A stretch of 64,000 nt of DNA from a virus (IMGVR_UViG_3300002515_000003:96001-160000), one strand, 5' to 3'; shown: positions 1 to 64,000, numbered from the stretch's first letter. Notes: generated by a model from the letters alone, not told the origin. A program made the numbers and translations.

Positions 1-308
1 CAGTATCAGGAGATATTACTATAACACTTAATGGTAGTGGTAATGCTTTTGTAGTTGCAGTTTTAGCAGGAGATACAATTCAAATGGTTGGAGATAAAAT
101 TAGAGCAAGAGCTAATACTGGAATAACAATAACAAATGTTGGATGGACAATATCAGGTACAGGGGGAACAATTATATTTTCCTCAACTATTTTAGGAGTA
201 AATATAGCTCCAACAGTTGCAAATGGGGTAACAGGAGTAACATCGGCTTTTGCAGTAACACCAAACACTAATAATGTTTGGATGGATGCAATGGGTACAA
301 TAGTTTAA
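1..308 (+). CDS. 3' end of a Gly/Thr-rich beta-structured protein, probably tail fibre/structural (begins upstream of window)
   Basis: Reading frame ending at 308; G/T/V/I-rich composition; precedes moron and lysis-type genes. Confidence 0.5.
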   Translation, partial: VSGDITITLNGSGNAFVVAVLAGDTIQMVGDKIRARANTGITITNVGWTISGTGGTIIFSSTILGVNIAPTVANGVTGVTSAFAVTPNTNNVWMDAMGTIV

Positions 309-327
309 AACAAGACAGTTTAAATAA

Positions 328-356
328 TTGTAAATACCTCTATTTTATGGTAATAT
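328..356 (+). promoter_or_regulatory. sigmaA-like promoter for acyltransferase
   Basis: TTGTAA-17 bp-TAATAT with TG extension; GGGGAG RBS before ATG 402. Confidence 0.5.
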
Positions 357-401
357 CTAAGGTGAAATTGTATTTTATTATAAATTAGGGGGAGATTTAC
401 A

Positions 402-1490
402 ATGCCTATAATATTTAATAATAACATGTATATATATCTTATATCTTATGGAATAATTCCATTACTAGTTATATATGGTATATGTTATAACAAACAACAC
501 CATAACGTTAATACTAATGATAATTACCTGTCAAAACAAACAACAAACGCAATGAGAGGATTATGTATTCTCATTATTATGTTACATCATACAACAATAG
601 ATATGGCTTATAAAGGATATATGAAGCCTTTTCTTGAAGTTGGATATTTAAGTGTAAGTATATTTTTATTTTTATCGGGTTATGCTTTAATGATTTCATT
701 TTTACACAAAAAAGATTATCTTAGAGGATTTATAACTAAAAGAATAGGAAGAATATATTTACCATTTTTAATAGTAAATATAATTTATATAGTATTGTAC
801 AATGTTCTGCTAAAAACACATTATGGATTAAAAAATGTTCTTTACACTTCATTAACAGTACAATTTATAGATTATGTTTTATGGTATGTAAAAATAACAA
901 TATTCTTTTATGTTGTTTTTTATGTTTCACTTAAATTGTTCAATAAGAAAAACATTTTCAGAACACTAATAATAAGTTCTATCCTATATATAATTGCTTG
1001 TCGTTACGTTTTTAAACTGGACACATATTGGTACAATACTGTGTTTTGTTTTCCGATAGGGACAGGATTCGCATTATACAAAGATAAAATAAATAGTTTT
1101 TTTAAAAAGTATTATTTACAAACTATGTTAATTACGGTTTTAGGGTTTGGTATTACATTTATAATTTATCATAAAAATATTTTACTTGGAACAATGTTTA
1201 ATATAGCATCATCAATATTTTTCACATTATTTGTAGCAACGTTCGTATATAAGATAAATATATACTCAAAAGTATTAGCATTTGTTGGGAAGATTGCTTT
1301 TGAGATGTATCTTATTCATTTAATACTTTTACAAATATATTTTAAAACTACTAGTATTAAAGGAAGTTATAATATGTTCATTTTTTATGCACTTACAATA
1401 ATATCAGCATATATTTTAAAAACTGCATGTGACTTTAAATTTAGACGTAAAACAGCAACTAAAATAAAATCTAAGATTATTGCGGATTAG
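402..1490 (+). CDS. Membrane acyltransferase-3 (OafA-like) O-acyltransferase, moron
   Basis: MRGLCILIIMLHH, VSIFLFLSGY, KRIGRIYLPF, LWYV, GKIAFEMYLIH motifs; many TM segments. Confidence 0.9.
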   Translation: MPIIFNNNMYIYLISYGIIPLLVIYGICYNKQHHNVNTNDNYLSKQTTNAMRGLCILIIMLHHTTIDMAYKGYMKPFLEVGYLSVSIFLFLSGYALMISFLHKKDYLRGFITKRIGRIYLPFLIVNIIYIVLYNVLLKTHYGLKNVLYTSLTVQFIDYVLWYVKITIFFYVVFYVSLKLFNKKNIFRTLIISSILYIIACRYVFKLDTYWYNTVFCFPIGTGFALYKDKINSFFKKYYLQTMLITVLGFGITFIIYHKNILLGTMFNIASSIFFTLFVATFVYKINIYSKVLAFVGKIAFEMYLIHLILLQIYFKTTSIKGSYNMFIFYALTIISAYILKTACDFKFRRKTATKIKSKIIAD

Positions 1491-1533
1491 AAAAATATCA
1501 CGACATACCCTAAATATTGATAAGCTAAGTAAA

Positions 1534-1580
1534 TATACAAGTAGAGATTAAGCAATTTTAACTCAATCTCTACTTGTATA
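1534..1580. terminator. 16-bp perfect inverted repeat after acyltransferase
   Basis: TATACAAGTAGAGATT ... AATCTCTACTTGTATA. Confidence 0.6.
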
Positions 1581-1710
1581 AACAATATAATAATATAAAA
1601 TGATGGTCAACAAGATAACTTTATAGCAATATATCCTAAAGATATTAACACTTAGAGGATATGTTTTCATTTATAGACAACATAAAATAATACATAAAGA
1701 AAGGACGGTA

Positions 1711-2715
1711 ATGCTTTTGAACGCAAGAGGTAGAGTTTACAATAGAATTTATAATGATAAGGAATGGCTTGTTGTAAATAAAGATAATAAAATACTTATG
1801 GAGGACTTTCTATTAGAATTAAAATCTAGAAAGAAAAAAGAAAGTACACTAAAACAGTACAAAAATGATATTAGGATTATCTTAATTTACATATTAAGGG
1901 AATTAGAAAATAAATCAATTTTAGATTTAAATAAGAAAAACTTTAGGAATATGAGTTTATGGATGATAGAAATATTACAACAATCCAATGCTAGAGCAAA
2001 TAGATTGATGTCTACTATTAGAAGTATGCTTGCATTTGCTGAAGAAGATGACGATTATAGTTATGAAATTAATATTGCCTTAAAGGTGAAAGGTTTGCCA
2101 AAAGAAGGAGTGCGTGATATTTGTTTCTTATCTGAAGAACAAGTTACGAAATTAAGAGAACATTTAAGAACTATAAAAGATTATAAAAAAATGTGTTTAT
2201 TGGACTTTGCCTACGATTCCGCTGGACGTAGGAATGAACTACATCAAATTTTGAAACGTGACTTATTAGAAAAAAATAATACAAACATTGTAATAGGCAA
2301 ACGTGGTAAAAAGTTTCCGTTGTTATATTTCTCAAGAACCAAAGAAAGTCTAGCATTGTATTTAGAACAACGTGGAGAAGATAACCTTGAAGAGCTATGG
2401 ATAGTTGGTAGAGGCGAAGGAAAGAAACCTGCTTCATATGAATCTTTATATGATTGGTTTGTTACTATGGCAGAAATGTTAGATGACATAGATGATAGTA
2501 ATTTACCTTTTAATGCACATTCACTAAGACATAGTGCTTTAGAAAATTTATCCTCGGGTTCGCATTATGTTCTTAAAGAAATAGGTAAAGAGAAATTAGA
2601 ACTGAATCAGCTTATGATTTATGCTCATCATGGGGATGTTTCAACAACAAATAGTTATCTCAAGGTTGACGATAATAATATGTTATCACAAACATTTGGA
2701 ATATCAATTGATTAA
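1711..2715 (+). CDS. Tyrosine recombinase/integrase
   Basis: Catalytic R (AGRRNE), K (GKRGK), HSLR, H (AHHG), Y (TTNSY) all present. Confidence 0.92.
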   Translation: MLLNARGRVYNRIYNDKEWLVVNKDNKILMEDFLLELKSRKKKESTLKQYKNDIRIILIYILRELENKSILDLNKKNFRNMSLWMIEILQQSNARANRLMSTIRSMLAFAEEDDDYSYEINIALKVKGLPKEGVRDICFLSEEQVTKLREHLRTIKDYKKMCLLDFAYDSAGRRNELHQILKRDLLEKNNTNIVIGKRGKKFPLLYFSRTKESLALYLEQRGEDNLEELWIVGRGEGKKPASYESLYDWFVTMAEMLDDIDDSNLPFNAHSLRHSALENLSSGSHYVLKEIGKEKLELNQLMIYAHHGDVSTTNSYLKVDDNNMLSQTFGISID

Positions 2716-2721
2716 TATTAA

Positions 2722-2800
2722 ATGAAAAGTAAATTTTATTGGGAAATCTTTAGTCACAAACCCACTAATAGCACCATTCTTGAAATAGTAAAATCGGTTA
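2722..2800. repeat. Dispersed element copy 1: 6-N6-6 palindrome plus ATAGCACCATT box
   Basis: ATGAAA-agtaaa-TTTTAT, then ATAGCACCATTCT 28 bp downstream; matches copies at 20287 and 35174. Confidence 0.6.
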
Positions 2801-2920
2801 AATTTAACAAAATTACTAAAAATTAATTAATATTGGTAAAATCTTAATAAAATTTAATTAAATAAGTTAAATTAAGAAAGGAATTAAATTATGTATATAA
2901 ACAAAATAATACAAACGACA

Positions 2921-2995
2921 ATAAAAGAAAGACACATTTTCATGCATCTATCTCCAATGATATAGATATCCTCTTTATAACGGTAGATATCTATA
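2921..2995 (-). ncRNA. Putative ~75-nt sRNA (copy A)
   Basis: TTGACA(3029-3024)-17-TATTAT promoter; stem ATAGATATC/GATATCTAT; terminator AGATGCAT-GAAA-ATGTGTCT plus U-rich tail. Confidence 0.55.
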
Positions 2996-3224
2996 TATTA
3001 ATAATATAGCAATAATACATAAATGTCAAGTAAATAATATAAAATAATGAAAGGATTATGAAGGTAGGAATTAATTTTCTATCTTATTTTGTTATGCAAA
3101 AAATTAATGTGGTTTGAGTTTCAGGGTTCGAAGTCTAATTCTCTGTAATTAATAGAAGTTTACCTATAAAAATTTCTATTCCCATATTCAAAAATAAGTT
3201 TCCTAATAGGAGGAATAAATAATA

Positions 3225-4058
3225 ATGAAAATAAATGAAGTCAATAAAGAAGATAATATAAATGTAGAAACGAAAATATGTAGAAAATGTGGTAAGGAAT
3301 TAGAACTTGATAAGTTTTGTAAAAGTAAGGGAAATAAAGATGGTTTGAGTTCTCAATGTAAAGAGTGTGATAAATTAAGAAATAAAGAATATTATAAAGC
3401 TAATAAAGAAGCAATATTGAAACAAAGTAACGATTATTATAAAAACAATAGAGAAAATGTATTAGAGAATAGAAAACAGCATTATGAAATTAATAAAGAT
3501 GTAGTGTTAGAACAGTGCCATATCTATTATGAACAAAATAAGGATGATATATTAATAAAAAATAAGATATACAAGGATAAAAATAGAGATATTATAAAAA
3601 TAAAAAACGAAAAATATAGCAAAGAACATAGAAGTATACTAGCAGAAAAATCAAAACAATATAGAATAATTATGAAAGATGATGCTCATTTTAAATCTAG
3701 GAGAGTATTAGAATCTCAATTAAGAAGAGCAAGAAAACTTGCGTTACCTGCTACATTTACAATTAAACAATGGGAAGAATGTAAAACTCACTTTAATAAT
3801 AAGTGTGCATATTGTAATAAAGAATTACCACTTGAACAAGAACATCTCCTAGCGTTAACTAAAGGAGGTTCATATACTTCTTATAATATTATACCTGCAT
3901 GTAAAACTTGTAATTGCTCAAAGAATGATAAGGATTTGAATATATGGTATCCAAAACAATCCTTTTATGACAAAGATAGAGAAACATACATATTAGAATA
4001 TTTAGAATCTATGAAAGAAAATTCTATTGAAGAAGAGAAAATCTTATCTATAATTTAA
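3225..4058 (+). CDS. HNH homing endonuclease with N-terminal Zn ribbon
   Basis: CRKC..CKEC; CAYC...EQEHLL..KGG...NIIPACKTCNCSK. Confidence 0.88.
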   Translation: MKINEVNKEDNINVETKICRKCGKELELDKFCKSKGNKDGLSSQCKECDKLRNKEYYKANKEAILKQSNDYYKNNRENVLENRKQHYEINKDVVLEQCHIYYEQNKDDILIKNKIYKDKNRDIIKIKNEKYSKEHRSILAEKSKQYRIIMKDDAHFKSRRVLESQLRRARKLALPATFTIKQWEECKTHFNNKCAYCNKELPLEQEHLLALTKGGSYTSYNIIPACKTCNCSKNDKDLNIWYPKQSFYDKDRETYILEYLESMKENSIEEEKILSII

Positions 4059-4402
4059 TGTTTTTATAATATCGCAAACAATATGTTATTAATAAAAGGA
4101 CGTGATGCCTATTGAATATTGAGTAATCATAATAATAATGAATCAACAGTTAACTGTTATTAGTTTTATAAAAGTTAATTTATATAAAATAATGTTGAGA
4201 AAGACAGGTGAAGACTTATCTGGTGGTGGTTATTACTTCTTAAAAATAGCCCTATAACAGTATAACAAAAATATAAACTCTAATGCGACTTTAATAAACG
4301 TGTTAGAGTTTATTAATTTAAATGTATTAAGTAATATAAATAAACTATATACAATTATAGTAATTTGCCAATATAATAATAAAAAAACTTTGGAGGTGTG
4401 AT

Positions 4403-4816
4403 ATGGATAATAATACAACGATAATAAGAGTAGATAGACTTGAAAAAGACGTATCTAAACTTCAAGCAAATGACGAAGAGAAAAATAAAATCCTTAGTAG
4501 AATGGATGTATCAAGTGGTAAAGCAGAGGTATATCAAGAACAAATCATGTCCAATCTCGCAAGTATTACTGCTTCGGTAGCAAAGACACTAGATAAGGCT
4601 ACAGAGACCGAGAATCTAGCCAAGAACCTCAAGATTGTAACAGACGCTCAGAGTGTTGATATAACCGCAATAGGGGCAGAAGTAACTGCAATAAAAATGC
4701 TTCCTGCTGAAAATGCAACCCGTACAAAGTGGTTGGTGAAAGCGATGGTAATTGGGAATATAGGAGCAATAATTGTAATTTTAATAAAAGTGGTATTAGG
4801 GGTATTTGGTTTCTAA
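4403..4816 (+). CDS. XhlA/holin-like protein: coiled coil plus C-terminal TM helix
   Basis: RVDRLEKD start, TKWLVK followed by hydrophobic helix; GGAGGTG RBS. Confidence 0.6.
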   Translation: MDNNTTIIRVDRLEKDVSKLQANDEEKNKILSRMDVSSGKAEVYQEQIMSNLASITASVAKTLDKATETENLAKNLKIVTDAQSVDITAIGAEVTAIKMLPAENATRTKWLVKAMVIGNIGAIIVILIKVVLGVFGF

Positions 4817-4862
4817 TATATATTAGAAAGGAACAATAAATTATGTATAAATATAATAATGT

Positions 4863-4939
4863 AAATAAAAAATGGACACATACGTAAAATATGCATCCAT
4901 TAGATAATTTATATAAACTAGTACATTATATTATCTATA
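4863..4939 (-). ncRNA. Putative ~75-nt sRNA (copy B)
   Basis: TTGACA(4973-4968)-17-TAATAT promoter; stem TAGATAAT/ATTATCTA; terminator ATGGATGCATA/TATGTGTCCAT plus U tract. Confidence 0.55.
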
Positions 4940-5019
4940 TTTATATATTATCATCTAATTAATTCTATGTCAAGAGCTATTTTTAAAATAATATAAAATC
5001 TAATAATAAATTTAATTTA

Positions 5020-5062
5020 ATAGGAGTACATTCTCGTAATTGAGGTGTACTCCTATTTTTTT
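5020..5062 (+). terminator. Intrinsic terminator at the junction of convergent transcription blocks
   Basis: ATAGGAGTACA...TGTACTCCTAT followed by T7. Confidence 0.75.
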
Positions 5063-5144
5063 ACTTTTTGCAGTATGATATTCTAATAAATGGATATAAT
5101 ATTAATATAGCACCGACTTCAATTTTAAGACATAATAGTATTAT

Positions 5145-5196
5145 ATAACCCATATATTCTCAGATTTATTTTGAGTTTGTATGGGTTATTTTTTTC
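5145..5196. terminator. Hairpin downstream of thyX
   Basis: ATAACCCATA...TATGGGTTAT followed by T run. Confidence 0.6.
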
Positions 5197-5197
5197 C

Positions 5198-5899
5198 TTA
5201 TTTATTCAACTCTTTATATTTCCTAGCATTTTCTAATACAACTTTTTTAGTTTCATATAATCCACATCCCATTGCCTTTCCTTCGGTACAATATCCACAC
5301 TTTACACATTTTGGAACTAATAAAGTATCGCTAATCCATTTCCATTCTTCATCTAATTTACATATTTCAACTTTAAAATCTTTCATAAAGTCTCTATATT
5401 CTTCTAAAGCACGATTACATAAACGTTGGTTTGCCATATTTTCTAATGACCTAGCATTTATTTTTACTATAAAAGTAGAATCCATTGCAAGAGGTAATAT
5501 ATATCCTGTTATATCATTTTCTACTCCTAAATCTTTAAGTTTCTTATAATTTTCTTGAATCTTAATCATTGTATCTATATATATTTCTTTAGCTTCTTCA
5601 GTTATATTTTTAGGAATAATATACTCAAAGTCACTATAAGTTATATATCTTGTTGATGATTGTAAGAATGATGTACCAACTACATGCCTAAACAGTTCAC
5701 GAATCATGCGACTTGAGTATCCACTACATTCTATTGTTAAATCTGCAAACTCTAAATTTCTACCATGTTGTGAGTTTATACAATGTTTAGCAATTCTACT
5801 TGCATGAGCATCATCCTTTACTGGAGTGTTATAGCACACTGAAGCATTAACCCCTATTACTTCTAATGGATTGTGAGTGTATTCTAATATTTTTATCAT
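5198..5899 (-). CDS. thyX: FAD-dependent thymidylate synthase
   Basis: HGRNLEF, RELFRH..TSFLQSSTRY, ILP...NARSL, RLCNRALEEYR motifs. Confidence 0.93.
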   Translation of the reverse strand: MIKILEYTHNPLEVIGVNASVCYNTPVKDDAHASRIAKHCINSQHGRNLEFADLTIECSGYSSRMIRELFRHVVGTSFLQSSTRYITYSDFEYIIPKNITEEAKEIYIDTMIKIQENYKKLKDLGVENDITGYILPLAMDSTFIVKINARSLENMANQRLCNRALEEYRDFMKDFKVEICKLDEEWKWISDTLLVPKCVKCGYCTEGKAMGCGLYETKKVVLENARKYKELNK

Positions 5900-5938
5900 T
5901 TTTACATTTCTCCTTTTTATTTATATTAGTTTATATTA

Positions 5939-6436
5939 TTATTTGTTTTCTAAACATTCATTAATTACATTTGCAACTGCTAGAGACATTTTAGATTTAA
6001 ATACCATATCTTGTTTTAATTGATTACTAACTTTTTCAAATAATCCATTATTATTACTAATAATAGTTCTAGCTACTTTATGTGAAAATCCATCTCTAAT
6101 AGCTTTTTTAAATTCATCTTTCTTAATAACAACGTCAAAGCTTTCGGTTATAATTTCTTTTAATTCAACAGAATGTTCGTTTACTACACAAGTAACTAAT
6201 TTAACTAAAGGACTATCATATTTTGTTAAGGATTCTTCAATAGCCTTTTGTACAGATGATTGCATTACTCCTAAAATATCTTTCTCCAATGAAAGAGGAA
6301 TATGTTTTTGATTAACTTTAGTATTCATATCCTCTATAGTTTTATTTAACTTTTCAGTTAATGTTTTATTCTCATTCTTAATGTCATTCACCATTTCACA
6401 TAATTGATTAATAGTTTTTTGTTCATTACTTGTCAT
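5939..6436 (-). CDS. Hypothetical helical protein
   Basis: 165-aa ORF with AGGAG RBS. Confidence 0.7.
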   Translation of the reverse strand: MTSNEQKTINQLCEMVNDIKNENKTLTEKLNKTIEDMNTKVNQKHIPLSLEKDILGVMQSSVQKAIEESLTKYDSPLVKLVTCVVNEHSVELKEIITESFDVVIKKDEFKKAIRDGFSHKVARTIISNNNGLFEKVSNQLKQDMVFKSKMSLAVANVINECLENK

Positions 6437-6545
6437 TTTATAATCTCCTTTTAATTTATATTTTTTATATTATTATAATTTATATATTATGTAATCATCA
6501 AGATTAGCCAATTTATTAATAAACTAATCTTGATAAGAATTCCTT

Positions 6546-8528
6546 TTACAATAAATCTTTTTTGCCTTCTTTTGCATAATAATTTAAGAAAGTTTGTTCA
6601 TTATCTTCAGATAAGATGTTGTTAAATGTCTCAGGTTTAATATTACAATTCTCAATAATTTTATTTATGGTTTTTACTCCTGAATTTGTTGTACCACAAT
6701 TTTTTCTTGTAAAATGAAACCATTTTCTAGAAAAATAAACATTGCCGATATTTTGAATAGTTGTGTATCTTTCAAAAAAGTTAAGTATTACATCTCCATT
6801 TTTACTGCTTTTTGAAACTATATCAACTAATAAATTATTTCTAATATAATCTTTATCAGTATCAAATATATTAATATTATTTTTCAAACTATATCTAGAA
6901 CAATAAATCTTATGCCATAAACCTTTGTTATTTTTAATTGAAAATGTCGTTACTTCTTTAAATTTTAAAGTAGTGTTCCCTTCAATATATTCCCTTGCTA
7001 AATTAAAAGATTTTAAATCGATATTGTGGATAAATAAGTTTGAATTATCTTTTAATGTTGCTTCGCTAAGTAATATTATAGATTTCTCCCATTCATCAAA
7101 TGTTTCTATTTTAGAGTTTAATATTATTAAATCAATCCCATCTTTATAAGCCTCTTTAATATTATCTCCAATAAATCTAACAAACTTTTCATCAAAATTA
7201 ATATTTGAATTATTAACTATTATTGGTTTTTCTAACACAACGTCTATAGGTTTGATTATCTTCTTTTTAATATCAATTTTCTTTATAATTTTAACTCCAA
7301 ATGTTTTAGGTTTATTTTCAGGTTTCTCTATTCCATTAACACCAATATCTCTTACATATTTATATTCGCTAATATCATTATAACACATGTCGAAATATTC
7401 ATATGCAACGTCAGGGTGTTTTCCTGCATATTCAAAATAGTATCTCTTATTAGAATACAATTTAGTCTTACCGTTTACTTTTTCATCGGATGTTTGCATC
7501 CTATTTACCCATTCTACAAATGAATATTTAACTATTGTGCCTTTTTGATTACACCAACTTGCTAAAGCAACATACATTCCATAATATGGTTTAGGTGCTG
7601 ATTTGAAGTTTTTATATCTCATTATATAAGGGAATATATTATGCTTCATGCAAATTTTAATTCTTTCAAGTGTATTTTCGATGTCTCTTGCATAAAATTC
7701 TTCATCATAATGAGTATTCTCGTCATATCCACATAATACGTACATACTAGTGTGTTTATGATAATGTTTTCTCCATAATTTAAGTTTTTCTTCGATAATT
7801 GATTTTTGTGAAATATCATCGAATGCGAAGTACAAACTATTAATATTTAGATTACTTTTAACTAAAACTTCTGCTTTTTCTTCTGTCAACATTCTAATAT
7901 CTAATCCTTGTTTGAACTCATAAGATTTTCCAAGAGAGTTCAACTCAATGAAGATAGATTCCCAATTCTCATATGCAAGAATATTATCATCTAACAAACA
8001 GATATTACGTTTATCTATATTAAAGAATTCTTTGATAGGAGAAGCCTTTTCTACTTTCGCACAGTGTTTATTAATACAGAATCCACATTGTCTCACACAA
8101 CCTCTAGTGGTATATCCCATACTATACATCTCATAATATCTAAACTCCTTATCAGGCGAACCATTAGCTTTCTGTTCAGCAATCCAATCGTCATACAAAT
8201 GGTAATCAGGCATGTGGTGCTCGATACAAGGTGATAAAGATTCTGCATCTGAAAAATAAAATCCGCTTCCTCCATATAATACCATGTCCATAGTTAGTAA
8301 TTTTTGTGGGATACTCGTTTCTACAAATACTTTTGAGACATATATTTTATCATATTTCTTTTTAAAATTCACAATATTGTGGTTCAGAAATTTATCGGGA
8401 TTAAGGTCTGTAATTAAAGTTACATCATCTCCAAGTGATTTATGATATCCACTTATTTTCATACTAGCAAGGTTAGGAAATCTGTGCCTTGGTCTCAGAA
8501 GTTCTGCGTCAACTATTCCAACTCTCAT
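6546..8528 (-). CDS. Radical SAM protein with C-terminal degenerate N6/N4 DNA-methyltransferase-like domain
   Basis: FPNLASMKIS N-terminus, TRGCVRQCGFC (CxxxCxxC); C-terminal IDLII and SSKNGDVILNFF resemble a beta-class MTase lacking DPPY and FxGxG. Confidence 0.8.
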   Translation of the reverse strand: MRVGIVDAELLRPRHRFPNLASMKISGYHKSLGDDVTLITDLNPDKFLNHNIVNFKKKYDKIYVSKVFVETSIPQKLLTMDMVLYGGSGFYFSDAESLSPCIEHHMPDYHLYDDWIAEQKANGSPDKEFRYYEMYSMGYTTRGCVRQCGFCINKHCAKVEKASPIKEFFNIDKRNICLLDDNILAYENWESIFIELNSLGKSYEFKQGLDIRMLTEEKAEVLVKSNLNINSLYFAFDDISQKSIIEEKLKLWRKHYHKHTSMYVLCGYDENTHYDEEFYARDIENTLERIKICMKHNIFPYIMRYKNFKSAPKPYYGMYVALASWCNQKGTIVKYSFVEWVNRMQTSDEKVNGKTKLYSNKRYYFEYAGKHPDVAYEYFDMCYNDISEYKYVRDIGVNGIEKPENKPKTFGVKIIKKIDIKKKIIKPIDVVLEKPIIVNNSNINFDEKFVRFIGDNIKEAYKDGIDLIILNSKIETFDEWEKSIILLSEATLKDNSNLFIHNIDLKSFNLAREYIEGNTTLKFKEVTTFSIKNNKGLWHKIYCSRYSLKNNINIFDTDKDYIRNNLLVDIVSKSSKNGDVILNFFERYTTIQNIGNVYFSRKWFHFTRKNCGTTNSGVKTINKIIENCNIKPETFNNILSEDNEQTFLNYYAKEGKKDLL

Positions 8529-8658
8529 ATGTTATTGTTCTCCTTCTATGATTAATATTCATACTAAGTGTATGTATAAGGATTTATTCTTTATGTATAT
8601 ATTTTATCATAAAAGGAGAACAAATAGTGGGTAGAGATATATAAATAAATGGAAATTG

Positions 8659-8922
8659 TTAGGTTGGTGCTTCTATTAATTCATCATAGCAAATATAAAA
8701 GTCAAATATATCTTTATCATATAACATAGTCTTAATTTTCTTACCTAAGAATTCACAGAAAATATCTTCATTATAATTTTTAACATTGTGAGATATTTTA
8801 AATCCCTTAAATTCATTATCGTAATTATATTTTATGATTATTGTATTATTATAATCTTTTTCAACAGATATAATAAATTCTTTAATAGCAGATTCAGTTA
8901 TTTGTTTTAATTCTTGTTCAAT
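8659..8922 (-). CDS. 87-aa acidic hypothetical protein with ATT start (missed by ORF track)
   Basis: AGGAG RBS, then ATT GAA CAA GAA...; open to TAA at 8659. Confidence 0.6.
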   Translation of the reverse strand: MEQELKQITESAIKEFIISVEKDYNNTIIIKYNYDNEFKGFKISHNVKNYNEDIFCEFLGKKIKTMLYDKDIFDFYICYDELIEAPT

Positions 8923-9050
8923 TTTATATCATCTCCTTTTTTATATTATTATACTATTATTGTAATTATCAAGATTAGCATTGTGAGTTATTACTAATCT
9001 TGATTTATTGTCTGTATCATATTATGTCAATGCTAGTATATTACAACTTT

Positions 9051-9079
9051 ATTATACTATTCTTTTTTAACTAAGTCAA
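9051..9079 (-). promoter_or_regulatory. sigmaA-like promoter
   Basis: TTGACT-17-TATAAT. Confidence 0.65.
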
Positions 9080-12000
9080 CTATTTATTAATATTAAATTG
9101 TATTATTTTATCTTTACTTTGTCTTGTATTATAAATGAAGTTTCCTAACGAACTTCTATTTCCACTGATGTACTTAAATAAACTCTTATTCTTGTCGGGA
9201 CTTATATCATTCAATACAGTATATAATTCTTTGCCTTTTTTAGTTTTTAATATAATAGAATCATCTATATTTACATTCATTAAAACTCCTACAACTTTGT
9301 CATCTATCATATTTTTAATATCTAATTTTATTCCACCTACGCCCTTCCCATTTTTAGATGCTACTGAATTTATAGACTCTGTTGATATTATTAATCCATG
9401 ACCACTTTGAGTTACTAATAATATGTCTATATCTTGTTTAGATACTGTTGTAGATACTAATGGACTATTTGTATTATATATTTTATCAATAGCAACTTGA
9501 CGATTTTGTACTGGCTTAGATTTAATTAAACTCATTTTACTGACATTTCCGTTTTCAAATGCACATATTAAATTTTCTAACCAATCTTTAGTTGCATGAA
9601 TATATATTACTTTCTCATCCTCTTGTAAGTATTCACCTAACCATGTAGTCATAAATGTTCCAAATTCTGAAGGTAAACAATCTTGTAAATCATATGGATT
9701 TCGTATTAATAATCTTCCTTGATTCGTTATAAGAAGTAAGGAATCTTTATTATTACATTGTATCATCTGTAAGACAGTATCATCTTCTGTTAACTTTTGA
9801 GTATCTGAATATTTACGAGTTTTCTTAATATATTTTGTAGTTAGGATAATTGTAGGATTATAATCTTCTACAAGGTCTGATTTTTCAATTTCTTGAATTT
9901 GTTTATTAGATATAATCTCAGTCATTCTTTCTTTACCATATTTCTTTTTACTGTATTCTAATTGTTCTCTTATAGTGGCATTGAAATATTCTATATTATT
10001 TTCTTTTGATGATAAATCTATAATTTCTTCTTCAAGAATACCAATATTAGCAGTTCTTTTTATAAAGTTTTCTTTATTAATTTGGTATACTTTCATATTT
10101 ATTACTGCCATTCCTTGTAATTCGTCTATATCAAAATATTCCATAACCTTACTAAGAGACTCTTTATCTGTTTTAGATTCTTTCATTAATTGGATTAATT
10201 TATCAATATCCAACAATACTTTTTCCAATCCTCTTAATAAATGCAGTTGTTCTAGTTTTTTCTCTTTGTCAAATTTAATAACTCTATCTATACTAGAATA
10301 TCTAAAACGAAACCACTCATCTAATATTGCTTTTATTCCCATTAATCTTGGAATTCCATCTAGACAAACAATATTCATATTAAAACTATACATGTCTTGT
10401 AATCTAGTTTGACTATATAATATATTCATTAGCTTTTCAACATTACAATTTTTCTTAATATTAATTTGTATGCACATTCCTAATTTAAAATCGGTTGCAT
10501 CAATTACCTTGGTTATGTCTTTTATAACGCTAGTATTACATAATTCGTTAATTCGTTCAATTATAACTTCTCTTGTTGTTGTATAAGGTATCTCTGTTAT
10601 AAATATTGAGTTATTCTTCACATAATATCTGCCCCTAAGAGGAATACTTCCCTTTCCTGTTTCATATATATTATCTAATATTTTAGTGTCAATTAAAGAA
10701 TATCCTTTTGTAGCAAAATCAGGGGATAATAGGTAATCAGATACTTTTAAATCTTTATTGTTTATATATTCAATAGTCAAATCACAAACTTCGTTTAAAT
10801 TAAAACTAGGTGTGCATGAAGCCATACCTACTGCAATACCCTTGTTACAATTTACAAGCACGTTGGGAAATATTGTGGGCAATAATGTAGGCTCTTGCTT
10901 TCGACCATCAAAATTGGGTATAAAATTTACTGCATTCTTATTTATATCTTTAAAAAACTCTTTATTAATTTCATTAGCACCAGTTTCAGTATATCTGGAA
11001 TGAGCTTCTTGTAAATCTCTTGAAGTATGCTGACCAAAATTGCCTTTACCATTTACATATGTATATAATAAAGTATCTTTTTGTCCCATTCTAACTAAGG
11101 TCTGATAAATTGCACCATCTCCATGAATATTATAAGAAGTATTAGAACCAACAACATTCAAAGATTTACTTCTTCTACCATATAAATTCATTTCATGAAG
11201 AGTCCAAAGTAGCTTTCTATGAGAAGCTTTGAATCCGTCAATTCCTATAATCGCACGTTCTTTAATAACCTCAATCGCATATGGTAAACAGTTTTCATCA
11301 AGTACTTGGGTTATATCTTTTTGAGAAATAGGTTCAAAATATTCAACATAATCAAAGTTATTAATAATTACTTCTCTTCTAGGTGCTACTTCATCCCCCT
11401 GCCATAATTCAAACTTCTCAGCCATTAATTTTGTATCTGCTACAGTTACTTGTGTAATTTTTCGAGTTTCAGGTGTCATCATTGTTTCAGATATTATATC
11501 TGGTTCTACTTCCCCTAACCCCTTATTCCGCTCGGGATTGGAGTATTTAATATCTTTTGAATCTAACTCTATAAGTTTCTCTACTTTTTCTTGTTCTGTA
11601 TACACATAGGTTATTAAATTTCCCTTCAAGTCGTTAATTTCATACAATGGACTCTCAGCAATGTACACATATCCTTCTTCTACTAGGGTAGGGGCTAACT
11701 TATACATACAAGTGAGGATTAATGCTCTAATGTTATAAGCGTCAGTATCACTGTCTGTGGCTAGTATTATCTTGTGGTATTTTAGTTTAGTAATATCAAA
11801 GCAATTTAATTCTTTATTATGCTTATCTCTAACTTCAATTCCACATCCTAATTTTCTAAATAATTGCACAACTATTTTATTTTTAAATATCTTTTCATAA
11901 TCTGCTTTTAATAATGATAACATCTTACCACCTACATGTATACAAGCTTGAAAATTAGAATTTCTTCCCATAATTATACTACCTTGAGCAGACGAACCTT

Positions 12001-13345
12001 CTGCTACATATATTTCAGCTTCTTCTGGATTAGTGGTAACACAATCATAAAAGTTTTCAATCTTATCTTTAGATGTATTTTTATCATCTAATTGTTTTTT
12101 TAAGTTCAACTTAGTCTTTTCTGCTTTAGTCCTAGCTCTCATGTTATTCAATATTGTAGAACATATTAAATTTGCTTGAAAACTATTTTCTAAGAAATAA
12201 ACTTGTAGTTTGGTTTTTAATGAATCTGTCACAAATTCTTTTATAAACTCATTGTCGATACTTCGCTTAGTTTGATTTTCATAGCTAGTATAATTTGAAA
12301 AGCTTGATATAATACAAATTAAACTATCTTCAATATCTGTAAATTTTACTTTTTTTTCATCTTTAGTATATAAATTATTAGAACTAATATATTCATGTAT
12401 TGTATCAACAAATGATTTTTCAATAGCTTTTGCAGTAACCCCACCTTGAGTTAATTCTGAGCTATTATGATAATGATGAAGTTCATTTATTTCATTATTG
12501 AATGTAAAAACCATTTCATATCTTGTATTATATTCGTCTTTATCTTGTCTATCCTTTCCTCTACCTGAGTCTTCAAATTTTACAACATCAATTAAGTTTT
12601 TATCATTGGAAATTTCTAATATATAATCTTCTATCCCATTTTCATAATATAAATTATAAGATTTGTTATTAATTTCATCTATTATATCAATATATAATCC
12701 TTTATTTACAAACGCTTGTTTTTTGAATTTATCAACTATCCACTCTATGGGGATGTCTATTTCACTAAATACATTTATATCGGGCTTATAATGTATAATT
12801 GTACCTGTTCTATCTGTATTATTTTCTTCAATTCTTAAAGCTCTTTCTCCTTGCTCTTTTGTGAATAGTGGGTCATCATCATCACATATAAATTCGTTAG
12901 TATCTTTATCAATAGGTCTACCTATTTTACAATTAACTATATACTTTTTACCATCTCTATACGATATAACTTTCATAAATTCAGCACTGAACTGGGACGT
13001 ACAAAGTCCCAACCCATGACTACCAATTGCTTCCGAATCCTTCTTATAATTATCTCCAGCATATAGCATCTTTATTGCTAAGTCCCAATTGAACCCCTTT
13101 TCCTTATCGTTCCAAGCCATAGGTAAACCCTCTGCGAAATCCTCTACTGAATAACTCATATCAGAATGCTTAGTTATTATAACTTTATTGCCATGACCTT
13201 TTTTAAATCTATCTATACTATTACTTCCTATTTCAAAGAGGGATTGTTGAGAACCCCTAATATCAGAATTACCAAACATTACGTTTACTTGTTGTCTTAC
13301 TCTCTGTGAACCTTTTAATCGTTGTAACTCTCCCATTAACATCAA
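9080..13345 (-). CDS. Type IIA DNA topoisomerase, single-chain GyrB/ParE-GyrA/ParC fusion
   Basis: GHKL (EIGSNSID, GSHGLG), TOPRIM (AEGSSA, DSDTD), KGLGE, then DGFKASHRK, HGD, SRYTE catalytic Tyr and beta-pinwheel-like CTD in one 1421-aa frame. Confidence 0.92.
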   Translation of the reverse strand: MMLMGELQRLKGSQRVRQQVNVMFGNSDIRGSQQSLFEIGSNSIDRFKKGHGNKVIITKHSDMSYSVEDFAEGLPMAWNDKEKGFNWDLAIKMLYAGDNYKKDSEAIGSHGLGLCTSQFSAEFMKVISYRDGKKYIVNCKIGRPIDKDTNEFICDDDDPLFTKEQGERALRIEENNTDRTGTIIHYKPDINVFSEIDIPIEWIVDKFKKQAFVNKGLYIDIIDEINNKSYNLYYENGIEDYILEISNDKNLIDVVKFEDSGRGKDRQDKDEYNTRYEMVFTFNNEINELHHYHNSSELTQGGVTAKAIEKSFVDTIHEYISSNNLYTKDEKKVKFTDIEDSLICIISSFSNYTSYENQTKRSIDNEFIKEFVTDSLKTKLQVYFLENSFQANLICSTILNNMRARTKAEKTKLNLKKQLDDKNTSKDKIENFYDCVTTNPEEAEIYVAEGSSAQGSIIMGRNSNFQACIHVGGKMLSLLKADYEKIFKNKIVVQLFRKLGCGIEVRDKHNKELNCFDITKLKYHKIILATDSDTDAYNIRALILTCMYKLAPTLVEEGYVYIAESPLYEINDLKGNLITYVYTEQEKVEKLIELDSKDIKYSNPERNKGLGEVEPDIISETMMTPETRKITQVTVADTKLMAEKFELWQGDEVAPRREVIINNFDYVEYFEPISQKDITQVLDENCLPYAIEVIKERAIIGIDGFKASHRKLLWTLHEMNLYGRRSKSLNVVGSNTSYNIHGDGAIYQTLVRMGQKDTLLYTYVNGKGNFGQHTSRDLQEAHSRYTETGANEINKEFFKDINKNAVNFIPNFDGRKQEPTLLPTIFPNVLVNCNKGIAVGMASCTPSFNLNEVCDLTIEYINNKDLKVSDYLLSPDFATKGYSLIDTKILDNIYETGKGSIPLRGRYYVKNNSIFITEIPYTTTREVIIERINELCNTSVIKDITKVIDATDFKLGMCIQINIKKNCNVEKLMNILYSQTRLQDMYSFNMNIVCLDGIPRLMGIKAILDEWFRFRYSSIDRVIKFDKEKKLEQLHLLRGLEKVLLDIDKLIQLMKESKTDKESLSKVMEYFDIDELQGMAVINMKVYQINKENFIKRTANIGILEEEIIDLSSKENNIEYFNATIREQLEYSKKKYGKERMTEIISNKQIQEIEKSDLVEDYNPTIILTTKYIKKTRKYSDTQKLTEDDTVLQMIQCNNKDSLLLITNQGRLLIRNPYDLQDCLPSEFGTFMTTWLGEYLQEDEKVIYIHATKDWLENLICAFENGNVSKMSLIKSKPVQNRQVAIDKIYNTNSPLVSTTVSKQDIDILLVTQSGHGLIISTESINSVASKNGKGVGGIKLDIKNMIDDKVVGVLMNVNIDDSIILKTKKGKELYTVLNDISPDKNKSLFKYISGNRSSLGNFIYNTRQSKDKIIQFNINK

Positions 13346-13366
13346 TCTCCTTAAATTAATTATGTA

Positions 13367-14482
13367 TTATTTTATGCTTATGTATTTTTCGATTCCATTT
13401 TCTTTAATGTCTTCATATATCTCTTTGTATTTTTCTTTTAATATTTCAAATCGTGGAGAAAATTCTTTATAATAATATAATTCATATATTTCTCTATGAT
13501 AAACAGCTTCTTCATAAGTTTTAAAACTTCCTACACACCCACTATTATTTTTAACTTGTTGCATGATTTTTTCAGATAAATAAGCAACCCAAGGCTTAAA
13601 TTTTCTTCTTTTGCTATCATAAAACACACCTATACATCCTGAACTATTATATTGTTCTATGTCTATTTTATCAAAACTATTTTCTAATTGTGTGCATAAA
13701 AGTAAATTACTTATTCTATTATCAGTAATTATATGGTTCTTATGATGTACCACCTTATCTTTAGGAGCATTTAATAAAAATCTATGTAGGAACACTGTCT
13801 TTTTATTTATCCAACCACAAACATATCCACTACTACTTAATCTCCATTTATATTGTTTTACTCTTTCGGCATCTTCTAAAGATATTTGAGTATAAGCATG
13901 TGGTATATAATTGATATTATATAATGTTATTTCTGCATATGAGTTATGATATTTTATTTCTAAGTCATCATATCTATTTCTGTCAGGCACAAACCCATGT
14001 TTTTTATTAATATAATAATGATTTTTACAAAATCCTGTAGCAAAAGCCTTGTCGTTACATCCATCTACTTTACATTTTATTCCTTCTGTTAAATGTCTAT
14101 TATGATATTCACAATAACCTTTAGCGTGATAAATACTGTCACATCCATCAATATTACATATTCTTTGACCTTTTTCATTTTTTACAATTAAATTATTATT
14201 TGTATCAAATTTATATAATCCTTTTCTTATGCATTTGTAACAAATATATTTACCATCATGTTTTAGTGTGTTTTTAATATAATTTTTGTAACTAATAGTA
14301 TCATTTTTATTTTCACAGTTTGGATTATCACAAATTACATCAATATACATTCCTTTATTCATCAAATCATCGATATTTATTTCAAACTCATCACCATGTT
14401 TTGTAAATTTATATCCCTTTTCTTCATACCATTTTCTATTAGCACCGTTCCATTTTATTTGTAGTGTCTTAGTTATTATCAT
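13367..14482 (-). CDS. HNH/AP2-type homing endonuclease
   Basis: LHRFLL...VHHKNH...DNRISNL; SGCIGVFYD...WVAY...GSFKTYEEA AP2-like tail. Confidence 0.85.
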   Translation of the reverse strand: MIITKTLQIKWNGANRKWYEEKGYKFTKHGDEFEINIDDLMNKGMYIDVICDNPNCENKNDTISYKNYIKNTLKHDGKYICYKCIRKGLYKFDTNNNLIVKNEKGQRICNIDGCDSIYHAKGYCEYHNRHLTEGIKCKVDGCNDKAFATGFCKNHYYINKKHGFVPDRNRYDDLEIKYHNSYAEITLYNINYIPHAYTQISLEDAERVKQYKWRLSSSGYVCGWINKKTVFLHRFLLNAPKDKVVHHKNHIITDNRISNLLLCTQLENSFDKIDIEQYNSSGCIGVFYDSKRRKFKPWVAYLSEKIMQQVKNNSGCVGSFKTYEEAVYHREIYELYYYKEFSPRFEILKEKYKEIYEDIKENGIEKYISIK

Positions 14483-14500
14483 TATTATTTTATCCTCTCC

Positions 14501-14905
14501 TTATTTTTCAATTGTTTCATCTATTTTTCTTTCAATGCCATTTTTAACTTCTACATATTTATATCCTTTTATAGTTTTTATCTCGGGCAATGAATTAATT
14601 ATTTCTTTACAAGATTTATCTAATAATTCATTAGGTAATAAATCATACAGTATATCGTAATCACTCGTAGTACCCTCAATTTGACTCCAATATATTGTTA
14701 AGCATGTATGATTATTCAATTCATTAATTAGATATGAATATGCACTATTATTAATACCATTACATACCGAGTTAACATCTAATCCCTTATCATAAGGACT
14801 AAAAATTATCATGTTGTTATTTATATCGTCATAATACACCTCGTTTCTTCCACTCTTTTTAATTCTTTTAAACATGTTTATTAAATCTCTTAATTCTAAT
14901 TCCAT
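14501..14905 (-). CDS. Hypothetical protein
   Basis: 134-aa ORF with AGGAG RBS. Confidence 0.6.
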   Translation of the reverse strand: MELELRDLINMFKRIKKSGRNEVYYDDINNNMIIFSPYDKGLDVNSVCNGINNSAYSYLINELNNHTCLTIYWSQIEGTTSDYDILYDLLPNELLDKSCKEIINSLPEIKTIKGYKYVEVKNGIERKIDETIEK

Positions 14906-15056
14906 TTCATTCTCTCTCCTTTGTTATATACATTTTATATTACTATGTTCTTAATATTGTTACTAATATCTTCCTTATATTCTCAGTATAACTCTTTATT
15001 GGATTAATTACAATACTTATTTTATATTATTATATTTTATATGTATTTAAAAATTC

Positions 15057-15243
15057 TTATCCCTCAATTAACTCAATATCTCCCAAATTATCTTCTCTAA
15101 TAATATATCTTGTGTCAGGAAACGCCATACTAAATACTTCAGCTCTCTTATCAACCTTATTTATATTTTCAACTATTCCACGTAATCCCCACTTCTTGAC
15201 CTTGTTTGACTTCTTCAAAGTTATTATATTTTATTAATTCCAT
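15057..15243 (-). pseudogene. Small frameshifted ORF
   Basis: RBS+ATG frame stops after 24 codons; a second frame continues LRGIVEN...IELIEG*. Confidence 0.4.
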
Positions 15244-15286
15244 TTTTAACACTCCTTATTTATTATTTTATTTTAACGAATCTACA

Positions 15287-16021
15287 TCAATAATTTATAT
15301 CTGCATTAGATATGTTAAACTCACTCTCCTCTATATTATATAGATGTCTTAAATCATTCTTAAAACACATATCTCTTTCAATCTGTATAGTTTTCGGTAA
15401 ATCTTTCATATCCTTCATTATATTTTTATTCTCTTTATTAAAAATTTTTATATTATTATAAATATAATCGTTCCCTTTAATTCTTTCTTTAATCTCAGCA
15501 TCTTTTTCAGTTGACATTGAATTTGAAAATAACATATTCGCATAATTATTATAGGATTTTTTACTGAGAGAACATATATTAACATTTCTTAAACTCTCAT
15601 TTGAACGTTCTTGTCTTACATCATAATCTAAAATAATATCACTACAACAATCTCTTATAATAGAATCAATTTTAATATAATTATCATATAATTTACAAGA
15701 TAATTTTAATAAATTATATAAATCATAGAACTTACCAGACTTTATTTTATACGTATCTGTTATATTATGTATGTAAAAATCTATTTCAAAATTATAAGTT
15801 GGCATATGAGAAATTATTGCATAAGTTATATCTCCCAACCCTCTTTTGTAATTTTCTTTATTTGTTTTCTTATTCAATATGAATTCTATATTTGTCAAAG
15901 GATATTTAATTCTTATTTCTTGTAATAATCTTATTGAAGTATTATATGAAACATCATTTATAATAACATCTGGCGACACTTCACTTGTTTCATTATAATT
16001 ATTTATTCTTAAATTTTCCAA
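15287..16021 (-). CDS. Hypothetical protein
   Basis: 244-aa ORF abutting upstream gene. Confidence 0.65.
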   Translation of the reverse strand: MENLRINNYNETSEVSPDVIINDVSYNTSIRLLQEIRIKYPLTNIEFILNKKTNKENYKRGLGDITYAIISHMPTYNFEIDFYIHNITDTYKIKSGKFYDLYNLLKLSCKLYDNYIKIDSIIRDCCSDIILDYDVRQERSNESLRNVNICSLSKKSYNNYANMLFSNSMSTEKDAEIKERIKGNDYIYNNIKIFNKENKNIMKDMKDLPKTIQIERDMCFKNDLRHLYNIEESEFNISNADINY

Positions 16022-16600
16022 TTAAATCTCTCCTCTTTTTAATATTTCTTCAATTTCTAACCAACCCTCAACTCTAATTATATTCTCATGTCTCACATCT
16101 TTATTATAATTAGCATCCATTAGAAGTACCTTTATACCACTATCAGCTAACTCAAGTGCGTTATTTTCACAGTCCTCGACAAATACATCAACTCCTAATT
16201 CCTTTGCTTTATCAACCTTATAATGGCTACTAAGCATATGCAAAGGAATATCTTGTAATTTATTATCCTTTAAATAATCTTCAGTTCTTTTTCTAACATA
16301 TTCAGTGTCTTCCCTAGCTGTTATAAAATTACAATTATGAATAAGTTTAATTCGTAATAAAACCTCTACAACATTTTCTCTAATATCAACACTATCAAAG
16401 AATCCTTTAATATTTTGATTATATTTTAGTTTCCATTGTTCTTCTGTTACTCCGAATATATCACGTAAGTAATATTGGGTACATTGAGATTCTATTATAT
16501 TCGTATTGTGTAATTTATTGAAATAAGGTAAATAGTAATATGAATTTGACAATACACCATCAATATCTATTGCCAAATTAAGCTTTCTCATTATCTTCAC
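16022..16600 (-). CDS. HAD-family 5'(3')-deoxyribonucleotidase (NT5C-like)
   Basis: IDIDGVL, ITAR, K, FVED motifs. Confidence 0.88.
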   Translation of the reverse strand: MKIMRKLNLAIDIDGVLSNSYYYLPYFNKLHNTNIIESQCTQYYLRDIFGVTEEQWKLKYNQNIKGFFDSVDIRENVVEVLLRIKLIHNCNFITAREDTEYVRKRTEDYLKDNKLQDIPLHMLSSHYKVDKAKELGVDVFVEDCENNALELADSGIKVLLMDANYNKDVRHENIIRVEGWLEIEEILKRGEI

Positions 16601-19600
16601 CTTCTGTTATAGAATTTTCTATTTCTACTAAACTTATATATTCATATTTATTATCCATATTACAAATAAATTTAAAATCTATTGGTTCGCCTTGAAATAT
16701 ATTTAACCCCCTTTTACAATAGCTCAAAATAGGACATTCTTTAAAAATACACGAGCATAATTTCGCCATATTTACATCTCTCCTTTATATATAATTTTAT
16801 ATTATTTACTTATTCTATTTTTTCGGTACTACTCCTGTATCTAAGAACTCTTTAAATCCATCTACAACTTGTTTGTCAGTGTCAATAAGTTTACCATGCA
16901 AATATATTTCTCCATTATGTTCAAATCTTAGAATTTCTTTGAAATTACCTGTTATTATCATTAGTGATTCGTCTTTATTGGCATTAAAATTAATTATATT
17001 ATCATTTAGTGGAATTTCTAATGCCTCACATTTTATTACTTTATAAAATTCAGCATCTTCTTTTGATTGACATGCTTTTATTAATCCTTTTGCTAATTCT
17101 AAATCCATTAATATCACTCCTTCGTATTAATTATATTACTTCAATCCAATATCCCTTCTCAAAATAATCCTCAACTTGACTAGTAGGATAATCTTCTTCC
17201 ATTAATTCTTCTCCCTCAAGCCAAGTAATATATGTAATTTCAGGATTATTTATATCTTGAGTTGCTAGATAATCAAAATCCTTTTCTTCATCATACTCTA
17301 CAAGTTCTTTATTTAAATGAAATAATATATGTTCTGTCATTTTTATTCAACTCTCCTTTATTTATATTTTAGGTAATTTCTTAGCCCATTTTAACAATTC
17401 TATATTTGCTAGTAATATTAATTTGTAAAGCTTCTCTTCTTTATTTTTATATTTATCTACTGTATATGTATTTTCAGATGATAGAACTCCAAAACTATTT
17501 TCTATAGTTGTATGATTATCATCGTCATATTTAATGGAAAATCCTTTTGGAATAGTTTCAAAAGTTATTCTCTCTGCAAATCTTATATAACAGTAAGGTA
17601 GTTCATCGTAATAATGTCCTGCACAACAATTGTCACTTATATAGCCCTTCTTATTAAGTTCCATTATAATTGGTAGCATTAACTCATCCACTTCAATTAT
17701 CTTGCCATAGCAGTTATTTTTAGGACACATTAACCAATGTTTATCGTCATATGGAATAGATTTAATTTCTTTTATAGAATCTCTGTATATTTGATTACAT
17801 TTTAAACAAAAATTAGCCATTTATATTATCTCCTTCTGCTATTTGACATACTACTTTAAAATATGCTTGTAATAAATCATTCGCTTCTACTTTAAACATA
17901 AAATCTTCTTTAAAGAAATTATTATTATCTATAAATTCCCAACAAGTAATTTGATAAACATAACTACCTTCAACGGTTTTGCTATCACAAGATATATCTA
18001 TTTTACTATTTGATTTTTCTTCTATAAATTCTCTTAATTGAGTTTCTGTTAATAGAGGAATTATGTCGTCAATATATTGTATATTCCAACTATCTATAGA
18101 TGCACTTGGGCTTCTCCATTCACGCAAAGAGTCTTTATGTCTTAAATCAACAGTTACTATTTCGTACTTATCTACTTTTATAACTATATATTTTTGTCTT
18201 TCTTCGTTTCTTTTTCTATAAAATAAATCATATTGTTCAATATTGTTCTTCCACCAATCTATTAAAGTTTCTTGTACTTCTTCTGATTGTTTTAAAAATT
18301 GTTCTACTGTTATGTATCTCATTAGTTACACTCCTCTTATTTTATATTATTTTAATACTTCTAACTCAACTCGTTTTAATAAATCTATCATGTAATCATA
18401 ACTTCCTTCGCTTTCATAATCACCTTTTATTGATTCTAGTGATTTTTGAAGTGATTTAACTATATTCATTGCTCCTTGATTATAACCATCTTTAAATTGT
18501 TGTACCATTAGTTCTCTTAAATCTGTAGAAATTTGTTCTTGATTCATAATTGTTTAGCCTCCTATTTATTTTATATATTATTTTAATCTGATATTTCTTC
18601 TATTAATAAAACTAATAGAAACAATGCCCATAAACAACTTGCACTATGTAATAAAATAGCTACTAATCCTATAGCTAAACATCCTATACTTGATACAATT
18701 GCTTTATTACTAATTTTCATAACTTTCATTCTCCTTTTTTAATTCTTCTTTCAATCTTCTGTTTTCCATTTCTAAACTCCAAGAAGCTAACGTTATTGAT
18801 GTAAGCCATAACAATTGTGTTATTATTAATATAATAATTCCCAATATATTATTTGTAATAGTTCCTACCATCATAGCAATAATGAATGATGGTATAAAAC
18901 ATACTGAACCTAAAATTAATCCTATCAATTCTTTCTTACCTCTTATTTTAAACATGATTTTACTCCTCCTTTATCCTATATTATTTATAATTGTGTGTTC
19001 TTTTATAGATACAAATGCTGAGACTGGTTTTGAATGATGTTTTCTACCTTCAACAATATTCTCTGCTATTTCCCTATTTGGAGCACAACTTTTACAAATA
19101 TATCTTCTAGTAAGTACTCCATTAATTTTAGGATTACTATCAAATTTCCACCCATTCTCTTTCTTAAATTCCTTATGACAAATACAACATTTATTCCAAA
19201 ATAATATTGTATTACATCTTTGTAAATTGTTACTGTTGCTTTTTGAATCTCTCTTCATAATTTAGTCCCCTTTTTTTATATATTTAATCAATCGCTTTAT
19301 TCAATACAAGACACTTTCTTCTATTCCAAAAACGCCACCATTTAGATGTTTTATATCTGGGGATTGCATTATAATAAATATGTATAATATTTTCACTGTT
19401 AAATAGTAATTCTTTATTATGATTAAGTAGATATTTGGAAGCGTCATTTACTGAAGTAATACATCCATCATATAAATAATTATTATAACTATCTAATATT
19501 CTATCAATGGACTTATTATAATATCCTTTGAATATACTTACATTCAAGTCAAATCCTTTATATATATATTTGTTTGATGTTTTGCTATATGATATACTCC

Positions 19601-21826
19601 TAAAGTTTCAAGTTCATTAATTTCTTTATAAGAAACAAATACTATATGTCCTATTCCTGTTTTGAAATATATAGAATTTGTAGTGTTATTCGCACTCCAT
19701 CCTTCATATTCTCTTATAGTTATATTATCTTCAATGGGTTTTATTGTATTGGTTTCCATCGTAATTCTCTCTTTTAATTTATTTATAGAATAATTCATGT
19801 AATTCTCCTGAAATATCACATTTAATATTTGCTTCATGATTCTCAGGATAGTAATCTTCGTCCTCTTCAATATTGAATTGTTTATTATCTTTATCTGTTA
19901 ATGGAGCTACAATAAAACTAGGTAAACTTGAACAACCATCGAGTGTTACTAATATTGAAAAAGCTAATCCTTCTAATTTTTCTTTAGTAGTATCTTTTTC
20001 TATTCTATCCCAATAATTAACTAACTCTCTTATATGTTCTAAAAACTCCGTTCTAACTTCTTCTACTGTTTTCTCTTTGGACATTTAATAATCACTCCTT
20101 TTATCTTTTATGCCCTCTTTTATGCGTTTTCTAGTTAGGATTCTATAACTTCTAAAATTCTCTTTTGATTCAAATGTTTTATTATAACTCGTAAGTTTAT
20201 GTTTACAATAATTACTTAACCTTTTTTGATATTTATTCATATTTACCAAAACTCCTTTTATTTATATCATTATTATTTAAAACACCATAAAACTCATATT
20301 CTATTGACTTATTTACAAATCCGTCTAGCCTATAGCCCCATTGTTAAAAGTTATTTTGTACTATTAAGGTCATTTTTGCTTAAATGCGTTTAAATTGATT
20401 TTAAATTATATTATGTAATTTTTTAATATTTTTCAACAGAGAGTCGTTTAAATGGCTTCTATATGAAATTATATTAATCTTCAATTTCATTTAAATAATC
20501 AAATATAAAACTGAAGTTGTTTAATTCATCACCAACTAAATATATTTGTGCTAAGTCAATTACTTTATCTATAAATACCTCATCCCATTCTAAATCTTCA
20601 TTATCATATAGTATAATTGAATTTCCATCACTATAACTATTTATGAATTTTGTTGTTGGGTAAAGATTTAATAATTCTTTTATTAATGTATCCATATTTT
20701 TTATACCACCCTCTTTAATATATCTATAGCTAATTTTATTTGAGCAACTTTTTCTTGATTAGCGTCAAAACATAATAAATTTTCTTGTCTTATTATTTGA
20801 TTTAATTCAAAGATTGCATTTTTAAGTCTTACTTTACATTCCATTTCTACAGTTATTGTATTTTCCATAATTATCATTTCTCCTTTTATGTATGTATTAT
20901 TGATTTTCAAATTTGATTATTCCTCAATAGAAACAGTAGTTTCCCCTCTATTTTCATATTCATTATATATTTCTATTTTATCTTCATAGATTTCCATTTC
21001 TAAATATAATCCGCCAATTTCCCATTCAAATTGTATACTATCTCTCCCAGTAGGAGACACAAAAGGTGTTGGGTTCATTTGTTTTACTAAATCTATTGCT
21101 TTATTAATTAACTTTTCTGTAAAAGGGTTAGCATCGTATGTATTCCAATTTTGTTTTAGTTCTTTAAAGCTTTCAATTTTTTCTATTGCTTGTTTTAGTT
21201 CCATAACAATCACATCTCCTTTTTTATTCCCAATAAACCTTCTAATAATTCAACTTTCCCTGATAACATACCAATTCGACATAATGAACCAAAATACAAT
21301 ATATTAGCTTCTCCTTCATATTTTTCTTTATATTCTTTACTCTTATATAATTTTGAATTCTCTTCGCATTCAGCTATTCTTATTTTATAATATTTTAATC
21401 TTTCCTCAAGTCTTAATGATTTAATACTTGTCAAATAATCTTCGTCCAATATTTTACAGTCATTCTTCCAAAACCAATTGCTATCAGCTTCATCTTCTCT
21501 CCCTTTGATAAAATATACATTTTCAGTTAGTAAATCAAATTTTTCCACAACTTCAAACTCTCTTCCTTCCCAACCTTTATAATAGTAATTCCCATATTCA
21601 ATTCTTATTCTCATTTTATATCATTTCTCCTTTATTAATACTTTAACCTTTGTCCACATTTATAACAATACTCAACATGATTAGGATTAGTAACTTCATT
21701 TCCACACATAGGACATCTTTCACCTTCTGTTTCAGTTATTATAATTTTATGTGGTATATTTTTATCTAAACATTGTTTAACATACCACACACCCCATCTT
21801 TCATCTCTAGTTGTCTGGTTAAACAT
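16578..21826 (-). other. Cluster of ~18 small co-oriented hypothetical ORFs (63-169 aa)
   Basis: Tightly packed ORFs, most with GGAG-type RBS; several Cys-rich or acidic. Confidence 0.7.
20287..20455. repeat. Dispersed ~170-bp element copy 2
   Basis: ATAAAA-ctcata-TTCTAT; ATAGCCCCATT; AAGGTCA; TGCTTAAA; GTTTAAATG; collinear with 35174 copy. Confidence 0.7.
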
Positions 21827-21943
21827 TATTGTTTCCTCCTTATTTGACTATTTTAATATTATAAACTTGCATAATATTGATGAGTGTCTCAGAATTAACG
21901 TCTTAGTATAATTGACTATGCAAGTTTATAGATTGTTATGTCA

Positions 21944-23884
21944 TTATTTTAAATAAGTATTCATTTCATCTTGATACATGATTTTTATTCCATCAGCCTC
22001 AGCTTTAGATTTTTTACCACTTTTACTCGTATCTCCACAAATTAGATAATCTAATGATTTTTTATATCCTGATTCAAAGGTACATCCTATTTCTGCTAAT
22101 TTAACTTTTAACTCTGCTTTTTTTAAACTAAAGACACCTGTACAGTAAACCTTGCACCCAAAGAGTTTGTTTTCATTACTTCCTTCTTTTACCTTCACTC
22201 TAACTTCCTCCTCAAATTTAATATATTGTAATAATTCATCCATTAATACTTGATTAGTTTCACTATTTAAATAATCTATGATACTTGTTGAAGTTATCTC
22301 TCCCATATCATTCATTAATATTAAATCATTAAATGTACAATTCCTAAAACCATCTATAGTTTTGAATCTAGATTGCAAATCCTTACTTGAACCACTTCCC
22401 ACGTTTGAAATCCCAAGGCTATAAATAAATTTTGCTAAAGTGGTTCTTTTTGAATCTTCTAAACTTTTAATTAAATTATTATAAGATTTAATCCCAAATC
22501 CATCCATGTTAATTATTTTTTCTTTATACTGTTCAATCTTATATACATCCGTTATATCTTTAATGAATCCTTTCTCTATAAACTTCTCAATAGTTTTAAT
22601 ACTGAAGTCGGTTATGTCCATTGCTTTCTTGCTACAAAAGTGCTTTATAGTTTGTGATAATTTAGCATTACAATTAGGATTAATACAATGTAATGTCTCC
22701 GTTCTATCAGATGTCCTTAATTCAACGTCTCCACCACACACAGGGCAACTAGTAGGAAGTATAAAGGAATTACTTTTAGTTAGATTCTCGGATAGCTGAG
22801 GTATTATCATGTTCGCCTTATATACCAAAATTTTATCAGATATACCTAATTCTAAATTTCTTAATATACTAATATTGTGTAGACTAGCCTTACCAACCAT
22901 TGATTGTTCAATCTCTACCTTATCAAAGTAAGCAACTGGGGTAAGGATTCCTGTACGTCCAATCTGGAATTTGATATCTCTTAGAATGGTTTCTTTGTTT
23001 GCATCTTCCCATTTAAAAGCAAAAGCATTATTTTCGTGATGTTGTCCTCCACCTAAACTTTTCCCGAATTTTAAGTCCTGAAACATAACGACTAAACCAT
23101 CCGTAGCAAAGGAATACTCACTTATTTTTTCTTTAAATAATAATACATTGCTTTCTAAAGTTGTAGAATTAACTATTTTATATTCAACACTATCAAATCC
23201 TAATTCACTTAACCAATCTAATTGTGATGTATATAATTCAAATGATTTATCACATTCAACTATTCCAAAAGCTTTAAATTGAATATTCCTCTGTTTTGTT
23301 ATTTTATTATCTAATTGCATAATTGAACCACTTGCTAGATTTCTTGGATTAGCATATTCACCATCTACATTAATTATCTCAAAATCTTCTCTACTTATTA
23401 AAGCTTCTCCTCTAATAACTAATTTACCACCATAATTAATTTGCTGTGGAATCCCTTTAAATACCTTAGCATTATGAAGAACTCTAGAGCCAACGTCACC
23501 TCCGCCTCTCGTAACCGCATCTACCAAAATATTATTATCATATGTTAACACTATAGTAAGTCCATCTTCTTTCCAACTCAAAACTCCTTCTTTATTGCCT
23601 AAGAATTTTATTAATTCATTTATATCTTTAGTTTTATCTAGTGATAACATTTCTTTATTGTGCCTAACTTTTTCAAGTGAGTTAATCACTTCATATCCTA
23701 CGGTTACTGTGGGTGAGTTAATTGGTGTAAAATTAGTTCTATTTTGTAATATCTCCAATTGATTATATTTATCATCCCACTCTTTGTCATTCATATTACT
23801 CTGTTTACCATTATAATATAGTGCAGATTCTTGATTTAATTCTTTAACCAAAGTTTTTATTCTATTAATTCTACTTATTTCCAT
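21944..23884 (-). CDS. ligA: NAD-dependent DNA ligase
   Basis: MLSLDK, KEDG, TRGGG..G, RGE, NPRNLASG, GRTG, Zn finger CPVC..C, HhH, BRCT. Confidence 0.96.
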   Translation of the reverse strand: MEISRINRIKTLVKELNQESALYYNGKQSNMNDKEWDDKYNQLEILQNRTNFTPINSPTVTVGYEVINSLEKVRHNKEMLSLDKTKDINELIKFLGNKEGVLSWKEDGLTIVLTYDNNILVDAVTRGGGDVGSRVLHNAKVFKGIPQQINYGGKLVIRGEALISREDFEIINVDGEYANPRNLASGSIMQLDNKITKQRNIQFKAFGIVECDKSFELYTSQLDWLSELGFDSVEYKIVNSTTLESNVLLFKEKISEYSFATDGLVVMFQDLKFGKSLGGGQHHENNAFAFKWEDANKETILRDIKFQIGRTGILTPVAYFDKVEIEQSMVGKASLHNISILRNLELGISDKILVYKANMIIPQLSENLTKSNSFILPTSCPVCGGDVELRTSDRTETLHCINPNCNAKLSQTIKHFCSKKAMDITDFSIKTIEKFIEKGFIKDITDVYKIEQYKEKIINMDGFGIKSYNNLIKSLEDSKRTTLAKFIYSLGISNVGSGSSKDLQSRFKTIDGFRNCTFNDLILMNDMGEITSTSIIDYLNSETNQVLMDELLQYIKFEEEVRVKVKEGSNENKLFGCKVYCTGVFSLKKAELKVKLAEIGCTFESGYKKSLDYLICGDTSKSGKKSKAEADGIKIMYQDEMNTYLK

Positions 23885-24312
23885 ATTTTATAATCTCCTT
23901 TTATTTTAATATTTTATATATAATTATTAATATCTTTCTCTCTTTTTAGGTTTTCTATATTTGCTATCTCTTCCACTTTGAATTAACTTCTTGCTTTTAA
24001 ATAATGTAATTATACCAAATAACTTATATGAAGTGATACTATAAACATTAAACTCATATTCATACTTAGACATAAATTTCTTAATATTAAATCTTTCTAT
24101 ACTTTGATATTCTTTTGATGTAATCATTTTATATCATCTCCTTTACAGGTATAAATAATTTAGCTGATTTTATCTTCCATTGTCCGTCTTCATAAATTGT
24201 AAAGAATGGATAACCATTTTTAAATTGAACTCCATAAACTATTTGTATTTTACATTCCTTATTATATACTTCAAACATTTTATCCCTCCTCTAATTGTAT
24301 TATTTTATATTA

Positions 24313-25035
24313 TTATAATTTATTGAATTTATTAAATAGTTCGTTTTGTTTTAAGTTACTTTTTATGTATAATTTATAATCTTCAAAATCTTCATCTTTT
24401 ATATCTCTTATAGGAGTTTCTCTAATTTTATAATAATCACAGTAATGACATTCACTTGATATATTAATTCCTGCTTTTTGTCCTTCGTCACCATATGATT
24501 CAAATGGACACCAACATCCTTTTGAATCATCATCATAAATCCTATTTATAGGATATTGACAAGTGGGAAATCTTTTCTTATATGAATTTATTTCTGAAGG
24601 AGAATACATCCCATATTCGTTATATTTTTCGTCTGGAAGAGTTTTATTCTCCATATCAATCCAATCTTGTCTTTCCATATCATGGTCTCCAGTATGATTA
24701 AGTGAGTATTCTTGATTCTCTAATAGGAAAGTCTCAATTAAATTATATATATCCTCTTCATGTTCATATATTTCATAATATTCATCGTCTTCTGTCTTAG
24801 ATGTTTCATTAAACCATTCCTTATATTCGTCTTTGTAACAATTAGAGCATAATTGTATCTCGATATTCTCATTATCAAAGTCACTCCCATATCCTCTACT
24901 ATAATTGCTAATTTTTAACTTATGTATCATTTCTTCTATTGGTTGTAGTGTATCACAACAATAGCATAATCTCTCTTTATTTTGATGTTTATATTCCCTA
25001 GTTTCAATTGAATTATTTAGTTTGATATTACTCAT
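24313..25035 (-). CDS. Cys-rich hypothetical protein
   Basis: 240-aa ORF with CxxC motifs, RGYGSDFD. Confidence 0.7.
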   Translation of the reverse strand: MSNIKLNNSIETREYKHQNKERLCYCCDTLQPIEEMIHKLKISNYSRGYGSDFDNENIEIQLCSNCYKDEYKEWFNETSKTEDDEYYEIYEHEEDIYNLIETFLLENQEYSLNHTGDHDMERQDWIDMENKTLPDEKYNEYGMYSPSEINSYKKRFPTCQYPINRIYDDDSKGCWCPFESYGDEGQKAGINISSECHYCDYYKIRETPIRDIKDEDFEDYKLYIKSNLKQNELFNKFNKL

Positions 25036-25166
25036 TAATATTATCTCTCCTTTAATTATATATTATTATAGTTTTAATATACTTTATTGATTTATATTTT
25101 CTATTTCTAAAACAATGAGATTGCAGGAAGTATTAGCATTTATTACTAATTAATTCTTACAATCTC

Positions 25167-25196
25167 ATTATAACCCTTTTTACTATTTATTGTCAA
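25167..25196 (-). promoter_or_regulatory. sigmaA-like promoter overlapping an inverted repeat
   Basis: TTGACA-18-TATAAT. Confidence 0.65.
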
Positions 25197-25842
25197 GTAT
25201 TTTATATTATTATATTGATATTAATTTTAAATGTTTATTTATAAAATACGTATTCATATTTAGTAGGTTGACCGATAACACATAATCTTCTAATATGTAC
25301 TAATACTAGGTCTGTTATTTTATCTTGAACACGTTCTTGTGTTTCATTTTCTTCATTCTCAGCATAAAATTCTAATTCTATATCGCAAGTAAATCCACGT
25401 TTTAGAATCTGTATATATTCTTGAGAACACATTGTTACTTTATCTTCCTCTTCTTTAAAACTTGAAATTGTTATTAGTTCTAATATGCTTTTGCCATTTA
25501 ACATTAACCTTATATTTGGCACATCTAATAAAAATATCATTATTAATACACACTCCTTTAATTTTTATTATATTGTTTTGTCTGAATTATCATTCTCTTA
25601 ATTATCTTTTCTAAAGAACTTGAAATGTGTCTCTAGTAATTCTATTGTTATATAATATGCACAAAATATAAATGTTAAAGCAATACTGCACATTATTAGA
25701 AATCCTATAAAACCTACTAGAAATTTAACAATTATAAGACTAAACACAAATTCAAATATACTGACAAATATATTTGCTAAAAACATGATTGCTATAATTG
25801 TAAATATTGATGTTATTCCACCCATTATAAATTTTAAATATT

Positions 25843-26370
25843 TCATTTGTTATTTATCTCCTTTTCATATAACTTTTTATATTTGTTTCTTTCAGATTTA
25901 TATCTACTTACACTTCTGTTAAGCTTGGCGATTAATGATTCATCCATAGAATTATATTGTTTCTGAAATTCTCTGCATAATGAGCGTATCATGGAGTCTT
26001 TTAATATGTCTATTGATATTCCAAGTTCTTGACGTTTAGCTTTCTTAACACAGTAATCGCCAAGATAAACACCTATGTGATTTGGTATTTCATCCTTTAC
26101 TTGCTCATAAAGTTCTTTAGTTAAAATATAATAATTAAAATGACCAACAAAAGTATTTTTACATTTAGAATGAAAATCTGATTTAGAAATCTTTATTTCA
26201 TAACATCTAAACTCATGTTTACTATTCATCGTCATATAATCAACTCTTTCTTTTTTACCTTTTTTAGCATTAAATCCAATTGTAACCTCGAAACATGCGT
26301 ACACTCCCATTTTATTAGTAATATCCCATATTTGTCGTTCTAATTCTAAAGTTAAATCTGTTTTAGGGAT
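25843..26370 (-). CDS. PD-(D/E)XK / MmcB-like nuclease, probable ATC start at 26370
   Basis: FEVTIG...RVDY...CYEIKISKSDF; frame extends 20 codons above track start to an ATC 6 nt after GAGGTGA, with an in-frame stop just upstream. Confidence 0.7.
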   Translation of the reverse strand: MPKTDLTLELERQIWDITNKMGVYACFEVTIGFNAKKGKKERVDYMTMNSKHEFRCYEIKISKSDFHSKCKNTFVGHFNYYILTKELYEQVKDEIPNHIGVYLGDYCVKKAKRQELGISIDILKDSMIRSLCREFQKQYNSMDESLIAKLNRSVSRYKSERNKYKKLYEKEINNK

Positions 26371-26556
26371 TAGTTATCACCTCTTTTATAATTTATGAAT
26401 ACCATCTGTCCATACCTTCAAATACCTCCACCCCATCGGTGTACCCTAATTCTGATAACACTTGACACATTATACTATCTGCCCATATATGACTACATTC
26501 CGTGTCATCATTATCTTTTATTTCATCCATAACATTTTTAAATTCTATTGGTGTCA

Positions 26557-27129
26557 TTATTTAACTCCTTCAATTTTAAATTTTTCAATCATTCTATCAA
26601 TATCCTCATATAAATTATCTTGTTCTTCTTCTAATTCAGACGCTTCTAATAATAATTTATCTATTTTTGTATTATAATTATCAATATTAGTTTTCTTAAT
26701 AATCAAATCTGTTAAGAATTCTTTATCATTATTATACAAATTTAATATTTCGTCATTAGTAAATGCAGACAAATCAATTATATGTAATTCATTTTGACGA
26801 GTTGCCTTATATATTATTACTTGAGCAAGATTTTTACAAATTGAAATAGTGTATGTAAAATAATTAATAATAAGAGGATATTTTGTTTTATTTTCTTGTG
26901 TATCTAATATCTGTTGTTTAGTTTTAATTATTTCTAAAGATTCTATATATTGTTCTTCTAATTCATATATCAAAGATTCATTTAAGTCTAATTTAATATA
27001 TTCTCCTCTGATAAGATATGTATATACTCCGATTTCTACAATCGTACCTGTTAATAGAAAATTACCATCTTTCCTTATATAATTTATTTTAACTAAATCA
27101 CCTACATTTGCTTTTTGTTTTGCATTCAT
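26557..27129 (-). CDS. Hypothetical protein
   Basis: 190-aa ORF with RBS. Confidence 0.65.
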   Translation of the reverse strand: MNAKQKANVGDLVKINYIRKDGNFLLTGTIVEIGVYTYLIRGEYIKLDLNESLIYELEEQYIESLEIIKTKQQILDTQENKTKYPLIINYFTYTISICKNLAQVIIYKATRQNELHIIDLSAFTNDEILNLYNNDKEFLTDLIIKKTNIDNYNTKIDKLLLEASELEEEQDNLYEDIDRMIEKFKIEGVK

Positions 27130-27288
27130 TATTATATCTCCTTATTATTTTTTATTGTTAGTCTTTTTGTATAATATTTGTACAACCACTCCTCCCATTA
27201 CAAATCCCATAAACCATGCTAAATAATATATCCAAAACATAATTATTTCTCCTTTCTATTGCTTTCTAAATGAATTTATAGATTTATT

Positions 27289-27900
27289 TTATTTATTACT
27301 ACTTCCTAATTTACCTAACCCACGTTCTGATTTAATACTTTTTAATTCTTCCCATGATATTTCCTTGTCTTGAAATATTGGAACTGGTATCATAACAAAT
27401 TGAGTTATAGCTTTAGTAATAGGTTTTATAATGCAATCTGCTTTATTTATATATCTATCTTGAACTACAATGTCATCACCATATATTATTTTAAAATCGC
27501 TATCAAATGTATTTTCTAATAAATCAAACACACTACTCTCTTCTATTTCTTTATCTGATTGAGTGGTAATAATTAAGTATTTGTCTTTATTAGTGTTAAT
27601 CAAAGGAATAAAATAAGAATCACGATACCCAGAGTCACCAACGCCTGCACCTACGATTACGCCTTTACTCCCCATACCTCCTTTATCAAAGAACTTAGGG
27701 AAGTAATTTGTACTACATGCTATAGCTATTCCTGTATCTATTAATCTAGTAGAGCATGGTTCAATTACTATTGTTTCTGTTTCACAAGTATAAATATCTC
27801 TTCCTGCATCCTCTACTCTCTTAGTTGGTATAATTGCGTTTGGTTTAGTTTTAGCAAAGTATAATTCATTACCTTTTATTTCATTAATTTTAGTATTCAT
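27289..27900 (-). CDS. dut: Trimeric dUTPase
   Basis: AGRDIY, DTGIA, GVGDSGYR, TQFV, SERGLGKLGSS motifs. Confidence 0.88.
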   Translation of the reverse strand: MNTKINEIKGNELYFAKTKPNAIIPTKRVEDAGRDIYTCETETIVIEPCSTRLIDTGIAIACSTNYFPKFFDKGGMGSKGVIVGAGVGDSGYRDSYFIPLINTNKDKYLIITTQSDKEIEESSVFDLLENTFDSDFKIIYGDDIVVQDRYINKADCIIKPITKAITQFVMIPVPIFQDKEISWEELKSIKSERGLGKLGSSNK

Positions 27901-27922
27901 TTTTACATTTCTCCTTTTAATT

Positions 27923-28387
27923 TTATATTATTTTAGTTTTTTTAGTAAGGTTTAGAACATTACCATTTAAATCTATTTCTATATATGTTTTTAGTTGGTC
28001 ATCTTGTGATATGTATTCAAGTTGAATGGTATTTGTTTTTGGATTATAATTAGGACTATATTCTTTGAAATGAATTGCTTCCATATAAAGTCTATATTTA
28101 ACAGATTCATCAAAACATACAAATCTTTTATGGCATAATTTCTTTTTATCCTTATATAGCCTAACTGCCCATTTATTTTTTCATTATCAAAAGAAACTCC
28201 ACTTACTCCACTTGTATTATTATTCTGTTTTGTTTTGTTATATCCATTTTCTCTAATCGTTACGATTCTAAGATTATTTTTTCTATTATTTAATCCATTA
28301 CCATCAATATGGTCAACCATATACTCCAATGAAGAATTGCCCATTCCTATCATTTTCTTTCTCTTTATAAGTTCTTCGTTTGCTCAT
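27923..28387 (-). pseudogene. Degraded HNH/AP2 homing endonuclease
   Basis: Split over three frames: MSKRRTY.. / VDHIDGNGLNNRKNNLR..TSGVSGV / NKWAVRLYKD..; second shift at A6 run 28176-28181. Confidence 0.75.
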
Positions 28388-28412
28388 TTGCATCTCCTTA
28401 TTTTATATTGTT

Positions 28413-28877
28413 TTAATAATTCAATCCTTTTTTATAAATATGCTGATTACTTGTTGCGAGATTTATTCCATACATAGTGTTATTAAGCGTGGTTAACTCA
28501 GGTAAGTATCTACCACATTTAATATAATCACATAATTCTATTATTTCTTTTGGAATTTCTTCCATCTCATATCTTGTAAACAACCATATCTTTTTATTCA
28601 ATGGTTTTAAATCCAATAACATATGTAATAATTCATTATGATTTTGGTCAAGTGGTTCTCCTCCAAATAACATAATATTATCAATAAGATTATCAAAGTT
28701 TTTAACTTTAGCTTGTAATTTTTCACTATATTCTTTGTTATATAATTCTCCTTGATTAAAATCCCAACTTTGGTGATTGTGGCAGTTAACACAGTGGGGT
28801 GAACCACTGCATCCTGCTACATAAATATCTAATGATTTATAAGTTAATGTATATTGTGAAGCTAAAATATTCATCAT
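28413..28877 (-). CDS. nrdG: Anaerobic RNR activating radical SAM enzyme
   Basis: GCSGSPHCVNCHN, GGEPL, DYIKCGRY, ATSNQ; adjacent to nrdD. Confidence 0.92.
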   Translation of the reverse strand: MMNILASQYTLTYKSLDIYVAGCSGSPHCVNCHNHQSWDFNQGELYNKEYSEKLQAKVKNFDNLIDNIMLFGGEPLDQNHNELLHMLLDLKPLNKKIWLFTRYEMEEIPKEIIELCDYIKCGRYLPELTTLNNTMYGINLATSNQHIYKKGLNY

Positions 28878-28898
28878 TCAATCTCCTTTATTATAGTA

Positions 28899-30794
28899 TT
28901 ATATACTTTTATACCATTTTCTATTTGGATAATCTTCTTCTCGTCTTACTTTATGCCAGTTTCGTATCGCTGTTAAAAAGCCAACTACACGACTATAGTT
29001 ATCTTCAATATCTCCACCACAAACTATACATTTATCTCCTCTACCAACAGACATATGTCCTTCAGAACATCTCTGCAAATTATAATTGACCGCAAAATAA
29101 ACGACGTGCATTTTAGCACATGTTACAATTAATTCAACAATTTTTGCTTCGTCTTCAATCTTTGTATCAATGTTAAGATGACATATTGCTCCACCAGAGA
29201 AGTGCTTATCAAATTTACCTTGTAACATTATTCTATCAAGTAAATCTGCATTTGTGGTTAATGGGATGAATTGATTTGAATAAATATTATACTCATTTTG
29301 GAAACCCATCATCTTATCTTTCTCAGCCATTTTTATACTCATATTTTCAGCTGGTACTTGCTCACAATTATGAGGAGCATTATATAGTTTACCTAACTTG
29401 TCATTTTCAGTATTAATAAATTTTATTATATCAACACCTAATTCTTGTCCCTCAGTAGTAAGAATATCACTACCAAGAATCTCTATACATTCATTAAATC
29501 CATTTACACCGACAGTAGAATACTGCTTAGTTAAGTCCATATATCCAAGAGCATATAATGGGTGATTACCATTTTCAATTCTTTTTTTAACAATGTGTCT
29601 TTTTGCATTATTAATTCTTGCACACACTTCAATTATATCCTTTAATGACTCTTTAAATTTTTCAACTGTTTTATTCTTTATAGCAAGTCTTGGGAAATTA
29701 ATTGAAACTACTCCTAAACTACCTATTTTTGAACTTCCTGCTCCAAAGCTATTAAAGTATTCATTTTTCTTATCACTTCTTAATCTGCAACAACTTGATA
29801 AAGTAGAACTATCTCCTGTATACATATTAATAAAACCGAACTCTAAATCTTGTTTTGCAATGAGTTTTACAAAATTCATATCATTTACATTACCTTCTTT
29901 ATCTACTGAAATACAAGCAGAAGTAATTGGAAAAGTGATAGGAGTTCTTCTCATTTCTTCGTTCATTATATTTAAATAAAGTACTTGCAATTTTCTTACT
30001 ATATCAAGGTTTGGAGTTGAACCATCTGGGAATAAATAATCCTCACAAAGTCCCTCTAAAAAATTATCATCATATATAGATATATTTGTGAATGGACTTT
30101 GATTAGCTCTCATTGGTTGGTTAATGGTATATATAAAACTTACGATATTTTCTCTTACATAACTCCAACAATCTTCTTCAGACACAAATTTAAAATGAGC
30201 ATCGGATTTAGTTTCAAGTATGTTTTTAACAAAATACGACATAACTACCAACATATCAGCCAATCCAGTTGCTCCTAGTGTTGAATTTGAAGCTATTACA
30301 GTGAATTGTTCAAGTTGAGACTTAAAAGCATATAAATATTTTGGTGGCAGAGAAGCTATTTTTTTTACCATTGGCAAACCTTTTGTTAATATATCATATG
30401 TAGAGTAATTGAAGCAATATGGTAATCCAGCACCTATACCATGAAAATCATGAATATAAATATCTCCTGTTAAATTCATTTCTACAATATCATTTGCAAC
30501 TTTTAATCCATAAAGTTTTCTTAATTCTTTCCAAAGTATGTAATAACTATTAAGTCTAAAAAATGGTTTGGGTAGCTCAGTAGAATATGCTATTACAGAT
30601 ATATCATCCACATTTGCATTAGCATCAATAGAAGCATCGGATGTAACTGAGGCAGAAAAGAATTTCTTAGAGAACTTAGACATATCAGTTTGTTCTCCTA
30701 TTCCATCCAAGTTAAATAGTTTATCTGAATATTTACCTCTTAAATACATCATTAAATCATCAAATTTTTGTTCGTAACTAACTTTTAAATACAT
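28899..30794 (-). CDS. nrdD: Class III anaerobic ribonucleotide reductase (no ATP cone)
   Basis: YIHD, QSPFTN, TFP, SSCCRL finger loop, EQVPAE, SGGAI, glycyl motif SRVVGF. Confidence 0.95.
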   Translation of the reverse strand: MYLKVSYEQKFDDLMMYLRGKYSDKLFNLDGIGEQTDMSKFSKKFFSASVTSDASIDANANVDDISVIAYSTELPKPFFRLNSYYILWKELRKLYGLKVANDIVEMNLTGDIYIHDFHGIGAGLPYCFNYSTYDILTKGLPMVKKIASLPPKYLYAFKSQLEQFTVIASNSTLGATGLADMLVVMSYFVKNILETKSDAHFKFVSEEDCWSYVRENIVSFIYTINQPMRANQSPFTNISIYDDNFLEGLCEDYLFPDGSTPNLDIVRKLQVLYLNIMNEEMRRTPITFPITSACISVDKEGNVNDMNFVKLIAKQDLEFGFINMYTGDSSTLSSCCRLRSDKKNEYFNSFGAGSSKIGSLGVVSINFPRLAIKNKTVEKFKESLKDIIEVCARINNAKRHIVKKRIENGNHPLYALGYMDLTKQYSTVGVNGFNECIEILGSDILTTEGQELGVDIIKFINTENDKLGKLYNAPHNCEQVPAENMSIKMAEKDKMMGFQNEYNIYSNQFIPLTTNADLLDRIMLQGKFDKHFSGGAICHLNIDTKIEDEAKIVELIVTCAKMHVVYFAVNYNLQRCSEGHMSVGRGDKCIVCGGDIEDNYSRVVGFLTAIRNWHKVRREEDYPNRKWYKSI

Positions 30795-31012
30795 TATGCA
30801 ATTACCTCCTGTAATTTTATTATTTTATTTTCTTTTATTATTAGTGGCATAGACAACATTCCTTGTGTTCTCGCCATTTTCATATATTCTTTTCTTTGAG
30901 ATTCTTCTAAATCATTTAAGAGTTTATATTCAAATTCAATCCCCTTATTTTTCAGTACTGTCTTTGTCATTTCACATGCACTACAATTCTCTTTTCCTAT
31001 AACTTTTATCAT
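30794..31012 (-). CDS. nrdH: Glutaredoxin/NrdH-like redoxin
   Basis: CSAC active site, SMP cis-Pro motif; stop overlaps nrdD start. Confidence 0.85.
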   Translation of the reverse strand: MIKVIGKENCSACEMTKTVLKNKGIEFEYKLLNDLEESQRKEYMKMARTQGMLSMPLIIKENKIIKLQEVIA

Positions 31013-31294
31013 TTAACATTTCTCCTTTTATTATGTATTATTACATCGTGTTTTATATTATTATAATTAATATATTATTTTAAACTTTCATTATACCTCC
31101 TTACCCAATATTCCACCTCACTTCCTTCCAAATCATTTTCATTAATAAATTTATCTAAACTAATATCTAATTCTTCACCTAAATTTTTGTCATATGTAAA
31201 ATCAATTTCCTTATAAAATCTTCTTATCTCTCGTGTGTTTTCTCTTATTTCTCCCTCCTTAATTAATAATTCCATTTACACACTTCCTTATATA

Positions 31295-31996
31295 TTATTT
31301 TACAACGTAACCTCTAATTTGCTGACGACCTAATTCTAAAGCACGATTATTATAATGTGAATCACTCTCTCCATTTTGCCTAACAAGAAAAATATCTAAT
31401 CTATTACCACTATTTAAATCTGAACCGCCACAATCAGTTATCTCTAACCTTCCCATCCCTTCTAATTGAACATAACTTCCTTGTGGAATTGAATTACTGG
31501 CACACATTGAAGCACCGACAAGCTTTCCACTTGAAGTTTGATTACCGTTTAAGTCAGTATACCATGTGCAATTAAAAGTAGTATTATAATTCCCACTATC
31601 ACCACTATTTCCTCTGCTTGGAGAAGTCTTATTCTGTTTAGCAATCCTTTTTTCTTCTTTTACTTTTTCAACTCTAGCCTTTTCTAATCTAACTTTCTCA
31701 GCCTTTTCTTTAGCTTTCTTCTTTTCTAATAATAATCTCTTTAATTCAACTTGCCTTTGTTTCTCAATTTTAGCTTTTCTTTCAGCAACTCTTTTAATTT
31801 CACCTTGTTTAACTTTTCCCATGAAAGTACTAAAATTATCTTTTTTTACAACTTTAACAACCTTAGCTTTTTTATTAACTTTTAGTTTATCCCCATTAAA
31901 ATCATCTTTATGTACTATCGTACTCAAACCAAGAATAGCAGTATATAAACTACTCACAATTAATAATTTCAGTAAAATTTCTTTTCTTCTATTCAT
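31295..31996 (-). CDS. Exported 3D-domain (lytic transglycosylase-like) protein
   Basis: N-terminal TM, Lys-rich coil, TWY..TSSG..IPQGS..DCGG..RLDIF. Confidence 0.75.
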   Translation of the reverse strand: MNRRKEILLKLLIVSSLYTAILGLSTIVHKDDFNGDKLKVNKKAKVVKVVKKDNFSTFMGKVKQGEIKRVAERKAKIEKQRQVELKRLLLEKKKAKEKAEKVRLEKARVEKVKEEKRIAKQNKTSPSRGNSGDSGNYNTTFNCTWYTDLNGNQTSSGKLVGASMCASNSIPQGSYVQLEGMGRLEITDCGGSDLNSGNRLDIFLVRQNGESDSHYNNRALELGRQQIRGYVVK

Positions 31997-32232
31997 ATAA
32001 TCACTCCTTTATTTTGTATTATTATAATATTACTATTTTAAAAAATTATTATGAAACAAATTAATAATATAATAACAAGAAATTCTGCACGAGTTGCTAA
32101 TTCTAATAATTCATAAGTCGGCATTGTTGTTTTTACATAAATTTCTATCATTTTATCAGTTATTTTACTATGTATTTCTTTAAATTTGCTAGAGATATTC
32201 TTAAACATCTTAATCACCTCCTTAAATCCTTT

Positions 32233-35142
32233 CTAAGCTTCACAATTATCAGAACATCTCATTACACCTACAAGTTGGCTTTGATACTCCTCAGCCATGC
32301 TATTGACTATGAAAATCTTTTCTTTCCCACATGCTTCACATAAATCATTTATTTCACATATATCATCTCTTTTCTTAATTAAATTTTTAAGCAAACTATC
32401 AGGATTATTTTGCAAACAAGCTATAATATCATTTAGTTCTATAATTACATCTGTCATACAACAACTATTTATTTCCTTCGAATTATCTATAATCATATCA
32501 ATTACTTCATCCTCGTCTATATCAATTAAGTCATTTTGCTTATTTACCATTTCAATCATTATTATTCTCCTTTTATATGTATTATTGTATTGTTAATCTT
32601 CAAATACAATTTCTTTATGTTCATGTATATCTGAAATAATTAATTCCCTTCCACAAATTTTACATTTATTTAATTTATTTGTAATAGGATTTTCTAGGAC
32701 ATTCGATTCATGCCAATTTTCATAGTGCCTTTTGCAATTCTCATTACTACAATTGTATTGAAAATCATAAAACATTCTTAAATTCTCAGGAAATAATTTT
32801 CTTTCTATCCTATCCAATCTTTCTCTTATATCTCTATCCATTAAATAATTCCTCCTTTCTTTAATTGGTATTATTTTATTGTTGATAAATTATTTTTCGT
32901 CTAAATATTGTCCTTTAGGTCACTTATTTCATCATTTAAACTTAAAATGTCATCCTTCAAATCTGAGATATCATCTTCTAATTCATCAATTTTAACATTC
33001 TTCTTATCTATTATTTCGTTTAATTCAATTTCTACATTTTCTAATCTTTCAATTTCAGCGTGAGCATTATCTACATATTCACTCATTGATTCCATAGTAC
33101 GAGTCATATTATCCATAAGTGTGTTAAATTCTACCTTACCCATAAAATCACCATTATGATATACTTTTAAATCTGCATTCATATTATCATCTCCTTTCAA
33201 TATCTAGTATAGTTCAATATCTTACCAAAGTCAATAACTATTTTATATTATTATAGTTTATTTCATTTTCAAGTTTTCTTTATCCTCTTTTTCACTTATG
33301 AGGAAACAAGCCATCATAAAACGTACAGGATCATGTATTAATTTAGCATGAAGATAATCTAACAATTCAAAATATTCACATTCCTCTGCTTGAGCTAAAT
33401 CAAGAATTTGTATTGATGGTTTAATTCTTTTACATTTATAAACAGTTGGCTTACCTGATTTTCTAAATACTATCTCTTTACAATTCATACAAAAATAACA
33501 TTTCTTATCCATTTGATTACTCCTTATCTTATTAAAACACTTCCACCTGCATCTATATTTCCTTTGTGTTCTCCTATAATCTTTACAGAACCTCCAGAAT
33601 CTATATCACCATCTACATTGCCTGTGATATTAGCACTCCCTCCACAATCAATACCATTACTGATATTACCTTTAACTTCTACAGAACCACTACAATCAAT
33701 CTTATCACAATTACCTTCTACAATAACATTTACTGTTCCATTGTTGTTATGTAAATCTGTATTGTCAGTATCAATTTCTTTGCCATTTACAAATATTTTG
33801 TTATTTATAACACTTACATTTCCACTTGGAATTTGTATTGTTTTACCATTAATAGTTACTATACTTTTACCATTTCTATTACTCATAGTAACGGATGATG
33901 AATTTGAAATAGATTGTATATTACTTCCTATATTTTTAAATATATTCATTATTATCATCTCCTTTATTTATTATTATATGTAGGATATCCGATAGGATAA
34001 TCTCTTCTTAATATTCTCATACATAAATTATGTTGACACTTATGTATTCCATCTGCGAAATCATCTATTTCACTAGGATGTTGTTTTTCTAATTTAATAT
34101 ATTCATTCCATGCAGTTACAAGAGCATCCATTACTTTACCTTCTTGTTCTGTTAATCCATCATCTCTCACATTGGAAGTCTCCTTTTTAAATAATTGTGA
34201 TGCATTCTTACATTGATTAAGGAATTCCCTACTTATTTTATTTTTATTACTTTCTTCTATAAATTCTTTGGCTTTCTCATTTTTAATAGCAAACATATAT
34301 TCACCTCTTGTCTTTCTTAAAATTAAATATTTCCTCTACATACACTTTGTTAAATATAAATAGAATTGGCTTAACTATTAATAAACAAAATATGTAATCT
34401 AGTATGTAACTTAATTTAATTTTCATTTATCTACCTTCTTTATTTTAGATTATCCTATGATATCAAGTATTTTTCTAATAGCTTCATGTTCTTTTATGAT
34501 TCTTATATCTTTTATTATGTTTCCATATTTAGCAAGTCTGTTATATCTTGAAATTCTTTTATATATGTAGTTTTTATATTTCACCTATTTCTCCTTTACA
34601 CTATATTAATTTTAAATACTCCAATCAAATTCAAAATTCCAATTTTCACCAAGTTCCTTTTTATTATTTTTCTCAAAACATATTACCGTTCCTTTTTCAA
34701 TATCTATATTCTCAATATCAATATCTTTAGTTAATGTAATTTCCATAACTTCTATATTGTTTATTTTATCAAGCTCATCAATTTTATGAGAAAAACTACT
34801 TAATATATCTCCCTGTTCATCGTTTATTTTAAAGATATCACATAAGTTATAATATAAACTTTCATCTATTGTATTGTCATATTCGTCATAATCTGTAGAA
34901 TCGGATATCAAATATTCATAAATGGTCATTTCTTCAAAATCTATATCACATTCTACTTCTGAATGTTTTCCGTCAAGTTCTCCAACATAAACTTCTAAAT
35001 TGTCTAATTCTTCTTTATTTTTTAAATAAAAATCATATGGAATATACAATTCACCATAAGCTGTTGCATTTGAATAATACCCTTGTGCAAAAGCTGATAT
35101 TTTAACTATTTTTGATTCCTTATTAAATTTCATTATTAACAC
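32233..35142 (-). other. Cluster of small hypothetical ORFs
   Basis: Co-oriented ORFs of 82-176 aa with RBSs; promoter TTGACT-17-TATACT at 33234-33206. Confidence 0.65.
33524..33958 (-). CDS. Beta-solenoid repeat protein (bactofilin/DUF4097-like)
   Basis: Tandem G(N/D)I/V-x-G-x-ID-x-GGS-V repeats. Confidence 0.65.
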   Translation of the reverse strand: MIIMNIFKNIGSNIQSISNSSSVTMSNRNGKSIVTINGKTIQIPSGNVSVINNKIFVNGKEIDTDNTDLHNNNGTVNVIVEGNCDKIDCSGSVEVKGNISNGIDCGGSANITGNVDGDIDSGGSVKIIGEHKGNIDAGGSVLIR

Positions 35143-35173
35143 TCCTTTTATTTTATATTATTGTAATAAATAT

Positions 35174-35343
35174 ATGAAAGTAATATTTTATTCACATTTT
35201 TGATTTTGTAATGTAGTGATAGCCCCATTCTCAAAAGCTAAATTATTAAAATAAGGTCAAACTTGCTTAAACCCTCATAGGATGCTTTAAATTTAATTTA
35301 TGAAACCTTTTGAGATTTATTCAGAATATAACTGTTTAAATGA
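35174..35343. repeat. Dispersed ~170-bp element copy 3
   Basis: ATGAAA-gtaata-TTTTAT; ATAGCCCCATT; AAGGTCA; TGCTTAAA; GTTTAAATG. Confidence 0.7.
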
Positions 35344-35357
35344 TGATGTAGTAAAAA

Positions 35358-36047
35358 TCAAATATTGCATTCATCCATAATTTTTAACATGTGATATTCA
35401 GCTCTCTCTATTTTACCTTGTGGTGTTTTGTCTCCCATACCTTTTGGTTTACCCATTATAGCCATCATAATCCATGTACTTGAATCACTACTGTAAAGAT
35501 TTAGGCATCCTTGCGTAATCTTCTTACTTGAACTTCCTAACAAGTGAAATTTAATACTAGGGTATCTTTCAATTAATTCGTTTATCCAGTCTGCAATTTT
35601 AGTTTTGTTTTTTTCGGGTACTGTTCCACCTAATGCGATGTATGTTTCCTTATCTTCGTTTATGTATTTTTGCAACCAAATTTCGTCATCACCATAATGA
35701 AAGCAAGGTATAGGCATTAATCCTTTTATTTTCATAGTTTTATAATACCACCATGAGAATTCAGCATCTCCTATAACATCTAAACTTATATATTCACCTA
35801 TGTATTCCTTATTGTTGTTTACATATTGAATATAATCAACCAATGCAATATTTTTATTTTTTGTAAAAGCTGAATATGCTCCCGAATCAAGTAATATATA
35901 TGGCTGATAACCTATCATTTCACACCATTCTTTTAAATTCCTATTTTTAAAATAATGATAGGACAATAATATATTTGGTGGTTTAAGTTTTTTAATAACT
36001 GCAATTTCTTCTTTTGTATTGCAAGTGACAAAATACATTTTTTTCAT
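35358..36047 (-). CDS. dpdA: TGT-fold 7-deazaguanine transglycosylase, phage DpdA-like
   Basis: LLDSGAYS, LDVIGD, PCFH, ALGG, HLLG, SSDSSTW motifs; adjacent to queT. Confidence 0.78.
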   Translation of the reverse strand: MKKMYFVTCNTKEEIAVIKKLKPPNILLSYHYFKNRNLKEWCEMIGYQPYILLDSGAYSAFTKNKNIALVDYIQYVNNNKEYIGEYISLDVIGDAEFSWWYYKTMKIKGLMPIPCFHYGDDEIWLQKYINEDKETYIALGGTVPEKNKTKIADWINELIERYPSIKFHLLGSSSKKITQGCLNLYSSDSSTWIMMAIMGKPKGMGDKTPQGKIERAEYHMLKIMDECNI

Positions 36048-36071
36048 ACTATTCCCCCCTAAAATTAATTA

Positions 36072-36536
36072 TTATATTTTATCCGTCTTTAAATTAATTA
36101 AAATCATACCAAAAGTATAAGCTGAAATTATTTGACCTACCAATAAACTCGGCATTAATACCATATAAGGAATATGTAGTAAGTAACTCAGCCAAATTGG
36201 AACTATTAGAGAAGGGATAATTGCTATAGGTAACACACAAATCCATTTAGGGGCTTTTAGTTTCTTTAATAAAACAACTCCTAATGTGGTAATTATTCCT
36301 ACAAAACACCCTCCAAACATATCAATCAACCCTAAACCACCCATTAAAGTATTACTTATTAAATTTGCTACTCCTAATGGAATTATTAGAAATGGAAATT
36401 GATATCCCAATGCATAAATACCTGTAGCTATTCTTACTTGAAATTGACCGAATGCAAAAGATTGCGTTAATAACATTAAAATAATGTAAAGTGCTATTGC
36501 TATAGCTGATATTGTTAATTTTTTTGTTTTATTCAT
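36072..36536 (-). CDS. queT: QueT-family queuosine-precursor transporter
   Basis: IAIALYIIL..FAFGQFQVRIA..GVANLISN..GLIDM; hydrophobic 154 aa. Confidence 0.88.
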   Translation of the reverse strand: MNKTKKLTISAIAIALYIILMLLTQSFAFGQFQVRIATGIYALGYQFPFLIIPLGVANLISNTLMGGLGLIDMFGGCFVGIITTLGVVLLKKLKAPKWICVLPIAIIPSLIVPIWLSYLLHIPYMVLMPSLLVGQIISAYTFGMILINLKTDKI

Positions 36537-36623
36537 GATTTTTATTATCTCCTCTTATTTAAATATTTTATTATTTTGTTCTATATGATTGTGAATAAAA
36601 TTTGATTTTTAAATGGTTATGTA

Positions 36624-39414
36624 TTATTTTAAATACTCAATTACTTTTTTCATTAACTCTAAATCTACATCCTTACCATTTATCTTAAACTCACCTTTTG
36701 CTTTAGATAACACAGTTGCAGTTACGCGAAATTTAATAGGGGTTTGATAGTATTTTCCATAACCACCCATAATAATATCTTTCATAGGATTTATTTCATT
36801 GTAAATACTCAAAATATAATTATCAATTTTATTTATATTCATTTTAGTTACATATGGCGTATATAAGTTTGAAATTTCATCTGTTTCTATATCTGTAATA
36901 GTAATTAAGTATTCTTCATCAGTAAATTCAACTTGGTCACTATTCACAGTAATTGTATTATCACAATCTACAATTACATCTATTTTGAAAACTATATCAG
37001 GATTAAATTCAATTCTTGCAATAACTCCTTCAATTCCCTTAAATATACCATTTGTAATTCTAACGTTTTTCGTATTCATTATTTTATAATCTCCTTCATA
37101 TATGTATTATTTTCTTATTTAATTTCCTCAATCTCATCATGGTATAAAATATATTCTTTTTTATCTTCATCTAATAAAACTGTATATTGGTTATATCCCC
37201 ATCCTTCATAGAATAAATCAATAACTACACCTGTTTTACCCTTTAAGTCGCCCTCTGTTATTATAATGTGCTTACCTTCCAAATATATCATCTCCTTTTA
37301 TTTCCTAAATAAATTGACCATTTTATATTAATTTATTTCATATACTGTATAAGAACTTTTAGATATTGTCTTTATTAGTTCACCTAAGAATTTAACTTCT
37401 AAAGAATCCTCATCTACCATAATACTACCTTCTTTGCAATTATCTTTTAATAAAGAATCTAATACACTAGCTTCATATTGTCTATAGTTTGTAGTTATTG
37501 CCTCAGAAAAATCTTTAGTAAAACTATTAGTTTTTAAATATTCTTCAACTTGTTCTTTTAAATTTAAAGATTTTAAAGTTTTATAATTTTTAAGTTTATC
37601 TTCAATGCCATACATAAAATCTCTTAACCATTCTTTTATCCCTTCGATATGATATTCTTTAGCTTGTTCTATAGTTAATTCATTCTCACTAGCTTCATCA
37701 AAATAATCAAGATAAGTAGTTTTTACACATTCCATTAAATCAGACGATATTATTTTTTCTTTTATATTATCTAGTTTTTCTGAGTCTATTAAATGAAAAT
37801 TAAAAGAATGTCCTGAGCCACCTCCATGATTCTTACCTAATGTCATAATATGAAAATCTAAATCAAAATATTTATGAGAATTATCATTTTTATCGCTATA
37901 TGTAATTTTACGTAGGTTAAATTTTAAGTTCATATCATTATTTTTGTTCCAATAACTAATAAAGCATTCTGAAATAAAACTATCTTTATCCTTTAAACTA
38001 TCTATAATATTGTTTGACATAGTTTGTAAAAATTGTTTTAATTCAGTGATACATTTATCATTAAGTTTTTCTTTTAATTCTGCATTATCCTTAAATCCAA
38101 ATAACTCATATAAGTTTTTATTCATTCCACCTGTTCTTATTATGTATTTCTCATCAATATCTTCTATAACACTTAATAATGATTCATATAATGTACCTTT
38201 CCCCATTTTAAGTAGTTCTTCTTTATATTCAAAATTCAATTCTAATTTCTTAGATTTCATAATATCTCATCTCTCCTTTTATTCTGACTTTTCTCTTTTC
38301 AAATATTCTTCATAAACACAATCATTTTTCTCATCAACTTCTGAATATTTAATTGTGTAAAAATCTAATATATTAATTCTATCAATTGTATTATATAAAT
38401 CATCATCCATATTTTCCTCAATATTTTTTACATGAGCTTTTATATAATGTTTAGCTACTTCAAAAGCAAATAACTTTGCTACAAAATGTTTATAATAGTA
38501 ATTTAATCCACATTCGTGATAGTAAGGATATATTTCTTCATCTGAAAGATAATCTTGCCCTTTATACCAAAAATGACTACATCCATCCCATTTTATACTA
38601 CAACTTAATAAAAAAACTTCTCCATATACTGTATTGTCCATTGACCATGAATTAGGAATTGTTATGAATCCTCCAAATGAATGTGTCCACGTTTCTGTTT
38701 GTCTAACTGTTGCTATTATTGTTCCTGTTTTATCAATTAATTCTGCTTTTAACATATGTAATTATCACTCCTTTTTAAATTTAATTAATTACATTCTCTA
38801 TATTCTTCTCTATATAATTCAATGTTATCATCTCTTAAATCAACTATGTACCATTTATTGCACTTCGGACACATAAACCATGCATTGACTTTCTCTTCTC
38901 CCGTTAGCTCTAATTCAGTGTTATCATCAGGACATTTATACATTTTAATTTATCTCCTTTTAATTTATAATTTATAGTCGTAATCTTCATCTATAAATAC
39001 TGTAGTTATTCTATTTTTTTTAATAAACCTACTAAAATCAATATTGATTATTATTTTATCGTCTACACCCGAATGTCTTTCTTTTAATATATCAACTATA
39101 TTTATATATTTTTTACTCATTTCTTCGTCACAATAAATATTAACTACTTTATCTGTTTCTATTACAATATTATTAAAATTGTTCACTTCATCCTTTCTAA
39201 TTATATTCCTATCGCCTCTGTTTTTTATTACATGACCGTCTTTAATATATACACTTGATAAATCTTTAATTGCTTTAGTATATGCTGGAAAATCCTCTTG
39301 TGCACAGATACACTCTTTTTCTGATTCATGACATTTTGCACAATATATTGTATTTGAATAACTCATTATTAATACAACTCCCTTTTCTATTTTAATTTTA
39401 TATGTAGTCCTCAA
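36624..39414 (-). other. Hypothetical ORFs (36624-37079, 37328-38260, 38279-38755, 38965-39414)
   Basis: Co-oriented ORFs with RBSs; KOW-like N-terminus in the first. Confidence 0.65.
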
Positions 39415-39426
39415 TTAAGAGGAACA

Positions 39427-40455
39427 TTATAAACTTACTTCAGATTCATCTCTTTGTTCAATCTCCTCATGCATTTTTGCAATGTTAAAATTAAATGGAC
39501 TATTATCAATTGCTTTAGATGTTTCTTCAGAATCTACATCAATATATATCTGAGTTGTTGAAATATTGGAATGACCAAGAATTTTAGAGATTGTGAGTGT
39601 GTCAATTCCTTGTTTGTGCATAGTTGTGGCACATGTTGATCTGAATTTATGGGTGCTAAATTTATTAGGATTTAATCCTGCTTTAACTACATATTTTTTA
39701 ACTAAATCTCCAACCGATTTTTTAGAAAGTCTAACTCCTAATCTATTTATAAATAATGCATCTTCGTGACCTATTTTAAGTTCTCTTTCTTTTCTTTCTT
39801 CTAACCAATCATTTATTGATTTCATACAAAAACTGTTAATTTTTAAAAATCTCTCTTTGTTTCCTTTTCCAATAACTTGCAACATATTCCCTTGAATACT
39901 ATCAAGATTTAATACACTTATTTCTTCTCTTCTTAATCCATCATTTAATAATAAAGATATAATTGCCATATCTCTTTTTGAATTGCAATATCCATCTTCG
40001 ATTGCATCAATTACTTTCTTAACTTCTTCCATTGTTAAAACAGTTGGTTTCCTTTTTTCTAATTCAGGTAATTCTAATCTTAATGTAATATTTTCATTTG
40101 CAGTTATAGCTTCATTAATTTTTTCTAAATAAGTATAAAATGATTTCAATGAACTGGTCTTCCTTGACCTAGCACACTTTCCATTCTTTCTTTCTGTTGT
40201 TAAAAATCCCATGAATGCGTGAATATCAGTTAATTTAATAGTTTTAATAAAAGTTACATCAACATCAGAAATATCAATATCTTTAAATTCAACATTACCT
40301 AAATCACATTTTTGTTGTTTCATGTATTTAAAATATAAACTTAAATCTGTAGAATATCCATCAATAGTGTTTTGTGATTTTCCTTTGATAATATCCAAAT
40401 AAGTAAAAAATTCTTTAACTGATTTTGGTAAGTTTGTATTTGATTTATTATTCAT
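39427..40455 (-). CDS. XerC/D-like tyrosine recombinase
   Basis: RDMAII..GLRREE, GKGNKER, STHKFR, LGHSNISTTQIY. Confidence 0.93.
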   Translation of the reverse strand: MNNKSNTNLPKSVKEFFTYLDIIKGKSQNTIDGYSTDLSLYFKYMKQQKCDLGNVEFKDIDISDVDVTFIKTIKLTDIHAFMGFLTTERKNGKCARSRKTSSLKSFYTYLEKINEAITANENITLRLELPELEKRKPTVLTMEEVKKVIDAIEDGYCNSKRDMAIISLLLNDGLRREEISVLNLDSIQGNMLQVIGKGNKERFLKINSFCMKSINDWLEERKERELKIGHEDALFINRLGVRLSKKSVGDLVKKYVVKAGLNPNKFSTHKFRSTCATTMHKQGIDTLTISKILGHSNISTTQIYIDVDSEETSKAIDNSPFNFNIAKMHEEIEQRDESEVSL

Positions 40456-40546
40456 AATATTCAGCCCCTTTTATTAATTTATGTAGATAGAAATTGTTTC
40501 GTTTAATATTTATTTTATATTTTTGTTATCTTAATCCTTATACCTT

Positions 40547-40575
40547 ATTATATGCAATTATTGGTAAAGTGTCAA
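40547..40575 (-). promoter_or_regulatory. Consensus sigmaA promoter of the Xer-like recombinase
   Basis: TTGACA-17-TATAAT. Confidence 0.75.
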
Positions 40576-40650
40576 TACTTATTACAAATATATTTTATAT
40601 TATTTTAAAGTTAATATAAAAACAATGAAACTGATGTTCTATTTACTAAT

Positions 40651-40929
40651 TTAATTGTATAAGCTTTTGTCAATTTCTGATATACTATTTGCATAAATAA
40701 ATCTACTAATAGATATATCCTTATTACTTTTTAATATTAATTCGTCAGTATATTTATTTTCGTAATATTTTAACCTATTAAGAAAACTATCTTTAGGATT
40801 AACGATTTTAGGATTGATTATTAATTCTTCATGTATTTTATTCTCATATTTTATTAAAATAACAATCCATTTTGTGTTGTTGATTTCTGCATCATTAAAA
40901 CATTTCTTTAACATTTCCATATTCCCCAT
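40651..40929 (-). CDS. Small phage hypothetical protein
   Basis: 92 aa; ELIINP..RLKYY..YTDELILK. Confidence 0.7.
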   Translation of the reverse strand: MGNMEMLKKCFNDAEINNTKWIVILIKYENKIHEELIINPKIVNPKDSFLNRLKYYENKYTDELILKSNKDISISRFIYANSISEIDKSLYN

Positions 40930-41030
40930 ACATAAATGCTCCTTTCTTTAAACTGGTTTTAAACCCTAATGCTATAATAAGACTTATAAGATTTAATTAC
41001 CTTTAAAGTAATTACTTTCCTACAAGTCTT

Positions 41031-41059
41031 ATTATAAACTATTGAATTATAGATGTCAA
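41031..41059 (-). promoter_or_regulatory. Consensus sigmaA promoter overlapping an inverted repeat
   Basis: TTGACA-17-TATAAT. Confidence 0.7.
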
Positions 41060-41096
41060 TACTTTTACTAAGTTTATATTAATATATTGTTACTAG

Positions 41097-43394
41097 CTAA
41101 ATCCAAGCAGTTTTCAATAAATCTACTAACCATGTACTTCTTTCAAGATTCTCTTTTTTCTTTATAGACCTATTAACTGTTATGATGTTGCCTAACATAT
41201 AAACTCTTTCTTTAGCTCTAGTTCCCGCAACATATAAAAGATTTGAATTAAGCATGAATGTGTGTGATTTAGGAGCTATACAGATAACTTGTTTACTAGA
41301 ATCTCCTTGTGATTTATGTATGCTTATACAATATCCTAATTCTAATTGGTTTAACTTATCCTTGGTATATACTACATATTTTCCTTTTCCAAAGTTTACT
41401 GTCATATCATTATATCCTACATCACATATTATTCCTGTATTGCCGTTAAATACTTCTGTAGTTTCCTCTTCTACTTTACCAGTCATTGGACTTATCTTTT
41501 TAATTTTAGATTTTAAATATTCTGGTATACTTGCTTTATAGTTGTTTTCCATTTGCATTACTTTATCATCTTTATAAAATTTATCTTCACCTCTTAAAAG
41601 AAATTTATTATCTTTTCTCTTTTGGATTATTTTCTGAACTTCTTTATTAACTGCCTTAGTACCATATTCTCCTTTGTTTTGAGAAGATAAAACCATAATA
41701 TCATTTGTACTATATTTATCTGTTAATAATTTATTATATATTTTTATAAGTTGGTGTATTATCTTTTGTTGTTGAAGTTCTACAAATATAAAATCTTTAG
41801 AAGTACCACATATTTTTACACCATTGAATTCATTATCTAAAAATTTATCTCCATTTCTAATTTTTGTTACAACTTGCATTAATCCACCTTCAGCATATCT
41901 AAATATCTTAGTTAATCTAGTAATAGGAATTACTTCTGAAGTCAATAGATTCTGTGCAATATTACCACACCCAACCGAACAGAGCTGATATGAGTCAAAT
42001 ACTAGCAATAGTTTTGTTTTAGTTGCATCTATTGCATCTAATAAATGCTTGAATAAGAAAACATCTACCATAGAAAACTCATCAACTACAACCATATCAA
42101 CATCTAATTTATTTTTCTCATTAAAAGTCCAAGGATTATCATTTGCAGGATTATAATGTAGTTGTCTATGGATAGTACCAGATTTCCTTCCTGTTTGTTC
42201 TTGCATTACCTCACTAGCTTTTCCAGTGGGCGAACATAACATATATGTCTTCTTATCTTCGTCTAGCATAGTTAATAAGTTCTTAACACTTGCAGTCTTA
42301 CCCGAACCAGCAGGAGCTGTTAATATACTAACATTATACTTACATACGTTATCTAAAGCTTTTAATTGTTCATCTGTTAAGATAAATCCATTATCTTCTC
42401 TGTATAATTCAGTTTGCATATTAAAATCATAACTATTTTTAAGCATAGATGTCAAAGTATTAGCAATGTAGTTTTCAGTATTATATGTAGACATTATAGC
42501 CATTTCCTTAGTTTTCTTATTAACGTAAATATCTTCATCGTTTTCTTTTATAATAGTTACAAAGTGAGTTATACATTCAGGAGTTAATAAGTTACATTCT
42601 GTTCTTAGTTCTTTTATGCTTATTTTTGTATTTCCCTCACTCTCATTCTCTTCTAATATAAAATTCACACAAGCTTTCATTCTTTGTTTGGATATTAATA
42701 ATTTTTCTGCAAATTTAAAATCATTGTCCTCTTTATCATTTTTATCTAATTCTAATAATATCTTATCTGCTGTGCGAAATCCTATCCGATTTAATTTACA
42801 CAAACATCTATACGGGTTATTGCATAATTCTTTTTTAATTTTTGTAACAGATTTATATTTTTCATATAATTTTTTTATAACATTTATTGATATTAAGCCT
42901 TTAAATAAGTTAACTACTTCTATTAATGCAAAATTTTCTATTACTTTTCCTTTTATCCTATCAAATGTAGCATCCTTTATACCTTTAGTTAAATTCAAAT
43001 CAACATCTGATAAGTCGTTTTTTATTATTTTATCTATTATGTTTGGATAGACTTTTAATAAAATATCTACGCTATTAACATTTATACCAATTTCACACAA
43101 AAATGTTTTAGAGGAATTCAAGTCTGTAGATTTGTCTTTCGTTGCTGAAGTAGCTTTATATTGTGCTCCAAAATTTTTATTAATTTCTAAACTAGCTTTA
43201 ACCTTATATTCTGCATGAGGTATTAGGTTTTGAATATCACCTACTATTATATACTCCCCATTTTTATTACTAGCTAATTGTGGATATAGCTTTTTATCTA
43301 CATCCACAACATATATTTTAAAATTCTCTGAGTTAAATCTTTCTCTTTTTATAGTACATTTAAAATCAAGCATAGTATTGCTCAAAACAATCAC
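41097..43394 (-). CDS. recD2: RecD2-like SF1B helicase
   Basis: APAGSGKT, SPTGKA, TIHR, VDEFSMVD, IFRY, FNG..G, SIHKSQG, LLYVAGTRA. Confidence 0.93.
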   Translation of the reverse strand: MIVLSNTMLDFKCTIKRERFNSENFKIYVVDVDKKLYPQLASNKNGEYIIVGDIQNLIPHAEYKVKASLEINKNFGAQYKATSATKDKSTDLNSSKTFLCEIGINVNSVDILLKVYPNIIDKIIKNDLSDVDLNLTKGIKDATFDRIKGKVIENFALIEVVNLFKGLISINVIKKLYEKYKSVTKIKKELCNNPYRCLCKLNRIGFRTADKILLELDKNDKEDNDFKFAEKLLISKQRMKACVNFILEENESEGNTKISIKELRTECNLLTPECITHFVTIIKENDEDIYVNKKTKEMAIMSTYNTENYIANTLTSMLKNSYDFNMQTELYREDNGFILTDEQLKALDNVCKYNVSILTAPAGSGKTASVKNLLTMLDEDKKTYMLCSPTGKASEVMQEQTGRKSGTIHRQLHYNPANDNPWTFNEKNKLDVDMVVVDEFSMVDVFLFKHLLDAIDATKTKLLLVFDSYQLCSVGCGNIAQNLLTSEVIPITRLTKIFRYAEGGLMQVVTKIRNGDKFLDNEFNGVKICGTSKDFIFVELQQQKIIHQLIKIYNKLLTDKYSTNDIMVLSSQNKGEYGTKAVNKEVQKIIQKRKDNKFLLRGEDKFYKDDKVMQMENNYKASIPEYLKSKIKKISPMTGKVEEETTEVFNGNTGIICDVGYNDMTVNFGKGKYVVYTKDKLNQLELGYCISIHKSQGDSSKQVICIAPKSHTFMLNSNLLYVAGTRAKERVYMLGNIITVNRSIKKKENLERSTWLVDLLKTAWI

Positions 43395-43408
43395 CCCAAT
43401 TTATATTT

Positions 43409-46400
43409 TTAATATATTTCCCATCCATCTAAACTATTGTTAAATTCATTTTTCTTTGTCTGCCATTTGTCATTTTCATCCTTATACTTTTTAGGTTTCT
43501 TGGACTCTGATAAGATATGAACTATATCCCCTACTATTATAGGATTTTCAGAGAATAACATATAGTCAGATAATTTATATCTTACTTCTATACCTTTTTT
43601 AATATCATACATATTTAGATATCTAGTAGTACCACGTTTATTTTTAAACTCATCAATTTTTATTACATAGTATAAGTCTTTAACATCTAATTGTGTTATA
43701 GGATAGCCTAAATACTCTATTTCAGCGAATAATTTATCTTTGAGAAGGATGTCTTTATCTTCTATTTTCTCTATTAGTTCTTTTATAAGACCACTTATAT
43801 CAACTTCCTTATATGTTTTTGCAGTAGATTTTCCTGCGTACTTATCCATTAATGCTTCTGTTAAGCCTAACTCTTCTAAATCTGATTTTTTAAATTGTTT
43901 TCTTGTATATAAATTAGTATAATAATCATTAATATCTAATAGTTTTTTTGACTTACCAAATTCAGAAAAGTAATCGAGTTTAATTAATGCTGTTAATTGA
44001 CGTATATTTATATTAATTTTTTCAGTTATATCTTTTAATAGGTCTAAGAAATCATTATAAGTATTATCTCTTAACTTATATAGTTGATTAGCACATAATT
44101 CATTTAAGTATTTAATAGAACCTACGCCTTTATATATTATATTAGTTTCTTTATCACATTTATATTGACCTATGGAATATCTAAATTGACAATTTTTAAG
44201 TTTAAATCCTTTGACTTTTACTAATTCTACTCCATTTGTTATGTCATCTTTAGTTTCAGCCCAATTTAAATACGAAGTAGTAAATTCTAATGGATGATAA
44301 CATCTTAGATAAGCACAGTAATAACCATTCATAGAATATCCTGTGGAGTGATTGTATCCAAATTGATATTCTGAAGAATCTGATATAATTTGAATAAACT
44401 CTTTTGCTTCTTTTTCTGCAATTTCTCTAGGCTGAGAAGACACCTTACAATATCCTTCTAGTATTTTTGGAAGTTGTTCTTTAAGTCCTTTAATATCCTT
44501 ATGTCCAATACATCTTCTAGTTGTGTCTGCATCTGAACCACTAAACCCACAAATATCTGTTAGGAATTTTATTGTATCTTCCTGAAATATTAACCATCCT
44601 TTGTTATCCTTTAATAGTGTGTCTATTTCCTCTGATGGATTAACGTTATACTCACCACGGATTAACTTATCTCTGTAGGATTTACCCGAAGGTCTCAGCG
44701 AGGCATTCACCATCGACATATTATTGATTGTTTTACACTTGAATTGAGATATTAAGTCAAAGGCAAATTTACTTTCAAATTGAAATAAACCTACATTACT
44801 ACAGTTCATATCATTCCACACTAATTCATCGTTCCAATCCATCTTATCTGCATACTGCCAATCTTTATTTATAAGTTTATAAGTGTCCTGTATTACACCT
44901 ACAGTTTTTAATCCAAGTATATCAAATTTTACGAAATTTAAATGTTCTACAGCTTTCATAGAACAAAATGATATAGGGAAATTCTCGTCTCCACCCTTAT
45001 AATATATGCCCAAATTATCATAAAGAGTTATAGGACTTCCTATCATACCTGCTGGATGATTTCCTTTTGAAATTATAGTTCCTTTTATTCCATCAAAATA
45101 ATAAAATAATTCCTTATTGTCTTCTCTAAGTTTGTCCCAACCTTCTTTTAATTCTCTTATTCTATTCTTTTTTTCTTTATTTCTTATTATATTAGTATAT
45201 ATATCATAATCGTCAAAATTAGGAGATTTACTTGTAGCCTCCTCTAATTCTTCGAGATTAACTTCTTCTTGAATTATTTTAGAATATTCTTCAAATATAC
45301 TATCAAAGCTATTTTTTATTGTTTTAACAAAACCTATGTCATCATATTTTAATCCTTTTGAAAGCACATCAATACTTCCTCTATCTTGTATGGTGCTTAA
45401 AGACAATATGTATGATACATTTTTATTTCCAAATCTATCTATTATGTATTGATAAACTTTTTTTCTATCTGAGGGAGCGAAATCAGCGTCTATGTCGGCA
45501 AGAGACACTCTATCTGCGTTACAAAACCTTGAAAATACTGTATGCCACACTATAGGGTCTACATCTGTTATGTCTGTTATATATGCTATTAAACTACCTC
45601 CCACTGAACCTCTACATGGGGATGAGTGTATTTTATTTTCTCTACACCAAGTCATTAACTCTGACATAAACATCATAAAGCTACCCATCTTTTGACCACT
45701 CATAGCTTTATATTCTTCGTTTATTTTCTGCTTATATTCTTTTATTTTGCTTTTATCTATAATATGTTTATCTAGTTTCTCTTTTAACTTATTTTTAATA
45801 AGAGTCTTCCATTGCTCATTTTCATTATCTCCATAAAGAGTAGGATATTTAAATGTTTTATCTAATGTGAATTCTTCTACCATATCAGCAAATTTGTTTG
45901 TATTATCAATAGCTTCCATATATACTTCTTTTGGTAAAGCGTCTTGATTTTCATAACTTTTAATTAATTCATCATAGTTTTTCCAAGTTAAGTCAAAAGC
46001 ATCTTCATCACCATAAAAACTTTCTTTGGCTATTTGAAGTATTTTTCTACATTCAGCCTTATAAGCAGTTGATGAATGAGTGTCTGTCCCAGAAATCAAT
46101 GGAATGTTGTATTCTTTAGACCATTTATATAGTTGTTTATTAAATTCAATTTGATGGATATGGTTATGATATTGTATTTCTAAAAAACACCTATCATTAT
46201 TTTTAGATAACCATGCTAATAATTCATTTCTTTTTTCTATATTATAATCGTATAATTCTTTTCCATCTTCTTTTTCTAGAATCTCTTTATCACTAAGCCT
46301 CCATAGAGGAGAAGATATACAAGCAGTTGTAATTATAATATTCACACTAGTATTCATTAACTCTTCAAAAGATATTCTAGGGTTATAATACATATGTCTA

Positions 46401-46753
46401 TCAGTTTTATCTTCTTTTATTCCTTTAGAAGTAGATAAAGCCATCAAAGTGTTGAGTTCCTTAACTCCTTCCCAATTCTTAGCATATAAACCTATATGCC
46501 ATCCTCTGATATTGTCCTTTAAATTAATACATAAATAAAGCTCAACGCCATGTATATATTTTATATTATTTTTATCGCAAGATTGTTTCTTTTTTACCCA
46601 ATCATATATTCCTCCATGATTACTAAATGCAATAGCTTTCATATTACATTTTTTAGCTAATTGAATATATTCATCAAATTTAGTACATGAGTCGGCATAT
46701 CCATTACAATTTGATGTATCGTCATGTAAATGTTGCACCACATAGTTATCCAT
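43409..46753 (-). CDS. dnaE: DNA polymerase III alpha subunit (family C)
   Basis: PHP (HLH..D..HG..GVE), RGSVGGSL, ADIDADF, HPAG, KFDILGLK, LFQFES, FGYNHS. Confidence 0.96.
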   Translation of the reverse strand: MDNYVVQHLHDDTSNCNGYADSCTKFDEYIQLAKKCNMKAIAFSNHGGIYDWVKKKQSCDKNNIKYIHGVELYLCINLKDNIRGWHIGLYAKNWEGVKELNTLMALSTSKGIKEDKTDRHMYYNPRISFEELMNTSVNIIITTACISSPLWRLSDKEILEKEDGKELYDYNIEKRNELLAWLSKNNDRCFLEIQYHNHIHQIEFNKQLYKWSKEYNIPLISGTDTHSSTAYKAECRKILQIAKESFYGDEDAFDLTWKNYDELIKSYENQDALPKEVYMEAIDNTNKFADMVEEFTLDKTFKYPTLYGDNENEQWKTLIKNKLKEKLDKHIIDKSKIKEYKQKINEEYKAMSGQKMGSFMMFMSELMTWCRENKIHSSPCRGSVGGSLIAYITDITDVDPIVWHTVFSRFCNADRVSLADIDADFAPSDRKKVYQYIIDRFGNKNVSYILSLSTIQDRGSIDVLSKGLKYDDIGFVKTIKNSFDSIFEEYSKIIQEEVNLEELEEATSKSPNFDDYDIYTNIIRNKEKKNRIRELKEGWDKLREDNKELFYYFDGIKGTIISKGNHPAGMIGSPITLYDNLGIYYKGGDENFPISFCSMKAVEHLNFVKFDILGLKTVGVIQDTYKLINKDWQYADKMDWNDELVWNDMNCSNVGLFQFESKFAFDLISQFKCKTINNMSMVNASLRPSGKSYRDKLIRGEYNVNPSEEIDTLLKDNKGWLIFQEDTIKFLTDICGFSGSDADTTRRCIGHKDIKGLKEQLPKILEGYCKVSSQPREIAEKEAKEFIQIISDSSEYQFGYNHSTGYSMNGYYCAYLRCYHPLEFTTSYLNWAETKDDITNGVELVKVKGFKLKNCQFRYSIGQYKCDKETNIIYKGVGSIKYLNELCANQLYKLRDNTYNDFLDLLKDITEKININIRQLTALIKLDYFSEFGKSKKLLDINDYYTNLYTRKQFKKSDLEELGLTEALMDKYAGKSTAKTYKEVDISGLIKELIEKIEDKDILLKDKLFAEIEYLGYPITQLDVKDLYYVIKIDEFKNKRGTTRYLNMYDIKKGIEVRYKLSDYMLFSENPIIVGDIVHILSESKKPKKYKDENDKWQTKKNEFNNSLDGWEIY

Positions 46754-46771
46754 ATCTATTATCTCCTCTTT

Positions 46772-47986
46772 TTACAAATCTTTCAACCAATCATCGTCTT
46801 CTTCATTTTCTGTACTACTTTTATATTCTTCTTTTACAAAGAAATCTAAGCTATCCAAATACTCTTTGTATGGTTTATGCACTTTAGCCGAGTACCCACA
46901 GAGGTTCGAAAAGAAAAATTGATTAGTACCATCTATTTCAGTCCAAAATAGTTCTTCAGCTAAATCTATGTATTCGTTTTGTATTTTTTTATCATTTGTT
47001 TCTTTAACCATAAGCATTAATTGATTATATTGATGGGTTTTTACATTTATTTCATCAAGTGTATTTTTTACATTAGATTTTAAATCATCTACAACTTCTT
47101 GAGTTAAAGGTATTTCTACATAACAATCAGATACATTATATTTTTCTGATATATCTTTAGGAATATTATCTAAGTTATTATTTTCTATAGCAGTTTGAAC
47201 CATATCTTCTATTTCTAATTCATCATACCCACTTTCTTTTAACCACATTTTTAAATTATTTTCTAGTTTACAAACATATTCAGTTCTTAATCCTTTAGTT
47301 GTTTTAGTTTTATGCATTCCTGTTTCTTTATCAATTCCTTTTAATTGATATTCTATTAAACAGTATTTAAGAAACGACCACCTGATTATGATTTTATCAA
47401 TAGGAATTCCTTTTTGTATTAGTGATTCTGCATATAATATTAACTGAGCAGATTCTTTTTGAATCTTTTTACCAACATACATAGTCGAACTCTTCCAATC
47501 TGTAATTATAAAATTTCCTTTATCATCCTTATGTACACAGTCAATATAGCCCTGAAAGATATATTGACCTACTTTTATCGTCACAAATTGTTCTGTAATT
47601 ACTTTAAAAGGTATAACATTATGTTGCTGAAAGAATAGTCTCATGTTTGCTTCATATTTGTCTCCAAGCTTTCTATTTGCCTCTTCATCTTTTCTATTGT
47701 ATTTGAGTTCTGCTACATTCATCTCAAATAACTTATTCTCATATTGTGGCAACATTTCATCATAAGTTATTTCATTAGTGTATAGCTTTTCAATAATATC
47801 ATGTATGCCATTTCCTGAAACTCCCCAAATTGACGTTTTAGTTTCTTTTTCATGTTTTAGATATTTTAGCATCCAACCAAACGGGTCTGTTTTATATGAA
47901 TTGTATTTTGAAAAACTCCATAATTGGTCTACGTTATATTTCTTTTTAATTTTTTCTAATACTTGTTTAGATTTTCTTTCTCCCAT
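46772..47986 (-). CDS. PD-(D/E)XK exonuclease (Cas4/RecB-like)
   Basis: WSFSK, G..IH, TEQ, GYIDC..ITDWKS, QLILY. Confidence 0.85.
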   Translation of the reverse strand: MGERKSKQVLEKIKKKYNVDQLWSFSKYNSYKTDPFGWMLKYLKHEKETKTSIWGVSGNGIHDIIEKLYTNEITYDEMLPQYENKLFEMNVAELKYNRKDEEANRKLGDKYEANMRLFFQQHNVIPFKVITEQFVTIKVGQYIFQGYIDCVHKDDKGNFIITDWKSSTMYVGKKIQKESAQLILYAESLIQKGIPIDKIIIRWSFLKYCLIEYQLKGIDKETGMHKTKTTKGLRTEYVCKLENNLKMWLKESGYDELEIEDMVQTAIENNNLDNIPKDISEKYNVSDCYVEIPLTQEVVDDLKSNVKNTLDEINVKTHQYNQLMLMVKETNDKKIQNEYIDLAEELFWTEIDGTNQFFFSNLCGYSAKVHKPYKEYLDSLDFFVKEEYKSSTENEEDDDWLKDL

Positions 47987-48009
47987 ATTTCTAACTCCTT
48001 TTTATATTA

Positions 48010-49029
48010 TTATATGTATATTACTCTATTTAATAATACTTTGAATATTCTAATTCCCTTATCAATGCAACTATCTTTCTCTCCGAGTAATCCATACTCA
48101 TCGTATATATAACCTGTTTTTCTAAATATCTTAACTTTATTGCACATATCAATAGATAATTCTTCTTCCATATCTTTGTCCATTGCAAATATTAAAGTAA
48201 CATCTAAACTAATAAGTATTTTTATCTGTTCGTCAGAAAGGATATGACCTCCTAAAGCAACAGTGTTTTTAATACCCAGTGAGTGACATTTTAAAGTGCT
48301 TTTCTCCGCTTCAAAAATTATAACATAACCTGCTTCTTGTATATGTTTATAGTTTTCTTGTAATCCATATATATTCATAGATTTTGGAAACGATACTAAT
48401 GGAAAATATTTGGGAATTCCTAATTCTTTATAGTTTTCATCTATTGTTCTTCCTATTATTCCTGTATATTGATTATTGTTATTACTTGCCCAGTAACGCC
48501 AAGGCAAACAAACTCTATTTCTTAATCTACTATAACCTATACCAAATTCTTTCTGTGTATAAGGCATTATGCCCTCTCTAATCCAATCTATATAAGGAAT
48601 ACATATAAACTCTCTACATATATCTTCATTATATATTTGTAAATCTTCATTGGTAAAATCTATATGTTTTCTTTTAGCTTTTTTAAATATTTCTAATATA
48701 TCTTTTTTGCTTTCAACTTTTGTGGTTATAGTGTTTGTATACTCTAAGCCTAAGATTTTATGTATCACTCTAAGAGCTTGTGGAAATATTAGACTTTTTA
48801 TGTCCATAGTTAAAGTGTATATGTCGCCACTCATTTCATTACTTTTAGAATATACAATAGTTTTTAGTGTATTCTTCTTTATACAAACTGCATTACAATC
48901 ATCTCCATCAGGCAAAGCACACCTGTATTCTTTCTTATGTGGCTTTATATTAGTACATCCTAACCATTCTAATATAAGTACTATTTTCTCATTCTCTATT
49001 ATATATTGTTTAAGGTCATAGGGTTTCAA
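48010..49029 (-). CDS. dnaG: DNA primase (TOPRIM)
   Basis: GRT..PKY, IFEAEKS, ALGG, MDKD; TTG start. Confidence 0.85.
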   Translation of the reverse strand: MKPYDLKQYIIENEKIVLILEWLGCTNIKPHKKEYRCALPDGDDCNAVCIKKNTLKTIVYSKSNEMSGDIYTLTMDIKSLIFPQALRVIHKILGLEYTNTITTKVESKKDILEIFKKAKRKHIDFTNEDLQIYNEDICREFICIPYIDWIREGIMPYTQKEFGIGYSRLRNRVCLPWRYWASNNNNQYTGIIGRTIDENYKELGIPKYFPLVSFPKSMNIYGLQENYKHIQEAGYVIIFEAEKSTLKCHSLGIKNTVALGGHILSDEQIKILISLDVTLIFAMDKDMEEELSIDMCNKVKIFRKTGYIYDEYGLLGEKDSCIDKGIRIFKVLLNRVIYI

Positions 49030-49131
49030 AACTCTCCCTCCTAATACATATCGTATTTATTTTGTATTCTTTTATTGTATCACAACTTTATTATTATGTA
49101 TATGATTAACAATTAATTTTATATTATTATT

Positions 49132-50643
49132 TTACCAATCTGGATTAACAACGCATAATCCTACTTCAGAGTATATATTTCTCGAAAGGTCTACTTCCGT
49201 TACTATACAAAACTCATTAGAACGACCAAATCTATTTTTAACTAAAAATATCAATTGATAATGTTTGTCTAAATCCAATACAACTGGAAGTTTAGTTTTT
49301 TTGTTTTTACCACCTAATTTATATACTTTTAATTCATGCTTTTCACCTTCATATTCATCTGGTAGAACCCATCTTGTCATATAGCAACCACTTGCCACGT
49401 CTGCTACGTTCTTAGCTCCTGATATAGATTCCATTGTTAAGCATCTTTGCTTAACCGATTGCTTTGTCAATTGCATTGTACATAATAAACATACATTTCT
49501 TGCACTTGGCTTAATTAAATCATATAGCTTAACAGAATTCATTTGTAGTTCCAACCAATTATTATCACCTGCTTTTGATGTAGCATCGTATTTGAAGGTA
49601 TCAATAATATAGTATACTACTCCCATTGATGAGTATTTTTTTATTATTTTCATAGCTTTATCTGTCGTATAACTTTCTAAAGGTACAATATAAATTTGTT
49701 TATTATGCTCTTTTAACCATACAGCAGATTTTTTTAATTTATCCATATCTTCTTTACTAAAGTTTCCATTATTAATCTTATATTTCTGAAAATCCATCTT
49801 ATAAATGTTATTGGCTACCCATACTAATAATTCGGCTTTAGTTTTTTTATGGTCTTCTTCATTTATCATTATACATATTTTTTCACCTTTTTCTAATATA
49901 CTAGGCAGAATTAAACTCCTACAAAATGAACTTTTACCTGTTCCACTACTTCCTAATAACAAATAAAAGTTACCCCTATTTAAGCCATTTACTTCTGCAT
50001 TAAAGATAGGCATATCATAATAAGGTAAACCAATTGAACTTCCCTCATTAAGTTCTTGTATAAGGTCTTCTAACCCCTCTGATACATCGTAACTCTTATC
50101 TTCGCCTTCTGCATTTATAAATATATGATTAAACACGGCGTCATACTCGTCATATATGTCAGATGTTTTCATGTCAACAAAATCTTTTAATCTGTGTGCT
50201 ATTGGAAATTTTGCTTTAGCTAAACTTATAACCGTATTCCACTTCGTTAGTTCTTGTATATATCCATCAATATTTTCAACTTTTACATAAGTTTTAGCTA
50301 ATTCTATGATTTCATATCCACCGTATTCTATATATTTTTCTCTTAGTTTTGGATGTTTTTCTAAGTATAAATTTATAGTAATTTCATCTAACACAGTTTT
50401 ATTTTCTTTTACCATTAATGCGTTCCCAATAGCAAAATATACTTTCCATTCATTATGTAAAAAAGAAGATACGGTAAGTTTATCATAGTCATAAAATAAA
50501 TCTGGTTGCTTAAATAATATAGATACGATATTACTTTCACATATCTTTTTATATTCTCTTATTTGCTTTAAAGCCTTTATTTCTGCTTCGCTAAAATCAG
50601 GTTTATCTTTTTTTATTGCCATAATGCATCTCCTTTTTACCAC
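49132..50643 (-). CDS. dnaB: DnaB-like replicative helicase
   Basis: GSSGTGKS, INEE, IIDTFK, TMQL, VKNRFG. Confidence 0.9.
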   Translation of the reverse strand: MVKRRCIMAIKKDKPDFSEAEIKALKQIREYKKICESNIVSILFKQPDLFYDYDKLTVSSFLHNEWKVYFAIGNALMVKENKTVLDEITINLYLEKHPKLREKYIEYGGYEIIELAKTYVKVENIDGYIQELTKWNTVISLAKAKFPIAHRLKDFVDMKTSDIYDEYDAVFNHIFINAEGEDKSYDVSEGLEDLIQELNEGSSIGLPYYDMPIFNAEVNGLNRGNFYLLLGSSGTGKSSFCRSLILPSILEKGEKICIMINEEDHKKTKAELLVWVANNIYKMDFQKYKINNGNFSKEDMDKLKKSAVWLKEHNKQIYIVPLESYTTDKAMKIIKKYSSMGVVYYIIDTFKYDATSKAGDNNWLELQMNSVKLYDLIKPSARNVCLLCTMQLTKQSVKQRCLTMESISGAKNVADVASGCYMTRWVLPDEYEGEKHELKVYKLGGKNKKTKLPVVLDLDKHYQLIFLVKNRFGRSNEFCIVTEVDLSRNIYSEVGLCVVNPDW

Positions 50644-51098
50644 AATCCATTTAATCTGTCATTTTTAATTTCTTTAGTCTTTTTTTTATAAATCGCCTTG
50701 CCATCGTCAACATTAACTTCAACTTTTGAACCTTGTATTTTAGCCTTTTCAACTCTATTCATTTTATCAACTACATCATTAATTTTATTTTCAATTATTA
50801 CCATCATATAGTTAAATTTATGTCCTTCATTCTGAAAAACTCTTTCATTATTTTTAAATCCATTAATTATCTCGAATTTATATAATTTAAAAGTGGTTGA
50901 TATTTGTTTATAAGTATAATGTGCTAAAGGTTTTGTACGTTTATTTGCCATGAATTTTCCTTGTGAAAGACCTTTGAGCCGAAGAACTAAATTTTTAGGC
51001 AAGTTTTTATCAGTATATCCCAATACACTTCTTTTTACATACTCATATAATTCATTCCATTCTTCAATTTCTTGTTTTGTCATACTTTCGCTTTCCAT
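50637..51098 (-). CDS. Replication-module hypothetical protein
   Basis: 153 aa between helicase and ATPase, as in SPbeta-like replication blocks. Confidence 0.7.
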   Translation of the reverse strand: MESESMTKQEIEEWNELYEYVKRSVLGYTDKNLPKNLVLRLKGLSQGKFMANKRTKPLAHYTYKQISTTFKLYKFEIINGFKNNERVFQNEGHKFNYMMVIIENKINDVVDKMNRVEKAKIQGSKVEVNVDDGKAIYKKKTKEIKNDRLNGLW

Positions 51099-51172
51099 AT
51101 ATTTATCACCTCTTAAAATTAAAAATATAAGGACAGAATTAATCCATCCTTATTAAGTTGTATATTATTATT

Positions 51173-52138
51173 TTATTTTAATGTTTTAAGAAAACTAATT
51201 AATTGTTTTAAAACATCAACATCAGTTGTATCTAATTGCTTTACATCTATGTTTAATTCACTTAATTTATCTTTAACAGTATTAGTTTTATCCTTATCGG
51301 CTCTATTTTCTTTTAAGAATGATATAATTTCTAAGCCTAATTCATGTGATAATTCTGCATTGTTTAAAACACCTTTTACTGAATCTTTTAAGTTTTTAGA
51401 ATAATTAGCATCCATAGTTTTACCTGATTTTCTTTCTTCAAAAACGGGTTTCCATATATCAAAAGTGCAATTTTCTATTATCGCTCCTACTTTTGTAGCG
51501 TGAGTTCTATCTTTTACTACTTCTGCAAAATATTTTATGTCCTTAGTTTTTTTATCCATTTCTGTGTAAAATCTAAGAATAACATCATAATCAAAAGGTA
51601 GTTGTTTATGAACATCTGGCTTATATCCTATAACTACATTTTTATCGTCTGTTAAATCTAAACCCTGAGCAGTTGATACTATATGTATACCTTTAGCCGA
51701 TGCAGTTATTTTTGCTTGTTGTAGCTTCATACTTATATTTTTTATTCTTGACCACTTGGCTCTTGCATCTACCGCTTTACCATTAGTTCTTGCTTTTTTC
51801 TCTTCTACTTCAGTAGCACTAATGTCCATTGTGTTATAAAACTTAGTTTCACTATCTATCATCAAGGTTTCTACGCCTTCAACGTCTCCTTCTATAATAG
51901 CATCTAAAGATTCTTCTAATTCGTCTAAGTCTGATGTGTTATTTACTAAAAGTAGATTGTTATAAGTTTTACCACCTATAACAATATCTTTGCCTTCATC
52001 AAATGCTAATCCTGCCTCAGAATCTATGCAGGCTATGGAGGGACATGAAAGTCCAAACCAGCTCTTACCTTCATGTGTTTTACCAAATACTAAAAATTTA
52101 CCACCTATTCTTGTTGTTTGTGCTTTTCTAAATCCCAT
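51173..52138 (-). CDS. AAA_24/Sak4-like ATPase
   Basis: GKTHEGKS, IDSE, MIDSET, FDYDV, KDRT. Confidence 0.82.
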   Translation of the reverse strand: MGFRKAQTTRIGGKFLVFGKTHEGKSWFGLSCPSIACIDSEAGLAFDEGKDIVIGGKTYNNLLLVNNTSDLDELEESLDAIIEGDVEGVETLMIDSETKFYNTMDISATEVEEKKARTNGKAVDARAKWSRIKNISMKLQQAKITASAKGIHIVSTAQGLDLTDDKNVVIGYKPDVHKQLPFDYDVILRFYTEMDKKTKDIKYFAEVVKDRTHATKVGAIIENCTFDIWKPVFEERKSGKTMDANYSKNLKDSVKGVLNNAELSHELGLEIISFLKENRADKDKTNTVKDKLSELNIDVKQLDTTDVDVLKQLISFLKTLK

Positions 52139-52238
52139 TAATAATTCCTCCTCTAAATATATTTATGATTTAACTTTATATTTTTTTATATTATTATATT
52201 AATAAGGGGAATTGCACCCCTATTTATGTATTTTTATA

Positions 52239-53525
52239 TTATAAATCTGATAACCAATCTTCGTCCTCATCATCATCTTTACTGTCATCTTTTAATGCTT
52301 CGTCTAAATCCTTATCCTCTTTATCACTTGTTTGTTCGTCCTTCTTTTCCTCTTTATCCTCAACAATAACCTCTTCTTTATTGTCTTGTTTAACAGGTAC
52401 TAATGCACCAATTATCATAAGTGGATTAACATCATCTTCCTCATAAGCATCTATAACTTTATCTATAGAAGGCATTTTTACATCCTCACCAATATATTTA
52501 ATATGAGGCTTACTTATTACCATTGTTTCAGGTTTCTTACCACCATTTTTTAATGCAATTTGACCTAAAATTTCATCTTTATCTATGTAACCTAAATCTA
52601 TTAATTCTTTAATGTCATCTGGAATATCATCTTCTGTAACTGAAACAGTGTTTAAATCACCTTTTGTAAAATAGCCATCTACAGTTAATTGAGTTAATTT
52701 CTTACCTTTTACTTTAAATACTCTTAACATTTTTTTAACTTGCTCCATATCTTCGCCCATTTTGAAATCAAGTGTTTTTACTATTGGTAAATTAGTTCCT
52801 TGTTTAGTTTTACCTTTAACAAGATGTCTTATAACTTTGCCATCAAATTCTTTCATATAATCTACTACTAATCCTGTAATTGGTACTGTCATAGTTTCTT
52901 TGTCTGGTTTTCCTATAGAGTCTGAGTCTAATATAATAGATTGTGTAAAGGATGCTCTGAAATCTTTGTACTCAGCCTTTGATAATACTAATGATGTAAT
53001 TTCTTTCTTAACTTGTATTGCATCATTGTATCTTGAATACTTTAAATCGCCTTTGACATTAACCACAGTACCATCTTGTAAGTTTTCTTCAGCATATTTA
53101 ATACCATCATAAGCTGATAAGAATTTCTTATATTCAACTTTATCATTTTCTTTAGTTAATCCTACTGTAAAGAAGTTTCTATCTCCACAAGAAGCTACTA
53201 TCTCTTCGTCAAATCTATCTTCCCAATCAATAGTGAAAAAGTTTTTAAAATCATCTACATCAAACCCTGCTTCATTTTTCTTCTTACCATGTACCATAAT
53301 TTTATTTTGTCTTTCTGTGCCATAACCAGACATTACATCAGCATAAATCATTCCATTGTCTCCGCAATCTACTGCTAAGTTCATGTGATTATATACCCAA
53401 TCAGAATCCTCTTTTTTACTTTCCATATCTATTTTAAATGTAAAGTCTGAAACTTTAGCTTTTCCTACTAAATTAAATGATGCAGTACCTTTTTTTAATT
53501 GTGTTAAAACTACTTCCTTAGCCAT
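52239..53525 (-). CDS. Putative single-stranded DNA-binding protein
   Basis: OB-like VNVKGDLKY, acidic tail ending DEDWLSDL; position in replication block. Confidence 0.65.
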   Translation of the reverse strand: MAKEVVLTQLKKGTASFNLVGKAKVSDFTFKIDMESKKEDSDWVYNHMNLAVDCGDNGMIYADVMSGYGTERQNKIMVHGKKKNEAGFDVDDFKNFFTIDWEDRFDEEIVASCGDRNFFTVGLTKENDKVEYKKFLSAYDGIKYAEENLQDGTVVNVKGDLKYSRYNDAIQVKKEITSLVLSKAEYKDFRASFTQSIILDSDSIGKPDKETMTVPITGLVVDYMKEFDGKVIRHLVKGKTKQGTNLPIVKTLDFKMGEDMEQVKKMLRVFKVKGKKLTQLTVDGYFTKGDLNTVSVTEDDIPDDIKELIDLGYIDKDEILGQIALKNGGKKPETMVISKPHIKYIGEDVKMPSIDKVIDAYEEDDVNPLMIIGALVPVKQDNKEEVIVEDKEEKKDEQTSDKEDKDLDEALKDDSKDDDEDEDWLSDL

Positions 53526-53636
53526 ATGTATATACTCCTTCTGCGTTAGTCGCCACTAAATTATTGTATTATTGATTTTATATTATATTGGTTTTAATGG
53601 ATTTCTGAATCAAATAGATTTTCTATTGTCTTTACA

Positions 53637-53837
53637 TTAATTGCCATATACTGATGCAATTCCTGCTATAATCAATATAATACCCATTAATCCTAGTGGA
53701 ATCCATAATGGACATAATACCCATAACCAACTCCATGCAATATAATGTGTTAATTTTAATCCTACAAATAAGATTGTTAATAATCCACCAAATCCTATTC
53801 CACCTGTCGATGTGCTATTGTTTGAACTACTACTCAT
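53637..53837 (-). CDS. Small membrane protein (66 aa)
   Basis: GGIGFGGLLTILFVGLKL..IAWSWLWVLCPLWI; AGGAG RBS before ATG 53837. Confidence 0.75.
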   Translation of the reverse strand: MSSSSNNSTSTGGIGFGGLLTILFVGLKLTHYIAWSWLWVLCPLWIPLGLMGIILIIAGIASVYGN

Positions 53838-54208
53838 AATAATTCTCCTTTTATATGTATTGTTCTTTTGTATTATTATAGTTTTAATACTTCTAAATAT
53901 TAGGTGCTCGACTTCTCTTAATCGGCTTCCAATTATATCTTGAATTTGACATTCTCTCAGCTCCTTATTTTCTAATCGCATATCACCTCTCTGAGTGACC
54001 AATTAATGCAATTTTTAATTCTTATTTCCTTACTCTTTTATTCTACCATACATTTCCTTGACTTGTCAATACTTATTTTATATTATTATCAACTTATTTT
54101 ATTCGTAATTTACATTTTACCTCTCTGAGTAACCATTAATGTAATCTACTTCTTTATTGTATCATAGCATTATTTCTAATACAACCATTATTTTATATTT
54201 TTATAAGT

Positions 54209-54976
54209 TTATTTTAAACTACCCATTATACTATTGACTCTATCTGTATCTCTAATAAGTCTTTCAGCATTCTTCTTATAGAAATCACTTCTAGCTCTTA
54301 ACTCAGCAATTCCAACCCCAACCATATAATCAAATGTATCTTCTTCACAACACCTTGATATTCCTTTTCCTACAATATAGTCGTTGCTAAATGTACATAT
54401 AACTTTATTTCCTTTTCTTCTGTATGTAATATCATAATTCATTTCTTTGCTGTTATCTAAATTCAATTGTATTTTATCCTTGCTTATGTATTGTTCACCT
54501 GTTATCACTTCAGTTCTTTTTACTTTATAAGTAGCAATTTTTTCATCAATTTGATTAATTTTATCAATATCTTCTTGTTTGATTTGTGCTTCTATCTCTT
54601 TAGTTTGTAATTGTAACTCCTCTAATTGTTCTTTTAAACTTAATGGTTTCATAATAGTAGCTCCTTCGGTTTTATATTTATTTTCTTCTTTATCAAAAAC
54701 TACTTTTATAAAATTTATAATCTCTTTGTTCTTTAATTCCTTATATGATTTTATTTTTCTAACCTCGAAATGTTCAATATCATATTGAGTTGTTCCCCAT
54801 ATACCCATAATATTACCGTTTTTAGTACATACTATAGATATAGAATCATTAATATATTCAATTGTATCACCTGTGTATAATGGTTTCCCATCTATATCAA
54901 ATAAAGGGGTTAACATACCTATGTAATCATATTCCTCATTTTTGTCTATTAATTTAGCTTTAATTTCATTTTTCAT
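54209..54976 (-). CDS. Hypothetical protein
   Basis: 255-aa ORF with RBS. Confidence 0.7.
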   Translation of the reverse strand: MKNEIKAKLIDKNEEYDYIGMLTPLFDIDGKPLYTGDTIEYINDSISIVCTKNGNIMGIWGTTQYDIEHFEVRKIKSYKELKNKEIINFIKVVFDKEENKYKTEGATIMKPLSLKEQLEELQLQTKEIEAQIKQEDIDKINQIDEKIATYKVKRTEVITGEQYISKDKIQLNLDNSKEMNYDITYRRKGNKVICTFSNDYIVGKGISRCCEEDTFDYMVGVGIAELRARSDFYKKNAERLIRDTDRVNSIMGSLK

Positions 54977-55713
54977 ATCAATATTGTCTCCTTTTTATGT
55001 ACTGTTAATTTATTTTATCTAAATACCTTCTTGTATTTTTGATAATTTTATTTAGCTCATCTCTTTCTGAATAAGTTATTCCTGCATTTGTTCTAATATT
55101 TTTTAAACAATCTAGTAGATTTTCTAGATATGTATTTGTTACTGTAATTTTATTCAAAGATTCTCTCTCCTTTTGCTTTTGAATTATCAATTAACAATTA
55201 TAAAAAAATCTTTATTTCTACAATATACACCTTCGCCAGTATTAACCTCATAAACAGTATCATATTCAAATATAACATCATAAATATCACCTTCAATAAG
55301 ATTAAAACCAGTAAATAAAGCCTTAACTTTCATATTCAACACTCTCCTTTATATCATTTTAATAACTGAATAGAAGTTCAATTTGATTCAGTTTATTTTA
55401 TTTAATCTTCCTCTTTTTCAAACTCATCTACAATGTCAAACACTCTCCCACATATAGGACATTTGCAATCATAAATTGATACATAATTTTCATTTGTTTC
55501 ATATTCTTCTTTAGGTTCAAATACTTTAAATATATTACGTGTTTTACAATAAGGACATGCCTCAGATGTTGTCATACTCCCACCAAAATAATTATTTGGA
55601 GTAGGATTATTTATTGAGTATATAGTATGAATCTTTTGATAAAACTCTTCTTTAATCGGTGTTATAGTAATCATTATTTATCTCTCCTTTATGTAATTAT
55701 TTCTTATTCTTTT

Positions 55714-55742
55714 ATTATAGTTTATTTACTTTTGATTGTCAA
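55714..55742 (-). promoter_or_regulatory. Consensus sigmaA promoter
   Basis: TTGACA-17-TATAAT. Confidence 0.7.
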
Positions 55743-55775
55743 CACATTTTATATTATTATATTGTTATATTGTTA

Positions 55776-56360
55776 TTATTTAAGTTTAATTTTTAAGCAA
55801 ACTTTATTCTGTCTTTCTTCCTCTGTGGTCATTGGTATCTCTTCTTTTATTCTACTTTCCATAGCATTCTTAAATATACTACATCCACCTTTTAATCCTA
55901 TCTTATTACCCTTCTTACATTTGTTACAATATGTATTTATAAAACTATCATAGTCTTCTTTATCGTTGAATATTCCCATGCTAGGAGATACAGACAATAT
56001 AATCTCTAGTCGAGGGTTAAGACTATCTATAAAAACTCTTTGAGTTCTAGCCCAACAATAAGTGTCATCTGTCCACACTATGTTAGATTCGGTCAAACAA
56101 TCTTGTGTTAATTTTTTTAGATTATCGCTATCTCTGCCGACTTTATTCATATATACAACTTCATCTAGATATAGAAACTGATTCTCTACTTTTGTCCATT
56201 GTTGCTCTTCTACTGCAATTTGAATAACTTTTATCATTTTCTTTTTATAATCCTTACCTTCTTTTTTAAGATATGTACTACCAAACTTATTCCTTCCATA
56301 GATAAAATTAATAGACTTGGGTAAATCTAATGTTAATTTAAGTGTCTTATTCATTGCCAT
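55776..56360 (-). CDS. rusA: RusA-like Holliday junction resolvase
   Basis: LPKSIN, RDSDNLKK..QDCL, WTDD, NPRLEI. Confidence 0.87.
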   Translation of the reverse strand: MAMNKTLKLTLDLPKSINFIYGRNKFGSTYLKKEGKDYKKKMIKVIQIAVEEQQWTKVENQFLYLDEVVYMNKVGRDSDNLKKLTQDCLTESNIVWTDDTYCWARTQRVFIDSLNPRLEIILSVSPSMGIFNDKEDYDSFINTYCNKCKKGNKIGLKGGCSIFKNAMESRIKEEIPMTTEEERQNKVCLKIKLK

Positions 56361-57136
56361 CTACTTCCTGCATTATTCCCAATTGGTTTACTCAATTGGT
56401 TTATATCAAATCCATACTTATAGTATCTACCCATAAAAGTCTTATATTTTATATTAAAGTATCTTGACCATTCAGCTAAACTTAAAGTTTTATTATCATA
56501 TGTAAACATTACGAATGATTTGTTTTCTTTACCAAATAGAAACACTAAATCTATTTCTTCATTATTGTTTTGCATTTTTATGTATCTTCCATAAACAGTA
56601 TGATAATTTATTTTCTTGTTTTCACACCATTCTTTTAAAGTTTTTGTTTCTGTTCCAATTGTTATATTTATATTTGTGGTTCTATTATTGCCTTGTACTT
56701 TCATAGTTACCCATCTACAGTTGTTTGGCTCATAATTACCTTCTACATTCATCCTATCAATAGTTAATACGTCAGTATATCCATTGTTTATTGACCAATT
56801 ATAGAAACTTGTAAAACTATGTAACCATTCATCACAGATTTTAATACCCTTGTCTCCATAGTATTTATATTCTTCTTTGTTTTTATTATAGCAACGAGTT
56901 TTCATATTTACCCATGTTTCATATAATCTACTTCCCGTCATTCCATGTTTCTCTCCACTTAGGCAACCACACGATTTTATAATACTATGCTTTAAGCAAT
57001 AACTTCGCACAATTGTAGTATTACCACAGTCACACAAACATTCCCATTGAGTTCTACCATCACTAGTATTAGCTACTCTTTTAATAGCTGTTAATAAATT
57101 AAATTTTCGATTTGTAAAATCTTCAATCTTACTCGT
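56351..57136 (-). CDS. Homing-endonuclease-like protein, probable ACG start at 57136
   Basis: WECLCDCGN, SCGC, TWVNMKTRC, TIDR..GNYEPNNCRW; frame extends to ACG 9 nt after GGAG with no ATG. Confidence 0.75.
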   Translation of the reverse strand, partial: TSKIEDFTNRKFNLLTAIKRVANTSDGRTQWECLCDCGNTTIVRSYCLKHSIIKSCGCLSGEKHGMTGSRLYETWVNMKTRCYNKNKEEYKYYGDKGIKICDEWLHSFTSFYNWSINNGYTDVLTIDRMNVEGNYEPNNCRWVTMKVQGNNRTTNINITIGTETKTLKEWCENKKINYHTVYGRYIKMQNNNEEIDLVFLFGKENKSFVMFTYDNKTLSLAEWSRYFNIKYKTFMGRYYKYGFDINQLSKPIGNNAGSRWQ

Positions 57137-57213
57137 ATCTTTCAGCTCCCTTTTATTGTATCATACATCTAATTTAATTACAACACTTTATATTATTATA
57201 TTTTTAATTAATT

Positions 57214-60200
57214 TTATAATCCAAATATATCTTTACTTATTTTTCTTCCTTCTTTCATTCCATCTCTATAAGCTTTATCCACACATTCATTATGATTTTC
57301 AATAATATAATTAATAAATTCTTTATCAAGATTATCCACTATTCCAATTACTTTCAATAATTCATTATCATATAAAACCCTGTGCATATCATTATTAATA
57401 TTTATTATTTTCTGACTCCAACCCATATTAATCTTCCTCTTCAATATCAAAATAATATCTTTCAAAAGGTAAAACTTCATATATTTTATGTTCAGATAAT
57501 TGTCTACTTAAATCTTGAAAATCAATTTCAGATACACATATATTTTCATCCTCAACATACTTTTGATTTATATTTGCCATTATATTAACTAATTCCTTAT
57601 GTGAGTAATTCTCAATTGTAGAAAATATATGTGTAGTATAATACTTGTAATAAGCATCGTCTTGTAAATGTGTTTCTACTTTAACTTCAATTAATTGTAT
57701 TCCATTCATACTAATCCTCCCTCACAAACCATCTACCCTTAGTAGTAATCTCTTGTAAATCTTTATCACATATACAACCTAATATAGCAAACAGTGTCGA
57801 AATACTGATATATTTACCTTGTTGTAGAGCTTTTAGTCCCTCTGTTATAAATCCATTAAAAGGAACAAAATAATCATCTAAATATTCATGTTCAACTTTT
57901 ATTTCTTTTCCACTTGTAATAGCTGTTATAAAAGCAACTGATTTATCTTCAAGTTTGATAAACTTCTTTAGTAAGAAACTCGGTGTATTGTCTTTAACTT
58001 CTTCCCATATATTATTATGTATAAATTTTAATTTACCACATATTAATGCATATTCTAGCTTCTGAGTTTTAACATCTATAAAATGGCATTTTGTGTCTTT
58101 CATTTCTTGAGTTGCCTCTACTAAATTATATTCTTTTGGTTTTTCTATATCATCAAACCATTCGTAGACATTAATTTTATACTTTTCAGTTTCTATTAAT
58201 TTAACGCTATGACTTATACCACCAGAATTTAATACATTTAATGAAATTCCATTCACTGTGCATACGCCAGAATAATTTTCTTTATCAGTTTGAGTCCAAC
58301 AATCACCTACACAATCCACATAAACTTTTTTACCTTCTATATCCTTTAAATTATTTATAGTTAATAAGTTACCTCTCATAATAATTATCTCCCCTTTAAA
58401 TTTTTTATATTAATTATTCTTCTGTCCTATCATAGTGTTGCCATTTCATTAATTGATTTGTAAATATTAATACTTTATCTCTTAATATATCTATGAGTTC
58501 TTCTTCAGTTTCTACACTTTCATCGTTTTCAGTATTATAAATACTTGTTCCTGCAAATGAAATATTATCAACATAACATCCATAATTATAATCAAAATAG
58601 AATAAAGCATTTGATGTTTCTTCACATATTTCATTATTCAATATATCAACGACATTTATATAATTTTGCGATTTCATAATTAATCTCTTTTAATATTTGT
58701 TAATAGTTTTCTCTTTTCTATTTATATCGTCAATTAAATATTGCAATTCTTGTATAACTGCATCATATTTTTCAGGGTCTCCATCGTCATACCATCCTCT
58801 CTCCATTATTTGATTTTTCTTGTTCTGTTCGATTCTTAAATATAAATATTTTTTCAATTCTTCAATGTTTATAGATTTATTAATCTTCAATTTGCTATCA
58901 CTCCTTTTTATATTTTTATACTTTCGAATAAAACACAAACTTTATTGACTTATTATGTTAACAATAAAACGTTATTTTTCTCTATTAGAATAACAATTTC
59001 TATCTTTTAATAGACAATATTTATTTTTATAAAGAAAACTACATTTGGTTGGTAATTGATTGCATTTTGTGAATTTACACTTTATAGCAGTACAGAAATT
59101 GACAATCGGATTTCTTATAAATATATACCATAAATTACTAACTGATGGACATTCTTTTTCACAATGACTATAACAATATTCAAAATCATTGTGATGTTTG
59201 CAAAATACAAAATTGAATTTTTGATTCATAATTTGACAATCCTCCTTAAATTTATTGTGCTACCATATTTTTGCAGTAACCTATTAACTACTTTCTAAAT
59301 TTGATTGCCATTTTCTTTTTTCTGAAAAACTCTCACAATGTCCATTTCTTATTTCTATTTCTGTCACAACACAACCACTCTCACCATTGTTATAATCGCA
59401 ACCACATGAATTACAAATTATGGCATGGTCTGTCTTTTCTAATATTTCATTTTTAGATTTTACAAACTCTAATGCTAGTTTATAGGTGTCTAGCTCATCT
59501 AGCAGATATTTAAACTCAAGTTCTTTTAAACATTGATTGTATGCTTCTATTTGCCCTGTTCTTGCATTTGAAGTAGCAGTTATTCCACTATCTATTATTG
59601 TTAAAGTAACTATAAAAAAACGATTGTTATATTCATCATATTTGCTTTTAGTTTCAATTTTAATGGTTTCTGGTTTTATTAAGTCGCTTTTATTTTTCTC
59701 CATATCATTCTCCTTTTATATTTATATTATTATATTTGTCTCATTTCGATTACACTTGCCATTGGAATTATTTCTAATGATCCATTATCTTTTCTCAAGA
59801 AAAATCTACCTGTGAATGGATTATCATAATTTATTAATGTTCCTACAACAGTTTCTATGTATTTACCATTTGCAGTAGATTCTTTATAACTTCCACCTTT
59901 GAAATAATTAATTGTATATTTCTTTTCACAACCTAATAAGAAATCTTCTTCTATTTCTTCATTTAACATCTTATTTATATTATCTCTTACATTCATTAGT
60001 TCATCTTTATTAAATTTCATTTGTGATTGTTTATATTCTCCTATATCTCTACCTCTGCCATCTTGCCTTAAAGAAATTATAAAACTCCTATCACCAACTC
60101 CTCTAAGACTATTTATTTTATATTCTGCTAAAAACAAAGTTACTTTTCCAATATTAAATTTGCCATTATGAATATTGTATTGTGTTAATCCTTTATATTC

Positions 60201-62025
60201 CTTGCTAAAATTAACTCTTGGTTTGCCATTATCACCTATTTTATAATTCGTTTCCACATGTATCGTTCTCCTTTATATTTATATTATTATATTTTATCTT
60301 CAATAGACAACACGTTGCCTTTTAATGGACATTTACCATTATAACTTTCAACAATTTCATTCACAAAAATAGGTTCTTCTTTAATAGTGCAAAAGGATGA
60401 TTTTCTGGTTATATTAATTACTCCACTTAATTTATCTGTACTTTGAATATCTTCGTAAAACATATTTTCTCTCCTGAATGGACATGATGAACAGCTTTCT
60501 ACTTTATATTGTAATTTAATTTTATATTCATACATTTATGCAACCTCCTTTATTTATATTATTTTATTATTAAACACACCATCCACAGATAATTTCTCCA
60601 CATGCAGGACAAGTACAAGCGTAACATGCATCTGAATATTCTTTAAATTGTATATTATTATCTGGAATATTTTCTTTTACTTTATGCCATGTTTCGCAAG
60701 CAATATCACAATTCCAATCTGCATTAGGATAATCTTTATTTATTTTCCCTACTTCTTTATCACAGTATTTACACATATATTATTCCTCCTCTAATTGTTT
60801 AACTAATTCAATTAATTCATTTTCTACATATTCAGTTGTTCTGATTTCTCCACCTGTGTAAAATCTTCTTTCCATATCAACCATTGTGTTATAAGTTTTT
60901 TCATCACTTAATTCTCTTATAAGTTCTAAATCTTTTCCATCATTGTAATGACCACAATCAAATCCAATCCAACTTCTTTCATCTTGTACTGGATATCCCG
61001 TATCATCACCTGCATATGTAAGTCCACCATGTACTTCTACATCTATCTCGTCATAACCTTTATCTTCGTCTTTATGTCCTTTTGGTAATCCTACATATCC
61101 ACATCTATGTCCCATTGATAACCCTAAGATTACACATCTGTAATCACCTATTATAAAATCCTTTTCTACTTTAAAATCACTCATTAATAATTCCTCCTAA
61201 ACTTTATTTTTTTATTTATTTGTTAATTCCATTATAATCCACAGTTTAATTATTGTCAACATATATTTTATATTATTATGATATTAATCTAAATATCTAT
61301 AAATTCAGTATTTCAATTAGTTATGACAAACTATTTTTGAAATGCATAGTTAATCTATCTCTTTAAAACTAATAACTGAACTTCCGTATACACAATTAGT
61401 TTTAATGTCTTGAAACAACTTATTTACTCGTCTGCATACAATTTTAACCTCATTTCCACCGACAATAACTTCATATAACTTTTCATTTTTATACACTTTA
61501 ATCCCACCTTATTTATTTCACAATATTTTTGAAAATTCAGTTATAGTTTCTTTGAAATGTGAATCAATCTTTATAAACAACTTGATTAAAAGATAACTTT
61601 CCATGTCTATATACTTCATATTCGTACAAATCACTATCTAATTTTATGTTTTTAACTTGTATTAAATTTAATATCAAAAGTATCTTTCCTTTTAATTTAA
61701 AAGTTCCCCATATTTCTTTAGGAATCTTACTTTTATAGAACATATAAAACCCTCCTTAAATGGTATGTCGGCATCGATTTAAAACCTTAAACATCTATAT
61801 CCATCCATTAATTTTTAATTTGTTTTTATGAACTCTATATTTACCTTTGTTACTAACTATTATATCTACTGCACATAATCCACCTTTACTAATAAATTCT
61901 TTACCCATCCAATCTAAGAAAGTTAATAACTCTCGTTCTTCTTTTGGAAACTCTTTGACAGATATAGTTAATATTTCATCTTTAAATCCTAATATTTTTG
62001 CTTCTGATTTAATCATTTTTAACAT
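57214..62025 (-). other. Cluster of small hypothetical ORFs
   Basis: Co-oriented ORFs of 68-222 aa, several Cys-rich; promoter TTGACA-17-TATAAT at 61259-61231. Confidence 0.7.
60780..61184 (-). CDS. Conserved phage protein of unknown function
   Basis: GHRCGYV..VHGGLTY..WIGFDCGH motif set. Confidence 0.75.
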   Translation of the reverse strand: MSDFKVEKDFIIGDYRCVILGLSMGHRCGYVGLPKGHKDEDKGYDEIDVEVHGGLTYAGDDTGYPVQDERSWIGFDCGHYNDGKDLELIRELSDEKTYNTMVDMERRFYTGGEIRTTEYVENELIELVKQLEEE

Positions 62026-62055
62026 CTCCTTGTAAACTTATTTTTCTATTTTATA

Positions 62056-62940
62056 TTATTGTATTAACGCTACATTTAATAATTTTTCTATGTATATATT
62101 TAATTTTTTCTTCTTATCTTCAGTACCTAAACAACTCAAGGGGTTTCCTTTAATATCTTTACTCCATAGTTCAAAATGAAAGTTTCCTCCTGTACTATTT
62201 TTTATTCTTTTAATTAAATATGGTAATATTATTTTAAATTCTTCATATTGTTTATAGTCTTCATTAATCCACTTATGTATTTTATCTAATTTTTCTTGTA
62301 TAAAAAATATTTGTTTTGAATACCATACTTCCATATTATCTTTATGCTTAGAAGTATTGCATATTCTACAACTTGGAACGCAATTACTTAAATTTCCTTC
62401 CCCTTCACAATTTACATGCTCCTTGTGTAACTGTTGATTATATTTTATCTTATGGTCTTTCTCGTCTATTCCACAATATGCACAACTGTTACCAAAATAT
62501 TGTTTGCAATCAATCCATTCTTGTTTGCTTATGTCATGCTTTTTATTAGAATATTCTTCATTGCTTAGTTTTAATTTTTCAGGATTATTCTTTTGCCAAT
62601 TACTTAGTCTTTGTTTATATATTTCTTTATTTCTAATGTGCTCAAGCATATGCCAGTTCTTTAAATATTCTTTATGCTCACTTCTATACACCTTACTATT
62701 TTCATTGTTTTTTCCAGGATTAGCTTTATTCCATTTCTGGAATTTATCAATACTACATTGTTTACAATATGGATGTAGTCCATCGGAATGATTAGATTTA
62801 TTCTTATAAAAATATTCTTCTGTACATGGAAACCACTCTTCACATATATTGCATTGTTTTAATAATATACCATTATCGTCTATTTTATGCTTTAGATTAT
62901 AAAGGTATATTTGCCTTTCTTCTTTTTTTAATATTTTCAC
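62056..62940 (-). CDS. HNH homing endonuclease, same architecture as 3225-4058
   Basis: CNIC..CKQC; CAYC..HKEHV..NCVPSCRICNTSK. Confidence 0.87.
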   Translation of the reverse strand: MKILKKEERQIYLYNLKHKIDDNGILLKQCNICEEWFPCTEEYFYKNKSNHSDGLHPYCKQCSIDKFQKWNKANPGKNNENSKVYRSEHKEYLKNWHMLEHIRNKEIYKQRLSNWQKNNPEKLKLSNEEYSNKKHDISKQEWIDCKQYFGNSCAYCGIDEKDHKIKYNQQLHKEHVNCEGEGNLSNCVPSCRICNTSKHKDNMEVWYSKQIFFIQEKLDKIHKWINEDYKQYEEFKIILPYLIKRIKNSTGGNFHFELWSKDIKGNPLSCLGTEDKKKKLNIYIEKLLNVALIQ

Positions 62941-63274
62941 CTCTACTATTATATATTATTTTAGTTGTATATTTCTGATTCAAATGAACTTTTTATTGTG
63001 TCAAAATATTTTTGAAATGTTCGATTACTACCCTTTTACTTCCTCAACACTTTCTACTTCAACTCTACAACGACTTCTTAATCTTGCATATATATCATTG
63101 CATTCAGATTGTGCGATTTCTTTTGCTTCTTCAATATCTCTTGCACTATATACTCCACCAACATCAGAAACATTTATTGTTATTTTATAATCTTTCATCT
63201 TTAATAATTCCACCTTTCTTATTTCACACTTTCTCAAAGTTCAACAATCACTTTAAAACGAACCTTTTAACTAG

Positions 63275-63470
63275 TCATAATAATTCTAATTTTTGTAGTG
63301 ATTCTTGCAGTCCATTTCTACAAGAGTCAATTAAAAAGTCTATAGTAGATTCTCCTAAAATAGTAGACTTTTCTTTGTTTTTTTTTAGCCTCTAATTCAT
63401 TCAACTCTTCTTTATAGTATTTAATCATGTTTACAACATTAATTACTTTATTTGCCTTAGCCATATCCAT
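63275..63470 (-). pseudogene. Small ORF apparently frameshifted at an A9 run
   Basis: MDMAKANK..EA then A9 (63378-63386); with A8 the frame runs on to ..QKLELL*. Confidence 0.5.
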
Positions 63471-63520
63471 ACTAATATCCCCCCTCCCAACTTTCGCAAT
63501 AAAACAATTCTTTTAACAAC

Positions 63521-63964
63521 CTATAATTTTATTCTTACATTTTTTAATATTAGATTATTATTAGAATTATAATTGGTTATACTTGCACATATATTTATCC
63601 ATGTGCCTTCTTTCACTAAATTTATTTTACTTTTTAAAGACTTCGTATACCATAAATATCTTTGTCCTTTTGCATCATCAAATCTAATAATATTTTCCCC
63701 AGTACGTTCTTGTATCTGAAAAATTTTCTTAACATACAAATCTATTCTCATAGTATCATCCTTCATAATAATTTTCATTTCAGATGAACTATTTTTAGCA
63801 AGTATACTTGCCCTTCTTCCCCCTATTATCTCACATTTTTCACTACAATATTTATCATCATTCGAAATTACATTAAATATTGTCCCACATATAATACATT
63901 TTCTTTCCTTTGACATAATACCAACTTGTTGCTTTAAATACCAATCCTTTTGACATGCTCTCAT
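63521..63964 (-). CDS. Hypothetical protein with Zn-ribbon-like motif
   Basis: CIIC..YCSEKC. Confidence 0.6.
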   Translation of the reverse strand: MRACQKDWYLKQQVGIMSKERKCIICGTIFNVISNDDKYCSEKCEIIGGRRASILAKNSSSEMKIIMKDDTMRIDLYVKKIFQIQERTGENIIRFDDAKGQRYLWYTKSLKSKINLVKEGTWINICASITNYNSNNNLILKNVRIKL

Positions 63965-64000
63965 TTTTTCACGTTTTTCATCCGAAGAAACTTTGTAAGA

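Follow-up and report, generated by a model that had tools for sequence, protein, structure and literature searches.

The window, by which we mean the whole 64,000-nucleotide stretch of DNA analysed, covers the early and replication region of a phage of 195 kb and 26% GC, which comes from a peat metagenome. The nearest named relatives are plasmid-like Clostridioides phages of 130 kb (LIBA6276, phiCD211). Four Clostridioides phages were compared (LIBA6276, AR1086-1, phiCD211 and ES-S-0107-01), and G001 and L171 are further relatives, while G000 denotes the whole 195-kb genome of the window's own phage. Open reading frames were taken from a crude longest-ORF caller rather than a trained gene finder. 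The window carries two tyrosine recombinase genes, an 8-gene replication module that is syntenic in four relatives, and a dispersed palindrome at gene junctions:

1711..2715, plus strand: tyrosine recombinase 1, divergent (Pfam Phage_integrase, 2.5e-8)
2722..2739, unstranded: palindrome copy that follows the recombinase 1 stop codon at 6 nt; together with a AATGGTGCTAT box it makes up a minus-strand composite, of which it is the downstream end
2768-2778: variant copy of the AATGGGGCTAT box
20287..20304, minus strand: palindrome copy, sense strand ATAGAA-N6-TTTTAT, downstream end of a composite with a AATGGGGCTAT box; a 54-aa ORF lies 38 nt downstream
20332..20342, minus strand: AATGGGGCTAT box, non-coding but conserved, which accompanies the palindrome at about 33 nt on its upstream side
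35174..35191, minus strand: palindrome copy at the downstream end of its composite; ORF 34612-35142 lies 32 nt downstream, and the TGT/DpdA-like and QueT pair has its lower boundary here
35219-35229: further copy of the AATGGGGCTAT box
36595..36612, unstranded: perfect-core copy, 11 nt past the ORF 36624-37079 stop codon, bounding the QueT and TGT/DpdA-like pair on its upper side
37309..37326, minus strand: near-copy with one arm base off, 1 nt past the stop of ORF 37328-38260; an RBS-like sequence comes next, within 12 nt
39427..40455, minus strand: tyrosine recombinase 2, XerC/XerD-like (Pfam, 2e-35)
40625..40642, minus strand: palindrome copy, 8 nt past the stop of ORF 40651-40929, marking the distal end of the replication module; recombinase 2 lies 170 bp downstream
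41097..53525, minus strand: 8-gene replication module, from an SSB-like gene to a RecD-like helicase, including DnaE, primase and a DnaB-like helicase
53601..53626, minus strand: strong 26-nt copy with 0 mismatches to ATARAA-N6-TTTNAWTCAGAAAT, 10 nt past an upstream stop; 76-84 nt separate it from the SSB-like gene downstream, the first of the replication module
55367..55390, unstranded: copy whose outer arms, AACTGAAT ... ATTCAGTT, match perfectly over 8 nt; it can be read in either orientation and lies 14 nt past the stop of ORF 55402-55674
58928..58945, minus strand: near-copy with one base off in the right arm, between ORFs 58972-59229 and 58690-58938
62971..62996, minus strand: strong 26-nt copy with 0 mismatches; the HNH endonuclease gene 62056-62940 lies 31 nt downstream
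63253..63270, unstranded: perfect-core palindrome between the small minus-strand ORFs 63327-63470 and 63028-63237
63499..63516, unstranded: perfect-core palindrome, 4 nt past the stop of ORF 63521-63964; the strong RBS of ORF 63327-63470 follows at 8-11 nt

The positions of these sites relative to genes agree with those described in an earlier note on this DNA. The first copy sits just behind recombinase 1 and site 40625 just upstream of recombinase 2; between sites 35174 and 36595 lie solely the TGT/DpdA-like gene and QueT, and between sites 62979, 63253 and 63499 lie two small ORFs of the minus strand. In both recombinases the catalytic site appears intact, as had been proposed, with the R, H-x-x-R, H and Y positions all present in alignment. 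Among PDB structures, recombinase 2 matches the XerC-like 4a8e (3.7e-24) and XerD 1a0p (8e-24), and IntI4 at just 5e-9.

All twelve palindromes of the form WTVAAA-N6-TTYTAW that the earlier note listed are present. Ten match exactly and the other two are one base off (left arm ATAAAT at 37309, right arm CTTTAT at 58928); seven further matches, unlisted earlier, lie within long ORFs (12176, 13670, 25364, 27502, 38228, 45302 and 54692). Dinucleotide shuffling of the whole window yielded 6.3 ± 2.9 strand-matches against the 20 observed (at 17 positions), and 20 or more were reached in none of 100 shuffles. With segments shuffled separately, the intergenic DNA of the window holds 8 matches against 0.63 ± 0.76 (at least 8 in 0 of 300 shuffles), the ORFs of the window 9 against 4.28, and the intergenic DNA of the whole genome 11 against 1.97. 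The intergenic excess outside the window is small (3 against about 1.3), and the degenerate consensus is therefore in part fitted to the window. A control that is independent of base composition was obtained by scanning intergenic DNA for the same arms at spacers of 0-16. This gave 8 copies at spacer 6 and 0-1 at each other spacer in the window, and 12 at spacer 6 versus 0-5 elsewhere in the whole genome.

In G000 the palindrome family is only weakly represented. The perfect core TAAAA-N6-TTTTA has no spacer-6 peak in the whole of G000 (5 copies, which equals background) and is not enriched there (4 versus 3 for the reversed control), and a 9-N6-9 consensus at up to 4 mismatches occurs 24 times versus 23 for its reversed control. 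A position weight matrix trained on the relatives' sites found just 7 intergenic sites in G000 versus 1.1 expected. The flanks that the earlier note saw shared between 53601 and 62971 are genuine: they define the 26-nt consensus that the two strong copies match, and this consensus occurs four times in the 195-kb genome when up to one mismatch is allowed, each time in intergenic DNA. Several sites belong to two longer repeat families.

The relatives carry the palindrome in its perfect form. Counts of perfect palindromes and of the reversed-pattern control are 19 and 0 in LIBA6276, 26 and 1 in AR1086-1, 25 and 2 in phiCD211, 21 and 2 in ES-S-0107-01, and 13 and 2 in G001. TAAAA-Nk-TTTTA peaks in relatives at k = 6 only (19, 26 and 14 copies), and the window-derived arms at spacer 6 give 14 intergenic copies in G001, 18 in LIBA6276 and 19 in AR1086-1, with 0-7 at other spacers. 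Furthermore, a Clostridium MAG contig (9 versus 0-2) and a C. rectalis contig (6 versus 0-4) have the same peak. In all, six independent relatives show a peak for these arms at spacer 6. The window motif is a degenerate local form, approximately caATARAA-N6-TTTNATtca, of this palindrome, which is found throughout a clostridial lineage of large AT-rich phages. The element as a whole is an inverted repeat of 18-24 bp with conserved arms of 6-9 bp, separated by a gap whose length is fixed at 6 bp and whose sequence is free; this spacer varies from copy to copy in the window, as had been noted before. Its arms are conserved as sequence and remain all-A/T even in a relative of 31% GC, the spacer varies, and RNAalifold found neither a consensus structure nor consensus pairs across 12 composite elements; for these reasons, sequence recognition rather than mere pairing is suggested.

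The sites are concentrated among the small, variable early genes and on the borders of the replication module, which in G000, G001 and L171 has a palindrome at each end and none in the intergenic DNA inside. In G000, 6 of 10 sites are found no more than 14 nt past a stop codon, and site orientation matches the coding strand. The four Clostridioides phages have a median stop-to-site distance of -4 to 10.5 nt, with the stop codon inside the site at 5 of 16, 8 of 20, 7 of 21 and 9 of 17 co-directional junctions, and a median site-to-start distance of 14-21 nt. The site is frequently 30-170 nt from the RBS in G000 and G001. A TATAAA-containing box lies 7-38 nt downstream of 10 of 16 sites, at a spacing that is not fixed. 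No overlap was found between the sites and clear TTGACA/TATAAT promoters, which speaks against classical operators. A separate ubiquitous box, a putative promoter, follows many copies of the palindrome.

The closest relative of the window's phage has only 73% DnaE identity, and breakpoints were therefore compared among relatives only. There, the proposal that gene gain and loss break at the sites is partly borne out in that breakpoints are more frequent at them than at other gene junctions, but the excess is moderate and not exclusive to the sites. Homology blocks end at 7 of 17 junctions with a palindrome versus 25 of 161 without (p = 0.016), and a second such comparison gave 8 of 19 versus 27 of 167 (p = 0.012). 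Within the early region only, this excess weakens to 5 of 15 versus 17 of 89 (p = 0.18) and, in the second comparison, to 7 of 18 versus 17 of 99 (p = 0.043). Among 33 pairwise indels between relatives, 15 begin or end no more than 10 bp away from a palindrome, and 12 of these do so at both boundaries; these counts are non-independent, with about 7 distinct loci behind the 15 events. The remaining 18 indels, and 84 of 107 replacements, have no palindrome within 10 bp. One case is clean: in AR1086-1, a 4.4-kb block of 7 genes is flanked by two palindromes whose spacers differ, and each of the other three phages has a single site at this locus, with either the left or the right spacer. Crossovers at this block lie in either arm; the breakpoints had been predicted to fall in the N6 spacer, whereas those in the relatives are in the arms or at the arm edge. 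Tandem palindromes are found 6 nt apart in two phages and 171 nt apart in a third, with a single copy in the fourth. An insertion junction in LIBA6276 is unclean, the right arm being absent on one side.

The reading that we favour, and hold tentatively, is that the palindrome is recognised by a protein at gene junctions and probably has a regulatory role, and that, like the PeSLs of T4-type phages, it doubles as a place where modules are exchanged by crossover. The palindrome would be the DNA site for a dimeric, sequence-specific phage protein. We infer a regulatory function, in which the bound protein would regulate or block transcription across gene junctions, as at stoperators or SPBRE. The site lies past or over one gene's stop and ahead of the next gene's RBS or promoter-like box. 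Because the same short sequence recurs at many junctions, it may additionally be a point of crossover at which genes or modules are gained, lost or swapped, and the tyrosine recombinases would not be required for this exchange. Arms of 6-9 bp are short for homology-driven exchange. The excess of breakpoints could instead come from a dedicated enzyme, and could also reflect general mosaicism of the early region. Of the two alternatives put forward in the earlier note, sites that shuffle modules or operators of a regulator, what stands is a spacing-constrained junction element with breakpoints in relatives; the link to the recombinases, the breakpoints in the spacer and the analogy to MrpR are unsupported.

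A system of dedicated site-specific recombination, which we consider unlikely, would make the palindromes core sites of a phage Xer-like tyrosine recombinase by which gene cassettes are inserted, excised or swapped, with an integron-like array of small early genes and standardised junctions. The 6-N6-6 geometry fits this proposal, but Xer/Cre sites have arms of 11-13 bp (about 11 bp in Xer/dif) around a central region of 6-8 bp, and only 6-9 bp are conserved per arm here. At least one tyrosine recombinase gene is present in each of the four phages examined, recombinase 2 is XerC/XerD-like, and both recombinases keep their catalytic positions. Set against this, no link of the motif to the window's two recombinases was found, and the recombinases of motif-bearing relatives are just 23-29% identical to them. 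A palindrome lies 6 nt past a recombinase stop in G000 (2722) and G001 (48640), whereas the recombinase genes of LIBA6276 and AR1086-1 have no palindrome within 2 kb. The 4.4-kb block and the single-site forms with either spacer suggest recurrent exchange on either side of the spacer, and the tandem palindromes of the relatives would suit such a system. However, Xer/dif-type sites that exchange have identical or near-identical central regions, and spacers that differ, as in the window and at the AR1086-1 block, normally bar complete exchange by a tyrosine recombinase. With the stop in the left arm and the RBS after the right arm, any inserted gene would be expressible; the unclean LIBA6276 junction, and the location of most indels and replacements away from any palindrome, argue the other way.

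Less probable still is an element that acts in RNA, as an A-U hairpin or a site for an RNA-binding protein between stop and RBS on a polycistronic mRNA, where it would tune the translation, coupling or processing of each cistron. The tight placement between stop and RBS in the four Clostridioides phages agrees with this, but not the longer distances to the RBS in G000 and G001. The orientation along the coding strand in G000 also agrees, as do arm mismatches on the sense strand, which in our reading of the sequences are often G opposite T and would leave a G-U pair; such a bias is, however, expected anyway from the strong GC skew of the sense strand. Moreover, a stem of 5-8 bp made up of A and T only is very weak, no G-C pairs occur in it even in the relative of 31% GC, the arms are nearly invariant and thus offer no covariation, and RNAalifold paired nothing in the 12 composites.

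It is very improbable that the 12 sites are mostly AT-rich look-alikes in AT-rich intergenic DNA, with the four long copies and the AATGGGGCTAT-composite copies as the true repeats, functionless leftovers of a duplicated intergenic segment: the window-derived consensus with its small excess outside, the unenriched perfect core in G000 and the membership of several sites in longer repeat families favour this, but segment-wise shuffles never reached the observed count, sites recur at equivalent module edges in G000, G001 and L171, and the spacer scans in the window and six relatives already largely refute chance for the palindrome family as a whole, although some weak sites (37309, 58928 and 2722, for example) may owe their match to chance.

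Among known systems, the palindrome resembles Xer/dif sites, pdif modules and attC sites in its inverted arms around a 6-bp centre and in flanking genes or modules, and it resembles attC in lying directly past the stop codon of the enclosed gene. None of the present sites matches the dif consensus. In integrons, intI lies beside attI and the cassette promoter Pc, and attC sites of about 60-140 bp have paired inner and outer repeats; the present sites measure 18-24 bp, with no attI, Pc or intI arrangement and no array that starts beside a recombinase gene.

In the Bacillus phage SPbeta, MrpR recognises a motif of 15 bp that occurs in about 10 promoter regions, and it is described as without crucial catalytic residues (PMC10516654). 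The earlier analogy to MrpR fails on this point, as both recombinases of the window (P0001 and P0002) keep theirs. The SPBRE likeness lies in dispersed intergenic repeats in a large Firmicutes phage that also encodes proteins of the tyrosine-recombinase fold, and the difference in the present sites being past stop codons and off recognisable promoters.

The stoperators of cluster A mycobacteriophages are asymmetric 13-bp sites, orientation-specific with respect to transcription, that are bound by a monomeric repressor with two DNA-binding domains (PMC9283540). The present site is symmetric, which suggests a dimer. Each is a short site present in dozens of copies across the genome and outside promoters, at which a protein, if bound, would stop transcription through gene junctions. 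By analogy, the palindrome may work like a stoperator; membership of that class is not claimed.

The PeSLs of T4-type phages combine a strong sigma-70-like promoter with a well-terminating stem-loop (PMC2839356), whereas the present repeat is an all-A/T palindrome of 18-24 bp without a G+C stem. The two are alike in that each is a short conserved motif which recurs at the junctions between small non-essential genes of variable regions. At both motifs, insertions, deletions and replacements occur between close relatives, such indel and replacement boundaries being found here in the relatives only, and the genes between two copies behave as exchangeable units.

The palindrome found at gene boundaries of the window, two AT-rich arms around a six-nucleotide spacer with the local form WTVAAA-N6-TTYTAW, is accepted here as a real motif. 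All 12 sites listed in the earlier note are present (2722, 20287, 35174, 36595, 37309, 40625, 53609, 55370, 58928, 62979, 63253 and 63499), and the proposed consensus holds exactly at 10 of them, with one arm base off at 37309 and at 58928; seven more matches, absent from that list, lie inside long ORFs. The motif is enriched over shuffles of the whole window, with 20 strand-matches compared to 6.3 ± 2.9 (0 of 100 shuffles reached 20). Since intergenic DNA is richer in A+T, each segment was also shuffled separately, giving 8 intergenic sites in the window against 0.63 ± 0.76 (0 of 300 shuffles reached 8), 9 against 4.28 expected in its ORFs and 11 against 1.97 expected in the intergenic DNA of the whole genome. 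Intergenic DNA outside the window shows a small excess (3 vs about 1.3), which indicates that the degenerate consensus is partly fitted to the window. A stronger control than shuffling is a spacer scan of intergenic DNA, in which the arms were fixed and the spacer was varied from 0 to 16. Spacer 6 yields 8 sites in the window, compared to 0–1 at any other spacer, and 12 in the whole phage genome, compared to 0–5 elsewhere.

In sense orientation, the alignment of the window sites reads about caATARAA-N6-TTTNATtca. The flanks shared by some copies are explained by two sub-families, the first being a 26-nt form with four copies at 0–1 mismatch, all intergenic, and the second consisting of palindromes that close the downstream end of a composite of about 65 nt starting with AATGGGGCTAT.

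Window 53601 and 62971; genome 21403 and 164163: 26-nt form
Window 2722 (minus strand), 20287, 35174; genome 164163 and 173343: palindromes closing the composite
Window 2768-2778, 20332-20342, 35219-35229 (minus strand); genome 164218 and 173398: conserved non-coding box AATGGGGCTAT(NN)CTAG, about 33 nt upstream of the palindrome

The box occurs in five copies in this phage and three to four in a 130-kb IMG/VR relative (G001), as well as in the AT-rich IMG/VR contigs L092, L093, L098 and L138, and gave neither an Rfam match nor a predicted consensus structure. Reading the palindrome and the AATGGGGCTAT element as a sigma-70 promoter was rejected, as no consistent -35/-10 spacing was seen by eye. 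A likeness of the TTCAGAAA extension to the CodY box was also dropped, the best copy agreeing by eye at 10 of 15 positions.

The window, part of a 195,571-bp IMG/VR virus record, represents the replication and nucleotide-metabolism region of a phage with a G+C content of 24–30%. Gene calls come from a crude ORF caller, which places the switch of coding strand from plus to minus at about 100 kb. Encoded are topoisomerase II, an NAD-dependent ligase, NrdD, a RecD-like helicase, DnaE, an exonuclease, a primase, a DnaB-like helicase and an SSB-like protein, together with three HNH endonucleases, a TGT/DpdA-like gene with QueT and two tyrosine recombinases. The features of concern here are:

1711-2715, plus strand: recombinase 1
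3225-4058, plus strand; 13367-14482, minus strand; 62056-62940, minus strand: free-standing HNH endonuclease genes
6546-8528: radical-SAM protein
35358-36536, minus strand: TGT/DpdA-like gene and QueT
39427-40455, minus strand: recombinase 2
41097-53525: eight-gene replication module

Two of the three HNH endonucleases have a match to phrog_1035 in common, and a strong copy of the 26-nt motif lies 31 nt upstream of HNH gene 62056-62940. No homologues of the TGT/DpdA-like gene and QueT were found in G001, LIBA6276 or AR1086-1, and the two appear to be accessory, 7-deazaguanine-related genes particular to this phage; no real relative of the TGT/DpdA-like protein was found, including by an IMG/VR peptide-pattern search. 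No tRNA or tmRNA was found.

By DnaE, the closest named relatives are the Clostridioides phages LIBA6276 and LIBA2945 (66% identity), which the available part of the source describes as big plasmid-like siphophages of C. difficile (PMC5786514); the best DnaE relative overall is 73% identical. Relatives of the SSB-like protein reach at most 60% identity in viral and metagenome contigs, with none in genome contigs, and a megablast of 34000-41000 against phages returned no match. A peat metagenome is the sole public DNA run that matches the phage and may be its source sample, the matches comprising only short pieces of low identity and one joint with a 22-letter side. No RNA run matching the phage DNA is listed among public sequencing runs.

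The perfect palindrome WTAAAA-N6-TTTTAW is abundant in the relatives when counted against a reversed-pattern control.

Perfect palindromes and reversed-pattern controls per genome
LIBA6276: 19 palindromes, control 0
AR1086-1: 26 palindromes, control 1
phiCD211: 25 palindromes, control 2
ES-S-0107-01: 21 palindromes, control 2
G001 (SSB-like protein 55% identical): 13 palindromes, control 2
The window's phage: 4 palindromes, control 3

The core TAAAA-Nk-TTTTA likewise has a sharp maximum at k = 6 in the relatives (19, 26 and 14 vs roughly 0–12), which is missing over the whole genome of the window's phage. With the looser arms of the earlier note, the peak at k = 6 is present in the intergenic DNA of all four genomes tested, as well as in a Clostridium MAG contig (9 vs 0–2) and a C. 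rectalis contig (6 vs 0–4). These counts and spacer peaks indicate that the element runs through the whole lineage and that the window sites are a local form of it, diverged and weaker. A PWM trained on the relatives' sites recovered only 7 intergenic sites in the window's phage (1.1 expected), and a 9-N6-9 consensus was no commoner there than the reversed control. The exact 26-nt pattern matched 42 IMG/VR contigs once each, taken as chance, and the 26-nt copy is not kept upstream of the SSB-like gene in relatives at 55–60% identity; a 22-nt pattern gave 11 matches in G001 at up to two mismatches, compared to 4 in the control, with no exact copy. The word stem "palindrom" is absent from the available text of comparative papers on the big Clostridioides phages (PMC5786514, PMC12671070), whose supplements may bear on the point.

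The position of the element at gene junctions is constrained. Across the four Clostridioides phages, the palindrome lies at a median of -4 to 10.5 nt from the upstream stop codon, which falls within the left arm at 5 of 16, 8 of 20, 7 of 21 and 9 of 17 co-directional junctions, and the next start codon follows at a median of 14–21 nt, so that the right arm abuts the ribosome-binding site. In the window's phage, 6 of 10 co-directional sites lie at most 14 nt after a stop codon, the next start is at a median of 72 nt, and a TATAAA-containing box follows 7–38 nt downstream at 10 of 16 sites, with spacing that is not fixed. The replication module is syntenic in G001 and the related contigs L170 and L171; in this phage, G001 and L171 a palindrome flanks it at each end and none is intergenic inside. 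For annotation, the motif is of use in marking true gene junctions and exposing spurious ORFs, such as the plus-strand 127-aa ORF 63012-63395. This ORF is probably spurious; the same inter-palindrome space is occupied by two minus-strand ORFs, 63327-63470 and 63028-63237, which have good ribosome-binding sites.

As collections hold no close relative of the window's phage, breakpoints were studied in the Clostridioides phages. LIBA6276 and AR1086-1 share 26 blocks that are at least 300 bp long and at least 88% identical, whose ends were scored at gene junctions.

Block ends at junctions with and without a palindrome (one-sided Fisher test)
LIBA6276, whole genome: 7/17 with, 25/161 others, p 0.016
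AR1086-1, whole genome: 8/19 with, 27/167 others, p 0.012
LIBA6276, early region only: 5/15 with, 17/89 without, p 0.18
AR1086-1, early region only: 7/18 with, 17/99 without, p 0.043

The excess is weaker within the early region, and the signal is thus partly regional. Among 143 pairwise events over all six pairs of the four genomes, a palindrome lies no more than 10 bp from an end of 15 of the 33 indels (from both ends in 12 cases) and of 23 of the 107 replacements; these counts are not independent, and the 15 indels correspond to about seven distinct loci. Breakpoints are in moderate excess at palindromes. Where homology stops at a palindrome, it does so at the palindrome edge or inside an arm, and not in the spacer as the earlier note had expected. 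The most clear-cut example comes from AR1086-1, in which seven hypothetical genes spanning 4.4 kb are bounded by two palindromes whose spacers differ. At this position LIBA6276 has only one site, which joins the left flank of palindrome one to the spacer of palindrome two; phiCD211 and ES-S-0107-01 also have only one, bearing the spacer of palindrome one. This points to crossovers in different arms in different lineages. At a second locus, LIBA6276 carries one palindrome, AR1086-1 and phiCD211 carry two, 6 nt apart, and ES-S-0107-01 has the same two 171 nt apart. One LIBA6276 insertion is not clean, the right arm missing on one side.

We tentatively favour the possibility that the palindrome is a protein-recognised junction element, probably regulatory (a roadblock or an operator), that is also used for crossover when modules are exchanged. 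The arms keep their sequence, being all-A/T even in a relative of 31% GC, while the spacer varies; RNAalifold found no consensus pairs or structure over 12 composites, Rfam gave no match in the window at gathering thresholds, and permissive thresholds on the composite elements returned only a chance-level snoRNA match (E 0.11). Together, these results speak more for a protein that recognises the element than for a stable RNA hairpin. The recogniser would most simply be a dimer on DNA, and exchange at the element may proceed without a dedicated enzyme.

An unlikely alternative is a phage-borne gene-cassette system, with the palindromes as core sites of a phage Xer-like tyrosine recombinase that inserts or excises small genes or multi-gene blocks at TAAAA-N6-TTTTA junctions. 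Non-identical spacers would be handled by exchange on one side, with replication resolving the product, and the standard junction, with a stop in the left arm and a ribosome-binding site after the right, would allow a captured gene to be expressed at once. If true, large clostridial phages and plasmid-prophages would possess an integron-like device. Tyrosine recombinases are encoded by all four phages examined, at 23–29% identity to recombinases 1 and 2. Recombinase 2 is XerC/XerD-like; recombinase 1 is divergent and lacks sequence relatives in the PDB, but in an alignment with recombinase 2 it shows R, H-x-x-R, H and Y at the corresponding positions. These residues are kept in both enzymes, whereas the catalytic residues are lost in MrpR according to the available part of PMC10516654, and the likeness to MrpR drawn earlier is thus not upheld. 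A palindrome follows the recombinase stop by 6 nt in this phage and G001, and not in LIBA6276 or AR1086-1; this adjacency is a hint rather than a link. A third tyrosine-recombinase-like ORF lies outside the window (genome 91057-91884, plus strand), with 26% identity to recombinase 2 (E 1.2e-8).

A role of the palindrome at the RNA level, which the conserved arms and variable spacer do not favour, appears improbable. Chance is largely excluded for the whole family and possible for single weak sites.

The phage has other non-coding elements besides the palindrome. Far more abundant, in the window and genome-wide, is the dispersed motif AATAATATAAAA (e.g. 35145-35165, 40560-40580 and 53555-53575), located directly 5' of TTGACA/TATAAT promoters or 5–30 nt before ribosome-binding sites. 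AATATAAA has 114 copies in 21.8 kb of intergenic DNA vs 31 expected, and intergenic DNA accounts for 128 of the 274 copies in the genome. In the relatives the box differs from phage to phage, being AATAAATTAA in G001 (39 intergenic copies) and TATAAACTAAATAA in LIBA6276 (about 11), and the abundant box may be a phage-specific promoter element; when sequences were anchored on it, no element at a constant distance upstream emerged. Ahead of the SSB-like gene, the 5' leader (53530-53560, minus strand) contains GTGGCGACTAACGCAGAAGGAG, almost unchanged in contigs L046 and L061, where the SSB-like protein is only about 60% identical. T4 gp32 has a translational operator, and by analogy GTGGCGACTAACGCAGAAGGAG may be one as well. 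In the structural region, outside the window, there are long intergenic gaps:

Genome 19406-19610 (207-411 of contig L179), 7248-7483, 33398-33760, 66331-67042 and 70790-71023: long structural-region gaps

These gaps are partly alike (49 nt at 92% identity, genome 19361-19409 vs 66795-66843). One of the five gave a weak match to a Group I intron (28.3 bits vs a gathering score of 50, E 1.4e-4), and the other four have no match at E 0.01.

If the palindrome is a protein-recognised junction element, the whole lineage of large clostridial phages and plasmid-prophages, including the 130-kb Clostridioides phages, would join its variable early genes by one standard 18–20-bp junction. This would point to a global regulator with dozens of sites per genome, and would offer a testable handle on mosaicism at gene boundaries, whether due to short conserved linkers, a dedicated enzyme or selection alone. 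The palindrome has the set of defining features of none of the known systems compared, namely PeSLs, stoperators, SPBRE/MrpR, dif, pdif and attC sites. It may work in a manner similar to SPBRE/MrpR or to the stoperators, as the available part of PMC9283540 describes the latter, and its working most resembles that of the T4 PeSLs, as portrayed in the accessible part of PMC2839356.
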